Shown: in pieces, positions 1 to 64,000 of the stretch | Layout of the letters: each line of letters begins with the position of its first letter | How positions within the stretch are numbered: the stretch's first letter is position 1 | Assembly: GCA_963847705.1 (NCBI GenBank) | Contig: CAWKBC010000027.1 | Span: 96,001-160,000 of the forward strand | DNA length: 64,000 nt | Source of the DNA: an uncultured Pseudomonadota bacterium | GTDB lineage: Bacteria > Myxococcota_A > Polyangia > Fen-1088 | Direction: 5' to 3' | Program-made: the position numbers and the translations under genes | The notes under the pieces: model-generated | Seen by the model: only the letters and a program-made list of their open reading frames with translations | What the model was told of the DNA's origin: nothing | Database searches by the model: none

Positions 1-1561
1 GAACCAGCGCATCACGATCTTCAACCATGGTGCGGAGCGAATCTTTGGCTACTCGAGGAGCGAAGCGCTGGGACTCCCCCTCGACCTGCTCTTACCGATC
101 CGGCTGCGCGCCGGGCATCGACGAGATGTCGAAGGGTTTTCGGTGGGAAGCACGACGGCGCGTCAGATGGGTGAACGCAAGGCCACCATCGTCGGCTTAC
201 GGAAGAACGGGGAGGAGTTCCCCGCAGAGGCGGCGATCTCGAAGCTCGAGGTCGAGGGGAAAAAGGTGCTCACGGTCGCTCTCCGGGACATCACCGAGCG
301 AAGGCGCAGCGATCTGGAGCAGGCGGTTCTGGCCGAAGCCGGCGCGGTGCTTGCCTCCTCGCTGAACTACAAGCAGACGATCACGACGATCGCTCGGCTC
401 ATCGTGCCCCGCGTCACTGACCTGTGCGCCGTCGACATCATGGAGGGATCCGAACCGGTGCGTCTGACGTTGACGCCCGCGGATCCCGCCAAGGTCCCAC
501 TCTGCGAGCGGCTCGCGGCGCTCCCTCTCAGTCGGCGCCACATGCTCAGCTGGTCGGCATACGAGACGAAGCAAACCGTCTTGCTCTCCGAGCTCGGCCC
601 GGAACAGTGGGAGGCGACGGCCCAGAATCTGGAACATCTGCAGCTGCTTCGCGAGATCGCCCCGAGATCGGCTGTCGTGGCTCCGATGTTCTCGCCCCGC
701 GGAGTGTTCGGAGCTCTCGTTCTTGCATCTTCGCGGCCGGGCCGGTTCCAGTCGCGCGACGTGGGATTTGCGAATGAGCTCGCGCGCCGCGCGGGCTTGG
801 CGATCGAGAACGCAAGGCTCTACGAAGCCGCCCAGCACGCGACGCGGGCGCGCGACGAGGTCCTCGGTATCGTTGCACATGATGTCCGGAACCCGCTCTC
901 GACCATCCGTCTGGCGACCGACGTCCTCGAGCATCAGCTCCGGGTGGCCGGATCGGGCAAAGGCGCGACCAAGAGCGTCGAGGCCATCAGGCGCGCGGTC
1001 GAGCGCGCCGATCGTCTCATTGAGGATCTGTTGGACACGACCCGCATCGAGGCGGGGGCCTTGTCGATCGCCGCCGAGGCCCTCAGCCCCCGTGAGGTAC
1101 TGGAGGATGCGCTGGAGGCTCAGCGTCCCCTGGCATCGTCGGCGTCTCTGGAACTGCGGCTCGAGGTAGGTCGGGACCTGTCGCCGATTTGGGCCGACCG
1201 AGGCCGAATTCTCCAGGTGTTGGCGAATCTCGTGGGGAACGCGATCAAATTCACGCCGGCAGGCGGGCATATCACTTTAGCGGCGGAGCCGAGGCCGGGA
1301 GAGTGGCTGTTCTCGGTCGCCGATACTGGCCCGGGAATTTCGGCAGAGAATCTTCGGCACCTGTTCGACCGGTTCTGGCAAGCAAAGAGAGCCGATCGGC
1401 AGGGCGCGGGGCTTGGGCTCCCGATCTGCAAAGGCATCGTCGAGGCCCACGGAGGGCGTATCTGGGCAGAGAGCGTCGAGAACCGCGGGACGACCTGCTA
1501 TTTCACCGTTCCCGCTGCGCCAGCCGCCTCCGACGAGCGCTCCCGTCGGCCCCCCAGCTGA
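1..1561 (+). CDS. PAS-GAF sensor histidine kinase, 5' end outside the window
   Basis: Frame is open from base 2 (NQRITIFNHGAERIFGYS, PAS-like), followed by a GAF region, H-box AHDVRNPL, N-box NLVGNAIKF and G-boxes DTGPGI/GAGLGL. Confidence 0.92.
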   Translation, partial: NQRITIFNHGAERIFGYSRSEALGLPLDLLLPIRLRAGHRRDVEGFSVGSTTARQMGERKATIVGLRKNGEEFPAEAAISKLEVEGKKVLTVALRDITERRRSDLEQAVLAEAGAVLASSLNYKQTITTIARLIVPRVTDLCAVDIMEGSEPVRLTLTPADPAKVPLCERLAALPLSRRHMLSWSAYETKQTVLLSELGPEQWEATAQNLEHLQLLREIAPRSAVVAPMFSPRGVFGALVLASSRPGRFQSRDVGFANELARRAGLAIENARLYEAAQHATRARDEVLGIVAHDVRNPLSTIRLATDVLEHQLRVAGSGKGATKSVEAIRRAVERADRLIEDLLDTTRIEAGALSIAAEALSPREVLEDALEAQRPLASSASLELRLEVGRDLSPIWADRGRILQVLANLVGNAIKFTPAGGHITLAAEPRPGEWLFSVADTGPGISAENLRHLFDRFWQAKRADRQGAGLGLPICKGIVEAHGGRIWAESVENRGTTCYFTVPAAPAASDERSRRPPS

Positions 1562-1588
1562 ATTCTGGGGAGCCCTGCGCGTCGGGGC

Positions 1589-1645
1589 TCAGAGGCTGAA
1601 GATCCGGGCCTCTTTCTGATCGATCCAGATGACTGCGTGCTTCAC
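1589..1645 (-). pseudogene. 18-codon remnant resembling the N-terminus of bacterial eRF1-like/host-attachment-type proteins
   Basis: AAGGAG RBS, then GTG, MKHAVIWIDQKEARIFSL and a stop. The HAVVWIDxxEARIF pattern is recalled from that family. It has its own sigma54 motif at 1715-1730. Confidence 0.5.
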
Positions 1646-1714
1646 GACGAGCTCTCCTTGAACGAGGTCTGGGTGTCCGGGACGCTTCTTGTGGGGCGTG
1701 CTGTCTCCAGTTTC

Positions 1715-1887
1715 AGCAATAAGGAGGCCGCGGCCACGCGCCCAGGCTGTCGAAGAAGCCCGCGAATATTTTGCGCGCGGCCAGTCTGTTCGCGCACGAC
1801 TTGCCGGCCGCCCGGGGCGGTCATGACCGGCGCGCCCGCTGGGCCTCGATGATCGCGGAAGTGATCCTTTGAGGCACGAGGGCTGCA
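1715..1887. promoter_or_regulatory. Divergent sigma54 promoters sharing a tandem enhancer pair
   Basis: (-) CGGCCTCCTTATTGCT 1715-1730; sites CGAA-TATTT-TGCG 1763-1775 and CGCA-CGACT-TGCC 1793-1805; (+) AGGCACGAGGGCTGCA 1872-1887. Confidence 0.7.
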
Positions 1888-1902
1888 TAGGGCCTGGGCA
1901 CG

Positions 1903-3132
1903 ATGACGACCGCCACCGCTACTGTCAGCCCGATTCGAAACGGCTCGCACCCCGCGCTCAAGAGGCCCTGGAAGATCGCCGCCGTCATCGTCGTCGTGGC
2001 CGCAATGGCTGGAATCGCCCTTCGGGCACGGAGCCGCGCAGCGGCCAAGAACGCTCCGGCTTTTCGATTCGAGACGACGACGGCCGATCGGGGACCAATC
2101 CGGGCGAAGGTCACGGCGACGGGAACGGTCAATCCAATCGTCACCGTCCAGGTCGGCGCGCAGGTGTCAGGGACGATTCTGGCGCTGGGCGCGGACTTCA
2201 ACTCGGTGGTCAAGCCCGGCCAGATGATGGCCCAGATCGATCCCCGCCTGTTCAAGGCCGCCGTTCAGCAGGCCGAGGCGAACTTCCTCTCGGCAAAGGC
2301 CAACGTCCTTCAGGTTCGCACCCAGCTCGCCAACGCCCGCAAGCAGGCGAAGCGAAATCAGAACTTGCTCGCGGAGAAATTCGTGGCTCAACAGGACGTC
2401 GACACGACCGACACCGCTGCCGCGGCTCTGGCCGCCCAGCTCAAGGCGGCTGAGGCGGTAGCCGCCCAAACGGAAGCTGCGCTGGCGACGACGAAGACCA
2501 ACCTGGCCTACACGACGATTCGCTCGCCCGTCAGCGGCACCGTCATCACACGCAACATCGACGTGGGGCAGACCGTGGCCGCAGCGTTCGCGGCGCCGAC
2601 GCTGTTCCTGGTCGGCGAGGACCTGACGAAGATGCAGGTCGACACGAACATCGCTGAGGCCGACGTCGGCCGGCTTGCGCCCGGCATGACCGCCACCTTC
2701 ACCGTCGATGCCTACCCGGCCGAGATCTTCACGGGAAAGATCCGAGAGGTTCGCAACTCGCCCCAGGTGATCCAGAACGTCGTGACCTATGACGCGGTCG
2801 TCGACGTGGACAACACGGACCGCAAGCTCAAGCCGGGGATGACCGCCAACATCGAGGTGGTCTACGCCGAACGAGCCACGGCGCTGCGCGTCGCGAACGG
2901 CGCCATCCGCTTTCGCCCGCCCGAGAGTCTCTTGGGCAAGAAGCCTCCCGCGGTTCCCCTCGATCGCAAGGTGGTCTGGGTCCAGCGGGCCGGCCTGCCG
3001 ACGCCGGTGTTCTTCAAGCCAGGGGTGAGCGATGGCGTGATGACGGAGGTCGTCGAAGGCGATTTGCAGGCCGGCGACCAGGTGATTACCGAGGTCATCT
3101 CGGCCCAATCGGCCGGCGGGCGGATCCTGTGA
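1903..3132 (+). CDS. Efflux periplasmic adaptor (MacA-like membrane fusion protein)
   Basis: N-terminal anchor, VQVGAQVSGTI, helical hairpin, IRSPVSGTVI, LKPGMTANI. Confidence 0.93.
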   Translation: MTTATATVSPIRNGSHPALKRPWKIAAVIVVVAAMAGIALRARSRAAAKNAPAFRFETTTADRGPIRAKVTATGTVNPIVTVQVGAQVSGTILALGADFNSVVKPGQMMAQIDPRLFKAAVQQAEANFLSAKANVLQVRTQLANARKQAKRNQNLLAEKFVAQQDVDTTDTAAAALAAQLKAAEAVAAQTEAALATTKTNLAYTTIRSPVSGTVITRNIDVGQTVAAAFAAPTLFLVGEDLTKMQVDTNIAEADVGRLAPGMTATFTVDAYPAEIFTGKIREVRNSPQVIQNVVTYDAVVDVDNTDRKLKPGMTANIEVVYAERATALRVANGAIRFRPPESLLGKKPPAVPLDRKVVWVQRAGLPTPVFFKPGVSDGVMTEVVEGDLQAGDQVITEVISAQSAGGRIL

Positions 3133-3950
3133 GCGGCGCCGTGGAACAGCCACTCATCGACCTCGGCCACGTCAGCAAGGTCTACACCCTGGGTGAGGTG
3201 GAGGTGCGGGCGCTCAACGACGTCACGTTCCAGGTGCCGCGCGGCGAGTTCGTCGCCATCATGGGCGCCTCGGGCTCGGGGAAGTCGACCCTCATGAACG
3301 TCCTCGGTTGTCTCGACCGCCCGACGTCCGGAACCTATCTCCTCGAAGGAAGAGAAATCGGCGGTCTGTCGCGGAACGAGTTGGCGCTCATCCGCAATGA
3401 GATGGTCGGCTTCGTCTTCCAGCACTTCAACCTGCTGTCCCGGACCAGCGCTCGAGAGAACGTCGAGCTTCCTCTCCTCTATTCGGGTGTCGTCTCCGCC
3501 CGGGAGCGGGCCGACCGGGCCCTGGCGAGCCTGGCGCGCGTCGGTCTGGCCGACCGGGCCGATCACCAGCCGAACCAGCTCTCCGGCGGCCAGCAACAGC
3601 GGGTGGCCATCGCTCGGGCGCTGGTCAACGACCCGAAGGTGATCTTCGCCGACGAGCCGACCGGTGCGCTCGACTCGCGGACGAGCATGGAGGTGATGCA
3701 GCTCTTTCAGGAGCTCGGGAGCTCCGGCATCACCATCATCCTCGTGACCCACGAGCCCGACATCGGCCGGTGCGCCGAGCGCGTGATCACCATGCGCGAC
3801 GGGCAGATCGTCTCCGACGATCGCCAGCAACCGCTCGTGGCCCGCCCGGGCCCGGCGGTCACCAGCTTGGCCGCGGAGGCGGCTTCGGTGCCGGTGGCGG
3901 CGGCGGCTCCGGCCCTGGCGGTGGCGGTATCCGTGGGAGGGCGGCCATGA
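3129..3950 (+). CDS. ABC transporter ATP-binding protein (MacB/LolD-like)
   Basis: Walker A GASGSGKS, signature LSGGQQQRV, Walker [12 protein letters not shown]. Confidence 0.95.
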
Positions 3951-5173
3951 ACGCCCTGGCCATCAGCCGCGTGGCCGGCCGCGCGCTGCTGCGGAACAAG
4001 ATGCGTTCGTTCCTGACAGCGCTGGGCGTCGTCATCGGCGTGGGCGCCGTCATCGCGATGGTGGCCATCGGCGAGGGAGCCAAGCGAAGGGTGGAGCAAA
4101 CCTTCGAGGCGATGGGGACGAACCTGCTCATCGTATTGCCGGGCTCGTCTTCGTCGATGGGGATGCGCGGGGGCTCGGGGAGTCAGGCGACGCTGACCTG
4201 GGCCGATTTGAAGGCCATTCGCACCGAGTGCAAGGCCGTCGCGGCCGCCTCTCCGGTGCTCAATTCCCACCTGGTGGTCCAGGCGGAGGATCAGAACTGG
4301 ACCACCATGGTCATCGGCGCCAACACGGATTACATGTCCATTCGCAACTGGCAGATGGCCCGGGGCCGCTTCTTCGACCAGGGCGATCTCGACGCGTCGG
4401 CCAAGGTGGTGGTCCTCGGCGAGACGGTGGTGAACAACCTCTGGAGCCCCGGGTACGACCCCGTCAACCAGTCGGTGCGGATCCAAGCGGTCCCTTTCCG
4501 GGTGATCGGGGTCCTGGCGAAGAAGGGTCAGTCTCCGATGGGGCAGGACTACGACGACACCGTCCTGCTCCCTCACACGACCTACCTCACGAAGATCTCG
4601 GCGGGCCTTGGCGGCTTCATCAACGGGATCGTGATGGTGAGCGCCACCAGCTCCGGCGAGACCACCCGCGCGCAGAACGAAATCACCTCGCTGCTCCGCG
4701 ACCGGCACCACGTCCTCGGCACCGACGACGACTTCTCCGTGCGCAACCTATCCGAGATGGCCCAGGCGCAACAGCAGGGGACGGCAATTCTCACCACGCT
4801 GTTGGCAGCGATCGCCGCCGTCTCCCTCTTGGTGGGCGGGATCGGGATCATGAACATCATGCTCGTCAGCGTCACCGAGCGAACGCGAGAGATCGGCGTG
4901 CGCATGGCGGTGGGGGCACGTTCCTGGGACATCCTGGCGCAGTTCCTCAGCGAGGCCTTGGCCATCTCGCTCGCGGGCGGGCTGCTCGGAATCGCGTTCG
5001 GCCTCCTGGCCGCTCATCAGCTGGCGGCCCACTTCGGGTGGCCATTCTTCGTCCACCTCGACGTCATCTTCATTTCGGTCGGTTTCAGCGCGCTGGTGGG
5101 TGTCGTGTTCGGCCTCTACCCCGCCCGCAAGGCATCTCGACTGGACCCGATCGAAGCCCTCCGATTCGAGTGA
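3947..5173 (+). CDS. ABC transporter permease (MacB/FtsX family)
   Basis: RSFLTALGVVIGV, GGIGIMNIMLVSVTERTREIG, PARKASRLDPIEALR; ATG overlaps the upstream stop. Confidence 0.95.
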   Translation: MNALAISRVAGRALLRNKMRSFLTALGVVIGVGAVIAMVAIGEGAKRRVEQTFEAMGTNLLIVLPGSSSSMGMRGGSGSQATLTWADLKAIRTECKAVAAASPVLNSHLVVQAEDQNWTTMVIGANTDYMSIRNWQMARGRFFDQGDLDASAKVVVLGETVVNNLWSPGYDPVNQSVRIQAVPFRVIGVLAKKGQSPMGQDYDDTVLLPHTTYLTKISAGLGGFINGIVMVSATSSGETTRAQNEITSLLRDRHHVLGTDDDFSVRNLSEMAQAQQQGTAILTTLLAAIAAVSLLVGGIGIMNIMLVSVTERTREIGVRMAVGARSWDILAQFLSEALAISLAGGLLGIAFGLLAAHQLAAHFGWPFFVHLDVIFISVGFSALVGVVFGLYPARKASRLDPIEALRFE

Positions 5174-5177
5174 ATCC

Positions 5178-6506
5178 ATGAACCGTTACACTGTCCCCAC
5201 TCTCGCCCTCTTGGCTCTGATCGCGGCGCCGGCGGGCGCTGCGGCTGAGACGCTGACGCTCGATCTCGCCCTGGAGATCACGCGCGTCAACCTCCCGGCG
5301 TTGCGGCAGGCGCGCGCGCAGGTCGAGCAGGCCCACGGCCTTTACGACCAGGCGCGCGCGGGATGGTACCCCACGGTATCGATCGCGCTCGCCTACAAGC
5401 GCACCACCGGCAACATCGCGGTCAGTCCTGGGCTCACGCCCGCCAGCGAGGCCCTTCCGGCCGCCAATCTGAACACCTACAACTACTTCACCAACAGCGT
5501 CGTCGCCTCGCAGCTCCTGTGGGACTTCGGTCAGACCTCGAACAAGGTGGCCTCTGCTGTCGAGACCACCCGCGCCCAGCAAGAGACGGCACGCACGGCG
5601 CTGCTCCAAGCTGAGCTGGCGGTGAGAACGGCGTTCTTCGTGGCGGCCGCCCAGAACGATCTGGTCAGGGTCGCGGAGGTCAATCTGGCGAACAACGACA
5701 CCCATCTGGCCGAGACGCAGGCGTTCGTGAAAGAGGGCACCCAGCCCGAGATCGCGCTGGCAACTGCGCAGGCCAACCGCGCAAATGCGGTGGTGCAACT
5801 GATCAGCGCGAAGAACGCTTATGCCACGGCCAAGACCAGGCTGAACCAGGCCATGGGCGTGCAGGGGTCGACAGCCTACGACCTGCAAGCCCCGCCGTCG
5901 GCACCGGTCCCGGAAGAGGATGCGCCGCTCGAGCGCTTGGTCGCGGAAGCTCTGAGCACGCGCCCCGAGGAAGCAGCGCTCGAAGCGCAAGGCCGGTCGG
6001 CGCGGGCGAACATCAAGGCCTCGGGAGATATGGCGTTTCCGACGCTCTCACTGACCGCTGGCGCCAGCGACAACGGCACGACCGTCGACACCAACGGCAG
6101 GCAGTCGGTGAGCCTCACGCCCAACGTCAACGCCGGGCTCGCCTTGAGTTGGACGCTGAACCTCGGGCCACTCATCCCGGGAGAGCTCCGAGTCGCACGA
6201 GCGCAGCTGGCCAGCATCTCAGCCCAATTGGATGGTCTCCACGTACAGGTCCGCGTCGACGTCGAGACCGCGCAGCTCGCCGTCAAGGCGGCTCGGGAAT
6301 CCTTGGTGGCTGCCGTCCAGGCCAGGGACGCTGCCGACACCCAACTTCGCCTGGCCAACGGCCGCTACAAGACTGGCGTCGGCAACGCCGTCGAGGTCAG
6401 CGACGCCCAGCTCGCCGCCGATCAGGCAGGGGCCCAGGCGGTCCAAGCGCAGCTCAATCTCGACACCGCACGAGCCCAGCTCGTCGAAGCCCTGGGAAGG
6501 ACCTAA
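5178..6506 (+). CDS. TolC-family outer membrane efflux protein
   Basis: Signal peptide, SQLLWDFG, RYKTGVGNAVEVSDAQ, operon position. Confidence 0.9.
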   Translation: MNRYTVPTLALLALIAAPAGAAAETLTLDLALEITRVNLPALRQARAQVEQAHGLYDQARAGWYPTVSIALAYKRTTGNIAVSPGLTPASEALPAANLNTYNYFTNSVVASQLLWDFGQTSNKVASAVETTRAQQETARTALLQAELAVRTAFFVAAAQNDLVRVAEVNLANNDTHLAETQAFVKEGTQPEIALATAQANRANAVVQLISAKNAYATAKTRLNQAMGVQGSTAYDLQAPPSAPVPEEDAPLERLVAEALSTRPEEAALEAQGRSARANIKASGDMAFPTLSLTAGASDNGTTVDTNGRQSVSLTPNVNAGLALSWTLNLGPLIPGELRVARAQLASISAQLDGLHVQVRVDVETAQLAVKAARESLVAAVQARDAADTQLRLANGRYKTGVGNAVEVSDAQLAADQAGAQAVQAQLNLDTARAQLVEALGRT

Positions 6507-6544
6507 GCTGTGGACGAACCGAACGACAACAGGAGGACGGCTTC

Positions 6545-7003
6545 ATGACTCTCGACAATCTCAAGATCATCTTGGTCCCGACGGACTTCTCGCCCGCGTC
6601 CGCGGTTGCGGTGAAGGCTGCCATCCGAGTGGCTCAGCTGTTCCACGCTTCCATCGAGGTGTTTCACGTCAACGTCGATCCATCGGTTGTCTTGCCCCCG
6701 CCCGGAGACGTCCTTTCGTTTCCCGGGGCCTTCGACCGGGTTCTGGCTGATACAGCCGAGAAGATCGACCGGGTCGTCGGTGAGATCCGAGAGGCTGGGG
6801 TGACTTGCTCGAGCGCTTCGGATATCGGGCGATCGTATGCGGCGATCGTCGAGCAAGCCAAGCTGAGCGGCGCCGGTCTGATCGTGATGGGCAGTCATGG
6901 CCGACACGGGCTCAGCCACGCACTCCTCGGCAGCGTCGCCGAGAAGGTCGTCGAGCACGCTCCTTGCCCGGTCCTCATCGTACCCGCGCCGCCGCCTGCC
7001 TAG
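6545..7003 (+). CDS. Universal stress protein
   Basis: ILVPTDFS...LIVMGSHGRHGLSHALLGSVAEKVVEHAPCPVL; AGGAGG RBS. Confidence 0.95.
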   Translation: MTLDNLKIILVPTDFSPASAVAVKAAIRVAQLFHASIEVFHVNVDPSVVLPPPGDVLSFPGAFDRVLADTAEKIDRVVGEIREAGVTCSSASDIGRSYAAIVEQAKLSGAGLIVMGSHGRHGLSHALLGSVAEKVVEHAPCPVLIVPAPPPA

Positions 7004-7082
7004 TCCTCTGCCCCGGGGGTAACGATTAGACTGACCTTCGCAGCCCGAAGATTCGGATCGAAAACATCGCAGGGTGATGCTC

Positions 7083-7250
7083 TGCACCGAAAATGCCAAC
7101 CGCTGTCGTCTGGGGTTTCCCTGCGGTCGACGAGGGGGGGCGGGTCCAATTGCGCAACTTCCGCACCGACTGTCCGCTGGCGCGCAGGTTTCGCGCGGCC
7201 GATGACAGGGGCGGCTCGACGACGAGGACCTTCGCGGCACGTCGGATGCT
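7083..7250. promoter_or_regulatory. Divergent sigma54 promoters with tandem enhancer pair; the leftward promoter has no intact gene
   Basis: (-) TGGCATTTTCGGTGCA 7083-7098; sites CGCA-ACTTC-CGCA 7153-7165 and CGCA-GGTTT-CGCG 7183-7195; (+) CGGCACGTCGGATGCT 7235-7250. Confidence 0.68.
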
Positions 7251-7277
7251 AGGATTTGAGCCGAGCTCGCGAAGCGC

Positions 7278-7976
7278 GTGAAGCCAGCCCGCCAACAAGA
7301 TCATCGAATCGGCCGCGGCGGTTGGCTCCGGGCGGCGGTTCTTGGGGCTGACGACGGGGTCGTTTCGACGGCGAGCTTGATCATCGGCGTGGGGTCGGCT
7401 GCCGTCTCGACACGGGCCGTCCTGACGGCGGGCATCGCCGGGATGGCCGCGGGCGCGCTGTCGATGGCCGCCGGCGAGTACGTCTCCGTCTGCTCGCAAC
7501 GGGACGTCGAGGAAGCCGACATCGCGCTCGAGCGCCGCCAGCTCAGAGAGAATCCGGCGGGCGAGCTGGACGAGTTGGTTGGGATCTATGTGAAGAGGGG
7601 CCTCGACCCCCAGCTGGCGCAGAAGGTGGCCGAACAGCTCAGCGCACGAGGCCGTCTGAAGGCCCACCTTCGGGACGAGCTGGGTCTGCAGGAATCCCTT
7701 CGCGCGCGGCCGCTCCAGGCGGCCATGGTCTCGGCGCTGAGCTTCGCATCGTTGGCGCTCCTGCCGATTCTGGCTTTCGCGAGCGCTCCCTCCTCGCTCC
7801 GGCTCCCCATCGTGGCGCTGGTATCGCTCGCTGGATTGGCGGGACTCGGAGCCCTGGGTGCGGCTCTCGGGGGCGCGCCTCGTCTTCGGGCGGCCTGGAG
7901 GGTCCTCCTCGGTGGGGGCTTCGCCATGGCGGTGAGTGCGCTCGTGGGACACGTCCTCGGCTTGGCGGGGCTCTGA
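7278..7976 (+). CDS. VIT1/CCC1 family Fe/Mn transporter
   Basis: WLRAAVLGADDGVVS, ALSMAAGEYVSVCSQRD, AHLRDELG. Confidence 0.92.
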   Translation: MKPARQQDHRIGRGGWLRAAVLGADDGVVSTASLIIGVGSAAVSTRAVLTAGIAGMAAGALSMAAGEYVSVCSQRDVEEADIALERRQLRENPAGELDELVGIYVKRGLDPQLAQKVAEQLSARGRLKAHLRDELGLQESLRARPLQAAMVSALSFASLALLPILAFASAPSSLRLPIVALVSLAGLAGLGALGAALGGAPRLRAAWRVLLGGGFAMAVSALVGHVLGLAGL

Positions 7977-8020
7977 GGTTGTCAGACCGCTGCTGCTCGC
8001 GTCTCCCGGGAGGGTGGGCC

Positions 8021-8201
8021 TTCAAGCTGCGGGCCAGATGGCGTCGTCGGTGTCGGCAGCGTCGGCCGCGCAGAATCTGCGTCGTTCGAAATGGCACGCG
8101 CAAGAGTTGCTCGGAGGCAGAGATCCACGCGTACCAAAGGTCTTTCGTTGCCCCAACACCTCGTCAAGATGCGGCTGTCATCTGCTGGCACGACCTGTGC
8201 T
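8021..8201. promoter_or_regulatory. Tandem enhancer pair and sigma54 promoter of the CBS gene, plus a degenerate leftward motif
   Basis: Sites CGCA-GAATC-TGCG 8069-8081 and CGCA-AGAGT-TGCT 8099-8111; (+) TGGCACGACCTGTGCT 8186-8201; (-) TGGCCCGCAGCTTGAA 8021-8036. Confidence 0.72.
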
Positions 8202-8220
8202 CACGACAGGACACGGAGGT

Positions 8221-8799
8221 ATGCCCATGAAGTGCAGCGACATCATGAACAGAAATTTGGAGTGGCTGACCGAGAGCGACACGATCAAGAGTGCGGCGAA
8301 GAAGATGGCCGAGACGGGGCTCGGCTTTCTGCCGATCTGCGACGCGAATATGAGCGTGGTCGGCGTGGTCACCGACCGCGACCTGACCGTCCGCGCCCTC
8401 GCTGGTCGGGTCAATCCGGACACCACGTCGGCTGCCATGGTGATGAGCGCCCCGGCCGTCAGTTGCCTGGTCACCACCGACATCCGCGACGCCGAGGAGC
8501 TCATGGCGCAAGAGCAGAAGTCGCGCCTGGTCATCGCGGAGCCGGGCGGGCGTCTGGTCGGCGTGATCAGCCTGGCCGACCTGGTCGAACATGCCGACGC
8601 CAAACAGGCTCTGCGAACGGTCAAGGCCGTTCTCTGGCGCGAGGCCCTCGGGGCTCGTGGCGGCGCGATTCAAGGCCAGCCGCTCCTGAAGGACGATCCC
8701 GCGGCGTGGAACGTGCCAACGCCGTCGGATGACGTCCGTGTGCTTCCGACGGTGTTCACCGGCGGACAGCGCTCGGCGGATACCAAGGAATTTCCGTAA
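8221..8799 (+). CDS. CBS domain pair protein
   Basis: GFLPICD...VVGVVTDRDL...LVGVISLADL; GGAGG RBS. Confidence 0.9.
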   Translation: MPMKCSDIMNRNLEWLTESDTIKSAAKKMAETGLGFLPICDANMSVVGVVTDRDLTVRALAGRVNPDTTSAAMVMSAPAVSCLVTTDIRDAEELMAQEQKSRLVIAEPGGRLVGVISLADLVEHADAKQALRTVKAVLWREALGARGGAIQGQPLLKDDPAAWNVPTPSDDVRVLPTVFTGGQRSADTKEFP

Positions 8800-8807
8800 C
8801 CGAAGAG

Positions 8808-8835
8808 GCGCGGGCGAGCCGAGGCTCGCCCGCGC
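8808..8835. terminator. GC-rich hairpin between convergent genes
   Basis: GCGCGGGCGAGCC-GA-GGCTCGCCCGCGC perfect inverted repeat; no U-tract. Confidence 0.6.
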
Positions 8836-8846
8836 GAGTCCTCCCC

Positions 8847-9149
8847 TCAGCGAAGACCGGCGTCGGGGGACAGGTCGAGATCGACGGGTCCGGGCGCGGT
8901 CGGTGGGATCGCCGGCTGCGCCTTCTTCTGCTCGGCCCACTGTTTCCGCTGGCGGGCGGCAACAATTCCCCATCGCGCGTCCTCCTCCTCCAGGTGGAGC
9001 CCGGTCGCGGCGTTCTGCGCGGCGATCTTGTCGGGCGCGGAGTCCGGCACGCGTTGCACGGACTCAGGGCGCGAGCGGGGACCTGCGGCGCAAGAAGCGA
9101 GGAGAGCGCCGACGAAAATCGTGCGGAGAAACGAGCGCGTGATGGTCAT
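8847..9149 (-). CDS. Small hypothetical lipoprotein
   Basis: Signal with lipobox LLASC; upstream sigma54 motif TGGCCGAGATCTTGCC at 9162-9177. Confidence 0.65.
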   Translation of the reverse strand: MTITRSFLRTIFVGALLASCAAGPRSRPESVQRVPDSAPDKIAAQNAATGLHLEEEDARWGIVAARQRKQWAEQKKAQPAIPPTAPGPVDLDLSPDAGLR

Positions 9150-9181
9150 GTCAAAGGGATAGGCAAGATCTCGGCCATCTC

Positions 9182-10027
9182 TCAGGACGCGCCTTGCATC
9201 CGACCCGTGATCACTTCGAGAACCTCGGCGGTGATCTCGTCCTGTCGCAGGACGTTCTCGCTGCGACGCAGGTCGACAAGCATGTCATCGAGGTGGGTGT
9301 GTGCAGCCTGCAGGACCTCCAGGCTCGCCGCGTTGGCCGCCGCGAAGCTCTCCGCGACGAACTCGAAGAGCCTGGCGTGAACGTACTCGCCGGCGATCTG
9401 CGCCATGAGAAGCGGGGCGGGCAGCATCGTGATGGGCGGAAGGGTGTCTGGTCGCCCGCTCCCCGGGAGGTCGAGGGGCAGCAACCTACGTCGCTCAATC
9501 ACGATGGTTCCCGTCGGCGTACGCCTGGGATGGACGATCTGGACCGAAAGACCATCGATGGATCCCGATCGCTCGAGGACCAGGGCACCGATCTGGTCGG
9601 CCGCGTCGCCGATGCCTCCGAGGTGGCTGGGCATGCTTCCGATGTACGTGGCGGTCAGCCCCTGCTCGCGTGCGAGCGCTTGGCCGCGCGCCCCGACGAT
9701 ACAGAGCTGGTAAGGCACAGGCGTTTCGGCGGCCGAGCGCAGCGTGCGCTCGTTGAGCGCTCCGACGAAGCCACGCTCGGTACAGAGGGCGACGACCAGG
9801 CTCTCCCGCTCCCGACCGGGCGGATCGAGGGGAAGGACGGACCTGGCCTCGCCGGTCAGGCTGGCGAAGGCGGCACCGATTCGGTCGGCGTACTCCCGAG
9901 CCGCTGCCTGAGCCCGCTCGCCCTGTTGGATGCGCGCGGCTGCCATTCCCCGCATCGCCCCCAGGACCTCTTCGAGCTCGTTCATGGTGGCGAGGCGGGC
10001 CCGCACCTCCGCGCCTCGCTCAGACAT
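9182..10027 (-). CDS. atpG: N-type ATPase gamma subunit
   Basis: AMRGMAAARI, ERGFVGALN, RQDEITAEVLEV; last gene of the operon. Confidence 0.9.
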   Translation of the reverse strand: MSERGAEVRARLATMNELEEVLGAMRGMAAARIQQGERAQAAAREYADRIGAAFASLTGEARSVLPLDPPGRERESLVVALCTERGFVGALNERTLRSAAETPVPYQLCIVGARGQALAREQGLTATYIGSMPSHLGGIGDAADQIGALVLERSGSIDGLSVQIVHPRRTPTGTIVIERRRLLPLDLPGSGRPDTLPPITMLPAPLLMAQIAGEYVHARLFEFVAESFAAANAASLEVLQAAHTHLDDMLVDLRRSENVLRQDEITAEVLEVITGRMQGAS

Positions 10028-11561
10028 GGGCTGCTTCGGCCTCTGGCGGCCTCGCCGGTCCCGCGGCGAGCTCGATGAGCTGCCGCAAGTCCGTTCGGCA
10101 GGTGTCATCGAGCTCACCGGTGTTTCCCAGGCGCGCGACGGCTCCCGGGCGATCCTCGAGTGCATCCGCAAGGGCGGCTCGGAAGCTGGTCATCCCTTCG
10201 GCAGGAAGCCGATCCAGCGTCCCGTCCGCCAGGGCGAGGAGCATCGCGACCTGAAGCGCGAAGGGTTGTGGCTGCATTTGCACCTGGGACAACAGGGCCC
10301 GAATGCGGCGGCCATGCTCGACGATTACCCGGGTGCGTTCGTCGGAGATACCACCGAAATGGGTGAACACCTCGAGCTCCAGAAACTGTGCGTAGGCAAG
10401 GCGCAACGGCTCGGCCAGCGTCCGCATCGCAGGCTTCTGAGTCTTGCCGCCGACCCGTGAGACGCTCAGCCCCACGTCGACCGCGGGCTTCTGACCGGCG
10501 TGGAACAGCTTGGCATCGAGGACGATTTGCCCGTCCGTGATGGAGATGAGATTGGTCGGAATGTAGGCGCTCAGGTTCCCCTCCTGAGTCTCCGCGATCG
10601 GCAGCGCGGTCACCGAGCCGCCGCCGCAGCGCTGGTGAAGCTTGGCCGCGCGTTCGAGCAGCCGCGCGTGCACGTAGAAGATGTCGCCGGGGAACGCCTC
10701 GCGCCCGGGCGGTTGCCGCAACAGCAGCGAGAGCTGGCGGTGGACGTCGGCATGCTTGGTGAGATCGTCGATGACGATGAGGACGTCGCGGCCACTGCGC
10801 GCGAAGTGCTCCGCCATGGTGAACCCGGCGTAGGGGGCCAGCCACTGAAGCCCAGGCGCCGCGTGCTCGGCGTCGGCGACGACGAACAGGCACCTCTGTG
10901 GGTTCCCGTGCTCCCGGACCTGTTCGATCACGCGCTTGACGGCCGAGGCCCGTTGTCCGATCGCCACGTAGACGCAGAGGACGTCGCTGTCGCGTTGGTT
11001 GATGATCGCGTCGACGGCCAGGGTGGTCTTGCCGGTCGATCGATCGCCGATGATCAGCTCCCGTTGCCCCCGACCGATGGCGAACATCGCGTCCACCACC
11101 GCGGTCCCCGTCTCCAGCGGCACAACGACGGGCGCGCGATCGATGATCGCCGGTGCCGGGCGGTCGGCGGGCTCGAAGTGGTCCACGGCAATGGGGCCGC
11201 CATCGTCGAGCGGGCGGCCCAGCGGATCGACGATGCGGCCGAGCAGGGCGTCGCCCACGGGGACTTCCACGACGCGGCCCGTGCCGCGCACGATCTGACC
11301 GGCAGCCGCCCGCGTCGTACTGTCGAGGAGAACGCAACCAATCTCGTCCTTGCCGAGCTCAACCGCTTGCCCCATCGTCCCGTCGGGAAGCTCGAGGAGC
11401 TCGTCGAGTGCGGCGTCCGGAAGGCCGACCACGCGAGCGACACCGTCGCCCACGTGAACGATGCGCCCGATGCGCTCCACGACCGGCGCCACCGCCAGAC
11501 GCCGGAGTCGCTCTGCTGCTCCCGTCGTCCAGAGGTCCAATCGCGTGGCGAGATCGTTCAT
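10020..11561 (-). CDS. atpA: N-type ATPase alpha subunit
   Basis: GRGQRELIIGDRSTGKT, PPGREAFPGDIFY, YIPTNLISITDGQI. Confidence 0.97.
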   Translation of the reverse strand: MNDLATRLDLWTTGAAERLRRLAVAPVVERIGRIVHVGDGVARVVGLPDAALDELLELPDGTMGQAVELGKDEIGCVLLDSTTRAAAGQIVRGTGRVVEVPVGDALLGRIVDPLGRPLDDGGPIAVDHFEPADRPAPAIIDRAPVVVPLETGTAVVDAMFAIGRGQRELIIGDRSTGKTTLAVDAIINQRDSDVLCVYVAIGQRASAVKRVIEQVREHGNPQRCLFVVADAEHAAPGLQWLAPYAGFTMAEHFARSGRDVLIVIDDLTKHADVHRQLSLLLRQPPGREAFPGDIFYVHARLLERAAKLHQRCGGGSVTALPIAETQEGNLSAYIPTNLISITDGQIVLDAKLFHAGQKPAVDVGLSVSRVGGKTQKPAMRTLAEPLRLAYAQFLELEVFTHFGGISDERTRVIVEHGRRIRALLSQVQMQPQPFALQVAMLLALADGTLDRLPAEGMTSFRAALADALEDRPGAVARLGNTGELDDTCRTDLRQLIELAAGPARPPEAEAAHV

Positions 11562-12304
11562 GGCTCTTTCAGCGCGCGCTGGACCTGAGCGACCTGCTCG
11601 CGCCAGCTGTGGCGTACGACGGCGGTGGGAAGGTGAATCTCGGCTCCGGCCAAGAGAGCGGAGTCCTCGGCGAACGCAATCGCCATGTGCTCGCCCAGCG
11701 CATGGTGCAACCGCGCTGAGACCGCATCCCGTTTCACGGTCTCCAGGGGCACCGCCGTCACAACCCGGATTTCGCCGGATCCGGATGCGACGTGAGCCGT
11801 CGCTTCCCGTCCGGTGTTGCCGTCCATCGACTCGATCGTTCGAAGGGCCTCGTCGAGCAGATGCGTCGAGGCGTCGTTCACCCCCGACATGGTGAGGAGA
11901 CGGCCGGCGATCCCAGCCGCCAGCTCCGCGGCCCGTGCTTGAAGCGTGGATTCGGCGGCTGTCCGTTCCCGAGCGAGCGCCGCTTCTCCTTCCTTGAGGA
12001 GGCTGTCGGCAGACCGCCGCGCCTCGGCCAAGAGCTGGTCGCGCCGGGACTCCGCGTCCCGGCCCGCCTCGAGCAGAAACCGATCACGTTCGCCCGCCGC
12101 TGCCCGATGCTGGCGCTCCGCCTCGGCGCACAGTTCCACTGCCTTGGTCCGCTCGGCGGCGGCCGCCGCCAGAGGCGCCTCCACCTCACGCTGTCGCCGG
12201 GCGATCATCGCCTGTACTGGCCGGTACAGCCAATACCGGAGCACCCCGGCAAGGACCAGGAAGTTCACGGTCTGGAAGGCGAAGGTGGCGAGGTGGGAGT
12301 GCAT
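11558..12304 (-). CDS. atpF: N-type ATPase b subunit with delta-like C-terminal extension
   Basis: FQTVNFLVL...LYRPV membrane anchor, coiled coil, C-terminal FAEDSALLAGAEI. Confidence 0.9.
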   Translation of the reverse strand: MHSHLATFAFQTVNFLVLAGVLRYWLYRPVQAMIARRQREVEAPLAAAAAERTKAVELCAEAERQHRAAAGERDRFLLEAGRDAESRRDQLLAEARRSADSLLKEGEAALARERTAAESTLQARAAELAAGIAGRLLTMSGVNDASTHLLDEALRTIESMDGNTGREATAHVASGSGEIRVVTAVPLETVKRDAVSARLHHALGEHMAIAFAEDSALLAGAEIHLPTAVVRHSWREQVAQVQRALKEP

Positions 12305-12310
12305 GGCCGA

Positions 12311-12559
12311 CTAGTGGGCGTGGACGAAGGGATTCGCGAACAGGATGAGCAGGGCGACGACCAGGCAGTAGATCGCCATGGTCTCGATCATCGCGAGGCC
12401 CACGAACAGGGTGCGCGAGAGCGACGGCGCCGATTCGGGCTGGCGTGCCATCGCCTCCATGGCGGCGGCGACAGCCCGCCCCTCGGCCAGCGCGGGGCCG
12501 ATGGCCCCGAAGGAGACGGCGACGACGGCGCCGATGATGCTGATCTGCTCGATGGTCAT
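12311..12559 (-). CDS. atpE: N-type ATPase c subunit
   Basis: GAIGPALAEGRAV...ARQPE...FVGLAMIETMAIY. Confidence 0.96.
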   Translation of the reverse strand: MTIEQISIIGAVVAVSFGAIGPALAEGRAVAAAMEAMARQPESAPSLSRTLFVGLAMIETMAIYCLVVALLILFANPFVHAH

Positions 12560-13266
12560 GTGGTCTGTTCCTTTCCGGTTTCTGTACGAGGCGACGCGGC
12601 GCCCAGGGCGGCCGCGATGAACACGGCGGCGAGCGTGGTGAAGATGTAGGCTTGGATGAGGCCGGTGAGCAGCTCGAGACCCATCAAGGGCAGGGGGACC
12701 AAGAGTCCGGCCAGTCCGAGGACGATGGCGATGATGAACTCCCCGCTCATCACGTTCCCGAAGAGGCGAATCATCAGCGAGAACGTCCGGGTCACCTCGG
12801 AGAGCAGGTTGAGCGGCAACAGGAAGATCGACGGTCGGGCGAACTCTCGCAGGTAGCCGAGGAGCCCGCGCCGGCTCACGCCGGCGACGTGGACCGAGAA
12901 GAAGACGATCGCGGCCAGCGCGGCGGGCGTTTCGAGATGGGCAGTCGGCGCCTGGAGCCCTGGAACGAGGCCGCTGACATTGGCAAAAACGAGGAAGATG
13001 AACATCGTTCCGAGGAGCCACACGTAGCTGCCTCCGACGTCCGGAATCACATCGCCGATTTGGCTCTCGATTGTCGTCACCAGGAGCTCGAGCGCGGTCT
13101 GGACTCGTCCGGGACGCACCCGTAAGCGGCGCGTCAGCAGCCGACTTCCAATCATCAGCACCGCCATGATCCCCCAGGTGATCACCACCGGCCGGGTGAC
13201 GGGCACCGGCCCCACCTTGAAGACAACGGGGAGGTCGAAGGGGGAATGGCTGGTCCCGCCGTTCAT
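12556..13266 (-). CDS. atpB: N-type ATPase a subunit
   Basis: SLMIRLFGNVMSGE (essential Arg), GLIQAYIFTTL. Confidence 0.95.
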   Translation of the reverse strand: MNGGTSHSPFDLPVVFKVGPVPVTRPVVITWGIMAVLMIGSRLLTRRLRVRPGRVQTALELLVTTIESQIGDVIPDVGGSYVWLLGTMFIFLVFANVSGLVPGLQAPTAHLETPAALAAIVFFSVHVAGVSRRGLLGYLREFARPSIFLLPLNLLSEVTRTFSLMIRLFGNVMSGEFIIAIVLGLAGLLVPLPLMGLELLTGLIQAYIFTTLAAVFIAAALGAASPRTETGKEQTT

Positions 13267-13538
13267 GCCCGGACCTCCGGCGTGGGGCGGACCAGAACCG
13301 TACGCGCGATCAGAGTGCCCCCCGCGAGGCAGAGGAGTGGAAGAGCCCCCGCCCGTGCCGCCACCACCAGAGCGATCGTCAGCAGGGCCCATCGTCCGAA
13401 ATGGAGCGCGACCCCGAGCGGCCAGTGGCGTGATGTGTAGAACCGGACATTCAGGCGCAAGAGCGCGAAGAAGGCGCCGCCGATGGCCACACCGCTGAGG
13501 GTCGCGATCACGATGCGCATGACGAGGAATGCGGTCAC
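13263..13538 (-). CDS. atpR: N-ATPase-specific membrane subunit AtpR
   Basis: About 91 aa, three hydrophobic segments with intramembrane Arg (FGRW, IART), between atpQ and atpB; GAGGAGG RBS. Confidence 0.8.
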   Translation of the reverse strand: MTAFLVMRIVIATLSGVAIGGAFFALLRLNVRFYTSRHWPLGVALHFGRWALLTIALVVAARAGALPLLCLAGGTLIARTVLVRPTPEVRA

Positions 13539-13812
13539 GACCTCCTCACCTTCTGCCAGACGAGCCCAGCGCCCAGCGCGGCGCCACAGAAGATGAGCGT
13601 CGCCGACCAAAACACACCGGAGCCGTATCGGTTGTCGAGCCATCTTCCGAGCAGCGCACCGCCGAGCGGAGGCAGCACGAGGAGCCAGCCCAAGGATCCG
13701 ACCAGGCCCAGGTTTCGCAGCAGCGCACGCGAGCCTTCGCGCAACCAGCGGTCGCGTCGATCCCGCCGCTTTCGTACGGCCGAGGCCATCTCCTCCGAGG
13801 TGTCTTTCGACG

Positions 13813-13816
<4 letters not shown>
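13535..13816 (-). CDS. atpQ: AtpQ (AtpZ/AtpI gene-1 family)
   Basis: GSLGWLLVLPPLGGALLGRWLD; operon position. Confidence 0.85.
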
Positions 13817-15659
<1,843 letters not shown>

Positions 15660-15668
15660 TCACGTATT

Positions 15669-15828
15669 TGCAAGGTGGACGCCAGGTGACGCGGCCCGGG
15701 AATTGAGAGCGGGTACGGCCTTTGGCGCGCAGTTCTTTCGCTATGGCAACCGCCGCCGCAGAAAATGCGCGCTTCGGTATCGGGGAAGCCGGTATGACGA
15801 CACGTGGGGTTGCGGCTCGCCACTTGCA
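15669..15828. promoter_or_regulatory. Divergent sigma54 promoters (atp operon / acyl-CoA ligase-GNAT) around a tandem enhancer pair
   Basis: (-) TGGCGTCCACCTTGCA 15669-15684; sites CGCA-GTTCT-TTCG 15728-15740 and CGCA-GAAAA-TGCG 15757-15769; (+) CGGCTCGCCACTTGCA 15813-15828. Both promoters are 44 bp from the nearest site. Confidence 0.78.
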
Positions 15829-15841
15829 GCCTCGCTTCCCG

Positions 15842-18629
15842 ATGCAACCAGAGCCAGGCGTCGAGAATCGAGAGTGCGGACCGGCCGAGACGCCCTCTCT
15901 GCCGCGGGAAGCGACCTTGGCGCACGATCTCCTCCGGCAGGCGAGACCGCATCCGCTGGATCCCTTCTTTCGCCCACGCTCGGTGGCGGTGATCGGCGCG
16001 ACCGAGACGCCCCGCGGCGTCGGGCGGACGCTGCTCCACAACCTGATCTCGTCCCCATTCGGCGGGACGGTCTATCCAGTCAATCCGAAACGCGACAGCG
16101 TGCTCGGCATCAGGGCCTACCGCTCCATCGCCGATGTGCCGGCGGCCGTCGACCTGGCGGTCATCGTGACCCCGGCCGCGAGCGTTCCGGCGATCGTCGG
16201 GGAGTGCGCCGATCGCGGGGTCCCGGCGGCGGTCATCATCTCGGCCGGCTTTCACGAGACGGGGGCGGCGGGCGCGGCGCTCGAGCAGAAGGTGCTCGTC
16301 GAGGCCAGGCGGGGGCGGATGCGGATCGTGGGGCCCAACTGCCTTGGAATGATGAGCCCGCTGACCGGGCTCAACGCCACCTTCGCGGCCGGGATGGCCC
16401 TTCCGGGGAGCGTCGCGTTCTTGAGCCAGAGCGGCGCGCTCCTGACCGCGATCCTCGACTGGAGCCTGCGGGAGCGGGTGGGGTTCAGCGCGTTCGTGTC
16501 CTTGGGGGCGATGATCGACGTGGGGTGGGGCGATCTCATCGACTATCTCGGCGATGACCCGCGCACGCGCGCCATCGTGATCTACATGGAATCGATCGGC
16601 GACGCGCGCGCGTTTCTCTCGGCCGCGCGCGAGGTCGCGCTCTCGAAGCCGATCATCGTCATCAAGGCCGGGCGCTCCGAAGCGGCCAGCCGGGCGGCGG
16701 CCTCGCACACGGGGGCGCTGACCGGATCGGATGCCGTGCTCGACGCGGCGTTCAGGCGAAGTGGGGTTCTGCGCGTGACCGACATCGGCGACGTGTTTCG
16801 CTTGGCCGACGTGCTCGGCAGGCAGCCGCGCCCTCGGGGCCCGCGCCTCACCATCGTGACCAACGCCGGAGGGCCGGGCGTCCTGGCGACTGACGCGCTC
16901 GTCGCCGGGGGCGGGGAGCTGGCACCCCTTGGCGCCGAGGCGCGCGCTCGTCTCGACGCCGTGCTGCCGGCCGCCTGGAGTCACGCCAATCCGCTCGACA
17001 TCCTGGGTGACGCCGATCCCGCACGGTACGCGACGGCGCTTTCGCTGGCGGCGGACGATCCGACCAGCGACGGCTTGCTCGCCATCCTCACACCGCAGGA
17101 CATGACCGATCCGACGCTCACCGCGGAGGCGCTCTCCAAGTACGGGCATGTCGAGGGCAAGCCAGTCCTCGCCAGCTGGATGGGGGGCGCCGACGTCGCG
17201 GCCGGGGTCGACATCTTGAATCGGGCCGGCATCCCGACTTTCCCCTTTCCGGACGACGCCGCGCGCACCTTCTGTCAGATGTGGCGCTACTCCGACAACT
17301 TGCGCAGTCTCTACGAGACGCCCGAGCGTCGCCCCGACGCCGATCTCCGTCCCGAGGAGGCGCGGGCGATCATCGACGGCGCGCGGGCCGAGCGCCGCAC
17401 GCTGCTCGACGAGCACGAGTCGAAAGCTATTCTGGAGGCGTTCGGAATTCCCACCGCCACAACGCGCGTGGCGCGCGACGAAGTCGAGGCCGTCGCGGCG
17501 GCGCGCACCGTCGGTTTTCCGGTCGCTCTCAAGCTCTGGTCGCGGACCATCACCCACAAGACCGACGTCGGAGGCGTCAGGCTCGGCTTGCCTGACGAGG
17601 CAGCCGTGCGCGACGCCTTCCGACAGATCAAGGCCAGTGTAAGCGAGAAGGTCGGTGCCGAGCATTTTCTGGGCGTGACGGTCCAGACTTCGGTCGATCG
17701 TCGCGACAGCTACGAGTTGATCCTGGGCTGCTCGATTCGATCCCCAGCTCGGACCGGTGTTGCTCTTCGGGACGGGCGGGGAGCTCGTCGAGGTGTTCCG
17801 CGATCGGACCCTGGCGCTTCCCCCTCTCAACATGACGCTGGCCCGCCGTACCATCGCCGAGACGCGGATCTCCAGGGCGCTCGCCGGAGTCCGGGGACGC
17901 GCTCCCGTCGACCTCGACGCCCTGGCCTCGCTCCTGGTTCGGTTCGGCGACCTCGTGGTCAAGCAACCCCGTATTCGTGAGATCGACATCAACCCCCTCT
18001 TGGCCTCGGCGCGCGGTCTCTTGGCGCTGGACGCCCGCATCGTTCTCCACGATGAGACCATCACCGACGGTACTCTCCCCCGCCCGGTCATCCGGCCCTA
18101 CCCGGCGGAGCATGTCGCGGCGGTCACCGCGCGCGACGGGACGCCGCTGACCATTCGGCCGATCCGACCGGAGGACGAGCCGCTCCTGATCGCGTTTCAC
18201 CAGACGCTCAGTGAGGAGAGCATCCGGATGCGCTACATGCAGGGGATGAAGCTTGATGCGCGCACCGCCCATGAGCGCCTTCTTCGCATCTGCTTTCCCG
18301 ACTACGATCGCGAAATCGCTCTGGTCGCAGAGCACCGACCTAAAGGCGGGGGGGAGCGGGCCGTCGTCGCAGTCGGGCGCCTGAGCCGTGATCGGGTCGT
18401 GCGGTCGGAGGCGGAGTTCTCCTTGCTCGTCGCGGATCCCTGGCAAGGCCGCGGCGTCGGCCCCCAGGTTCTGGCGCGCCTCATCGAGGTGGCGCGCAGG
18501 GAGGGGATCGCACGAATTTACGCCGACATCTTGGAGTCCAACATGCGGATGCAGTGTCTCTGCGCGGGACTCGGGTTTGCGATCGGAAAGGCCGACGGCG
18601 GGGTAGTTCGCGCCGAACGAGAGATCTGA
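15842..18629 (+). pseudogene. Bifunctional ADP-forming acyl-CoA ligase / GNAT acetyltransferase (Pat-like), split by a +1 frameshift (real lesion or sequencing error)
   Basis: [37 protein letters not shown]. Removing one T at 17736-17737 gives [15 protein letters not shown] and joins the 17757-18629 frame ending in GNAT (EFSLLVADPWQGRGVG). Confidence 0.85.
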
Positions 18630-18643
18630 TCCTCGACGGCTCT

Positions 18644-19372
18644 TCAGCCCCCCGAGGAGCGTTTGACGGCGAGCTGGACCCAGGAGACCACGCTCCCTGT
18701 GTCGAGAGGCTTCGCCAGCGTGTCGGCCTGTCCCAGATCTCTTTGGATCTCGTCCTGGAGGCCTTCCGCTTGCCCCGAAATGAAGAGAATCTGGATCGAT
18801 GGATCCCGCGCCCGCAGCTGGCGGGCAATCTCCATTCCGCTCGCGTCGGGCAAGCGATAGTCGAGGACGGCCGTCCGGAGACGCCGACGGTGCGCCAAAG
18901 CTTCGGCGGCCGTGTGACTCACGACGACCTCGTGTCCCGCCGCTGTGAGCGCCTCGGCGAGGTTTTCGGCGAGATTCACCTCGTCGTCCACCACCAGCGC
19001 CGCGGCCGGTCGCAGGGCAAGCGACTCAAAAGCCTCGACCAACGTCGGTAGCGGCACCGGCTTGGGTAGGAACAGCCAGGCCCCCGCGGCCCGCGATCGG
19101 TCGATCGTCGCCTCGTCTGTGTAGGCGCTCATCATCAGGACGGGAATTCTTTCGCCCCGACGCCGGAGCTCCTCGATCAGCTGAGCTCCGGTCTGGCCGG
19201 GAAGCTTGTAGTCGGTGACGACCGCTGTGATCCCACCTTGCGCGACCCGCTCGAGCCCAGCCTCTGCCGACCCGGCAACCTCGGTCTCGAATCCGATCCC
19301 TTGCAAGATCTCGGCGATGTTTTCGGCGAGCTCGATTTGATCGTCGACCACCAAGACGTGTCCGGACTTCAT
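18644..19372 (-). CDS. Response regulator with two REC domains and no output domain (NmpT/AfGcHK partner-like)
   Basis: VLVVDD...VVTDYKLPG...LPKP and LVVDD...AVLDYRLPD...LAKP; both phospho-Asp present. Confidence 0.9.
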   Translation of the reverse strand: MKSGHVLVVDDQIELAENIAEILQGIGFETEVAGSAEAGLERVAQGGITAVVTDYKLPGQTGAQLIEELRRRGERIPVLMMSAYTDEATIDRSRAAGAWLFLPKPVPLPTLVEAFESLALRPAAALVVDDEVNLAENLAEALTAAGHEVVVSHTAAEALAHRRRLRTAVLDYRLPDASGMEIARQLRARDPSIQILFISGQAEGLQDEIQRDLGQADTLAKPLDTGSVVSWVQLAVKRSSGG

Positions 19373-19439
19373 GGGGTTCCCGCCTAACAACTAGATCACC
19401 GCCCGGCGCGGGTCAAACGACCAGCTGGTCGAAGGGCGG

Positions 19440-19531
19440 CGCATCCCTTGCGCCTGCCTGCGATTTCGTGCGCACGAATTGCGTCCCCAGGGCCCCCCGT
19501 GCGGCGGTCCCAGGCTGGCACGTCGCTCGCA
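19440..19531 (+). promoter_or_regulatory. Tandem enhancer pair and sigma54 promoter of the cytochrome c'-like gene
   Basis: CGCA-TCCCT-TGCG 19440-19452, CGCA-CGAAT-TGCG 19471-19483; TGGCACGTCGCTCGCA 19516-19531. Confidence 0.78.
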
Positions 19532-19544
19532 GCAGGCGTTGACC

Positions 19545-20009
19545 ATGAAAACTCGGACGATCGTTGCTTCGTCTACGCTGCTCGCCTGCGCCATCGCCGT
19601 CGCGCTGCTTCTGCGTCCCACCCGCTCGATTGTCCGCGGACCCGAGCTGGCCCCGCCGGAGCACATTCCCCCGGCGGCACGCGCCGTCATCGCCAGCAAG
19701 ATGCGCAGGCACGCTCAGCAGCTCCCCGTACTCGTGTCCGAGGTGGCCGTCCTCGACTACGACGGCGTGGCGAAAACAGCCGGTGAGATCTTCGACGAGC
19801 CGCAAATCGCCCGTCCCCTGACGGGGGACGAGCTCAACGGGCTCCTCCCCGAGCGGTTCTTCGTGTTACAGGATGCTCTGCGGATGTCTGCCCGCCAGGT
19901 CGTAGAGGCCGCCGCCCAGCGGGACAGTGGGCGATTGGCCGCGACGTTCGGCGAGCTGACGAAGACCTGCGTCTCTTGCCACGACGTCTACCTTCACGGC
20001 GCGCCCTAG
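19545..20009 (+). CDS. Class II (c'-like) cytochrome c
   Basis: Signal/anchor, helical protein, single C-terminal CVSCH. Confidence 0.8.
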   Translation: MKTRTIVASSTLLACAIAVALLLRPTRSIVRGPELAPPEHIPPAARAVIASKMRRHAQQLPVLVSEVAVLDYDGVAKTAGEIFDEPQIARPLTGDELNGLLPERFFVLQDALRMSARQVVEAAAQRDSGRLAATFGELTKTCVSCHDVYLHGAP

Positions 20010-20902
20010 GCCCGCCGAAGGCGCGCCAAGGTTCCGAGGGACAGAAGGGCGACCAGCGGAATCCCCAAGAAGATGCTGGGCTGCACCAGCGTCAGCACCG
20101 CGAACAGCAGTCCGGCCGCCGTGAAAGTGACCGCGTGCCAGCACCATCTGCGCCCTTCGAGGGCGAGGATGCCGGAAGCGACGAACAGGGCGAACGTGAG
20201 GGCCCAGAGCAGGACCTGGACGTTGTCGCGGGTATTTGACACCGGCCGATCCTCGGCGCGCAGCTTGATGCCCTCCATCATCTTCCGCTCCATCGCGAAG
20301 TGAATCGGCTCAAAGATGCTTCGCTCGAAGCTGGCGCCTAGAAGGCCGAGGCTCCCGCGACCGCGGCCCCGCATGATGAGGCGTGACATGCCGGCGTCGA
20401 CGGGCTCCACGACGAAGGCCCAGGTGCCGTCCGGTTGATCGGTCAGTGCAGTGCCCGGCCGGCGCGTATAAAAAACCAGCGCGTGTCCGGAATCGTAACG
20501 GGCCAGCGGAGCTTGGCCTACGCCACCCGCTCGGTCTTGGGGATACATCCAAAGCTTGTCCCCCTCTTGCCAGTGCTGGAGCGCAGGGATCAGATAGTCG
20601 AGGTTCGTCATCTTGCAGCCGACGAGGTTTTCGAGGATCTCGTAGCTGTAGAAGCCGGCGCGGTCCTGGCCGATCTGCGCCACCCAGGGCCAGACCTGAC
20701 TGGCGGATGCATGAATCAGGACCGCTCGTGTTTCGCGAGGGGTCCCCAGCCAAAGGAGATTGTCGCCTGGAAGAGGGGCAGTCCTGAGTCTCTGGTCCGC
20801 ACCCCAGCTCAGGTACCAGGGGCGCGCGACCAGAAAGAAGGCCAGAAGTAGCCCAGAAAAGCAGGCCATCAGCGTGATGGCCCGAGCGGTGAGACCGCGC
20901 AC
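20006..20902 (-). CDS. Membrane protein with SRPBCC-like domain
   Basis: RAVLIHASASQVWPWVAQIGQDRAGFYSY...WAFVVEP...FAMERKMMEGIK plus hydrophobic helices. Confidence 0.65.
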   Translation of the reverse strand: MRGLTARAITLMACFSGLLLAFFLVARPWYLSWGADQRLRTAPLPGDNLLWLGTPRETRAVLIHASASQVWPWVAQIGQDRAGFYSYEILENLVGCKMTNLDYLIPALQHWQEGDKLWMYPQDRAGGVGQAPLARYDSGHALVFYTRRPGTALTDQPDGTWAFVVEPVDAGMSRLIMRGRGRGSLGLLGASFERSIFEPIHFAMERKMMEGIKLRAEDRPVSNTRDNVQVLLWALTFALFVASGILALEGRRWCWHAVTFTAAGLLFAVLTLVQPSIFLGIPLVALLSLGTLARLRRA

Positions 20903-20903
20903 G

Positions 20904-21257
20904 TTACTTCTCTGGGTTCATGGCTTCGTGCATCAGCCGCATTCCCTCCGCCATCTTCTGGAGTCGCGTCGCCATCGCCGCGTCGGGAGACGTCAGAGTG
21001 ATCGTGACGCCCTTGTCGACGTTTTTCACCGAGACCTTCGTTCCGGCCCCGCCCATCATCATCGGGCCCATCCCGCCCATCATGCCGCCGCCCATCATGC
21101 CGCCGCCCATCATGCCGCCGCATATCCCATCACCATGCTCGTGCCCGGCCGGCATCGAGGTTTGGGCCTTCGTCGTGGGGGCGCTCGTTTGGGCGATGGC
21201 CAGGCCACTGCCGATCACCACTGCCAGAAATACCGATACCAGGGAAGCGCGTCTCAT
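20904..21257 (-). CDS. Exported His/Met/Gly-rich small protein, possibly metal binding
   Basis: Signal peptide (AIA-Q), HEHGDGICGGMMGGGMMGGGMMGGMGPMMMGG. Confidence 0.75.
   Translation of the reverse strand: MRRASLVSVFLAVVIGSGLAIAQTSAPTTKAQTSMPAGHEHGDGICGGMMGGGMMGGGMMGGMGPMMMGGAGTKVSVKNVDKGVTITLTSPDAAMATRLQKMAEGMRLMHEAMNPEK
21073..21117. repeat. 3 x 15-bp perfect tandem repeat encoding GMMGG
   Basis: CCGCCCATCATGCCG three times. Confidence 0.9.
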
Positions 21258-21282
21258 GTTTGATCCTCTTCTTCGTGCGGGT

Positions 21283-22287
21283 TTAGGAATGACTGCGAAT
21301 TGCCTCGACGTGGGCCTCGATCTGAACCTGGTCCCCGACGACGACGCCGCCGACATCGAGATCCTGGTTCCACTTCAACCCAAATAGTCGCCGGTCGATG
21401 TGCCCCTTCACGGAATAGATGGCGCGCGCGGTCCCGTCGGCGCCGGCTTGCTCCTCGCGCCGGACGATCTCCAGATCGACGTCCCCTTCCGTCCCGTGCA
21501 GTTGCAGGCGCCCCCGCACGATGGGGTTGCTCCGGTCGGGCAGTCGGATCTCGGTGCTCGCGAAAACGGCGCGCGGGAACCGGGCGATGTCGAAGAACTC
21601 CGATGAGCGGACCTGTGCGTCGCGTGCGGGGTCGCCGGTGTTCACGCTATCGAGATCGACCCAGACTCGAATGCTGGAGTTGGTGGGATTGACCTCGTGC
21701 ACCGAGAGCGTCCCTCCCCAGCGTTTGAACTCTCCCTTGATCTCCTGGACCACGATGTGGCGGAGCGTCGAACGATCCGGATCGATTCTCCACTCCTGGG
21801 GTGAGGTCGGCGCCGTTGCGCCTCCACTCTTGCCCTCCGCCAGCGCTCGCCGAAGATGGGCCCCCACCACGTTCCCGAGCTGCCGGGCAGCCCAGGGATA
21901 GAGCAGGAGCTCCTCGCGGGCCGCGTGGGACCTGAGCTCCCCGACGAACGCACTCACCGTATCGAACGTAAGGCAGTGCAGGTCGAGGTCGATGGCGAGC
22001 TCTACGAGGCGGCCGCGGACTCGCGCATGCTCTGCCAGGATGTCCCGCGCTGCTGTCGGGTTCGACTTGCCGAATACGGGAAGGACGTGGACCTCTTCGG
22101 CGTTGAGATGGGCCAACAACTGGCGTTCGAACGTTCGCCAGGCGTCGCGAAGCTCGAGCGGCTCGTCACACGCCGACTCCTTGACGATCGCATCGAACAA
22201 CGCTTCGAGACGCTGGTGATCTCCACTCAGGATCGTCCGAATCGACTCTTCGAGGCCTGAAGGCTCGCTCATGTGTGGCATCGGCAT
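21283..22287 (-). CDS. Hemerythrin-like domain fused to a YceI domain
   Basis: DH..., HLNAEE, EH, HAAREE di-iron pattern, then SVNTGDPARDAQVRSSEFFD...GRLQLHG...VVVGDQV. Confidence 0.85.
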   Translation of the reverse strand: MPMPHMSEPSGLEESIRTILSGDHQRLEALFDAIVKESACDEPLELRDAWRTFERQLLAHLNAEEVHVLPVFGKSNPTAARDILAEHARVRGRLVELAIDLDLHCLTFDTVSAFVGELRSHAAREELLLYPWAARQLGNVVGAHLRRALAEGKSGGATAPTSPQEWRIDPDRSTLRHIVVQEIKGEFKRWGGTLSVHEVNPTNSSIRVWVDLDSVNTGDPARDAQVRSSEFFDIARFPRAVFASTEIRLPDRSNPIVRGRLQLHGTEGDVDLEIVRREEQAGADGTARAIYSVKGHIDRRLFGLKWNQDLDVGGVVVGDQVQIEAHVEAIRSHS

Positions 22288-22320
22288 GCTCCTGTTATCT
22301 GGCTTGGGGGTGCCATCGGC

Positions 22321-22719
22321 TCAGCGTCGCTCGAGCGTCTCGTGGAGCGCCTGCAGAGCGTCGATCGTGGTGAAGACCCCGACCACGTGCTCGTCTTCAC
22401 AGACGACGGCCGATCCGATCTTGTGTTCGATCATGGCCTCTACGACCTCAGCGATGGGTGTGTCCGGGCCGACCGTGAACACGTTCTGGACCATCGCTTC
22501 CTCGACCCGAACGTCGGTTGGGTTGACGTTCGGGAGAGATTCGACGAGGAAGAGGTCCCGTTCCGAGAGCTGTCCAACGATCCGGCCACCGTCCAGAACG
22601 GGCAGATGCCGCACTTGGTGCTGGACCATGATTCGCCGAGCCGCGGCCACAGAGCTCGTCGGTCCGATGGTGTGAGGCGTCGGCGTCATGTATTGGCGCA
22701 CGACCGGGAACTGATGCAC
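22321..22719 (-). CDS. CBS domain pair protein
   Basis: YMTPTPHTIG, VRHLPVLDGGRIVG, VVGVFTTIDAL; start codon uncertain. Confidence 0.88.
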   Translation of the reverse strand: MHQFPVVRQYMTPTPHTIGPTSSVAAARRIMVQHQVRHLPVLDGGRIVGQLSERDLFLVESLPNVNPTDVRVEEAMVQNVFTVGPDTPIAEVVEAMIEHKIGSAVVCEDEHVVGVFTTIDALQALHETLERR

Positions 22720-22803
22720 GGATTCTCGAGCTGTCGTCCTGGAGTGGGCGAACGCCGGGAACCGATCCACGGGATTTTGAGCTTTGGTCACGGAGTGGGT
22801 CAA

Positions 22804-22944
22804 CGCAACGGGAGTGCCAACCCCGGAACGCTCACCGTTCGCCGCTCGAGTGCGCAGTTCCTGCGCTTGATTCCTCTCAGGGGTGAAAGGAATGCGGGAA
22901 TTCGAAGCGCTCGTGGCCAGGCGCTGTGGGGAACGGCAGTTGCA
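22804..22944. promoter_or_regulatory. Divergent sigma54 promoters with tandem enhancer pair
   Basis: (-) TGGCACTCCCGTTGCG 22804-22819; CGCA-GTTCC-TGCG 22853-22865 and TGAA-AGGAA-TGCG 22884-22896; (+) GGGAACGGCAGTTGCA 22929-22944. Confidence 0.72.
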
Positions 22945-22976
22945 GAGCTAGCCGGCAAGCCGAAAGGAGGCTGCCC

Positions 22977-23351
22977 ATGTTCGCTCGTTCCCTCGCCATT
23001 CTGATCTCTCCCTGGTTGCCCTGCGCCGCGCTGATTCTCCCCTTTGGTCGGGCGCACACCGTCAACGCTTTCCTGGCGGGCACACTGGCCGTCGTGCTCT
23101 CCGCGTTTTCGCTGACGAGCGAAAGGGTCGGGTCGCTGGTGAGCGCAATCGGTATCTGGGTGGCCTTGACCGCCTTCATCTTCCCCTCGACGCTCCTCGA
23201 AGAGGTGGTCGTCGTCTCCTGGGGCGTTGTGGTGTTCATTTGTATGTTCGCGCCATTCCGCGAGCCGGTCGGGGCGACCGAGGTCGCGATCGTGCCCGTG
23301 ACCCAACCCGCGTTCGTCCAGACGGCAAGCGAGCTCACGCGGGCTGCGTAG
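22977..23351 (+). CDS. Small 4-TM hypothetical membrane protein (SPW-repeat-like)
   Basis: AAAGGAGG RBS; four hydrophobic segments; ISPW and IGIW motifs. Confidence 0.65.
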   Translation: MFARSLAILISPWLPCAALILPFGRAHTVNAFLAGTLAVVLSAFSLTSERVGSLVSAIGIWVALTAFIFPSTLLEEVVVVSWGVVVFICMFAPFREPVGATEVAIVPVTQPAFVQTASELTRAA

Positions 23352-23370
23352 TCGATGGGGCCCGGTCCCT

Positions 23371-23386
23371 TGGCACCGGAGGTGCA
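23371..23386 (+). promoter_or_regulatory. sigma54 -24/-12 motif upstream of the sigma factor gene
   Basis: TGGCACCGGAGGTGCA, 14 bp before the ATG. Confidence 0.7.
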
Positions 23387-23399
23387 GTCGGGGGAGGAG

Positions 23400-24113
23400 A
23401 TGATCCTCCAGCTTTTGGGAACCGAGCGGACGAGACCCTTGTCGACAGATGAGCAAGCGCGGCTCATCTCCGCTTACCGGGACACGAAGGACCCTCGGAT
23501 CGAACAGCGGCTCATCGAGACGAACCTTCGTCTGGTGGCCAAGATTGCGCACCAACTCGATCGAACAGGTGGCCGGTCTCTGGAAGACCTGTTCCAGGAA
23601 GGTTGTCTGGGGCTCGTCCAGGCGATCCGCCGCTTTGACCCGACTCGGGGAGCGCGACTCTCGACCTACGCCACGCTGTGGATCCGGGCCTTCATCTTCA
23701 AGTACGCGATGGATAACGTACGGGAGGTGAGGGTGGTGCGGACGCGAGCCGCGCGAGCGGCCGTTTTTCAGGGCTGCGTCGGCTCTACGGAAATCTCACT
23801 GGATGCACCCGCGCACCCCGATGGGGCTCCGTTCGGCGACTCCTTCGCCGATCCGGCGACGCCCGTCGATCGGCGGTTCGAGACCGCGGAGCTTGTCCGT
23901 CTGACGCGGCAATCGGTCGGGAGGCTGGAGAATCAGCTGGAGGGCCGCGACCTCATGATCCTGCAGGAGCGCCTACTGGCCGACGAACCGACCCCCTTGA
24001 GGGCGCCGGCCAAGCGTGTGTCGCTCTCGGGCGAACGGGTGCGGCAGATCGAGGGGGAGTTCCGGACGGCGATTCGCGACGATCTCGAGCCGAGGCAACG
24101 GATAGCGGCCTGA
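23400..24113 (+). CDS. sigma70-family, RpoH/sigma32-like sigma factor with short region 3
   Basis: NLRLVAKIA, DLFQEGCLGL, FDPTRGARLSTYATLWIRA, ISLDAP, SGERVRQIE. Confidence 0.88.
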   Translation: MILQLLGTERTRPLSTDEQARLISAYRDTKDPRIEQRLIETNLRLVAKIAHQLDRTGGRSLEDLFQEGCLGLVQAIRRFDPTRGARLSTYATLWIRAFIFKYAMDNVREVRVVRTRAARAAVFQGCVGSTEISLDAPAHPDGAPFGDSFADPATPVDRRFETAELVRLTRQSVGRLENQLEGRDLMILQERLLADEPTPLRAPAKRVSLSGERVRQIEGEFRTAIRDDLEPRQRIAA

Positions 24114-24120
24114 GGCTCGC

Positions 24121-25722
24121 ATGTCGGATTCCTGGCCCGATATCGTCCACGATCTTTTGAGGCCCGAGGCGTATGGGTTGGCCTCGGGGGAGGTCACGCT
24201 GCGGACGACCCATGCCTCCTGGGTCTTCCTGACCGAGCGCGACGTCTGGAAGCTGAAACGCCCGGTGGACCTCGGCTTTCTCGATTTTCGGGACGTCGAG
24301 TCCCGCCATCAGGCCTGCGAGGACGAGGTCAGGCTGAATCGACGGCTGGCGCCAGATGTCTATCTCGGGGTCGAGCCCGTTCACCGGACCGCCCGCGGCC
24401 ATGCACTCTCGGGCGGTGGCCCGGTCGTCGACTGGGCTGTCCACATGCGGCGACTGCCCGACACCGCAAGTGCGGCCTCGCTTTTGGAACAGGGGCGCCT
24501 CGACGCCAGGTCACTTGGGACGGTCGCCGTGCGCCTCGCCGACTTTCTGCGGGGGGCCCGGCCGGCCCCTGACTTCGGCAAGATCGCCACGCTCGGTCGG
24601 AACCTGGACGAGAACTTTGCCCAAGTCGCCCCCTTCGTCGGGGATCTCCTCGATCAGGAGACCTTCGACGACGTCCAGGCCTTCCAGCGGGAGGAGCTGA
24701 CCCGGAACGCAGCGCGGTTCGTGGAGCGCGTCGCGGAGAATCGCGTGCGCGAAGGACATGGCGATCTTCGCCTGGAGCACGTCTATCTTCTTCCTACGAA
24801 AGAGGGCCCGCCGCAGCCTGTGGTCATCGACTGTATCGAGTTCGCGGAGCGCTTCCGTTGCGGAGATTCGGCAGCCGAGCTGGCTTTTCTTTCCATGGAG
24901 TTAGAATCGGCGGGCCGTCCGGATCTGGCGGCCGGTTTCCTGGCCCGCTATGCCGAGGCCAGCGACGATTTTGGGCTCTACGGCGTCCTCGATTTCTATC
25001 TCTCCTATCGGGCGTGGGTTCGGGGCAAGGTGGCGGCGTTCGTGGCAGTCGATCCGTCGACTCCATCCGCGCGACGCGCTTCGAAACGGGAGGAGGCTCG
25101 CCGCCTCTTCGGGCTCGCCCGCTCCTTTTCGGGCTCGCCGCTCGACCGGCCGTTTCTGATCGCCGTGGGCGGTTTGATCGGAAGCGGCAAGAGCACGCTC
25201 GCCGCCGAGCTCGGGCGGGAGCTGGCCGCCCCGGTGGTCAGCTCCGATCGCACACGCAAGCTGTCGGCGGGCCTGCCGCTGACCAGCCGCGCGGATACCA
25301 AGCTTTACGAGGAAAGCGAGCGGGAGCGGACATACGGAGAAATCATTCGCCGCGCCAGCCGGGTCGTCGACTCGGGTCGTGGGGTCATTCTGGACGCGAC
25401 CTTTTCGACCCACCGCTGGCGCCAACTTGCCGCGGACGCCGCGCACGCCGCGCAGGCGACCTTCGTCTTCCTGGAGGCACGTTGCCGCCCGGACCTACTT
25501 CACGGACGGCTGGCCCAGCGCCGCGAGAAACCGTCCGTCTCGGACGCGACCGAGGCGTTGCTCGAGTCATTTTTGCGAGAATACGAGCCCCTGACCTCGC
25601 GCGATCCCCAGTCGCGCTTCGTGGTCGAGACGGACAGGACCCCAGAGACGGCCACCGGAGATGCGCTGCGGCAGCTGGCGGCGATGGGGATTCTCGCGGC
25701 AGGGGCACGGCGCGCCTCCTGA
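24121..25722 (+). CDS. APH-like kinase fold fused to a P-loop AAA/gluconate-kinase-like domain (Rv2004c-like)
   Basis: THASWVFL, KLKRPVDLGFLDF, EGHGDLRLEH, IDCIEF, GLIGSGKST, SSDRTRK, ILDATF. Confidence 0.9.
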   Translation: MSDSWPDIVHDLLRPEAYGLASGEVTLRTTHASWVFLTERDVWKLKRPVDLGFLDFRDVESRHQACEDEVRLNRRLAPDVYLGVEPVHRTARGHALSGGGPVVDWAVHMRRLPDTASAASLLEQGRLDARSLGTVAVRLADFLRGARPAPDFGKIATLGRNLDENFAQVAPFVGDLLDQETFDDVQAFQREELTRNAARFVERVAENRVREGHGDLRLEHVYLLPTKEGPPQPVVIDCIEFAERFRCGDSAAELAFLSMELESAGRPDLAAGFLARYAEASDDFGLYGVLDFYLSYRAWVRGKVAAFVAVDPSTPSARRASKREEARRLFGLARSFSGSPLDRPFLIAVGGLIGSGKSTLAAELGRELAAPVVSSDRTRKLSAGLPLTSRADTKLYEESERERTYGEIIRRASRVVDSGRGVILDATFSTHRWRQLAADAAHAAQATFVFLEARCRPDLLHGRLAQRREKPSVSDATEALLESFLREYEPLTSRDPQSRFVVETDRTPETATGDALRQLAAMGILAAGARRAS

Positions 25723-25733
25723 GCCGGAATTCG

Positions 25734-25855
25734 CGCAGATTGTGCGCGCGGCTCCCCCGATGGCGCATTCCCTGCAGCCAATGTGTGAGAGGACACTCGT
25801 CGCCCGCCGCCACCCGGCGTCACTCGCCGTCTTGGGCGCTGGTCCGGTCGTTGCA
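25734..25855 (+). promoter_or_regulatory. Tandem enhancer pair and sigma54 promoter of the USP-activator-USP operon
   Basis: CGCA-GATTG-TGCG 25734-25746, CGCA-TTCCC-TGCA 25764-25776; TGGTCCGGTCGTTGCA 25840-25855. Confidence 0.72.
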
Positions 25856-25867
25856 CTCTAGGCCGGC

Positions 25868-26317
25868 ATGACAAGCGCAGTGAGAAGGATTCTGGTCGCC
25901 ACGGACTTTTCCGATGGGAGCGATGAGGTCATCGCCCAGGCGATCGAGCTGGGCAAGCAGACCAACGCTGTCGTGGAGGTCGTTTATGTCAGAGAGGTCG
26001 GCGGCGGCGACTCCGCGTTCGGACCCCTCTATCCAGATGACGCCACCGGCGTCACCGCCCGCGTCGATCTCGAGCTCGCGCGGTGCCGCGATCGCGTGAC
26101 CGCTGCGGGGCTGCAGTGCCACTATCGATGTCTCGACGGGAGCGCGGCCAACGAGATTGTCTACCGTGCCGAGGAAACGAAGGCCGACCTCATCGTCATC
26201 GGCACGCACGGTTGGCGCGGGCTCACCCACGCGGTGCTGGGGAGCGTGGCCGAACGGGTGGTGCAGCACGCGACCTGCCCGGTCCTCTCGGTTCCCATCT
26301 CCAAGAACGCCGCGTAG
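25868..26317 (+). CDS. Universal stress protein
   Basis: ILVATDFS...DLIVIGTHG...LGSVAERVV...CPVL. Confidence 0.95.
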   Translation: MTSAVRRILVATDFSDGSDEVIAQAIELGKQTNAVVEVVYVREVGGGDSAFGPLYPDDATGVTARVDLELARCRDRVTAAGLQCHYRCLDGSAANEIVYRAEETKADLIVIGTHGWRGLTHAVLGSVAERVVQHATCPVLSVPISKNAA

Positions 26318-26324
26318 GCGTACC

Positions 26325-27776
26325 ATGGCCGACGTCAATCAAGCAGTCGCACCTTCGTCCCCGAGAGGAGCTCCCCGCACCGTGGAAAACAAAGGAAGAA
26401 TTCTGGTCGTCGACGACGAGGTGAACGCGCGGACGGCGCTCCTAGAGCTTCTCCGAGACGAAGGGTACGTGGTCGAGTCCGCGGCGGATGCCTTCAAGGC
26501 GCTGGGGAAGGTGGCCGATTTCGCGCCCGACCTCGTGCTGACCGATCTCAAGATGCCCGGCATGGACGGCCTGCAACTCCTCGCCAAGCTGCGCGAAACC
26601 GACGCCGACCTTCCGGTGATCGTGATGACCGCCTTCGGCGAGGTCGAAACGGCCGTCCGGGCCATGCGTTCGGGAGCGCGTGACTACCTGGCCAAGCCGG
26701 TGAACGTTGGCGAGCTCTCTGTCGTCGTGGCGCGCGAGCTGGAGCAGCGTCGCCTGCGGGCGGAGACCGGCCTTCTGCGGGCGCGCCTCGCCGAAAAGTA
26801 CAGCTTCGACAACATCATCGGCAGCTCGGCGCCGATGCAGGCCGTGTTCAAGACGGTGGCTCAGATCGCGCCGTCCCGGGCCAGTGTCCTCATCACGGGT
26901 GAGTCCGGCACGGGCAAGGAGCTCATCGCTGCCGCCATCCACGAGCACAGTCCTCGGGCCAAGGGGCCATTCGTCAAGCTCCACTGCGCCGCTTTGGCCG
27001 AGTCGATCCTGGAGAGCGAGCTCTTCGGGCACGAGAAGGGATCGTTCACCGGGGCGCAAACCCGCCGAGACGGGCGGTTCCAACAGGCCAACCACGGAAC
27101 GCTGTTCCTGGACGAGATCGGCGAGATCGCGCCGTCCGTCCAGGTGAAGTTGCTTCGCTTTCTGCAGGAGCGGGAGTTCGAGCGGGTGGGCGGAAATGAG
27201 ACCGTCAGCGTCGACGTGCGGGTCATCGCCGCCACCAACAGGAACCTCCAGCGGATGGTGGAGGAGGGGAAGTTCCGCGAGGATCTGTTCTACCGCCTGA
27301 ACGTCATCAGCCTGGAGATGCCGGCCCTTCGGGCCCGTCCTTCCGATACGACGCTGCTGGCCTCCTACTTTCTCCGCAAGTACGCCACCGAGAACGGAAA
27401 GGAGCTTCGGGGTTTCAGCTCCGAGGCGCTCGAGCACATGGCCGCCTACAACTGGCCAGGCAACGTCCGCGAGCTCGAGAACGTCGTCGAACGGGCTGTC
27501 GTGCTGGCTCAGTCGGCGGAGGTGACGCTTGCAGACCTGCCGCCGCAGCTGGCGACCGCCAAGCCGCGGGAAGGCCTTCAGATCCCTGGCGCGACGATGG
27601 ATGAAATCGAGCGCTACGCCATCACCAAGACGCTGGAATCGACCGGCGGCTCGACCAGCCGCGCCGCCGAGATCCTCAACATCAGCGTTCGCAAGATTCA
27701 GTACAAGCTCCACGAATTCGAAAGCGCCCCCAAGTCAGCGCTGCCGTCCGTGCGCGACGGGGAGCCGGAATCATGA
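26325..27776 (+). CDS. sigma54-dependent NtrC-family response regulator (NmpR-like)
   Basis: REC (LTDLKMPGMDG), GESGTGKE, ELFGHEKGSFTGA (GAFTGA variant), LFLDEIG, WPGNVRELEN, Fis-type HTH. Start may be the GTG near 26382. Confidence 0.95.
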   Translation: MADVNQAVAPSSPRGAPRTVENKGRILVVDDEVNARTALLELLRDEGYVVESAADAFKALGKVADFAPDLVLTDLKMPGMDGLQLLAKLRETDADLPVIVMTAFGEVETAVRAMRSGARDYLAKPVNVGELSVVVARELEQRRLRAETGLLRARLAEKYSFDNIIGSSAPMQAVFKTVAQIAPSRASVLITGESGTGKELIAAAIHEHSPRAKGPFVKLHCAALAESILESELFGHEKGSFTGAQTRRDGRFQQANHGTLFLDEIGEIAPSVQVKLLRFLQEREFERVGGNETVSVDVRVIAATNRNLQRMVEEGKFREDLFYRLNVISLEMPALRARPSDTTLLASYFLRKYATENGKELRGFSSEALEHMAAYNWPGNVRELENVVERAVVLAQSAEVTLADLPPQLATAKPREGLQIPGATMDEIERYAITKTLESTGGSTSRAAEILNISVRKIQYKLHEFESAPKSALPSVRDGEPES

Positions 27777-28201
27777 GTATCAACTCCATCCTGGTCGGCG
27801 TGGACGGAAGCGAGGGTTCGCGGCGGGCGCTCAGCTTCGCCGGAGACCTCGCCGGGGCGTTCGGCGCGCGCTTGACGCTTCTTCACGTGATTGAGCCCTT
27901 CCCGGTTGGCGGCATGCTCGGCAACTTTGAGCCTCCGCTGTCGGAGCGGTACTCGCAGCAGATGCAGGCAGCCAATGTGTTCCTCGACAGGCTCGTCGAC
28001 GAGCTCTCCCTCGGCGACGCCGAGAAGACCATCGAGATGGGTCATCCGGGTGAAGTGATCTGTCACGAGGCGGCCGAGCGGGACGTCGACCTGATCGTCG
28101 TCGGGTGGCACGGACACCGTCCCGGGACCCGCCTTCTGATCGGCTCGATTGGCGCGCATGTCTTGGCGGCTGCGAACCGATCGGTGACAGTCGTCCACTA
28201 G
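27773..28201 (+). CDS. Universal stress protein
   Basis: ILVGVDGSEGS...DLIVVG...IGSIG. Confidence 0.92.
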   Translation: MSINSILVGVDGSEGSRRALSFAGDLAGAFGARLTLLHVIEPFPVGGMLGNFEPPLSERYSQQMQAANVFLDRLVDELSLGDAEKTIEMGHPGEVICHEAAERDVDLIVVGWHGHRPGTRLLIGSIGAHVLAAANRSVTVVH

Positions 28202-28207
28202 CTCTGT

Positions 28208-29605
28208 CTACACGCTGCGACTGAGGGGAAGCGTGAACGTGAAGCAGGTCTGGCCGGGCCGCGACGCGACGGTGATGGTGCCGCGATGGTCAGCCACGAT
28301 CCGGTGGACCAAGGCAAGACCGAGGCCGGTCCCCTGATCCTTGGTGGTGAAGAAGGCGTCGAAGACCGGTAGCTGGTCAGGAAATCCGGGGCCGTCGTCC
28401 TCGACGTCGATCTCGAGGAGATCTTCGCGACCGCGGGCCCGGAGGGTCAGAGTGCCTCCATGTTCCTGCATGGACTCCACCGCGTTGCGGGTCAGGTTGA
28501 GCAAAACCTGACGCAGACGCTCCGCATCGCCAGCCGCCCGAGGAAGCGCCGGGTCTGCTTCCACCTTCACGGCGATCCGCGCGGCCTCGGCTTCCGGCGC
28601 AATCAATTCGACGGTGCCTGCGAGCAGCTGCGAGAGATCCACCGGTCGCGGGTCGAGCGGCGTCGGCTTCGCAAAGGCCAGGAACTCCCGGACGAGCCGC
28701 TCCAGCCGGTCGATTTCACTCTTGATGATTCGAGTAATCGATGTGGCCCGGTCCCCGGTCTCCCCCCGTTCCAATCGGCGCTCGAGGACGGCGAGCTGAA
28801 GCGAGGCGGAGTTCAGCGGATTGCGAACCTCATGAGCCAGCCCAGCAGCCATCGTCCCGACCGCTGCCAGACGTTCCGCACGCATTGTCCGGAGCAACAT
28901 CTCCTGCTCGTCCGTCACGTCGATTCCGACGGCGTAGACGAGCGGGGCGCCGTCCGCCTCGGGGACCTCCGCGCGGCTCCATCGGACCTTGCGTGCGCCC
29001 CCTGCCTTCAGCGGAAGATCATGAGGACGTTCGTCCGAGCCGACCAACGCGGATCCCTCGGTTCCCAGCATTTCGCCGCGTGAGTAACCGGTCACGCGCT
29101 CGAGCTGACGATTCCAGGTCGAAATCCGCCCGCGTTCATCGAGAGCCAAAACGAAGGCCGGCACCGACTCGATGAGCTCGCGATGGCGGCGCTCCGAGCG
29201 CTCGAGGTCGAGGCGCAGATGTTCCCGGTCGCGATAAAGGCCCGATTGCTCGAGCGCCCGCCGGACGGTGTCCAACAGATCCGGTGGGGAAACGGGTTTG
29301 AGTACATAGGCGAAGGCGTCCCCGCGCACCGCCGCGATCGCACCTTCGAGGGTGGCGTTTCCGGTGACCAGCACCAGCTGGATGAAATGGGAACGCGCCC
29401 GCAGCGGCTCCAAAAGAGACATCCCGTCTCCATCCGGCAGGCGCACATCGATCAGCGCCACGTCGAAGTCCCGCTCGTTCACGAGCTCGAGCGCGGTCTT
29501 GCGATCCCGCGCGATGGCTGTCTCGACGCCCAGGCTCTCGACGATCTCGGCGACATTCTCTGCCAGCGCCTCGTCGTCATCGACGACCAGCACGTTTCCG
29601 TTCAT
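28208..29605 (-). CDS. Hybrid REC-PAS-histidine kinase (NmpS-like)
   Basis: N-terminal REC (LIDVRLPDGDG), PAS (WNRQLERVTGYS), AHEVRNPL, DDGPG, GTGLGL. Confidence 0.92.
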   Translation of the reverse strand: MNGNVLVVDDDEALAENVAEIVESLGVETAIARDRKTALELVNERDFDVALIDVRLPDGDGMSLLEPLRARSHFIQLVLVTGNATLEGAIAAVRGDAFAYVLKPVSPPDLLDTVRRALEQSGLYRDREHLRLDLERSERRHRELIESVPAFVLALDERGRISTWNRQLERVTGYSRGEMLGTEGSALVGSDERPHDLPLKAGGARKVRWSRAEVPEADGAPLVYAVGIDVTDEQEMLLRTMRAERLAAVGTMAAGLAHEVRNPLNSASLQLAVLERRLERGETGDRATSITRIIKSEIDRLERLVREFLAFAKPTPLDPRPVDLSQLLAGTVELIAPEAEAARIAVKVEADPALPRAAGDAERLRQVLLNLTRNAVESMQEHGGTLTLRARGREDLLEIDVEDDGPGFPDQLPVFDAFFTTKDQGTGLGLALVHRIVADHRGTITVASRPGQTCFTFTLPLSRSV

Positions 29606-30783
29606 GCGGTCATGTTAGCCGCGATGGGGGCGGTGGGGAGAACGAGAACGAAGGCAGCGCCCTTATCGCTGGGGGCGAGCTGGATGCTGCCGCCGTGGGC
29701 CTCGGCGATGCGGCGGCAGAGCGCCAACCCGAGGCCGCTCCCCTTTGCCTTGGTCGTGAACAGCGCCTCGAAGATCCGATGACGGACCTCGACGGGGATG
29801 CCGGGGCCATCGTCGTGGACCCGGATCGAGGCTGCGCCGGCCGAAGGCACGGCCTCCGCCGCGACCTCGATGCGGCCACCCTGGGGCATCGCTTGGGCTG
29901 CGTTCGTGAACAGGTTGACCAGCACCTGCTGGATTTGATCGGGATCCACGTGAACCGCCAGGTCGTCGGGCAGGGCCGTCAGTGTGACCCGAACCAACGG
30001 CGGAAGAAGGGCCGTCGCGGTCGCGCTCTCGACCAGTTGGCGGAGATCTGTGGGAAGACGGCGCGGCGGTCGATTGCGTGCGAGGTCGAGAAGATCGTGA
30101 ATGGTCTTGTTCGCGCGGACGACCTCGCCGCCGATGCGATCGAGATGCTTGGCGACGTTGGGGAGGGATGCCGCGTCCTGTCCCAGGTGCTGGCGCAGGA
30201 GAAACAACGATGACTCGATGACGCCGAGGGGATTTCGAAGCTCGTGGCCGATCCCGGCGGCGAACTGGCCGATGGTGGCCAGACGCTCGGCGTTGCGGTT
30301 CTTCACGACGAGGTCTTCACGATAGGTCTCCAGCATGATCGCCAGCTCGAGGTCGAGGATCTGGTGGAGGGCCGTGGAGGCCCTCCGCAGAGCAGCGGGA
30401 TCGTCGACCAGCCGTTCGCGCACGACGTCGAGCAGGTGCACCCGGATGCGGTTCATCGCCGTGAACATGAATCCCTGCGGCAGATCGATGCGGACGTGGA
30501 CGCGGCCGATCCGCGCCCGCATTTGATAGTAGGCCTCGTCGTGTGGTCCGAGGAGCATGGTCTCCAGCCAGCGAACGAGCGTCTGTTTCAGCCGCTCGAC
30601 TTGAGCGGGCCCGCCCGTGATGGCTGCACGCGCGCTCGGGTGAGCCTCGATGGCGGAGTAAAAATCGTCGACGATCGACACGAACGACGGCTGCGCGATG
30701 GGGTGCAGCTCCCGGAGCGCAGCCGATGAAGCTTCTGTGAAGCCGACATACTGCTTGAGACTCTCGAAGAACGTGAGTGGCAT
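29602..30783 (-). CDS. Globin-coupled histidine kinase, copy 1 (AfGcHK/NmpU-like)
   Basis: Sensor globin LKQYVGF...DDFY...RIGRVHVRIDLPQ...LDLELAIMLETY, then GHELRNPL and HATPase. Confidence 0.93.
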   Translation of the reverse strand: MPLTFFESLKQYVGFTEASSAALRELHPIAQPSFVSIVDDFYSAIEAHPSARAAITGGPAQVERLKQTLVRWLETMLLGPHDEAYYQMRARIGRVHVRIDLPQGFMFTAMNRIRVHLLDVVRERLVDDPAALRRASTALHQILDLELAIMLETYREDLVVKNRNAERLATIGQFAAGIGHELRNPLGVIESSLFLLRQHLGQDAASLPNVAKHLDRIGGEVVRANKTIHDLLDLARNRPPRRLPTDLRQLVESATATALLPPLVRVTLTALPDDLAVHVDPDQIQQVLVNLFTNAAQAMPQGGRIEVAAEAVPSAGAASIRVHDDGPGIPVEVRHRIFEALFTTKAKGSGLGLALCRRIAEAHGGSIQLAPSDKGAAFVLVLPTAPIAANMTA

Positions 30784-30807
30784 GGTCCGAACCGCCTGCG
30801 AGTCCAG

Positions 30808-33228
<2,421 letters not shown>

Positions 33229-33257
33229 GGGATTTCCTTCCTTCTGACCAGGGATAA

Positions 33258-33369
33258 AGCACGTGGCGTGCCGGCCGCCGTTCGAGCTGCACTCTCGAAA
33301 CTCCGGCGACGACCTCACTGGGGCTGCGCAAAAAGTGCGGTCACCACCGAGGGGCCCGCAATCCTGACG
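33258..33369 (-). promoter_or_regulatory. sigma54 promoter of ppsA with tandem enhancer pair
   Basis: CGGCACGCCACGTGCT 33258-33273; CGCA-AAAAG-TGCG 33327-33339 and CGCA-ATCCT-GACG 33357-33369. Confidence 0.75.
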
Positions 33370-33376
33370 CGGAGGC

Positions 33377-34423
33377 CTAGTGATAGCCCTCGGCGTCGCC
33401 CGCGCCGAGCTTTCCGCGAAAGGTCCGGTAGAGGTGCGTGAACGTGATGGCGACCAGCACGAAGGCGATCGGCCACCAGCCGAGAGCCACGCCCATGGCG
33501 TAAGACCCCGTCGCCGCTGAAGCGATGGTCAGCGAGCGTGCCGGATCGCCCGTCGACGGCAGGAGCACCGGGAAGAGGGCGAAGGCCGCACCCCCCAGCA
33601 TCGACGCCAGGTAGGTGACCGACGCGAGAAAGGCTGTCTGTTCGCGGTGGCGCCGCACGGCGACCGCCATGACCGCCAGGCTGGAAGCGACCGCCAGCGG
33701 AATCAGCAACCCGATCGGATGCGAGCGGAAGTTGCTCAGGATGGAGGGACGTACGGCGACGGTGGCACCCAGGCTCGCCAGCGTCAGGACGGGCAGGAGA
33801 TAGGTTCCAAGGCGGGCGATGCGTCGAGTGCGTTCGTTCAAGTCGCCGCCGACACGGAGGGCCAGATAGTGGGCACCGTGGGTCGCGAGCGCGACGAGAG
33901 CCACCACCCCGCAGGTCACGGTGTACCAGTCGAGAACCCCGGGCTGCTCTCCGGTGCGGAAGTTGGTCCAGAGCGGCAAGAAGAACGTCCCGTCGGCATC
34001 GAGCGGGACGCCGCGGATCACGTTGCCGAGCGCCGCGCCGAAGAAGACCGGAAGCAGCAGGCTCGAGACCATGAAGACCGTGTCGCAGGCTTCGGCGAAG
34101 AGCTCGTCGCCGAGATGGGACCGTAGCTCGAGGCCCAGCGCGCGTCCGATCAGCAGCCACAGCACCATCATGAGCGGCAGATAGAACCCGCTGAAGCTCA
34201 CGGCGTAGAGCGCAGGGAACGCGAAGTAGAGCGTGCCGCCCGCCGCCAGCAACCACACCTCGTTGGCGTCCCAAACCGGTCCGATGCTGCGGCGGACGAG
34301 GTTGCGCTCTTCGGGGGTCTTGGCGACCCATTTGTAGATGGCGCCCACTCCGAGATCGAATCCGTCGAGCACGACGTAGGCGACCAGCATCAGCGCGACC
34401 AGGAGGAACCAGAAGTTGGCCAT
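33377..34423 (-). CDS. cydB: Cytochrome bd oxidase subunit II
   Basis: YVVLDGFDLGVG, IGPVWDANEVWL. Confidence 0.96.
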   Translation of the reverse strand: MANFWFLLVALMLVAYVVLDGFDLGVGAIYKWVAKTPEERNLVRRSIGPVWDANEVWLLAAGGTLYFAFPALYAVSFSGFYLPLMMVLWLLIGRALGLELRSHLGDELFAEACDTVFMVSSLLLPVFFGAALGNVIRGVPLDADGTFFLPLWTNFRTGEQPGVLDWYTVTCGVVALVALATHGAHYLALRVGGDLNERTRRIARLGTYLLPVLTLASLGATVAVRPSILSNFRSHPIGLLIPLAVASSLAVMAVAVRRHREQTAFLASVTYLASMLGGAAFALFPVLLPSTGDPARSLTIASAATGSYAMGVALGWWPIAFVLVAITFTHLYRTFRGKLGAGDAEGYH

Positions 34424-34433
34424 GGTGAGGTCC

Positions 34434-35819
34434 TTATTCCGCCGCCGCGACGGTGGGCGATGTGACGAGCACCCCGAGGTGGGGGGCAGCTTCCGCTGGA
34501 ATGCCCTTGGCGATGGCCTTCGTCATGATGAGGACGAAAGCGATCGACAGGAGCGCGTAGAGACCCATGAAACCGAGCAAGGAGAAGAGCGCGTTGCCGG
34601 CGGAGACCCGTTGAGAGCTTCCGGCCGCCGTGCGCATGAGGCCGTAGACGAGCCACGGCTGGCGCCCCACCTCCGCTGTCATCCACCCGGCCGTGTTCGC
34701 GATGTAGGGCAGGGGAACCGCCAGCACCAGCGCCCAGAGAAGGGGGCGCGCCGTCTCCAGACGGCCGCGGACGAGCCAGAAGAGGGCCAGCGCCATGAGG
34801 GCCATGAAGATCGTCCCGAGGCCAACCATCACGTGGTAGCTGTAGTAGAGGAGGCCGACGTTGTCGGGGCGGGCTTCGGGTGGAAACTGATCTAGGCCAG
34901 CGACGGAGGCACTCCAGCGCCGATGGGTGAGGATGCTCAACGCAGCCGGAACCTCCAGCGTGTTGTCGATCCGTCGCTCATCGGTGTTCGGCTGCCCAAC
35001 GAGTACGAGCGGTGCCCCCGGACGGGTCGCGAAGAGCCCCTCCATCGCGGCCAGCGTGGCGGGTTGATTGGTGGCGATGAGCTGGCCCTGGCGGTCGCCG
35101 GTGGGAAATAGCTGCCAGAGGCTGGCTAGTGCAGCCACCACGACGCCGGTTCGGAGGAGCGCCGTCGAAGCCTGCCGGTCATCGCCCGTCTTGGCGCGAA
35201 GAACGTAGTAGGCGCCGAGACCGGAGGTGGCGAAGGCGCCGGTCACCAAGGCGCCGCCCATGGTGTGCAGGTACTGCCAGAAGGCCCAGCGGTTCAGCAG
35301 CAGCGCCGACAAGCTCTGGAGCTGGACGGCGCCGTCGGGACCTACGGTGTAGCCGACGGGGTGCTGCATCCAGGCGTCGGTGGCCACGATGAAGTAGCCC
35401 GACAGCCATGACCCCGCGAAAACGGCGAACGCCGACGCCAGGTGGGCGCGCGGCGAGAGGCGCTTTTCGCCGAACAGGAACAGGCCCAGAAACGACGATT
35501 CGAGGAAGAAGGCGAACATCCCCTCCATCGCCAGCGTCTGTCCGATGACGCCGCCGGCGAACTTCGAGAAGCGCGCCCAGTTGGTGCCGAACTGGAACTC
35601 CATCGGGATCCCGGTGACGACCCCGAAGACAAAGTTGATGGCGAAGAGGCGCGCGAGCAGACGCGCCGCCTCGGCGTACCGCCGTTCGGGGTGGCGGAGT
35701 GCCAGCATCTTGAGGATCACGATCATGGGCGCGAGGCCCATCGTGAGCTGCGGAAAGAGGTAGTGGAAGGTGGCCGTGAAGGCGAAGTGCAAACGATGTA
35801 CGACGAGAGCGCTGTCCAT
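34434..35819 (-). CDS. cydA: Cytochrome bd oxidase subunit I, short Q-loop
   Basis: FHYLF, GIPMEFQFGTNW, YLHT, YHVMVGLG, GWMTAEVGRQPW. Confidence 0.97.
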   Translation of the reverse strand: MDSALVVHRLHFAFTATFHYLFPQLTMGLAPMIVILKMLALRHPERRYAEAARLLARLFAINFVFGVVTGIPMEFQFGTNWARFSKFAGGVIGQTLAMEGMFAFFLESSFLGLFLFGEKRLSPRAHLASAFAVFAGSWLSGYFIVATDAWMQHPVGYTVGPDGAVQLQSLSALLLNRWAFWQYLHTMGGALVTGAFATSGLGAYYVLRAKTGDDRQASTALLRTGVVVAALASLWQLFPTGDRQGQLIATNQPATLAAMEGLFATRPGAPLVLVGQPNTDERRIDNTLEVPAALSILTHRRWSASVAGLDQFPPEARPDNVGLLYYSYHVMVGLGTIFMALMALALFWLVRGRLETARPLLWALVLAVPLPYIANTAGWMTAEVGRQPWLVYGLMRTAAGSSQRVSAGNALFSLLGFMGLYALLSIAFVLIMTKAIAKGIPAEAAPHLGVLVTSPTVAAAE

Positions 35820-35843
35820 GTCGGTCCTTTCGGACGCTCTCTT

Positions 35844-35945
35844 TGCAAGAGCCGGGCTAAGGACAGACCGGCTTACGAAAGGGGGACTCTCTCGCGCAAA
35901 CGCGCAAACTCTGCGGTCCGGTCACGGCCGGGCGTCAAAACTGCG
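35844..35945 (-). promoter_or_regulatory. Non-canonical sigma54 motif of cydAB with tandem enhancer pair
   Basis: TAGCCCGGCTCTTGCA 35844-35859 (AG instead of GG); CGCA-AACTC-TGCG 35903-35915 and CGTC-AAAAC-TGCG 35933-35945. Confidence 0.6.
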
Positions 35946-35996
35946 TGCTCGGGGTTCGGGTGCTCCCACGACCAGTTCCGGCCGCCGGAACGATGG

Positions 35997-38516
35997 TCAA
36001 CGCTGCCAGGTGATGAGGGGCAATTCCGAGGGGATGCTGGCGATCTTCGATGCGGGAATGACCCGCGGGGTGCAGTCAGACACGGGTCTTCCGTTCGGGG
36101 TCATCGCGCGAAAGAGGAATCCATGGCTCGTGCCAGGCAGGGGCCCCGAGACGTCCATGGAAACACGGACAGGATCCAGGTTCGGCGCGAGCGGAGCGGC
36201 GAAGAGCTCTACCGCCACGTCGTCGAGCGCGACGTCGTTGAGAAAGACCTCGACGGAGATTTGCGCGCCGGTGTCGCGCGCCTGGACGTCCATCGCGCCG
36301 AACCGGATGCCCGCCCAGCAACTCGTCAGATGCCGGGTCCAGGATTCGAGCTCCCGGGCCGTTGCTCCGGCGTTCGCGAGCCGGGCACTGACTTCCACTT
36401 CCGCGGGATGGTAAAAACCAGTCACGTATTCGCGGAGCATTCGGTTCGCCGAAAATCGGGGGGTGAGCCGCGAGAGGCTGGCGCGAACGCGGCGCAGCCA
36501 GGCGCGTGGCAGGCCCTCGGCGTCGCGCTCGTAGAACGACGGAATGACTTCTTGCCGCAAGATGCGAAAGAGGGCGTCGGCGTCACGCTCGTCGTCACTG
36601 GCGGCATGCGGATCGCCGATCGCCCAACCCACCTCCGGCTCGTAGGCTTCTGCCCACCATCCGTCGAGCGCGGAGAGGTTGAGGCCGCCGTTGACCAGGA
36701 CCTTCATACCGCTGGTGCCGCAGGCCTCCCAAGGGCGCCTGGGTGTGTTGAGCCAAACGTCGACGCCCTGGACAAGCTCCTGCGCCAGGGACAGATCGTA
36801 GTCTTCTAAGAAGACGCAGCGCATACGGACCTCGGGCTTCGAGACGAAGCGCATCCAGGCTTCGATGAGCGCCTTGCCTTCATCGTCCGCAGGGTGTGCC
36901 TTGCCAGCGATCAAGATTTGAACTGGTCGCAGCTGATCTCCCAGGAGACGCTGCAGCTCCGGTTCGTTTCGCAAGAGGAGATTGGGTCGCTTGTACTCGG
37001 CAAAGCGGCGGGCGAACCCGACCGTGAGAACGTCGGGATCGAGAACCCGGGCGGCGACCTCGACATTCTCTGGCGGGGCACCTCGGCGAGCGAGCTGGTC
37101 CTTGAGGCGTCCCCGCGCCCGATGGATCAAATCCTCTCTGGCGCGGGCTCGTACGGCCCACAGCGTGCGATCGTCGACCGCAGCAATGGCCGCCTCGAGT
37201 CCCTCGGCTGCTCCGCGCCAGCGGTCCGCGCCGCAGGCATGGGTCCACAGCTCATCTGTCGCCGGTGAGTCCCACGACGGAACGTGAACTCCATTCGTAA
37301 CGTGCCGGATCGGGATCTCCTCCTTGGGCCAGCGGGGAAAGAACGACCGGAAAACCTCTCGGCTGGTCTCAGCGTGCAGCGCGCTCACCGCGTTGACGCG
37401 TGTCGCTCCATGCATCGCGAGGTAACTCGGTCGAAAGGGCTCTTCGGGTCCGGCTCCAGGCGCGCGCCCGAGCGCCAGCAGCTCCTCGAAGGTGATGCCG
37501 AGCTCGGCCAGGTAACCTCGGTCGGCCGGAAAATACTTTGCCACAATCTGAGATGCGAAGGCATCGAAGCCGGCCGCGACCGGCGTGTGCGTCGTGAAGA
37601 CGTTGCCGGCGCGGGTGGCGGCCAGCGCCCCTCTGAACGAGAGGTTGTGTCTCTTCATCGCCGAGCGTGCGCGCTCGAGGATTGCAAAGGCGGCGTGTCC
37701 TTCGTTGAGGTGCGCGGCGCCTGGCTCGATGCCCATCGCGTCGATGAGACGCCAGCCGCCGATCCCGAGCGCCATTTCCTGACGGAGGCGCATCTCAGGG
37801 CCGTCGCCGTAGAGCTTGCCGGTGATGCCGCGATCGACCGGATCGTTGACGGGGACATTGCCGTCGAGGAGATAGAGGGTCACGCGTCCGACGGTTGCTC
37901 GCCAAGCGCGCAACCAGAAAGTTCTGCCCGGCAATTCCACGGGGACCATCAGCCATTCGCCGGACGGAGCCAGCGCTGGTTGGATGGGGAGCGTGACCGG
38001 GTCGTTGTAGGGGTAGAGCTCCTCCTGGCGGCCGGCCGCATCGATAGCCTGGCGAAAGTAGCCTTCCTGGTAGAGCAGCCCGATTGCGACCAGCGGCACT
38101 CCGAGATCGCTGGCCGCCTTCAGGTGATCGCCGGCCAACACACCGAGACCCCCGGCATAAAGTGGAATCGCCTCTCCGAGACCGAACTCCAGGCTGAAGT
38201 ACGCCACTGGGCGCGCGAGATCGCCAATTCCCCCGTCGAGCGCCGGCGGCGAGGCCAGATACGCTTTTCGGACCGCCACAATTCGATCGAGGTCCTGCCG
38301 AAAGGTCGGATCGGCAGCGACGGCCTCGAGCCGTTCGCGCGGGAGATCCCGCAAAAGCAGCCAGGGATTGCCGGTCGCCTCCCAAGTGACGGAATCGAGC
38401 GCTCGCCAGAGGTGGTCGGCGTCGTGACTCCAGGTCCAGCGCAGATCGAGCGCCAATTCTGCGAGCGACTCCAGCCCTTCTGGCAGATCGGGAGGTGAGA
38501 ATGCGTCTTGGCTCAT
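35997..38516 (-). CDS. glgP: Alpha-glucan (glycogen) phosphorylase
   Basis: AYFSLEFG, YAGGLGVLAGD, HLNEGH, FARRFAEYKR, EACGTSGMK (PLP Lys). Confidence 0.97.
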   Translation of the reverse strand: MSQDAFSPPDLPEGLESLAELALDLRWTWSHDADHLWRALDSVTWEATGNPWLLLRDLPRERLEAVAADPTFRQDLDRIVAVRKAYLASPPALDGGIGDLARPVAYFSLEFGLGEAIPLYAGGLGVLAGDHLKAASDLGVPLVAIGLLYQEGYFRQAIDAAGRQEELYPYNDPVTLPIQPALAPSGEWLMVPVELPGRTFWLRAWRATVGRVTLYLLDGNVPVNDPVDRGITGKLYGDGPEMRLRQEMALGIGGWRLIDAMGIEPGAAHLNEGHAAFAILERARSAMKRHNLSFRGALAATRAGNVFTTHTPVAAGFDAFASQIVAKYFPADRGYLAELGITFEELLALGRAPGAGPEEPFRPSYLAMHGATRVNAVSALHAETSREVFRSFFPRWPKEEIPIRHVTNGVHVPSWDSPATDELWTHACGADRWRGAAEGLEAAIAAVDDRTLWAVRARAREDLIHRARGRLKDQLARRGAPPENVEVAARVLDPDVLTVGFARRFAEYKRPNLLLRNEPELQRLLGDQLRPVQILIAGKAHPADDEGKALIEAWMRFVSKPEVRMRCVFLEDYDLSLAQELVQGVDVWLNTPRRPWEACGTSGMKVLVNGGLNLSALDGWWAEAYEPEVGWAIGDPHAASDDERDADALFRILRQEVIPSFYERDAEGLPRAWLRRVRASLSRLTPRFSANRMLREYVTGFYHPAEVEVSARLANAGATARELESWTRHLTSCWAGIRFGAMDVQARDTGAQISVEVFLNDVALDDVAVELFAAPLAPNLDPVRVSMDVSGPLPGTSHGFLFRAMTPNGRPVSDCTPRVIPASKIASIPSELPLITWQR

Positions 38517-39160
38517 CTCCGCGCGTCGGGGGAAGCTGTCCCGGCCTCAGTGTCGAGCTCGGAACGAAGAACCTCGACCTTCGCGATGATCTCCACCTCG
38601 TCACCGACGACCAGGCCGCCGACGTCGAGATCCTGATTCCAGTGCAGACCGAATGACTGGCGGTCAATCACGCCCCGAGCGGTGTAGAAGGTCCGCTCTC
38701 GGCCAGCGGAATCCTCCATCGTCTCGCCGACCTCCACCTCGGCGCGAATCTCGACGTCGTGGACGACGCCGTGCATGCTCAAGAGCCCCTCGACGACGAC
38801 CTGTCCGTCGGGGATGGCGACGTTCGTGCTCTTGAATTCCGCGCGTGGAAACCGTGCCACGTCCAGGAATTCGCTGGAACGGACGTGGGCATCGCGTTCG
38901 GGATCGTCCGTCGTGACGCTGGTCAGGTCGACCCAGACTTGCACACTCGACAGCCACGGCTGCCGGCGGTCGATGAAGAGAGTTCCCCCCCATCGTTCGA
39001 AGCGACCTCGGATCTGCTGGACGACGATGTGGCGGAGGTTGAAGGTCAGGCTCGACCGGGCGGGATCGATCTCCCACCGCTCCGACCGAGAATTATCGGC
39101 GCTCCCGTCGACACCCGCCGAAGCGCCACCGCGACGATCATTCATGGTGTTCATGGTCAT
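38513..39160 (-). CDS. YceI family protein (cytoplasmic)
   Basis: WEIDPARSSLTFNLRH, RDAHVRSSEFLD, LSMHGV, LVVGDEV; start is one of the ATGs at 39145-39160. Confidence 0.9.
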   Translation of the reverse strand: MTMNTMNDRRGGASAGVDGSADNSRSERWEIDPARSSLTFNLRHIVVQQIRGRFERWGGTLFIDRRQPWLSSVQVWVDLTSVTTDDPERDAHVRSSEFLDVARFPRAEFKSTNVAIPDGQVVVEGLLSMHGVVHDVEIRAEVEVGETMEDSAGRERTFYTARGVIDRQSFGLHWNQDLDVGGLVVGDEVEIIAKVEVLRSELDTEAGTASPDARR

Positions 39161-39166
39161 CGGGGC

Positions 39167-39255
39167 TGCAGGATGAATGCCAGCAACAATTCGCGCCGGC
39201 ACGCTTTCGATCGCGCAAGGAATGCGGACCACCGCGTGACGGCGCAACCTTTTCG
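39167..39255 (-). promoter_or_regulatory. sigma54 promoter of yceI-glgP with tandem enhancer pair
   Basis: TGGCATTCATCCTGCA 39167-39182; CGCA-AGGAA-TGCG 39214-39226 and CGCA-ACCTT-TTCG 39243-39255. Confidence 0.75.
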
Positions 39256-39310
39256 CGATCCGATGAGCAGAAGCCGTCCGCAGGTCCACCCTGCATGGTA
39301 GCGTGACGCC

Positions 39311-40480
39311 GTGTTCAGGACTTTTCGCGAAAACGTGAACGCTTACGTCGGCTTCGACGCCGCTGCCACCGAGTCCCTCCGCGAAGCGCATCCGTTGGTC
39401 GCGCCGCGTTTTGGCGCGATCATCGACGACTTCTACGCGACCATCGAAGCGCATCCCAACGCGCGCGCCGCCATCACCGGCGGGGCCGCTCAGATTGCCA
39501 GGCTCAAGCAGTCTCTCTTGCGCTGGATCGACGAGCTATTCAAGGGGCCGCACGACAACGCCTACTTCGACCGCCGCGCCCGCATCGGGCGGGTTCACGT
39601 TCAGATCAACCTTCCGCAGATGTACATGTTCACAGCGATGGATCGCATCCGCCTTCGATCGGCCGATGCGCTCCGAGAGGCGCCCGGGGTCGCCCCCGAG
39701 AAGCTGAACCGGATGCTGGCGGCCCTGCATCAGATCCTGGACATCGAGCTCGCGATCATGCTCGAGACGTACCGGGACGACCTTCTGACGAAGAACCGGA
39801 CCGCTGAGCGGTTGGCGACCATCGGACAGTTCGCCGCGGGCATCGGGCACGAGCTTCGCAATCCGCTCGGGGTCGTCGAGAGCTCGGCGTATCTCGTGAC
39901 TCAGCGTCTCGAGCAGCTCAGCGTGTCCGATCCCCGGGTGGCGCGCCACATGGAGAAGATCACGACGGAGGTCCAGAGGTCCGGTAGGACGATCAACGAC
40001 CTTCTGGAGCTCGCGCGGAACAAGCCGCCCAAGCGGCGTGTCGTCGATTGTCGTCAGTTCGTCTTGGATGCTGTCCCCGCTGCCCACCTCGATCCGGGCG
40101 TCGAGGTCATCGTCGAGGTTCCCGCCGGTCTGCCGCTCGATGCGGATCCCGATCAGCTCACCCGCGTCATCACGAACCTGTGCATCAACGCGAGTCAGGC
40201 GATGAACGCCAAAGGCCACATCTGGATCGACGCCTGGCGAGAAGGTGCGGCGACGGTTCTGCGTGTCCGCGACGAAGGACCAGGCGTTCCGTCGAACCTG
40301 CAGGTGCAGGTGTTCGAGGCGCTCTTCACCACGAAGGCGAAGGGGAGTGGGCTCGGCCTGGCGCTTTGCAGGCGCATCGCCGAGGCGCACGGTGGAACCG
40401 TCTCGCTGGAGCCGTCGGAGCAAGGAGCCGCGTTCCGAATCACCGTTCCGGACGCAACGCACGCGGGCGTCGAGAGATAG
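39311..40480 (+). CDS. Globin-coupled histidine kinase, copy 2
   Basis: YVGF...DDFY...RIGRVHVQINLPQ...GHELRNPLG; clear paralog of 29602-30783. Confidence 0.93.
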   Translation: MFRTFRENVNAYVGFDAAATESLREAHPLVAPRFGAIIDDFYATIEAHPNARAAITGGAAQIARLKQSLLRWIDELFKGPHDNAYFDRRARIGRVHVQINLPQMYMFTAMDRIRLRSADALREAPGVAPEKLNRMLAALHQILDIELAIMLETYRDDLLTKNRTAERLATIGQFAAGIGHELRNPLGVVESSAYLVTQRLEQLSVSDPRVARHMEKITTEVQRSGRTINDLLELARNKPPKRRVVDCRQFVLDAVPAAHLDPGVEVIVEVPAGLPLDADPDQLTRVITNLCINASQAMNAKGHIWIDAWREGAATVLRVRDEGPGVPSNLQVQVFEALFTTKAKGSGLGLALCRRIAEAHGGTVSLEPSEQGAAFRITVPDATHAGVER

Positions 40481-40490
40481 GCCGTGGCGT

Positions 40491-41243
40491 CTACCAGACG
40501 GTCTCGAGAATCGCGAGCCCCAGTCCCGCCAGTAAGCCGAGAATGGCCCGTGATCGGGATTCGCTTCGACTGGCACTCCCTAGAAAGACGGTCGGCATCA
40601 GGTCGGCTAAGGCGATGTAAAGGAACGTTCCGGCCGCGATGCCGAGCGCGAGTCCCGAGACCTGCTTCCAGGCGGCCGCCGACAGGAGCGTCAGGGCCGC
40701 GCCGATGCCGGCGGTCAGTTGTACACCTGTCATCGCGACGAGCGCCTGTGTCCTGGTGAGAGCGGAGTTCCGCAGCAATACATAGTCGGCCAGCTCTTCC
40801 GGCACTTCGTGAGCGATGACGGCGATGGCGGTAATGACGCCGAGGCGTCCGGAGATCAAGAATGAAGCCGCGATCGCCGCGCCGTCCGCGGCGTTGTGAA
40901 AGGCATCTGCTCCGAGCAGCATAGCGGCGAGTCGACCACCCTTCAGGCTCTCTCGTCTGCGTCGTCCCAGTGCCCACTCGAGCGAGGCCATCACGGCTAG
41001 ACTTCCAATGACCGCGGCGACGACTGCAGCGTGGGACGCTCCGGCAAAGGCCTCCGGGAGAAGATCGAGAAACGTGGTTCCGACCAGTACGCCGGTGGCG
41101 AACCCGACCAGGGCCATCCGGCTCTGATCGAGCCGCCGCTCGGGCACCAGCGCGCCGGCCAGCCCGGCGCACCCGTCCGCCACGACGGCAGCGGTTACGT
41201 AGACGATGGTGCGGAACATCAGCGGATGCCCTTCACCGCGCAC
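40491..41243 (-). CDS. ZIP family metal transporter
   Basis: FLDLLPEA, DAFHNAADG, AHEVPEELAD, GTFLYIALADL; start may be the ATG near 41219. Confidence 0.92.
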   Translation of the reverse strand: MRGEGHPLMFRTIVYVTAAVVADGCAGLAGALVPERRLDQSRMALVGFATGVLVGTTFLDLLPEAFAGASHAAVVAAVIGSLAVMASLEWALGRRRRESLKGGRLAAMLLGADAFHNAADGAAIAASFLISGRLGVITAIAVIAHEVPEELADYVLLRNSALTRTQALVAMTGVQLTAGIGAALTLLSAAAWKQVSGLALGIAAGTFLYIALADLMPTVFLGSASRSESRSRAILGLLAGLGLAILETVW

Positions 41244-41328
41244 CAGCGCTTGCCGGGGTTGGCATTCGATCTGGGGTCAGGTCTGCGGCGGGCATGTCGA
41301 TCCCCATGGCGACAGAACCAGGTGACTG

Positions 41329-41372
41329 CGCAAAACCTGCATGGCCTGGGCTCGTCCGGCGCAAGGTTAACG
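41329..41372. promoter_or_regulatory. Tandem enhancer pair upstream of the ZIP gene
   Basis: CGCA-AAACC-TGCA 41329-41341 and CGCA-AGGTT-AACG 41360-41372; only a weak sigma54-like motif (41291-41306). Confidence 0.45.
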
Positions 41373-41804
41373 CGTCGATGTCATCTCCCACTCGAAGTAG
41401 CGGCGGGCGAAGCGGACGAAATCTGCTTCGGTGACGATCCCGACCAACTTGCCGCCCTCCATCACCGGAAGACAGCCGAGCTTGAAGGTTTCCAGCAGGC
41501 GGGCCGCTTCAGCCGCCGTCGTCGCCGGGTCGACGGTCAGAACGTCCTTCTCCATGACCATCTCGACCGGCACCTCACGCTCCACGTCGCCACGGGATTC
41601 CTCGTTTGGGTGCCCGTGACTGACCCAGGACTCGAGGATCCTTCGGTGGGTGATGAGGCCGACCAGGTGTTCGTTGCCGTCCACCACCGGAAGGTGGCGG
41701 ATCCGACCTCGCGCGATCTGCCTTCGAGCCGCGGCCAGCGTATCGCCTATTCCCAACACCTCGACCACACCCGTCATGATCTCTTTCACCGTTGTGGTCG
41801 CCAT
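41367..41804 (-). CDS. CBS domain pair protein
   Basis: VKEIMT, IRHLPVVD, LGCLPV...LVGIVTEADF. Confidence 0.92.
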   Translation of the reverse strand: MATTTVKEIMTGVVEVLGIGDTLAAARRQIARGRIRHLPVVDGNEHLVGLITHRRILESWVSHGHPNEESRGDVEREVPVEMVMEKDVLTVDPATTAAEAARLLETFKLGCLPVMEGGKLVGIVTEADFVRFARRYFEWEMTSTR

Positions 41805-41817
41805 GGGATGAGGCGAA

Positions 41818-41865
41818 AGCAAGGACGATGCCGCTCGCGCTCCCTTGCCTGGCATGACGGATGCT
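41818..41865. promoter_or_regulatory. Back-to-back sigma54 promoters
   Basis: (-) CGGCATCGTCCTTGCT 41818-41833; (+) TGGCATGACGGATGCT 41850-41865. Confidence 0.65.
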
Positions 41866-41892
41866 CGATGTGCGGTGAGGAAGGAGCAAGCC

Positions 41893-42378
41893 ATGAAAGA
41901 GATCGGATGGTCGGCGCCCTCGCAGCCAGTTGATGCCGGCACCGCCAGGAGAGGAATTCTATGGCAGCACGAGCGCCTGCGAGCGCTGCTCGGCAGGGCG
42001 CAGGTCGTGGCCGAGTCATGCCTCGACGGCCAGCCCTCCGCGCCGGACGCCGTGGCCTGCGCGATCGGGGACATCCATTCGGCGATGGAGGTTCACCTGA
42101 AGTTCGAGGAGGCCGTCCTCTTGCCACTCCTGCGCGACGACCTTCCGATCGGGCCGGAGCGCGCCGACCGGCTACTCGAGGAGCATCTCCAGCAACGAGC
42201 CACGCTGGCCGCGCTTCACAGAGAGGCTGCCGCACATCCCGACCTACCGCTGCTCGCCAGCAAGCTGGCGGCGCTGACCTCCTGGCTGCTCGCCGACATG
42301 GTCGAGGAAGAGTGCTCGCTGCTGAATCCGGACTCGGTTCGCGACGACCTCGTCGTCATCGACCAGAATTCTGGGTAG
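41893..42378 (+). CDS. Hemerythrin-like domain protein
   Basis: QH, HLKFEE, EH, DMVEEE (last His replaced by Asp); AAGGAG RBS. Confidence 0.8.
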   Translation: MKEIGWSAPSQPVDAGTARRGILWQHERLRALLGRAQVVAESCLDGQPSAPDAVACAIGDIHSAMEVHLKFEEAVLLPLLRDDLPIGPERADRLLEEHLQQRATLAALHREAAAHPDLPLLASKLAALTSWLLADMVEEECSLLNPDSVRDDLVVIDQNSG

Positions 42379-42387
42379 CGGCGTCGG

Positions 42388-42707
42388 CGTTGCTCGGCAA
42401 CCTCGGCTCGCTCGACATGGGGAGCTCGGGGCCGTTCCGGGGGTACCTGGGCGATCCGACGGAGGGCCCGTTTCAAGGAGAGTCGCATGACGGGGAGCGA
42501 GGTGCAGGAGGTCGGCGGCCTCTACATCAGCAGCTCGGACCTCTATAACCCAAGGTCTTCAACGTCGAGATGGACGCTCACGAGGACGTCAATCTGGGCG
42601 GCGTCTATTCGTGGCCGGGCGAGCTCGGGATGAAGGCGTACGTCGATTCGATCAAGAAGTACCCCAATCCGGCCGCCCCCAACGTGACCCGCTTTTCGAG
42701 CCACTGA
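42388..42707 (+). pseudogene. Arylsulfatase remnant with internal deletion and frameshift
   Basis: GSSGPFRGYLGDPTEG matches the sulfatase GPFRGxxGxxxEG motif; downstream frames give PKVFNVEMDAHED...KKYPNPAAPNVTRF*, a sulfatase-like C-terminus. Confidence 0.55.
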
Positions 42708-42713
42708 GGCAGA

Positions 42714-43385
42714 TCAGGACGTCGGCTGGGTGGCCACCATATCGAAGGAGAGGGTGACCACGTCTCTGATGCCGACGCTGCCGCTGACAAAGGAGAACGG
42801 TGTGATCTTGAAGTCGGTCTGGCGGATCTCGAATACGCCGATGGCGTGCAGGGTCCCCGCCTCCACGGAGACGCGCGCCGGGATCGTCACCTGGCGCTTG
42901 ACGCCGTGGAGCTTGAGCTCGCCCGTGAGGCGCTCGTCGTAGGTGCCGTCTCCGCGGCGTTCGGAAGTCACGCTGCGGCTTTTGAAGACAATGTCAGGAT
43001 ATTTCGCCGTCTCGAGGACGTCTTCGCGCAGGGCGGACTCGATGGACTGCCGGGCGCCGATGTCGTTCTCGCCCAGAAGGTGGAGTGAGCTCGCCTTCAC
43101 CGTCAGCGCCAGAGAAGCGCCTCGCCCCTCGTTGCGCGTGAAGGTGGCCTGGCCGCTGAAGTCACGGGCCTCGATCTTGTGATCGTGCGCGAACATGGCC
43201 GAGAGACCGGTGGTCTGCGTCTCGATGATGAAGCGACTCTTCTTGGCATCGACCTGGTACGACCCCTTCGAGGGCGGCGACGGCGACGCCTGCTTGTCCG
43301 GATTGGGTTGTCCGAAACTGGAGGATCCGATCCCGCCGGTGAGGCAGGCGAGGGCGACGAGGAAGAACCGATGGTTGTTTTTCAT
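42714..43385 (-). CDS. Exported YceI family protein
   Basis: Signal peptide, VLETAKYPDIVFKS, GELKLHGVKR, RQTDFKITP. Confidence 0.88.
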   Translation of the reverse strand: MKNNHRFFLVALACLTGGIGSSSFGQPNPDKQASPSPPSKGSYQVDAKKSRFIIETQTTGLSAMFAHDHKIEARDFSGQATFTRNEGRGASLALTVKASSLHLLGENDIGARQSIESALREDVLETAKYPDIVFKSRSVTSERRGDGTYDERLTGELKLHGVKRQVTIPARVSVEAGTLHAIGVFEIRQTDFKITPFSFVSGSVGIRDVVTLSFDMVATQPTS

Positions 43386-43397
43386 GTTCCGGCGTTT

Positions 43398-43489
43398 TGC
43401 AGCTCCAGTGCCAACCGCGATCTCGGTTCATTTCGCGTCCGGGGGGCGCACGATCTGCGCTCGTGAGCACGACGCGCGCAAAACTTGCG
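43398..43489 (-). promoter_or_regulatory. sigma54 promoter with two perfect enhancer palindromes
   Basis: TGGCACTGGAGCTGCA 43398-43413; CGCA-CGATC-TGCG 43447-43459 and CGCA-AAACT-TGCG 43477-43489. Confidence 0.8.
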
Positions 43490-43502
43490 GGCGGGACCGG
43501 GC

Positions 43503-44127
43503 GCGCGCTCTATTGCGACGGTTCGCTGCGCCAGCACGTGCCCCTTTCGCCGGCTCGCCGCCTGGGCGCCCAATCGTTGGTGGTCATCAACCCGCGGGGC
43601 GCGAGCGCGACGCTGGGCACCCCCGAAGAGCCCGCGCGAGAGCGGGCCTTTGCCGGGCCGGTCTTTCTCCTCGGGAAGGTCCTGAACGCCCTCAGCCTCG
43701 ATCGGGTCGACGGCGACATCGGTTGGAGCTCATCAATCGTGTGCTCGCCGCCGGAGAGCGCCAGTTCGGGCCTTCGTTTCTCTCCAAAATCAACGGAGAT
43801 CTCGGGGCCGAAGGCGGCGCCCCGGTGAACCCGATTCCGCTGCTTCACATTCAGTCGTCGGATGACCTCGGCAAGCTCAGCGCCGCCTACGTGCGTTCAC
43901 GTCGGTGTCGTGGCCGCCGACGGGGCCTGGTCGAGCATGTCCTCTCTCGGCTGGCCGAGCGCGAAACCGCCAACGAGGCCGACCTGCTCTCCTACCTGCT
44001 CTTCGACGGTCCGTTCGCCCGCGAGCTCGTCGACCTCGGCCGGCGGGACGCCCGACAGCGGCACGATCAGATCGCGAGCTTCTTTTGCGCGGTCATCGAG
44101 TCGCGAGCGGCGGGAGCGGCAGCGTGA
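43503..44127 (+). pseudogene. 3' remnant of a patatin-like phospholipase, frameshifted near 43720
   Basis: YCDGSLRQHVPLSPARRLGA...LGKVLNAL, then in another frame LELINRVL...DLLSYLLFDGPFARELVDLG; no GxSxG half. Confidence 0.7.
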
Positions 44128-44257
44128 CCGCGGACGGCCGGTAGCCTCGCACGCGGGTCGGGCGGGCCGGGTTCGTCAGCGTTCCCGGGTCGTCGCTGCC
44201 GTACCAGCTCGAGATCTCGCGGATGCGATCGTTCATGCCCATCGACCCTCCTCACGC

Positions 44258-44995
44258 TCAGTCGCCTGGGGTGCCGACCCAGGGTCGTTTGAGCCGGCTC
44301 CGAAACTGGCGGGCCTGTTCGACCAGCTCGGCGAGGTGGCGGGCGCCGCCATGGCTTCTGTCCCGGGCGCGAATCTCCGCGGCATGCAGGCGCGCTTCGA
44401 GGTGTGTCCAGTGACGCTTCACGTCCTGGCTGGCGAGCTCGAGATCGGCACGAATCTCGTGGCGCAGGGTCTTCAGCACCTCCAGGCTGTTCAGCACCAC
44501 ATCGGACAGCTGGGTTTCGATCCCGGCGGGCGCCTCCTCCCAGGTGGTGCTCATCCTGCGGGCGATCTCCCCGAGGGCGAGGGCGACGCGCTCGAGATCG
44601 ATGTCGCCATTGCCGTCCCAGACGGCCCCTTGCCGGGCGATGTCGTCGAGCGAAACGACGCCCATCAGGCGATTGTCGGCGGCGACGACGACCAGCCGGT
44701 GAACGCCGTGAGCCATCATCAGTCCCACCGCCTCCTCGGCAGTCGCCGAGGCCGGACAGGTCCAAACCGGATGCGACATGACCAAGCTGACCGCGATGTC
44801 GTCGAGCCGCCGGCCCTGCGTGTAGGCCGCCATGCTGACGTCGCGATCGGTGATCATGCCGACGACGCGTTCACTCTCGTCGACGACAGGGACACACCCG
44901 CACCGGCGCTCCCACATGATTTGCGCCGCTCGGTTCAGGCTGTCGGCGGCCGGGCAGGTCGTCACCTCCGTGGTCATGAGCTCGGAGACTTTCAC
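44258..44995 (-). CDS. CBS domain protein with helical C-terminal extension
   Basis: VSELMT, CGCVPVVD, VGMITDRD, MGVVSLDD. Confidence 0.88.
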   Translation of the reverse strand: MKVSELMTTEVTTCPAADSLNRAAQIMWERRCGCVPVVDESERVVGMITDRDVSMAAYTQGRRLDDIAVSLVMSHPVWTCPASATAEEAVGLMMAHGVHRLVVVAADNRLMGVVSLDDIARQGAVWDGNGDIDLERVALALGEIARRMSTTWEEAPAGIETQLSDVVLNSLEVLKTLRHEIRADLELASQDVKRHWTHLEARLHAAEIRARDRSHGGARHLAELVEQARQFRSRLKRPWVGTPGD

Positions 44996-46296
44996 GACAG
45001 CGCCTTTGTCACCGGAATTACCAGGACCGGCTTCGAAGAGCCCCAGACGACGTTCTCCGTGGTCATGCCGTGGTTTTCCGGGTGGGCGGCGGTGCCACCG
45101 TGTGACGCCATTACGACCAGATCGGGCGCGAACCGGCGGATCGCTTTGATGATGGCCTCTCCCGGCACGAAGTCGGCGGTGACGAACGTTCGGGTGCGAA
45201 TCTTGGCGCCCTCGACCTCCGGGGGAACCAGAGCCAGGAGGCAAGTCTCGATCTCCTCCTGGCGCGTCGGCTCGAGACCGAGGCGGTCGGGCTTGGCCAC
45301 GTGGGCGAGGACGACGTCGCCGCCGCCCGGCTGGAGCATCCGGTAGGCCTGCGCGATCGCCACATTGCCCGAAGGAGAAAAGTCGGTCAGCGCCAGCACC
45401 GTTCGGACTGGCGCGAGCGGCTCCGGCGTGGCCACTGAGTCTTGCTTGGGAACACACACGATTGGTACGTGCGAGCCCCTGACCGTCGCAAGAGCGGTCG
45501 ACCGACGGGTCTGACTCGTTCCGATGATGAGGAGGTCGGCGTTGTCTGTCTCGGCCTCCCAGGCCAGCGGATCCTCCTCGCCACCCCAGTCCGGACGGAC
45601 GTGCAGGGCGAAGTCGCTGCCCACCTGGGCGTGAACGTGGATCCGCAGATCGCGGGCCAACGTCTCTACGACCTCGCGATTCACCTCGAAAGGCATCGGC
45701 GGATCGAACCCCAGGCGCTCGTGCTCGCGTGCCGGCGAGTAGAGGTGGACGAGGCGAACGTTGCAAGACGCGCGTTCGAGCAGCCCGCGCAGCCAGGCGA
45801 GCGCCGCGTCGCTGGCCGGCGAAAAGTCGATTCCCACCACGACCTCGAGAGGGGCGTTCGTCCGCGGGCTGGCCGGCCCGTCCTGCATGCCCGCCGGGAT
45901 CACGACGATCGGGCAGGGGGCCGTCCGGATGGCGTGCTCGGCGACGCTGCCCAGAAAGAGGCGCGCCGCCCCTTTTCGCGAGTGGGTTCCGAGCACGAGC
46001 AGGTCGGCGCCAATCGCGCTGGCGTGGCGAACAATGTCATCCCGCACGCCGAACTGCACACATGTTCGGACGTCGATTCCCGTCGCTCGCAAGGGCTCGG
46101 CTTGGGCGGAGATCGTCGCTTCAGCCGATGAACGCATGTCCTCGATCATCTCGTCCAGCACATCGGGCGAAAACGGCAAGTCGAAGACGTGAAACAGCTC
46201 GAGCGGAAGCCGCAGCAACCGGCTGAAGTCCGCAGCCTTCGAGACGACAGCTGTAGACCCAGAGGAGAGGTCGGTTGCGCACATGATGATGCTCAT
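44992..46296 (-). CDS. Multi-domain universal stress protein
   Basis: Three USP-like starts: CATDLS, VGIDFS, ALTDFS; GSVAEHAIR. Confidence 0.92.
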   Translation of the reverse strand: MSIIMCATDLSSGSTAVVSKAADFSRLLRLPLELFHVFDLPFSPDVLDEMIEDMRSSAEATISAQAEPLRATGIDVRTCVQFGVRDDIVRHASAIGADLLVLGTHSRKGAARLFLGSVAEHAIRTAPCPIVVIPAGMQDGPASPRTNAPLEVVVGIDFSPASDAALAWLRGLLERASCNVRLVHLYSPAREHERLGFDPPMPFEVNREVVETLARDLRIHVHAQVGSDFALHVRPDWGGEEDPLAWEAETDNADLLIIGTSQTRRSTALATVRGSHVPIVCVPKQDSVATPEPLAPVRTVLALTDFSPSGNVAIAQAYRMLQPGGGDVVLAHVAKPDRLGLEPTRQEEIETCLLALVPPEVEGAKIRTRTFVTADFVPGEAIIKAIRRFAPDLVVMASHGGTAAHPENHGMTTENVVWGSSKPVLVIPVTKALS

Positions 46297-46308
46297 GCCG
46301 CGTGTAGG

Positions 46309-46467
46309 AGCAGCAATCGTGCCGCCCCGAGGGCCCCCGAAGCCTGCACAAAAGCGAGCAGCAGGCGCGAAAACTGCGGCACCGGACTCGGGGCATGCAG
46401 GATCTGCGCAGGTCGGCCAATCACGGACGACCTTTTCAGACCGTGGGTGATTGGCACGGCACCTGCG
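46309..46467. promoter_or_regulatory. Divergent sigma54 promoters with tandem enhancer pair
   Basis: (-) CGGCACGATTGCTGCT 46309-46324; CGCG-AAAAC-TGCG 46366-46378 and TGCA-GGATC-TGCG 46396-46408; (+) TGGCACGGCACCTGCG 46452-46467. Confidence 0.75.
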
Positions 46468-46481
46468 AGGGGGAGGGTGCC

Positions 46482-46853
46482 GTGATTAGCTGGATTCTTC
46501 TTTGCCTTGCGGGCGCAGCGACCTCGACCACTCAACCCGAGGCGGTGCGCCGCGACGTCGTGGTCGATCTGTCAGATGACTGGGTGCCCCGCATGCTGAC
46601 GGATGACCCGACCCGCGGGGAGCTCGGGCGCAATCCCTATCGGGCCGAGTTCGTGCGTCTGGCAAACCGGCCCGCGGATTCCGACGAGCGCTTCCTCGAG
46701 TTCTACGGAATTCCACCCGGCCTGACGGTGGTCGGGGCTCGTCTGACTGACGACGCTTGTCACCTCTGTCACGCGGCGGTTCCACCAATGCCCGCGCGAT
46801 CGACGCCCGGGAAGATGCGGGACGTCCTGCTGGATGTCGCTGTTCAACGGTGA
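46482..46853 (+). pseudogene. Exported protein, probably the truncated 5' part of a larger gene
   Basis: GGAGG RBS, signal-like start, VDLSDDWVP...FLEFYGIPP; ends abruptly before the next gene's promoter. Confidence 0.4.
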
Positions 46854-46903
46854 TCCGGTGTTGGTATAAGTCAGGCTCCACCGTTGGGAAGTGCGGGATC
46901 GCG

Positions 46904-47266
46904 ATGGCAAGGTTTTGCCGCGTACTGATCGTTGATGACAACGTCGGCCTTGCCGAGAACATCGCCGAGATCCTGGAGATCGATCGCCACTCGGCAGTCG
47001 TAGTGGCAAGCGCCGAGGAGGCCCTCGCGAAAGCTCCCGAGAGCGCTCCCGAGGTCGTGGTGACCGACTACCGGCTGCCCGGAATCAACGGTGCCGTTCT
47101 ACTCAATCGGTTCCGACAGATGGGAGTCCGGGTTCGTGCGGTGGTCATCAGCGCGTACACCGACGAGCGGACGATCCGTGAAGCGAAGGATGCCGGCGCG
47201 GACTTCATCGCGAAGCCCATCGACTTCAGGCGGCTCTCTCAGTTGGTTCGAGAAAGCTCCGTGTAG
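46904..47266 (+). CDS. Single-domain response regulator
   Basis: VLIVDD, VVTDYRLPG, ISAY, FIAKP; TGGTATAAG extended -10-like element at 46862-46870. Confidence 0.92.
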   Translation: MARFCRVLIVDDNVGLAENIAEILEIDRHSAVVVASAEEALAKAPESAPEVVVTDYRLPGINGAVLLNRFRQMGVRVRAVVISAYTDERTIREAKDAGADFIAKPIDFRRLSQLVRESSV

Positions 47267-47429
47267 CCGCTGACGAGCAGGGACCGAAGACGTAACTCTT
47301 TCGCCGTTCCCGTTCGTCGGGCGCACATCTGCGCGATTGTCGGCGCGCACGACCGGCAAGTCGGTACGACCTTCGTCGGGTCGATGATTCCGGCCTCGAC
47401 CAGGTCGACGTAGCGGCACTTGCGGACGC

Positions 47430-47837
47430 TCAGCCGCGATCGGGCATCGGCGTGTACATCTCGGCGACGATACGGCCAAGGAGATCGCCCCGCGTGACCA
47501 TGCCGACCAGCTTCCGGTCGATGACGACAGGGAGGCAGCCGATCCGGAACGAGAGCATCCGGGCGGCGACCTCCCCGAGGTCGTCATCGGGGGAAGCGAC
47601 CTTCGCCGGCGTAACCATCGCGGCACGCACCACATCGGTCGGTGAATCAAGCCGGTGGCCCTCTCCGAGCCAGGCGAGAATGTCCCGCTCAGAGATTACG
47701 CCCACCACCTCGCGGTCTCGGACCACGGGCAGATGGCGGCAGCGCGCCCAGGTCATCTTGTGGGCGGCGGCCGCCAAGCTGTCGTCCTCTCCGGCCTGCA
47801 ACAAATTGTCGGTCGTCATTACCTCGCGAACCTTCAT
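47430..47837 (-). CDS. CBS domain pair protein
   Basis: VREVMT, RHLPVV, IGCLPVV...LVGMVTRGDL; GGAGG RBS. Confidence 0.92.
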   Translation of the reverse strand: MKVREVMTTDNLLQAGEDDSLAAAAHKMTWARCRHLPVVRDREVVGVISERDILAWLGEGHRLDSPTDVVRAAMVTPAKVASPDDDLGEVAARMLSFRIGCLPVVIDRKLVGMVTRGDLLGRIVAEMYTPMPDRG

Positions 47838-47865
47838 GGTCGTATCCTCCCTTTCGAACCTGCTG

Positions 47866-48387
47866 TTAGAACCAGAACCCCATGACCATCCCAGGCATGG
47901 CCCAACTGAAGACCTTGTTTCAGGCGAAGCCGCCCGCATCGAAATTGTCTGAAGCGGCGAACGACAGGCCAGCGTCGAGAGATATCCCCGTTCCACCCGA
48001 GAGCCAGCGCACTCCCGCCCGGGGACCGATCGCCGGAAAGTACTGATGAAGGGAAGGATGGGCGAAGTACTCGGCCATGAGCGCGAAGTGCGGGCTCATG
48101 TCTCGCCACCTGCCGGGTGTCGCGGAGATCCCGATACCGCCGGCATAGGCCGGGCCGCACGAGGTGTCACAGACGACGACGGGGAGAAGCTGGGCTTCGG
48201 CATTGAGCCCGAACGCGCCTCGTTCGAACGCAACCCTGAAGCCCAGACCGCCGACGACGTGGTCGGCGGTCATGGCGGGAACCTGCAGCTGCTCGTGGAC
48301 CGTCCAGGGTATCGCACTTCCGCCCGTGATGGTCGCGGCCTGCGCGACCACGGAGGCGAGCACCAGCAGGAGAGGCAAAGCAATCAT
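47866..48387 (-). pseudogene. Small outer-membrane beta-barrel-like protein with a premature in-frame TGA at 47920-47922
   Basis: Signal peptide (AQA), Gly/aromatic beta strands; reading through the TGA adds NKVFSWAMPGMVMGFWF* ending in Phe. Confidence 0.55.
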
Positions 48388-49091
48388 GGAGCGTGATCCT
48401 CCGAGACCACGTCGAGACGGTCGTCGATCGTCTGGACACCGCGGGTTCCCCGGATGGCTCCCAGGACGGCCAATCGCTCCTCCCGTGATTGCACGACACC
48501 TTCCACGACCACGCGTCCTCCCTCGACCCGGACGACGATGTGCGATGCCTCGCGAACGGCACGCCGGTTCAGCGCCTGTCGAATGGAGGCCGCGACGGCG
48601 TCGGGTTCGGCCATCCGGCTGACCTCGAGGTGATTCTCCAGCCGCTTGATCCCCTTGAGCCGACCGACGATCCGCTCAGCCTCCTCACGTTGGATCGGCG
48701 TGGTGACGATTCCGTGCAAAACGACGACTCCCCCCGCCACCGTCGACTGGATATCCCCGTCCGGAACCAGCGCGTCCCACTCGAGCGCGTGACGAACCGC
48801 CTTCGCGATGTCGGTGTCGGTCAGGTGGCTAGACAGGGTGTTCCGCGCCTGGAGCTCGTTTGCGACGTCCTTGACGCCGGCCACACGATGGGCCGCTTCG
48901 ACCGCGGCGAGGCAGGTCGCCCAGTCTTCGACGGTTCCACCGAGCGTCACGACGCCGTGATCGACCTGAACGCCGATCTGCTTGTTGCCGACCCGGCTGT
49001 CCCAGCTCAGCTCACTCATGACGTCGTTGCGAATATCGGAGTCGGTCTTGCCCGGCGGGGCGTGGAGAGTGTTGTTGGTCATGGGACTCAC
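48384..49091 (-). CDS. Triple BON domain protein (OsmY-like)
   Basis: VDHGVVTLGGTV, VAGGVVVLHG, VEGGRVVVEG repeats; sigma54 motif CGGCACAACCGTTGCT at 49095-49110. Confidence 0.92.
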   Translation of the reverse strand: MSPMTNNTLHAPPGKTDSDIRNDVMSELSWDSRVGNKQIGVQVDHGVVTLGGTVEDWATCLAAVEAAHRVAGVKDVANELQARNTLSSHLTDTDIAKAVRHALEWDALVPDGDIQSTVAGGVVVLHGIVTTPIQREEAERIVGRLKGIKRLENHLEVSRMAEPDAVAASIRQALNRRAVREASHIVVRVEGGRVVVEGVVQSREERLAVLGAIRGTRGVQTIDDRLDVVSEDHAP

Positions 49092-49115
49092 AAGAGCAAC
49101 GGTTGTGCCGGAGAC

Positions 49116-49622
49116 TCAGCCCCGGGGCCGATAGTCGGCGTGGCAACGGACGCAGGTCTCGGAGAGCCTGCCGTACGCCTCCGCGACCTGATACGGAATG
49201 GCTGCTCGGCCAGCGGTGGCGAGCGCGTGTGCCGCCGCCTTCAGATCGTCTTGACGCACGAAGAACCTCTCAGGGATCGAAGCGGTGAGCTCGGTCGCGT
49301 CGTTCGAGGTCGGGCGGCTCAGATTGACGTCGGATGCGATCTTGTCCGCGCGCGTGATGATGTCCGAGTACTCGAGCAGCATGATGGCGGCTACCAGCTG
49401 GCTCATGTCCTCTGCATGGGACGACATCCGGTCCCTCAGGAGGGCTCTTGCCGTGGGGGACAACGGTTCCGGTGGGCCCTCCCGGTCCGGTGCTGTGATG
49501 GCCTGGGTGAGCTGCGCCATCTGCGGTGGTTGGTTTGCGTCCGGGCTCGCGCATGAAGTGGAGAGGACCGTCGCGCCGGCGATCGCCAGCAGAAAGATTC
49601 CGAATCGATCGTTGTTCGTCAT
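49116..49622 (-). CDS. Class II (c'-like) cytochrome c, probable lipoprotein
   Basis: Lipobox-like LSTSC, C-terminal CVRCH; paralog of 19545-20009 (shared PERFFVxQD). Confidence 0.8.
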   Translation of the reverse strand: MTNNDRFGIFLLAIAGATVLSTSCASPDANQPPQMAQLTQAITAPDREGPPEPLSPTARALLRDRMSSHAEDMSQLVAAIMLLEYSDIITRADKIASDVNLSRPTSNDATELTASIPERFFVRQDDLKAAAHALATAGRAAIPYQVAEAYGRLSETCVRCHADYRPRG

Positions 49623-49635
49623 GCCTTGGGGCTTG

Positions 49636-49809
49636 AGCAATATGAGGGCCACGCATGCCCGCGGCGTGTCGCGGGGCCCGGGCGCGAATATTGTGCGTTC
49701 TGTGACGGCTTCGGCGCAGGACATGCGCGTGGGATCGATCGGGAGGGGGATCAGATCGCTGCCGCCGCCGAGCAGGTCACCGGGCGGCTGCCATGGCACT
49801 CGATGTGCA
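49636..49809. promoter_or_regulatory. Divergent sigma54 promoters with tandem enhancer pair
   Basis: (-) TGGCCCTCATATTGCT 49636-49651; CGAA-TATTG-TGCG 49685-49697 and CGCA-GGACA-TGCG 49715-49727; (+) TGGCACTCGATGTGCA 49794-49809. Confidence 0.78.
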
Positions 49810-49844
49810 ATGTCAATTGGCAGCTTTCAACCGGAGAAAAAATC

Positions 49845-50099
49845 ATGCAGACCACGAATCAGAAGTTGAGCTTGGGCGCCGCGGTGGAGATGTTGTGCCA
49901 GCACGCCGGCGCGGTCGCGGCAGACGGCGCCTCTGCCACGGATCTCGTCGCGCGCCGTCTAGAGCGCGTTCTCGTGCGCGGCGGCAACCAGCGCCTGGCA
50001 GCTGCCCTTGCGGCTCTTGCGCAGGAGCTCACATCGGTCTCTTCGGGGACGAAGCGACAGCCAAAGGCCGAGCAGCTTCTGTTCGCTCGCGCTGCTTAA
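49845..50099 (+). CDS. Small hypothetical protein (84 aa)
   Basis: GGAGA RBS, directly behind a sigma54 motif, first gene of the operon. Confidence 0.6.
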   Translation: MQTTNQKLSLGAAVEMLCQHAGAVAADGASATDLVARRLERVLVRGGNQRLAAALAALAQELTSVSSGTKRQPKAEQLLFARAA

Positions 50100-50126
50100 C
50101 GAGAAACGCTGGACGAGGTCACTGCC

Positions 50127-51497
50127 ATGACGATCATTTGTGCCACCGACTTTTCGCCTTCTTCGGAGACGGCAACACGGCTGGGCATTGCGATGGCTCG
50201 GCGGAGAGGCGACACGCTCCTGCTCCTGCACGTGCTCGAGCCGCTCCCGGTGGATCCCGTCGGTGCGGGGATCCGCTTGGTGGACTGGGACGACGAGATG
50301 TTCACCACCGCCCAGGCCCAGCTCGAGAATCAGGCCAATGAGCTCCGCAAGAGCGGTCTCACGGTCGAAAGCCGCGTGGAGCAAGGGTATGCGGCGGCGG
50401 TCGTTCTCGATGCGGCACGCGCGACGAAGGCTTCTTTGATCGTCGTCGGATCGCATGGGCGAAAGGCCGTGGCTCGCCTGATTCTGGGAAGCTGTGCGGA
50501 GAGGATCGTGAGCTCGGCCCCCTGTCCGGTCTTGGTGGCAAGAGACAACTGCGCCGACGTGTCGCGGTGGGAGTCGACCGTGCCTCTTCGGCTGGCCGTG
50601 GTGACCGACGGATCGAGCGCGAGCAGCGCGGTGTTCTTCTGGGTTCGGACCGCGGCCCCGACCTCCCCGAGCGACGTCACACTGATCCGCTCTTACTGGC
50701 CGCCCCAGGAGGGTGCGCGCTACGGGATCGACGATCCCTGGCAGGGAAACGAAGGTCATCCCGAGTTGCTCAAACTGATCGAGCGAGATGTACGGCGCGA
50801 ATCAGCGGCGCTCGCTGGGCCACAGCTTCCGCCACTCCGGCTTCGTGTCGCGGTCCGCGACGCGGGTGAAGAGCTGGTCGCCGACGCAGCGGAGATGGGC
50901 GTCGACGCGCTGGTGATTGGAATCCCGAAGCATCGCCTCGGTCACTGGACACCGATCGCGCCGAAATCCGTCCTGAGGGCGGCGACGCGGCCGGTGTTCT
51001 GCGTTCCCGAAGGGATTGCGCCCTCCGTCCACCACATCCCGCGGTTCCGCTCGGTCCTGATCGCTTCGGATCTGTCCGACCTCGCCCACCAGGCGATCTT
51101 GCCGGCTTACGGCCTGCTGGCGGGCGGCGGCCAGGCGCATCTCTGTTTCGTCCAGGAGCAGGAGCAACCGGTGGCCGGAGGGGCGGTCTCTATGAAGCGG
51201 TCGCTGACGGCCGAGGAGCGGGGGACAATCGAAGCCAAGCTTCGGTCGCAGGTCCCAACCGAGGCCGCCGACCACGGAATCGGGACGTACGTCACCGTGT
51301 TGGAAGGGCAGTCGGTCGCGGGCGAGATCCTGCAAGCGGCCGAAAGGTTGGACGTCGACGCCATCGCCTTGGCTTCGCACGGTCGAACGGGCATTGGACG
51401 GGTTTTGCTCGGCTCGGTCGCCGAGGAGGTGGCTCGCAAGTCTTCGCGGCCTTTGCTCATCATCCACGCGAAGACGGGCGATGCACGTGCTGAGTGA
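50127..51497 (+). CDS. Multi-domain universal stress protein
   Basis: ICATDFS, VVTDGS, IASDLS; ASHGRTG...LGSVAEEV. Confidence 0.93.
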   Translation: MTIICATDFSPSSETATRLGIAMARRRGDTLLLLHVLEPLPVDPVGAGIRLVDWDDEMFTTAQAQLENQANELRKSGLTVESRVEQGYAAAVVLDAARATKASLIVVGSHGRKAVARLILGSCAERIVSSAPCPVLVARDNCADVSRWESTVPLRLAVVTDGSSASSAVFFWVRTAAPTSPSDVTLIRSYWPPQEGARYGIDDPWQGNEGHPELLKLIERDVRRESAALAGPQLPPLRLRVAVRDAGEELVADAAEMGVDALVIGIPKHRLGHWTPIAPKSVLRAATRPVFCVPEGIAPSVHHIPRFRSVLIASDLSDLAHQAILPAYGLLAGGGQAHLCFVQEQEQPVAGGAVSMKRSLTAEERGTIEAKLRSQVPTEAADHGIGTYVTVLEGQSVAGEILQAAERLDVDAIALASHGRTGIGRVLLGSVAEEVARKSSRPLLIIHAKTGDARAE

Positions 51498-51518
51498 GGC
51501 GGGGTCGCCGAGGCGGTC

Positions 51519-51950
51519 ATGAAAGCGGTCGTCGAATCCGCAGGGAGGGTCGCCAGTCGGGTTCGGCTCGGCCGTCATGACCTTCTGTTCGACCAACCGG
51601 CACCCGTGCCCGGTGGAGAAGACCGAGGTCCGTCGCCTCTCGATGTTCTCGCCGCCTCGGTGGCGGCCTGCGCGCACTACTATGCAGCCGCATATCTGCA
51701 AACGCGGGGGTTGCCCACCGAGAGGCTGGTCGTCGAGGTGGAGTCTGAAAAGGACCGCGCGCCCGCGCCCCGTATTGGTCGCCTTTCGATGAAGGTTCGC
51801 CTCCCGCAGGGCCTCTCCGAGCGCCAGCTCGCCGGTGTCGAGCGAGCCATAAAGAGCTGTCCCGCGTACGGGACGCTGCTCCACCCCCCGACGGTGGAGC
51901 TGACGATCGAGACGGGTGGTGGCGTCGCTGGAGCGGAGCTGTCACCCTGA
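51519..51950 (+). CDS. OsmC family protein
   Basis: DQPAPVPGGEDRGPSPLD...AAC...SCP (two Cys). Confidence 0.9.
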   Translation: MKAVVESAGRVASRVRLGRHDLLFDQPAPVPGGEDRGPSPLDVLAASVAACAHYYAAAYLQTRGLPTERLVVEVESEKDRAPAPRIGRLSMKVRLPQGLSERQLAGVERAIKSCPAYGTLLHPPTVELTIETGGGVAGAELSP

Positions 51951-51992
51951 AGCCATGACGACGACCGCCGGCGGATACGCCTCGAGGAGGCT

Positions 51993-52868
51993 GTGAAAGG
52001 GACGACCGGACGTTTCCGAGTCCCCGAAGGGGCTTCCGTCAGGCTTCACCGGTGGGCGACGTCGGTCAAGCCGCTCTACCGGTCCAAGGACGAATACCAC
52101 GATCTCCTGTCGGGCCAGGTCGAGGAGCTGAGCAAGCTTCAGCGACTGCTCTATGCTTCCAATCAGTACGCGCTCCTGCTGATCTTTCAGGCCATGGACG
52201 CCGCCGGCAAGGACGGCGCCATCGCGCACGTCATGTCGGGTGTCAACCCGCAGGGCTGTCAGGTGTTCAGCTTCAAGCACCCGAGCGCCGAGGAGACCGA
52301 GCACGATTTCCTCTGGCGAACCACGCGAGCCCTCCCGGAGCGCGGACGGATCGGGATCTTCAACCGGTCCTATTACGAGGAGGTCTTGATCGCGCGTGTG
52401 CACCCCGAGATCCTTCGGGCCGAAGGCCTGCCCCCGCACGAATTGGAGGAGGGCCACATCTGGCGGGGCCGGTATGAGTCCATCTTGGGGCTCGAACGGC
52501 ACCTCCATCGCAGCGGGACCCGGATCGTCAAATTCTTCCTGCACCTCTCGAAGGAGGAACAGCGGAAGCGGTTCTTGAAGCGCATCGACGATCCGGAGAG
52601 GCGGTGGAAGTTTAGCCAAGCTGACATCGAGGAACGAAAGTACTGGCGGCGGTACATGAAAGCGTACGAGGCGTGCCTCGGTGCCACCAGCACCGCCGGC
52701 TCGCCTTGGTACGTGGTCCCCGCAGACGACAAGAAAAACGCCCGCCTCATCGTCTCTCGGATCACTGTCGAGACGCTGGCCGCACTGAAGATGCAGTATC
52801 CGACGCTGTCAGGAGCCCGGCTGCGCGAGCTCCGGTCGATCCGGCGGCAGTTGACGAAGTCGTCCTAG
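51993..52868 (+). CDS. ppk2: Polyphosphate kinase 2 family (polyP:nucleotide phosphotransferase)
   Basis: [36 protein letters not shown]. Confidence 0.94.
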
Positions 52869-52887
52869 CCGGTCCTCCCGGGCGCCG

Positions 52888-52988
52888 CGCAAATCCGTCG
52901 CCCCAAGCGCTGCAGCGTCGCTCCCTACGCAGAAAATGCGCGGTTTGCCGGAACCGCGGGTGGATTCCCGGCTGGAACGCCGGTTGCA
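52888..52988 (+). promoter_or_regulatory. Enhancer sites (40 bp apart) and sigma54 promoter
   Basis: CGCA-AATCC-GTCG 52888-52900, CGCA-GAAAA-TGCG 52928-52940; TGGAACGCCGGTTGCA 52973-52988. Confidence 0.72.
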
Positions 52989-53005
52989 TTTCCATCGAGG
53001 CAGCC

Positions 53006-54382
53006 ATGAAAATCGTATGTGCCACGGACTTCACGCCGCGCGGGCAGGCCGCGGCTCAGGTCGCCGTCGATCTCGCGCGTCGGACCAAAGGATGGGTCGA
53101 GCTGGTCCACGTGATGAAACCCGGCACTGTCGACATTCTGGCTCTAGCCGCCGACGCCCTGGTCCTCGAAGCGGAGGTGCGGTCCAGCGTCGAGGCTCGA
53201 CTGGCCAGGGAGTGCGACCGTCTCTCCACCGCGGACATTCCCGTCACTTTTCACATCTGCGAGGGCGACGTAGAGATCTCCGTGCTTCGCCGCGCCGAAG
53301 AGATCGCGGCGGACCTCGTCGTTGCCGGAACCCACGGGCGATCGGCCTTGCGCCGGTTCGTCATCGGCAGTGTGGGCGAGGAGCTGGCGCGCAGCTCCGC
53401 TCGGCCGATCTTGATCGTCCCTCCCGGCGTGGAGGGGCTCGGCTCGGGGCACGGCCCATCAAGGACATTGTCCGTCACCGTGGCGGTCGACGGGCGAACG
53501 ACGAGCAGCGGCGCCCTCAGCTTCGTGCGAACCCTCCGAGCTCACGTCCCCTGTGATGTGACCTTTCTGCGGCTCTATTGGGCCATGGAGGAGTTCGAGC
53601 GGCTCGGCCTCAACGGGCTGCGCGAGCTGTTCGAGCCCGACGCCGAGGTGGTGGCCAATCTCCTGCGGGCGCTGCACCTCGAGGTCGGGGTTCTTCCGGG
53701 CGCGGGCGGAACGTCGTTCATCGTCAGGCCCGCTTGGGGCGAGCCGTCGGTTCAGATCCTCGACTTCGCGCGCGGTCGGTCCGATGACCTGCTGATCGTG
53801 GGAGCCGAAAGCAGGCGCGGTCTGGGTCGAATCAGTCACCCGGCCGTCGCGGAGCAGATCGCGCACGAGGCGTCGCGGGTCCCGGTGGTGTTCGCTCGGA
53901 GTGGCGAACAGAAGAGCCTCGAAACGGTGACTCCGACAATCTTCACCGTTCTCGCCCCCACCGACCTCTCGCCGGTGGGGAACCGCGCGGTCCCCTACGC
54001 GTACGCCATGCTCCCCTCGCACGGCGGGGTCGTCGAGCTCTGTCACGTGCACGAGCGCGCCCTGGCCTCACCTGCCTATGCCTACGAGCGGACGGAGGGA
54101 AAGCTGACCGAGGATGAACGGACGCGGATCGAGGGCCAGCTGCGCGCCCTCATCCCGAGCGACGCCCAGGAGCGAGGCATCACCACCCACGTCACGGTCA
54201 TCGACGGGGGACGCGCCGGCGACGCCATCGTTCAAGCGTCCGAGCGGCTGGTCGTGGACGCCGTCGTCCTGGCTTCGCATGGCCAGAGCGGGGCGCTGAA
54301 ATCGCTGCTCGGCTCGGTCTCGCACGCCGTCATGGAACGGAGCCGCCGGCCGGTCCTGATCATTCCGAGCCTTCGCTCATGA
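53006..54382 (+). CDS. Multi-domain universal stress protein
   Basis: VCATDFT, VAVDG, APTDLS; LGSVSHAV. Confidence 0.93.
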   Translation: MKIVCATDFTPRGQAAAQVAVDLARRTKGWVELVHVMKPGTVDILALAADALVLEAEVRSSVEARLARECDRLSTADIPVTFHICEGDVEISVLRRAEEIAADLVVAGTHGRSALRRFVIGSVGEELARSSARPILIVPPGVEGLGSGHGPSRTLSVTVAVDGRTTSSGALSFVRTLRAHVPCDVTFLRLYWAMEEFERLGLNGLRELFEPDAEVVANLLRALHLEVGVLPGAGGTSFIVRPAWGEPSVQILDFARGRSDDLLIVGAESRRGLGRISHPAVAEQIAHEASRVPVVFARSGEQKSLETVTPTIFTVLAPTDLSPVGNRAVPYAYAMLPSHGGVVELCHVHERALASPAYAYERTEGKLTEDERTRIEGQLRALIPSDAQERGITTHVTVIDGGRAGDAIVQASERLVVDAVVLASHGQSGALKSLLGSVSHAVMERSRRPVLIIPSLRS

Positions 54383-54792
54383 GGCCGCGATCTCCAGACC
54401 GCGAAGATTCCTCAGCGGTGAGCACACTCCTCAAGGAGACCACTGACAATCTCGGAGCGCTCGTCGCCGATCACCTCAAGCTCGCCCGGATCGAGCTCGA
54501 GACAGATGTCCGCATCTATGCCGGCGCGCTGGGGATCTCGCTTGCCGCTGGCGTTCTTCTGCTCGTCGGCTACCTCTTCGCCTGGGCGGCGGTGGCGGTC
54601 GGCCTGGCCAAGCTCTGGGGCGCGCCCGCCGGCTTCGCGGTGGTGGCGGGGGCTCACCTGCTCGTTGGCGGCGTCAGCCTGGCTGCCGTCTCGCGAAAGC
54701 TGCAGAGAACCAAGGTCCTCCGGGAATCGATCGTCGAAGTCCGCCGGAGCGTTCGCGCGCTGGCGCATCCGTTGAAAGGACAGGCGTCGTGA
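54379..54792 (+). CDS. YqjE/DUF1469-like 2-TM membrane protein (often labelled phage holin family)
   Basis: LVADHLKLARIEL followed by two TM helices. Confidence 0.75.
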   Translation: MRPRSPDREDSSAVSTLLKETTDNLGALVADHLKLARIELETDVRIYAGALGISLAAGVLLLVGYLFAWAAVAVGLAKLWGAPAGFAVVAGAHLLVGGVSLAAVSRKLQRTKVLRESIVEVRRSVRALAHPLKGQAS

Positions 54793-55010
54793 CAGAGCGC
54801 CCGGTATCGGAGGCCGCATTGTCGGAGCGACTGGCCCGCGCCGAGGCGGACGTCGAGCAGGCGCGGGAGCGCGTCTCCTCGTCGGTGCTGGCCTTGCGGG
54901 ACGAGCTCGCGCGGCAATCTGACTGGCGGCGCTGGCTGCTGCGCCATCCCCTGGCGAGCTTGGGGGGCGCCCTGGCCGTCGGATTTGTGCTGGGGCGCCG
55001 ACGCCCGTAG
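54789..55010 (+). CDS. Small YqjK/DUF3618-like tail-anchored protein
   Basis: Coiled N-terminus, DWRRWLLRHPLASLGGALAVGFVLG. Confidence 0.65.
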   Translation: MTERPVSEAALSERLARAEADVEQARERVSSSVLALRDELARQSDWRRWLLRHPLASLGGALAVGFVLGRRRP

Positions 55011-55036
55011 GGGCCCGGAAGCTGCGGAGGAGATCG

Positions 55037-55234
55037 ATGAAGACCACCGACCAGATCGAAGCCGGCAGTTGTGACGCGGGAGCGAGGGTGCGACCCGAGG
55101 CGCAGGAGGCAAAACGGCGCCTGTCGTCCTGGAACGAGACGCTGACCGACTATATCAAAGAGAACCCGGGGCGTTGCCTGCTGGGCGCGCTCGCACTCGG
55201 GTTCGTGGTCGGCAAGATCGCCAGGCGGGTGTGA
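55037..55234 (+). CDS. ElaB/YqjD/DUF883-like tail-anchored protein
   Basis: YIKENPGRCLLGALALGFVVGKIARR; GGAGG RBS. Confidence 0.7.
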   Translation: MKTTDQIEAGSCDAGARVRPEAQEAKRRLSSWNETLTDYIKENPGRCLLGALALGFVVGKIARRV

Positions 55235-55248
55235 GGGAGGTGAGGACT

Positions 55249-55518
55249 ATGGACGCATCGGAACCAACCTCGGTCGGAAGTCCACTTGCCGATCTCAGGA
55301 GACAGGTGAGCCGGCACCCGTACGGGACCGTCGCTGCGGCGCTGGGAATCGGTTACGCGCTCGGGGGCGGGATCTTCACGCCGCTGACGTCGCGTGTGGT
55401 GCGGCTCGGGCTGCGGATCGGCATCCGGACCGCGCTGCTTCCGATCCTGAAAGCAGAGTTGTCCGAGGCGGTTGAAACATTCATCGGCAGCAGGAACCAA
55501 GCGGGAGAAGCGTCATGA
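55249..55518 (+). CDS. Small hypothetical membrane protein
   Basis: HPYGTVAAALGIGYALGGGIFTPLT; GGAGG RBS; operon packing. Confidence 0.7.
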   Translation: MDASEPTSVGSPLADLRRQVSRHPYGTVAAALGIGYALGGGIFTPLTSRVVRLGLRIGIRTALLPILKAELSEAVETFIGSRNQAGEAS

Positions 55519-55793
55519 ATCTCAAGGACGTTCGGAATCTCGACAAGGACGAGATCCTCAGCCTTCTGGGGTTGGAGAAGAAGCCCTCTCCCGGTGTGGG
55601 ACTGGCAGCGGCGTTGGGAACCTTCGGGGTCGGCTTGCTCGTGGGTGCCGGCATCGCCCTCATTCTGGCGCCAAAACCGGGACACGAGCTGCGCCAAGAG
55701 ATCCGGGACCGGCTACGGCGTGGCCCCAACGAGGTCAAGGAAGAGACGACGACGACGGGCGGCGCAAAGGCCGCGAACGACCCACAGGCGTGA
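55515..55793 (+). CDS. YtxH-domain protein
   Basis: GLLVGAGIALILAPKPGHELRQEI. Confidence 0.85.
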   Translation: MNLKDVRNLDKDEILSLLGLEKKPSPGVGLAAALGTFGVGLLVGAGIALILAPKPGHELRQEIRDRLRRGPNEVKEETTTTGGAKAANDPQA

Positions 55794-55856
55794 GGTCGGT
55801 GGTTCCGCCGAGATCACAGATTCACAAATCACAACGCACTTGAAGGAGAACCAGCC

Positions 55857-56927
55857 ATGGCGACGACGATGCGAGCGGCCGTATTTCAGGGGAAGGGAAA
55901 GATTGCACTGCGCGAGGTCCCGCGCCCGGTTCCGGGCGTCGGACAGGCGCTCATCAAGGTGACGCTGACGACGATCTGCGGAACCGACGTCCACATCTTG
56001 AAAGGTGAGTATCCAGTCAAGGAAGGACTCATCGTCGGTCACGAGCCTGTCGGCGTGATCGAAGAGCTCGGACCCGGCGTGACCGGGTATCAAAAAGGGG
56101 ACCGGGTCATCGTCGGCGCCATCACCCCCTGTGGCCAGTGCCGCGCCTGCCTGTCGGGCAGCCTGTCGCAGTGCGGCCACGGCGGAGACCGCTACGAGGC
56201 GATCGGCGGCTGGCGGTTCGGGAACACCATCGACGGCTGCCAGGCCGAGTACGTGCTGGTTCATGACGCCCAGGCCAACCTGGCCAAGATCCCCGCCGGC
56301 CTCTCGGACGAGGAGGTCCTGCTCTGCCCGGACATCATGTCGACGGGCTTTTCGGCCGCCGAGCATGGCCACGTACGGCTGGGCGACGCAGTCGCGGTGT
56401 TCGCGCAGGGGCCGATTGGGCTCTGCGCGACCGCGGGCGCACGTCTGGCTGGCGCCTCGCTGGTGATCGGAATCGACAGTGAGCCCAAGCGTATGGAGAT
56501 GTCTCGGCGGATGGGGGCCGACGTCGTTCTCAACTTCAAGGAGCAAGACGTGGTCGCTGAGATCAAGCGACTCACGGGCGGGGGCGTCGATGTGGCGATC
56601 GAGGCGCTCGGGACCTCGGGCACCTTCGAAAACGCCCTGCGCTGTGTGCGTCCGGGCGGCACCGTGTCCAGCCTCGGCGTCTACTCCGGTCACCTCACGT
56701 TGCCGCTCGACGCCTTCGCGGCCGGCCTCGGGGACCACACCATCGTGAGCTCCCTCTGTCCGGGGGGAAAGGAGCGGATGCGGCGGCTCATGAGCATCGT
56801 GGCGGCCAAACGGTTCCCGTTTCAGGAGTTGGTCACCCATCCGTTCCGCCTGGCCGATATCGAAGCCGCCTACGACCTCTTCTCGCATCAGCGTGACGGG
56901 GTCATGAAGGTCGCCATCCGGCCGTAG
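55857..56927 (+). CDS. Zinc-dependent alcohol dehydrogenase (MDR family)
   Basis: ICGTDVH, GHEPVG, CGQCRAC...C, AQGPIG. Confidence 0.95.
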   Translation: MATTMRAAVFQGKGKIALREVPRPVPGVGQALIKVTLTTICGTDVHILKGEYPVKEGLIVGHEPVGVIEELGPGVTGYQKGDRVIVGAITPCGQCRACLSGSLSQCGHGGDRYEAIGGWRFGNTIDGCQAEYVLVHDAQANLAKIPAGLSDEEVLLCPDIMSTGFSAAEHGHVRLGDAVAVFAQGPIGLCATAGARLAGASLVIGIDSEPKRMEMSRRMGADVVLNFKEQDVVAEIKRLTGGGVDVAIEALGTSGTFENALRCVRPGGTVSSLGVYSGHLTLPLDAFAAGLGDHTIVSSLCPGGKERMRRLMSIVAAKRFPFQELVTHPFRLADIEAAYDLFSHQRDGVMKVAIRP

Positions 56928-56961
56928 CGCGAATCTCCGAACAAAACCACTGTCCGACCAG

Positions 56962-57000
56962 CGAGGCGACCGTCGACGAAGCATGTCGACGGTCGCCTCG
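56962..57000. terminator. Perfect 16-bp stem hairpin downstream of the ADH gene
   Basis: CGAGGCGACCGTCGAC-GAAGCAT-GTCGACGGTCGCCTCG; no U-tract. Confidence 0.65.
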
Positions 57001-57049
57001 TCGCGTCTGGCGATCGAGCGGCGCCGTCACCCGAGGAAGAGGTCGTCGG

Positions 57050-57161
57050 CGCACGGGTTGCGTCGGTCAACTGGCGAAACGCAGATTTTGCGTGGCGTTC
57101 CGAGTCAGCGCCGAGAAAACACGCAGTCACATCGATGAAGTGCCTTGGCGCCGCCATTGCA
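57050..57161 (+). promoter_or_regulatory. Two perfect enhancer palindromes and sigma54 promoter
   Basis: CGCA-CGGGT-TGCG 57050-57062, CGCA-GATTT-TGCG 57080-57092; TGGCGCCGCCATTGCA 57146-57161. Confidence 0.8.
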
Positions 57162-57174
57162 ATTGACGCTCGCC

Positions 57175-57831
57175 ATGACTCACAGGACATCAGTGGGTGT
57201 GGCGGGAACGTTCCTGCTCTTGGCCGCCTTCTCTGCTCGCGGCGAAGGATCGGAAGCGGTCGGTATGAACGCACTCACGTTCGCGCCTGGCGCGACGCTG
57301 GAGCTCGACGGAGATTCCAGCCTTCACCGCTACAGCGCGAAGGCGCGGCGGATCGAGGTTGGCGTCGACCTCGACGATGCGCGGGCGGCAGCCGCCGCGA
57401 CGCCGCCGGATCTGGCGGCGTTGGTCCAAGGGCACTTCGTCAAGTCGTTCGCGCTCGTCGTACCGGTCGACCAGCTCAGCTCGGGCGAGAAGGGGCTCGA
57501 CGAGAACATGCGCAAAGCGCTCAAGGGCGCTCAGTACAAAGACATCCGGTTTCAAATGGATTCGTACGACGTACGGGTGCCTTCGCCAGGCGCCGCGGCC
57601 TTCTCGGTCACGTTGCGTGGGCGACTCAGCCTGGCGGGCGTGGAGCGGCGGATCGACGTCGTCGCCACCTGCGTTCGCGTGGGGGAAGGCCTTCGCCTGA
57701 CCGGCAGTAAGGAGCTGCTGATGACGGATTACCAGATCAAGCCGCCGACACTGATGCTCGGCGCAATCAAGACCGCTGATCTCATCACGGTCAAGTTCAA
57801 CGCCACGCTGCAGAAAAGGACCCGACAATGA
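57175..57831 (+). CDS. Exported YceI family protein
   Basis: GDSSLHRY, LSSGEKGLDENMRKAL, GRLSLAGV, MTDYQIKPP. Confidence 0.82.
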   Translation: MTHRTSVGVAGTFLLLAAFSARGEGSEAVGMNALTFAPGATLELDGDSSLHRYSAKARRIEVGVDLDDARAAAAATPPDLAALVQGHFVKSFALVVPVDQLSSGEKGLDENMRKALKGAQYKDIRFQMDSYDVRVPSPGAAAFSVTLRGRLSLAGVERRIDVVATCVRVGEGLRLTGSKELLMTDYQIKPPTLMLGAIKTADLITVKFNATLQKRTRQ

Positions 57832-59138
57832 CCACGAAGTTGACCGTAGCGATCCTGGGCCTGACCGCGATCCTCGGAGCGCCAGCCTTTGCCGAGATTC
57901 CGGTCGCCAAGACCGACGATGCGGAGCTCGACATCGGAGGGATGGTGCAGTTGCTCGGCTTCGCCCAGCACCTCGACGACCCTTACAAGAATGACGATCG
58001 GGCCTACCTGTTCATGAACAGGGCGCGTCTGCGGCTGTCGGGCCGGTACGAGAGCGTGTCGTTCTACACGGAGATGGGGTTGGGCGGCGAAGACTCGGTG
58101 GTCGCCCAGACCGGCGTGTCGCTGAGCCTGCTCGACTTCGCTTTCAACATTCCGCTCGGGTACAACCACACCACCTATCTCAAGGTGGGGCAGTTCAAGG
58201 TCCCCTACGGGCGCGAGCAGCTCACCTACGAGGGCAACTTTCAGTTCGCGGATCGCTCGATCAACAATCTCGGCTTCATCGTCGGCCGCGACGTGGGCGC
58301 GGCGGTGGTCTCGCATCCAGGCCTCTTCACGCTGATCGGTGGCGTCTTTACCGGCGGGGGGCGCGACGTGCCGCCGGATCACTATCTTCCGGAGAAGCTG
58401 GGGATCCCGCTCTTTGCAGCTCGCGCCGGCATCGGCAACTTCGACGAGGACCCGTTCTATCTTTCCCAGGACGTCACCGGGTTCCGAGGACTGGTCGACC
58501 GCCAGATGCGGGGAGCTTTCTTCGTGAACGCCCTCTACACCAAAGACACCTTGATCGGGCACTCCACGGTCCTGAACGTCAAGCTGGCGGACAAGTCGCT
58601 GCTTCTCGACAGCAACTGGAACCCCTACATCGCCGAGGCGCCCTTTAGCCAAGGGACTTGGTGGCAGGCGGGCGCGGACGCAGCGGGGCAGGTGGCGCTT
58701 CGCGAGATCGAGCTTTCGGGCCAGGCGGCCTTCGACTTCGGCAAGTACTCGAACGGGTATGGCGCCGTTCAGATGTGGGGCGTCCGGGCGCAGGGAGCCC
58801 TGAACTACCGGGTGTTCGAGCTGGCCGTTCGCTACGCGATGCTGGTCCCCGACAGCAACTTCTCCTACGGGACCGTACCCATCACGGGTTCGGAGCCCAT
58901 CCAAGAGATCACCACCAGCGCCACCTGGTTCATCCGAGGGCAGCGCCTCAAGCTGCTGGCCGACCTCCCTATCATCATTCACGACCCGGTCTTCACCGAG
59001 GCGAACGTCGGCAGCTACGCGGCGACCGACCTGCCCGATCAGGCGACGGTGCTTGCGACCGCTGGGGTGCCGAACGGGAACACGGTCACCCGGCAGAACG
59101 TGATCGAAGCGCGGTTGATGTTGCAGGCGCAGTTCTGA
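57828..59138 (+). CDS. Outer membrane porin (OprO/OprP-like)
   Basis: Signal peptide, RARLRLSG, GQFKVPYGRE, RDVG, C-terminal LQAQF. Confidence 0.8.
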   Translation: MTTKLTVAILGLTAILGAPAFAEIPVAKTDDAELDIGGMVQLLGFAQHLDDPYKNDDRAYLFMNRARLRLSGRYESVSFYTEMGLGGEDSVVAQTGVSLSLLDFAFNIPLGYNHTTYLKVGQFKVPYGREQLTYEGNFQFADRSINNLGFIVGRDVGAAVVSHPGLFTLIGGVFTGGGRDVPPDHYLPEKLGIPLFAARAGIGNFDEDPFYLSQDVTGFRGLVDRQMRGAFFVNALYTKDTLIGHSTVLNVKLADKSLLLDSNWNPYIAEAPFSQGTWWQAGADAAGQVALREIELSGQAAFDFGKYSNGYGAVQMWGVRAQGALNYRVFELAVRYAMLVPDSNFSYGTVPITGSEPIQEITTSATWFIRGQRLKLLADLPIIIHDPVFTEANVGSYAATDLPDQATVLATAGVPNGNTVTRQNVIEARLMLQAQF

Positions 59139-59142
59139 GTCG

Positions 59143-60058
59143 ATGGCTCGCACCCGGTATCGCTCGGCAGTCGACCGCATCAAGCTGAGGGACCTCCCCG
59201 CTGGGGCGATGCGGGCGGTCTGGCGGGAGGGGTACACGCGAGCTCGGGATCGGAAATGTCGTGACGCCGTTCTTCGGTGGCATCCCCGCGACGGGTGCCA
59301 TCGCGCGCACCGCCACCAACTTCCGCTCGGGGGCGCGCTCCCCAATGGCCTCGATCGTCCACGCGATGACGGTGCTCGTCGCCGTCATCGTGCTGGCCCC
59401 CCTCATAGGTTACCTGCCGATGGCAGGCTTGGCGGCTCTGCTCCTGTTGGTCGCCTGGAACATGAGCGAAGTGAAGCACTTCGCTCACATCCTGCGCGTG
59501 GCGCCTCGCAGTGACGCCTTTGTGCTCGTCACCTGTTTCGTCCTCACGGTGGTGTTCGACATGGTCGTCGCTGTCTCGGTCGGTGTGGTGTTAGCGGCGC
59601 TGCTATTCATGCGTCGGATGGCAGAGATCACCCACAGCCGCCTGACCGGCGAAGGGGGGCGGGGAGGGGACGCGACAGGAATCCCTGTCCCTTTCGACAA
59701 GAAGATCGCCATCTGCGACGTCGCTGGGCCGCTGTTCTTCGGCGCCGCGCAGGAAGCGGTGGGGAGCCTCGCCGCGATCGATGACGGCTTGAAGGCTCTG
59801 ATCGTTCGCCTTGATCAGGTTCCGATCATGGACGCCACAGGTCTGGTCGCTCTCGAGAGTGCGATCGCGGCGCTTTCGAAGCGGGGCTGCGTCACCATCC
59901 TCTCCGGATTGCAGAAACAACCGCAAGGCCTGATCGAACGCGCAGGGCTCGCCAAGCGCGGCTGGAAGCTCTTCATTCGTTCCGACACCCGGACGGCGGT
60001 CGAGAAGGCGCAGGCGCTGGTCGGCGCTCCATCCGACGCTCTTGCGGGCACTTCGTGA
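59143..60058 (+). pseudogene. dauA: SulP-family (DauA-like) anion/dicarboxylate transporter with a large internal deletion
   Basis: N-terminus ...VWREGYT joins out of frame at about 59240 to LGIGNVVTPFFGGIPATGAIARTATN...GPLFFG (STAS); most of the TM core is missing. Confidence 0.75.
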
Positions 60059-60171
60059 CGGCCCCGGGTGCCCAAAGCCGTCCCAGGACAATCTCGACCA
60101 CAATCGTCACCGGCTTGACACCTGATGTTCGCTTCCACTGGCCCAGACGGGACTAGAGTCACGGGCCACAA

Positions 60172-60629
60172 ATGCTTCCACCAAAGCTCGTAGTGGCGCC
60201 GGTTGATTCCGTTTCAGCGATCCGTCCCGGCAAGCGGTGGACACAGCAGCTGACATGGCGTCCCGCTTCGGCGCCACGCTTCTCCTCGTTCACGTGGTGC
60301 CCGCGTTGCCCAAGCTCCCGAACAGCGTCTCCATGTTCAAGGAGGCCGAATACGAACGGTGGCTTCACGAAGAGGCGGGCAAGACGATCGTCGAACTGTC
60401 CAAAAAATACGAGCAGGCGGGAATTTCGGTGCAAACAGAGGTGGGAATCGCGAACGATGTCGGCATGGAGATTCTCCGGGTCGCCCAGAAACATAAGGCG
60501 GACCTGATCGTGATCGCCACGCATGGAGTGTCGGGCTGGCACAAGGTGCTGTTCGGCTCCGTTGCGGAGAAGGTCGTCCGGCTCTCGGAAGGCCCCGTGC
60601 TGCTCCTGAAGCGCCCAAGCGGCCAATAA
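60172..60629 (+). pseudogene. Universal stress protein with a 5-bp insertion frameshift
   Basis: Removing TCCGT (60208-60212) restores MLPPKLVVAPVDFSDPSRQAVDTAADM...ATHG...FGSVAEKVV. Confidence 0.8.
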
Positions 60630-60934
60630 ACCGAATCTGGCGTCTCCCTCTGAGCTCCTTTCTGCCTTGAGGAGGCACACCTTACGGGGGGAGCGTTCCG
60701 TCGCTGCGCGAGGGTTTCGAATCCCGCGGGAGTCTTTACTTGACCAGGCGAAGTTACAGGTAGTTTCTGACTCGCGATCGACTGAGTGCCGTAGATTCGC
60801 AGACGCTTCGAGCATCGGATCCAGTCCGCGCCGGCCCCAGGAGAGAGGTGGCGTAGCGGATCGTCGGTGGCCCGGGGACAGAAGCGGCCCTCTTCCTTGT
60901 CGCAAGCTGAATGTCGTCGGTGCGAACCCGCCAC

Positions 60935-62632
60935 CTACTTTCGGGCGTGCGAGCCTAGCTGCGTGGTGAACAACTCGACGAGCGGCGCGTTGGCGTTGGT
61001 CGGGTCGGGCAGCGTGCCGTAGCCGCGGTAAATGCCGAAGGCGTCCTCGTGATACGAGTGGTAAGAAAAATGGAGGTGGCGCGCGCGCAAGAGGTCGAGC
61101 ATATCGGCCACCCACCGTAACCCGCCGCGGTCGTCGTCGAACGCGAACCGGATCGCCCCCCACTCGCCAAGGAACAGCGGCACCTTGTGGCGCTTGCCCC
61201 AGGCCACGTAGGCGTCCAGCTCCTGCGCCACGAACTTCTTGTCGCTCTCCTGCACGGGCACGCGCGAGCTGAAGAAGTCGAGGCGGATCTGACAGGTGGC
61301 CGTCGCCGGGATCCCAACGCCCCGCATCCAGCCGCTCAGGCGGTAAGTCGCCCCGCGCTCGGTGCGGAAGCGCAGCACATCGGAGCCGAGGTTGGCGTCG
61401 GCCCGCGTGCCGGCGACGGCGATCGACTTGTCGTCGCCGTGACCGTCGTGTCCCGGGACAGCGCCGCCCTTGCCATCGGACGTCCAGAAGAACCAGCCGC
61501 GCGTGCCCGTCAGGTTCTGGCGCCAGATCTCCCGCTTGACCGAACCGTCAGCGGCCAACTCTTCGAGCACCAGATCGTCAAAGTAGACCCGACCCGAGTT
61601 GGCCTTGGCCACCAGCACTGGCTTGCCGACGGCGATCGTCGGATCATCGACTCGAAACGGCGCGCCTTGATAGAAGGTCCAGGGCGTGTCGCCCGGCGGC
61701 AGCTTGGGGCTCTGCTCCGTGCCGGCCTTGCAATCGAGCAGGAACCACTCAACCTCGGCGCGCGTGTCGGGGTAACGCACGTTCTCGGCAGTGAAGGGGA
61801 CCCACGACGCGTTCTGGTGGGTGAAGTGGAAGGGCTTGTAGAAGTGGAACTCGTAGACCGTGTTCGGGTCGGGGATGGTGAAGAAGTTGCGGTCCTCGTC
61901 TTCCTCCCACCGATTGGCGATCGCGTTTAGCCGCTCCACGAACAGCATGTGCTCGGGGTCGACAGTGCGGATCGCTGCAGCGATGCGGGTCGCCAGGTCG
62001 TGCCACTGGGCGGGCGCGTGCGTGACCACTGGTTCGTTCAGGAGGTCGAAGCCCGCGACGGTCGGCTCGCCGCGGGTGTGGCGAGCGATCTCGGTCCACA
62101 GGGCAATGAGCCGCTCTTGCCGACGGGAGTCATCCCAGAGCGCCTTGCCGTTGCCCAATGACTGAAAGCCGCCCGGCGGGACGTGCATGTTCAGTACCAG
62201 ATAGACGTGGTTCTTCCTGGCCCAGGCGATGTTGTCGTCGAGCCACTGCCAGCCGTCGGCGAGCATCGCCCCCGGCGCGTCGTCCGATTCGAACGTCCGG
62301 TAGTTCATGTAGAAGCGCACGACGTTCATCCCCATCGCCACGATGCGCTGGTAGTCGACCTCCGCGTGATCCTGCCGCGGCAGGCGTACGTTGGTCCAGA
62401 CCTGGTTGCCGAACGCCACCCCGCGCAGCATGACGGCGCGGCCGTGCCCGTCGACAACGTCGGCGCCGCGCACGCGCAGGATCTGCGCTGCGACGGCAGG
62501 CGCCAGCGGCGCGGGCGGCGTGGCTGCAAGCGACTTCACGACGGCCGCGGGCACCGCGACCGTTGGCGTCGTCGTGGGCGCCCCCGCGTCAGCGAGCGCC
62601 AGAATGAGCGCGAGGGAAGAGAGAGACATCAC
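60935..62632 (-). CDS. Secreted glycoside hydrolase family 5 with an inserted CBM-like domain
   Basis: GMNVVRF, VLNMH, FDLLNEP (acid/base), EFHFY, LFLGEWG (nucleophile); long beta-rich insert between them. Confidence 0.88.
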   Translation of the reverse strand: MMSLSSLALILALADAGAPTTTPTVAVPAAVVKSLAATPPAPLAPAVAAQILRVRGADVVDGHGRAVMLRGVAFGNQVWTNVRLPRQDHAEVDYQRIVAMGMNVVRFYMNYRTFESDDAPGAMLADGWQWLDDNIAWARKNHVYLVLNMHVPPGGFQSLGNGKALWDDSRRQERLIALWTEIARHTRGEPTVAGFDLLNEPVVTHAPAQWHDLATRIAAAIRTVDPEHMLFVERLNAIANRWEEDEDRNFFTIPDPNTVYEFHFYKPFHFTHQNASWVPFTAENVRYPDTRAEVEWFLLDCKAGTEQSPKLPPGDTPWTFYQGAPFRVDDPTIAVGKPVLVAKANSGRVYFDDLVLEELAADGSVKREIWRQNLTGTRGWFFWTSDGKGGAVPGHDGHGDDKSIAVAGTRADANLGSDVLRFRTERGATYRLSGWMRGVGIPATATCQIRLDFFSSRVPVQESDKKFVAQELDAYVAWGKRHKVPLFLGEWGAIRFAFDDDRGGLRWVADMLDLLRARHLHFSYHSYHEDAFGIYRGYGTLPDPTNANAPLVELFTTQLGSHARK

Positions 62633-62900
62633 CGCGCAACCCGACGTGTTGTAGCAATGATCGCGCCCATAGAGAACCGCGTGTGTGCTCTCAAAGAATT
62701 CATCCTCGTCGTCTCAATTGCTGCAACAGGCGCACCAATCGTACCTTTCGCGCCGGCCGCTGTCCGCGCGGCGATCTCGGACGAGCCGCCGCACGCCATC
62801 GGCGCGCGTCGTCCGAACGGACAGTGCCGGGACGTCCGCGGACGTCGGCGCACTGTCCGGCGCCGAAAGCTCGAGGGAGCCTCCTCCCCGCGCGCTCCCG

Positions 62901-63251
62901 ATGCCCTCATCAACTGCGCCCCTCGTGGGGCGGCGCGGGCCTCAGCCCGCCAGCGGTGGTGGTCCGGCTTCGACAGGTCGCGCGCGCGCCGATCAAGCCA
63001 CGGTCGATCTGTCCGGCACAGTAAGGGCCACGTCGGGCAAGCACGCCGTTTACGTCGCCCTTTGGCGCGGCGAGGGGTTTCTCGAGCATCCCGTCCAACA
63101 GGTTAGACTGGCTGCTGGAGCCGAGCTGACGTTCACCTTCAGGGCGGCGCCCGGTCGCTGGGCGCCAAGTGCGTTCGAGGATCGCAATGACAACGGCGCA
63201 CTCGACATGGGGCACTTCGGGCCTAAGGAACCGGCCGGCTTCTGGCGATAA
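62901..63251 (+). pseudogene. DUF2141-like fragment
   Basis: VYVALW...AFEDRNDNGALDMGHFGPKEPAGF then a stop; N-terminus lacks a clean signal peptide. Confidence 0.5.
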
Positions 63252-63410
63252 CTTCCGCTGGCGATCGGAAAATCCCTTGTGAAATCAATGCGGTGGCGCG
63301 ACACCCGCGGTCCTCGCAGGAGCCACCGTTCGATTCTGTCAAAAGGCTGCCTGCTCCGATGGACCTGAGGGTACCCACATCCGGCGAGCCAGATCGGCTT
63401 CCGGAATCGA

Positions 63411-64000
63411 ATGAGGATTCATGCCGCATACCGGGGCCTGCTCGGCGCCGTGGGCCTCCTGACACTCGTCGCGAGCGGATGTGTTGGGACCCTGACGCAG
63501 GACACTCCGGACGCCGAGAGCAGGGGCGCTGGTGGATCGATAGGCAACGGCACCGGAGGGGCTGACCAAGGGAGCGGGGGAGATAGGGGTACCGGTGGTT
63601 CCCAGGTGACGGGAGAAGGTGGCCTCGTTGGTTCCGGGGGGATCGTCGGAAGCGGTGGAACGGAAACCGGAGGAAGTGGCTCCGGAGGAAGCGCGACCGG
63701 CGGAGTGATCGGAACCGGAGGAATCACGGGCACGGGTGGATTGACCGGCGCGGGGGGAGCGATCGGCACGGGTGGACTGACCAGTACCGGTGGAGTGAAA
63801 GGCACGGGCGGATCTGGAACGGGCGGCGTGAAGGGTACCGGGGGAGCCATCGGGACAGGGGGAGCCGGGAGCGGAGGGACAGGGGGCAGCGCCGCGCCCA
63901 CGTTCACCCAGATCTACACCACTGTCCTGGTCACCTACTGCTCCGGCAGTAGCTGCCACAACCCTGGGAGTCAGAAGGGCGTCAGCTTCGCCTCGCAGTC
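63411..64000 (+). CDS. Gly/Thr-rich lipoprotein with a CxxxxCH motif, 3' end outside the window
   Basis: MRIHAAYRGLLGAVGLLTLVASGC lipobox, long GTGG linker, then APTFTQIYTTVLVTYCSGSSCHNP; frame open to the window end, so absent from the ORF track. Confidence 0.82.
   Translation, partial: MRIHAAYRGLLGAVGLLTLVASGCVGTLTQDTPDAESRGAGGSIGNGTGGADQGSGGDRGTGGSQVTGEGGLVGSGGIVGSGGTETGGSGSGGSATGGVIGTGGITGTGGLTGAGGAIGTGGLTSTGGVKGTGGSGTGGVKGTGGAIGTGGAGSGGTGGSAAPTFTQIYTTVLVTYCSGSSCHNPGSQKGVSFASQ

Follow-up and report, generated by a model that had tools for sequence, protein, structure and literature searches.

A 64,000-nucleotide stretch of DNA (the window) carries palindromes close to predicted sigma-54 promoters, at distances that a first-pass annotation described as short and rising in helical-turn steps. 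Which activator reads these palindromes, is the stepping real, and what could hold it in place? The palindrome matches the published consensus of the NmpR box, GCGCA-N5-TGCGC. In Myxococcus xanthus, NmpR binds both boxes of a pair, of which the proximal one is required, and activates sigma-54 promoters; seven bound promoters of the NmpRSTU system are spread across the genome, and low oxygen is proposed to turn off the globin kinase NmpU, freeing NmpS to phosphorylate NmpR (PMC11841059, PMC6211767). Here we describe the spacing of these pairs in the window and in other genomes, and propose what maintains it.

The window pairs are likely NmpR sites

As a stand-in for M. xanthus we used G469, the Myxococcus-like genome of a close relative. 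The NmpR orthologue of the window (Table 1) is the reciprocal best hit of the regulator at the primer-matched G469 locus (54% identity; next 47–49%), and the recognition helices of the two proteins are nearly identical. The putative NmpS-, NmpT- and NmpU-like proteins of the window match their namesakes by one-way identity to the G469 locus. The genome has an RpoN-box gene, and the window also encodes low-oxygen genes. The palindromes occur in pairs 29–31 bp apart, a spacing that forms a peak in the window (10/16) and is flat elsewhere; the inter-box gap is 14–16 nt in 15 of the 16 modules and 25 nt in the other. The pairs are therefore likely to be sites of the orthologous regulator, as predicted from motif and protein similarity. 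The regulator that the first-pass annotation left unnamed is the NmpR orthologue.

Table 1 Predicted regulatory genes and promoter modules of the window (gaps in bases)
Feature	Position	Strand	Palindrome pair	Sigma-54 box (strand, gap)	Domains, identity or downstream gene
NmpR orthologue	26382..27776	+			REC, sigma-54 AAA+, Fis-type HTH
NmpS-like hybrid kinase	28208..29605	-			REC-PAS-HisKA-HATPase; 43–47% to G469 locus
NmpU-like protoglobin histidine kinase	29602..30783	-			47% to G469 copy
NmpT-like REC-REC protein	18644..19372	-			32% to G469 copy
Second protoglobin histidine kinase	39335..40480	+			41% to G469 NmpU copy
Module	1715..1887		1762-1806	1872-1887 (+, 65); 1715-1730 (-, 31; weak, score 8.4)	HlyD/ABC/OEP efflux operon (+); no clear gene (-)
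Module	7083..7250		7152-7196	7235-7250 (+, 38, off-tooth); 7083-7098 (-, 53)	VIT1 gene (+); merely a 13-codon frame (-)
Module	8021..8201		8068-8112	8186-8201 (+, 73); 8021-8036 (-, 31; weak, score 6.8)	CBS gene (+)
Divergent module	15669..15828		15727-15770	15669-15684 (-, 42); 15813-15828 (+, 42)	F-type ATP synthase operon (-); CoA-ligase gene (+)
Module	19439..19531	+	19439-19484	19516-19531 (31)	Cytochrome c'-like gene
Divergent module	22804..22944		22852-22897	22804-22819 (-, 32); 22929-22944 (+, 31)	CBS gene (-)
Module	25733..25855	+	25733-25777	25840-25855 (62)	Start of usp-nmpR-usp operon
Module	33258..33370	-	33326-33370	33258-33273 (52)	Start of PEP synthase-nmpU-nmpS
Module	35844..35946	-	35902-35946	35844-35859 (42; score 9.1)	Start of cytochrome bd genes
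Module	39167..39256	-	39213-39256	39167-39182 (30)	YceI gene
Orphan pair	41328..41373		41328-41373	No canonical box within 170 bp on either side
Module	43398..43490	-	43446-43490	43398-43413 (32)	YceI gene
Divergent module	46309..46467		46365-46409	46309-46324 (-, 40); 46452-46467 (+, 42)	USP gene (-)
Divergent module	49636..49809		49684-49728	49636-49651 (-, 32); 49794-49809 (+, 65)	Cytochrome c'-like gene (-)
Module	52887..52988	+	52887-52901 and 52927-52941, 40 bp apart	52973-52988 (31)	USP gene
Module	57049..57161	+	57049-57093	57146-57161 (52)	YceI/porin genes

Gaps to the promoter form a helical comb

Promoters were scored with a sigma-54 matrix trained on 126 seed sites, all outside the window, and palindrome pairs were located independently of them; the gap counts the bases that separate the T of the sigma-54 16-mer from the proximal palindrome. 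At least one sigma-54 box oriented to a gene accompanies 15 of the 16 modules, the exception being the 41328 pair. The gaps of the roughly 20 predicted promoters lie near 31, 41, 52, 63 and 73 bases and almost only there (30, 31, 31, 31, 31, 31, 32, 32 and 32; 38, 40, 42, 42, 42 and 42; 52, 52 and 53; 62, 65 and 65; 73). This reproduces all 22 offsets of the first-pass annotation in the same classes (9/6/3/3/1), its values being constantly 2 bp larger, and the first and last boxes (1715-1730 and 57146-57161) coincide with its limits. Across all 22 gaps the best period is 10.75 bp (R = 0.81, p < 1e-4 whether the null is uniform or an envelope-preserving jitter); R is 0.79 for the 20 stronger cases alone, and removal of the first class leaves a period of 11.15 bp (n = 13, p about 0.004). 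Nineteen of the 22 gaps fall within 2.5 bp of the fitted teeth, and those outside are 38, 65 and 65. The phasing is thus real, which in turn supports both motif calls of the first-pass annotation, palindrome and sigma-54 box.

Among the nine shortest cases, the two weak boxes (1730- and 8036-) are followed by no reading frame of at least 45 amino acids starting within about 80 nt; case 22929+ rests on a 3-mismatch site. One pair had been said to serve two divergent promoters often. The arrangement does occur, in five solid and two weak instances among the 16 modules, but 'often' overstates it: in other sets it is found for 13/61, 11/58 and 3/32 box-bearing pairs, and across window and other sets the share is about a third or less. 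Start codons pile up 28–29 nt past the sigma-54 box, from which we predict that many NmpR-type promoters give leaderless transcripts.

The same teeth recur in other genomes

A flat distribution of offsets in an unbiased scan was the outcome that the first-pass annotation had set against phasing. Beyond the window, a promoter-blind scan that located 200 promoters from pairs alone shows teeth at 30.9, 40.7, 52.6, 63.1 and 73.1 bp, with only 3 gaps below 27. The helical-turn stepping is therefore confirmed, and its phase, which recurs in other genomes, fits dependence on the face of the helix. Boxes were found on 79/147 pair sides within the genus, 80/205 in other families and 37/284 at all-prokaryote loci, with 3, 10 and 5 boxes, respectively, in the wrong orientation. 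When each downstream gene family is represented by a single promoter (n = 114), the best period is 11.0 bp (bootstrap 10.6–11.35, R = 0.67, p < 1e-4) and the linear step between teeth is 10.63 bp; the estimate varies from 9.7 to 11.5 among subsets, and the genomes compared are related. Among held-out metagenome pairs, 34 of 38 gaps lie within 2.5 bp of teeth fixed beforehand and none is below 26, and four promoters of G469 have gaps of 41, 31, 33 and 32.

The teeth are 3–6 bp wide, and 15 of the 184 promoters in range are off-tooth, among them the window gaps of 38, 65 and 65 and gaps of 48, 55 and 77 outside it. Gaps beyond 100 bp (12/200) have no significant period (p = 0.16–0.19). Part of the all-prokaryote and metagenome support comes from one gene family at 42–44. 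An NmpR-like helix behind that class was considered and rejected: the best matches in four Verrucomicrobiota/Acidobacteriota genomes are about 50% identical, with different helices. In viral contigs, 20 pair matches included 2 with a box (one with gap 76, the other with gaps 12 and 70) and no comb, and the E. coli atoD promoter does not clearly match the NmpR consensus.

Whole-turn differences prevail between orthologous promoters

Within gene families, gap differences, which are not independent of the comb itself, are 0–3 bp in 168 comparisons, 4–5 bp in 4, 8–14 bp in 40, 18 bp in 1, 20–23 bp in 10 and 31–35 bp in 8, with none at 6–7, 15–17 or 24–30 bp. Orthologous promoters thus mostly differ by whole turns. 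Their alignments contain insertions of +22, +11, +13, +12 and +8, and promoters of the window take part in such switches: the usp-nmpR-usp gap is 62 in the window and 39–42 in 8 orthologues, the PEP synthase-nmpU-nmpS gap is 52 compared with 39 in two orthologues, and that of the YceI promoter at 39167-39182 is 30 compared with 41 in one. By alignment, at least one gap called as 62 reflects a miscalled proximal site (L192). A hidden third box as the source of the 52, 63 and 73 classes was rejected, as the best matches mostly had 4–8 mismatches (one had 3), barely above control positions.

A proposed short, stiff bend and its alternatives

We propose that the steps of about 10.6 bp probably arise from selection for rotational position, by which the pair with its bound NmpR would be held to a single face of a short, stiff DNA bend leading to the polymerase that waits at the promoter. 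The proposal builds on the identity of the motif, the pair spacing, the comb, a floor near 29 bp, the whole-turn differences between orthologues, and the NmpR orthologue with its NmpS-, NmpT- and NmpU-like companions in the window. With the proximal box only 30–75 bp away from the -24 element, torsion of the DNA would cost too much, so that only whole-turn insertions would be tolerated and keep the ATPase ring directed at the -12 bubble. The floor may mark a steric or bending limit, and phased A/T bases, perhaps with HU/IHF-family proteins acting without a consensus site, could facilitate bending. The symmetry of each box would allow a single pair to be in phase with a promoter to its left or to its right. 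Phase dependence of sigma-54 activation has experimental precedent (PMC6710252, PMC7408454). A short AAA-to-HTH linker was considered as a source of stiffness and rejected: at 70 residues in the window protein, compared with 67–90 in the 23 proteins, out of 34, that allowed a measurement, it is at the short end but not distinct.

The phase might instead be set by an architectural partner, either IHF/HU bound within the loop or a wrap of upstream DNA around the polymerase, with the NmpR boxes fitted around it. The genome does encode four HU/IHF-like proteins, and nucleoid proteins often assist looping according to the review literature. In 111 de-duplicated promoters, A/T bases in the loops are periodic (10.3 bp, p = 0.003; not significant in the 5 window members alone), with no 10.5-bp signal outside the pair (p = 0.92). 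The same phase is found upstream of 192 pair-free sigma-54 boxes (period 10.4 bp), so the A/T phasing is not specific to NmpR. However, the IHF consensus, to which myxobacterial IHF may prefer another sequence, is not enriched: it has no exact match in 185 loops, one-mismatch matches in 5 loops compared with 3 in controls and up to 6 in shuffles, and none with up to one mismatch in the window loops. The loops are also G+C-rich (A+T 0.28–0.39), and the 30-bp class leaves little room for a partner, which we therefore regard as improbable in the leading role.

Selection for phase would be unnecessary if the comb were inherited, one promoter cassette having been copied around the island with neutral spacing. 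The modules are indeed concentrated in one island, and near-perfect palindromes precede only 5 of the 192 other intergenic sigma-54 boxes of the genome at a distance of up to 200 bp; two of these 5 boxes lie just beyond the left end of the window. Yet the window loops resemble one another no more than shuffled sequences do (identity 0.29 compared with 0.28), there are five spacing classes between which orthologues switch mostly by whole turns, and the teeth are the same in other families and in the Myxococcus-like genome. Cassette duplication is thereby largely refuted as the cause, and we give it very little credence. That match-picking in G+C-rich DNA produced the comb could be argued from the abundance of GCGC words, the 2 weak boxes among 22 and the many perfect pairs in non-myxobacterial genomes that have no sigma-54 box. 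Controls refute this and leave it next to no probability: in an automatic scan of the window, a box directed away from the pair was present on 15 of 28 pair sides and a box directed back towards it on none, a reversed pattern gave 0 hits compared with 3 in this genome, and the local peak in pair spacing, the held-out prediction and the pile-up of start codons point the same way.

The comb yields a precise spacing rule, 30.5 + 10.6k bp with a floor near 29, and does so for an activator that has been validated experimentally. With this rule NmpR targets in uncultured myxobacteria can be predicted more sharply, and the many natural variants provide material for probing the lower limit of a sigma-54 enhancer loop. 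The window also reveals a predicted low-oxygen regulon, large and clustered in an island, in a Polyangia-like lineage. A bolder reading, which we think unlikely, is that NmpR-type promoters represent the minimal unit of sigma-54 activation: in the 30-bp class, the activator ring, fixed at a -65 box, would reach the -12 bubble through a simple bend, with neither a free loop nor IHF, and many such promoters would give leaderless mRNAs suited to translation at low oxygen; the -65 box lies inside the 70-bp limit reported for NtrC, and enhancer, activator and polymerase would form one rigid complex. If true, it would provide a compact natural template for structural work on sigma-54 polymerase with a full-length activator bound to its enhancer.

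Comparison with known systems

The window shares with the M. xanthus NmpRSTU regulon the box consensus, an inter-box gap of 14–15 nt, a downstream sigma-54 site, the orthologous regulator and kinases, predicted autoregulation of the nmpR and nmpU operons, and CBS, USP and high-affinity oxidase targets. It differs in having about 20 predicted promoters in one island, rather than 7 dispersed ones, in an NmpT-like gene that does not adjoin nmpU/S, and in the presence of cytochrome bd, an F-type ATP synthase operon, PEP synthase, PPK2 and a second protoglobin kinase. The M. xanthus NmpR paper contains no analysis of box-to-promoter phase (the word 'helical' is absent from its text).

On a distance scale to the start site calibrated on E. 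coli glnAp2, the site centres in the window range from -64 to -107 (proximal) and from -93 to -137 (distal). The distances had been called short; this holds for the two shortest classes (15/22), whereas the longest equals glnAp2 site II (-108), and the impression is partly one of measuring convention, because an edge-to-edge gap was set against centre-to-start values from the literature. The tandem dyad sites of glnAp2 are about three turns apart, as in NmpR pairs (PMC5159524, PMC7408454), and its NtrC sites at -108 and -66 (low-affinity site IV) fall on teeth 5 and 1. NtrC reportedly requires a distance of 70 bp or more from the start site, and the -66 site has been modelled as non-activating (PMC5159524, PMC7408454); for NmpR, unlike NtrC, promoters whose proximal box is centred at -65 make up one of the two most frequent classes. 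At pspA-type, IHF-assisted promoters, shifting the upstream site gives phase-dependent activation with a 10-bp period (PMC6710252, PMC7057263). The window loops are shorter than the 100–150 bp given in a review and show no enrichment of the IHF consensus, so that the classical layout, an upstream site at about 100–150 bp with an IHF consensus site in the loop, is not theirs.

The stepped geometry is likewise seen here, but helical stepping of natural sigma-54 enhancers has already been published: loop lengths of Vibrio qrr promoters, activated by LuxO, fall into clusters separated by about 11 bp, and A/T bases recur periodically within the loop (PMC4740811). Both systems are natural sigma-54 enhancers with loops in steps of about 11 bp, and A/T periodicity in the loop but not outside, as described for qrr, is found in our 111 de-duplicated promoters. 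The qrr loops measure about 80–120 bp from tandem centre to promoter centre and belong to one gene family (PMC4740811). By that measure the window spans 60–104 bp (60–72.5 bp for 15 of 22 promoters, 82–104 bp for 7) and does not keep to the qrr range, and the NmpR-type comb extends over more than 100 unrelated target gene families. We did not find in print a regulon-wide comb, a floor near 29 bp, a shortest class about two turns below qrr or many predicted leaderless transcripts. Helical phasing is already known in principle; the gain here is quantitative and specific to the NmpR system.

Distances from palindrome pairs to predicted sigma-54 promoters step by whole helical turns

Palindromes with the consensus GCGCA-N5-TGCGC occur in the window as pairs accompanied by sigma-54 16-mers (boxes), which were called with a matrix derived from 126 sites, all of them outside the window, and seeded with the sigma-54 consensus. 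Pair spacing is 29–31 bp in 10 of 16 window cases, and flat over the rest of the genome (pairs with at most three mismatches in total). From the proximal palindrome to the T of the box, the gaps are 30–32 bp (nine, including two weak boxes), 38–42 bp (six), 52–53 bp (three), 62–65 bp (three) and 73 bp (one). The first-pass annotation had sorted these offsets into helical-turn classes, and its numbers are reproduced after subtraction of 2 bp: the best period is 10.75 bp (R = 0.81, p < 1e-4 under two nulls), with p ~0.004 when the first class is removed. An automatic scan of the window found an outward-pointing box on 15 of 28 pair sides and an inward-pointing one on 0 of 28. The intervening DNA (loops) shows no sequence relatedness between window promoters. 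Use of one pair for two divergent promoters, which the annotation had called frequent, is real but confined to a minority: five solid and two weak cases among 16 window modules (pairs with their boxes), and 13 of 61, 11 of 58 and 3 of 32 box-bearing pairs in other sets.

No pair lies within 200 bp of eight further window boxes (23371+, 41833-, 41850+, 42379+, 49110-, 54761+, 62668- and 62737-) or of the weak box 49900-, and these were left out of the gap counts; for 41850+ and 23371+ the nearest upstream pair is about 475 bp away. The window has a G+C content of 66%, and Pfam scans revealed a cluster of universal stress (USP), CBS, YceI, BON and hemerythrin proteins, together with cytochrome bd, an F-type ATP synthase operon, PEP synthase, PPK2, alcohol dehydrogenase, two protoglobin histidine kinases, a REC-PAS hybrid kinase, a REC-REC protein and one sigma-54 response regulator. 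Further in-phase modules lie outside the window at 89378 and 90266 of the same contig and at 1742 of contig C16 (gaps 43, 74 and 31 bp); the first two extend the island about 7 kb to the left.

Selected features of the window
Feature	Position	Strand	Remarks
Strong sigma-54 box, in phase (gap 53)	7083-7098	-	Points antisense into end of USP gene; followed only by a 13-codon frame; possibly drives a small RNA or peptide
F-ATP synthase operon of second type	9182-15656	-	Beta first, then epsilon, a, c, b, alpha, gamma; presumably N-ATPase type; promoter predicted to be NmpR-dependent, with a CoA-ligase gene running divergently
Sigma-54 response regulator	26382-27776		
Second protoglobin histidine kinase	39335-40480		In addition to the NmpU-like gene; possible extra oxygen input
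Box-like sequence	41239-41255	-	One extra base between GG and GC; 72 bp from orphan pair; precedes ZIP transporter gene
Orphan pair	41328-41373		At 3' end of CBS gene; no canonical box, unlike other window pairs
Strong boxes 41833- and 41850+	41818-41865	-/+	Back to back

The window regulator is related to NmpR

The window palindrome is exactly the consensus of the Myxococcus xanthus NmpR box as given in PMC11841059, which also reports boxes 14–15 nt apart in five of seven bound promoters and a requirement for the proximal box; the NmpR signalling pathway is described in PMC6211767. Using a primer from the PMC11841059 supplement, we located the matching locus of a Myxococcus-like genome (G469). 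Its regulator and that of the window are reciprocal best hits with 54% identity (next best 47–49%) and nearly identical recognition helices, and the NmpU-, NmpS- and NmpT-like window proteins match their G469 counterparts at 47%, 43–47% and 32%. Named homologues of the window regulator carry the label Polyangia among the matches listed. In G469 the promoter gaps are 41 bp (nmpR-operon orthologue), 31, 33 and 32 bp (nmpU), and the nmpU boxes are spaced by 24 nt, as PMC11841059 reports for M. xanthus.

Phasing is general for NmpR-type promoters

The exact pair pattern matched in 66 of 401 genomes of the phylum. Test loci comprised every exact-pattern locus except that of the window itself (29 of 30), 40 chosen regions, 38 stretches surrounding nmpR orthologues and at least 120 perfect pairs from all-prokaryote genomes. 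Outward boxes outnumbered inward ones by 79 to 3 in the genus (147 sides), 80 to 10 in other families (205 sides) and 37 to 5 in the all-prokaryote loci (284 sides). Removal of duplicates and of gaps below 15 bp left 200 promoters in 125 downstream-gene clusters. With one promoter per cluster at 15–100 bp (n = 114), the gaps are phased, with a period of 11.0 bp (10.6–11.35; R = 0.67, p < 1e-4) and class means of 30.9, 40.7, 52.6, 63.1 and 73.1 bp, fitted by 30.5 + 10.63k. Only 3 of 200 promoters have gaps of 15–26 bp; 12 exceed 100 bp, where phase is not significant.

A metagenome scan run after these classes were fixed covered 121 loci with 110 distinct pairs (211 sides) and gave 41 boxes against 6 inward controls. 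Of its 38 in-range gaps, 34 fell within 2.5 bp of a class and none below 26 bp. The nominal p of 5e-8 overstates this result, because one gene family at 42–44 bp supplies at least four and probably a dozen or more of these gaps; the family also occurs in Verrucomicrobiota records. Between orthologous promoters, gaps change mostly by whole turns: 62 bp at the window nmpR operon against 39–42 in eight relatives, 30 against 41 at promoter 39182, and 52 against 39 at promoter 33273. One change is of +8, and one apparent 62 is a miscall. We conclude that the phasing is genuine and holds for NmpR-type promoters in general.

Six Verrucomicrobiota/Acidobacteriota records (L072, L078, L086, L099, L114 and L142) carry perfect pairs with gaps of 42–44 bp to strong sigma-54 boxes, in most cases ahead of genes for a single signal-peptide protein family. 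In L117, L130 and L134 (alphaproteobacterial), L152 and L177, the palindrome also forms perfect pairs, but these lie around a TTGAC word and have no sigma-54 box, which suggests a different, sigma-70-type regulator with a similar site.

Loop DNA and start codons

In published structures, which do not include the DNA-binding domain, the activator ring contacts region I of sigma-54 across the bubble from polymerase (PMC11839083). With linker DNA of only 30–75 bp, rotational register should matter and whole turns alone would be tolerated. A/T content is phased within the loops (period 10.3, p = 0.003; 111 promoters), with no 10.5-bp A/T signal outside the pair in the same set; it is also phased at 192 other boxes of this genome. 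The IHF consensus is not enriched in the loops; the genome has four HU/IHF-like genes.

Start codons peak 28–29 nt beyond the T of the box: 31 of the 111 de-duplicated NmpR-type promoters and 20 of the 192 other intergenic boxes of this genome have one there. This clustering independently supports the box calls. In the window, 14 of 29 boxes have a start 28–30 nt after the T (about +3/+4), such as 19516+, 25840+, 43413-, 46324-, 49110-, 49651- and 57146+, and most of these have no Shine–Dalgarno word. A Shine–Dalgarno-like word is absent from 72 of 80 promoters with starts at 27–31 nt compared with 35 of 90 with later starts. Clustering and missing words together predict leaderless or near-leaderless sigma-54 mRNAs in the window, at other boxes of this genome and in other genomes. 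Our literature search found no paper on such transcripts among the entries listed; the accessible part of PMC12754779 mentions leaderless mRNA solely for a sigmaA-type promoter.

Comparison with known enhancers

At Escherichia coli glnAp2, 73 bp separate the proximal NtrC site from the T of the box; the centre of this site is at -108 (PMC5159524), which places the T at -26. So calibrated, NmpR boxes are centred at -64 to -107 (proximal) and -93 to -137 (distal). The low-affinity NtrC site of the glnA promoter (record L234), at -66 and 32 bp from the box, has the same position as the proximal site of the shortest NmpR class. Published distances are 100–150 bp (PMC7057263) or 100–250 bp (PMC6615313), a 70-bp minimum for NtrC (PMC7408454, a review that also cites face-of-helix dependence at nifLA), within 100 nt to the nearest site for most Desulfovibrio promoters (PMC4641369) and within 100 bp for most activators of NmpR's kind (PMC11841059). 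Against these values, the short distances claimed by the first-pass annotation stand for the two shortest classes (15 of 22 window gaps, 129 of 200 overall), which are compact, and the three longer classes are ordinary.

Helical phasing itself has precedents: shifting a pspA upstream site gave a 10-bp oscillation (PMC6710252), and 61 Vibrio qrr enhancers have loops of ~80–120 bp with 11-bp steps and A/T periodicity (PMC4740811). Among the entries listed by a search largely without subscription papers, we found none on NmpR box-to-promoter phasing, although figures or further supplementary files of PMC11841059 may show single distances. On the qrr measure, NmpR modules span 60–104 bp. The phasing principle and the NmpR regulon are thus known, and what is new is the quantitative form of the phasing.
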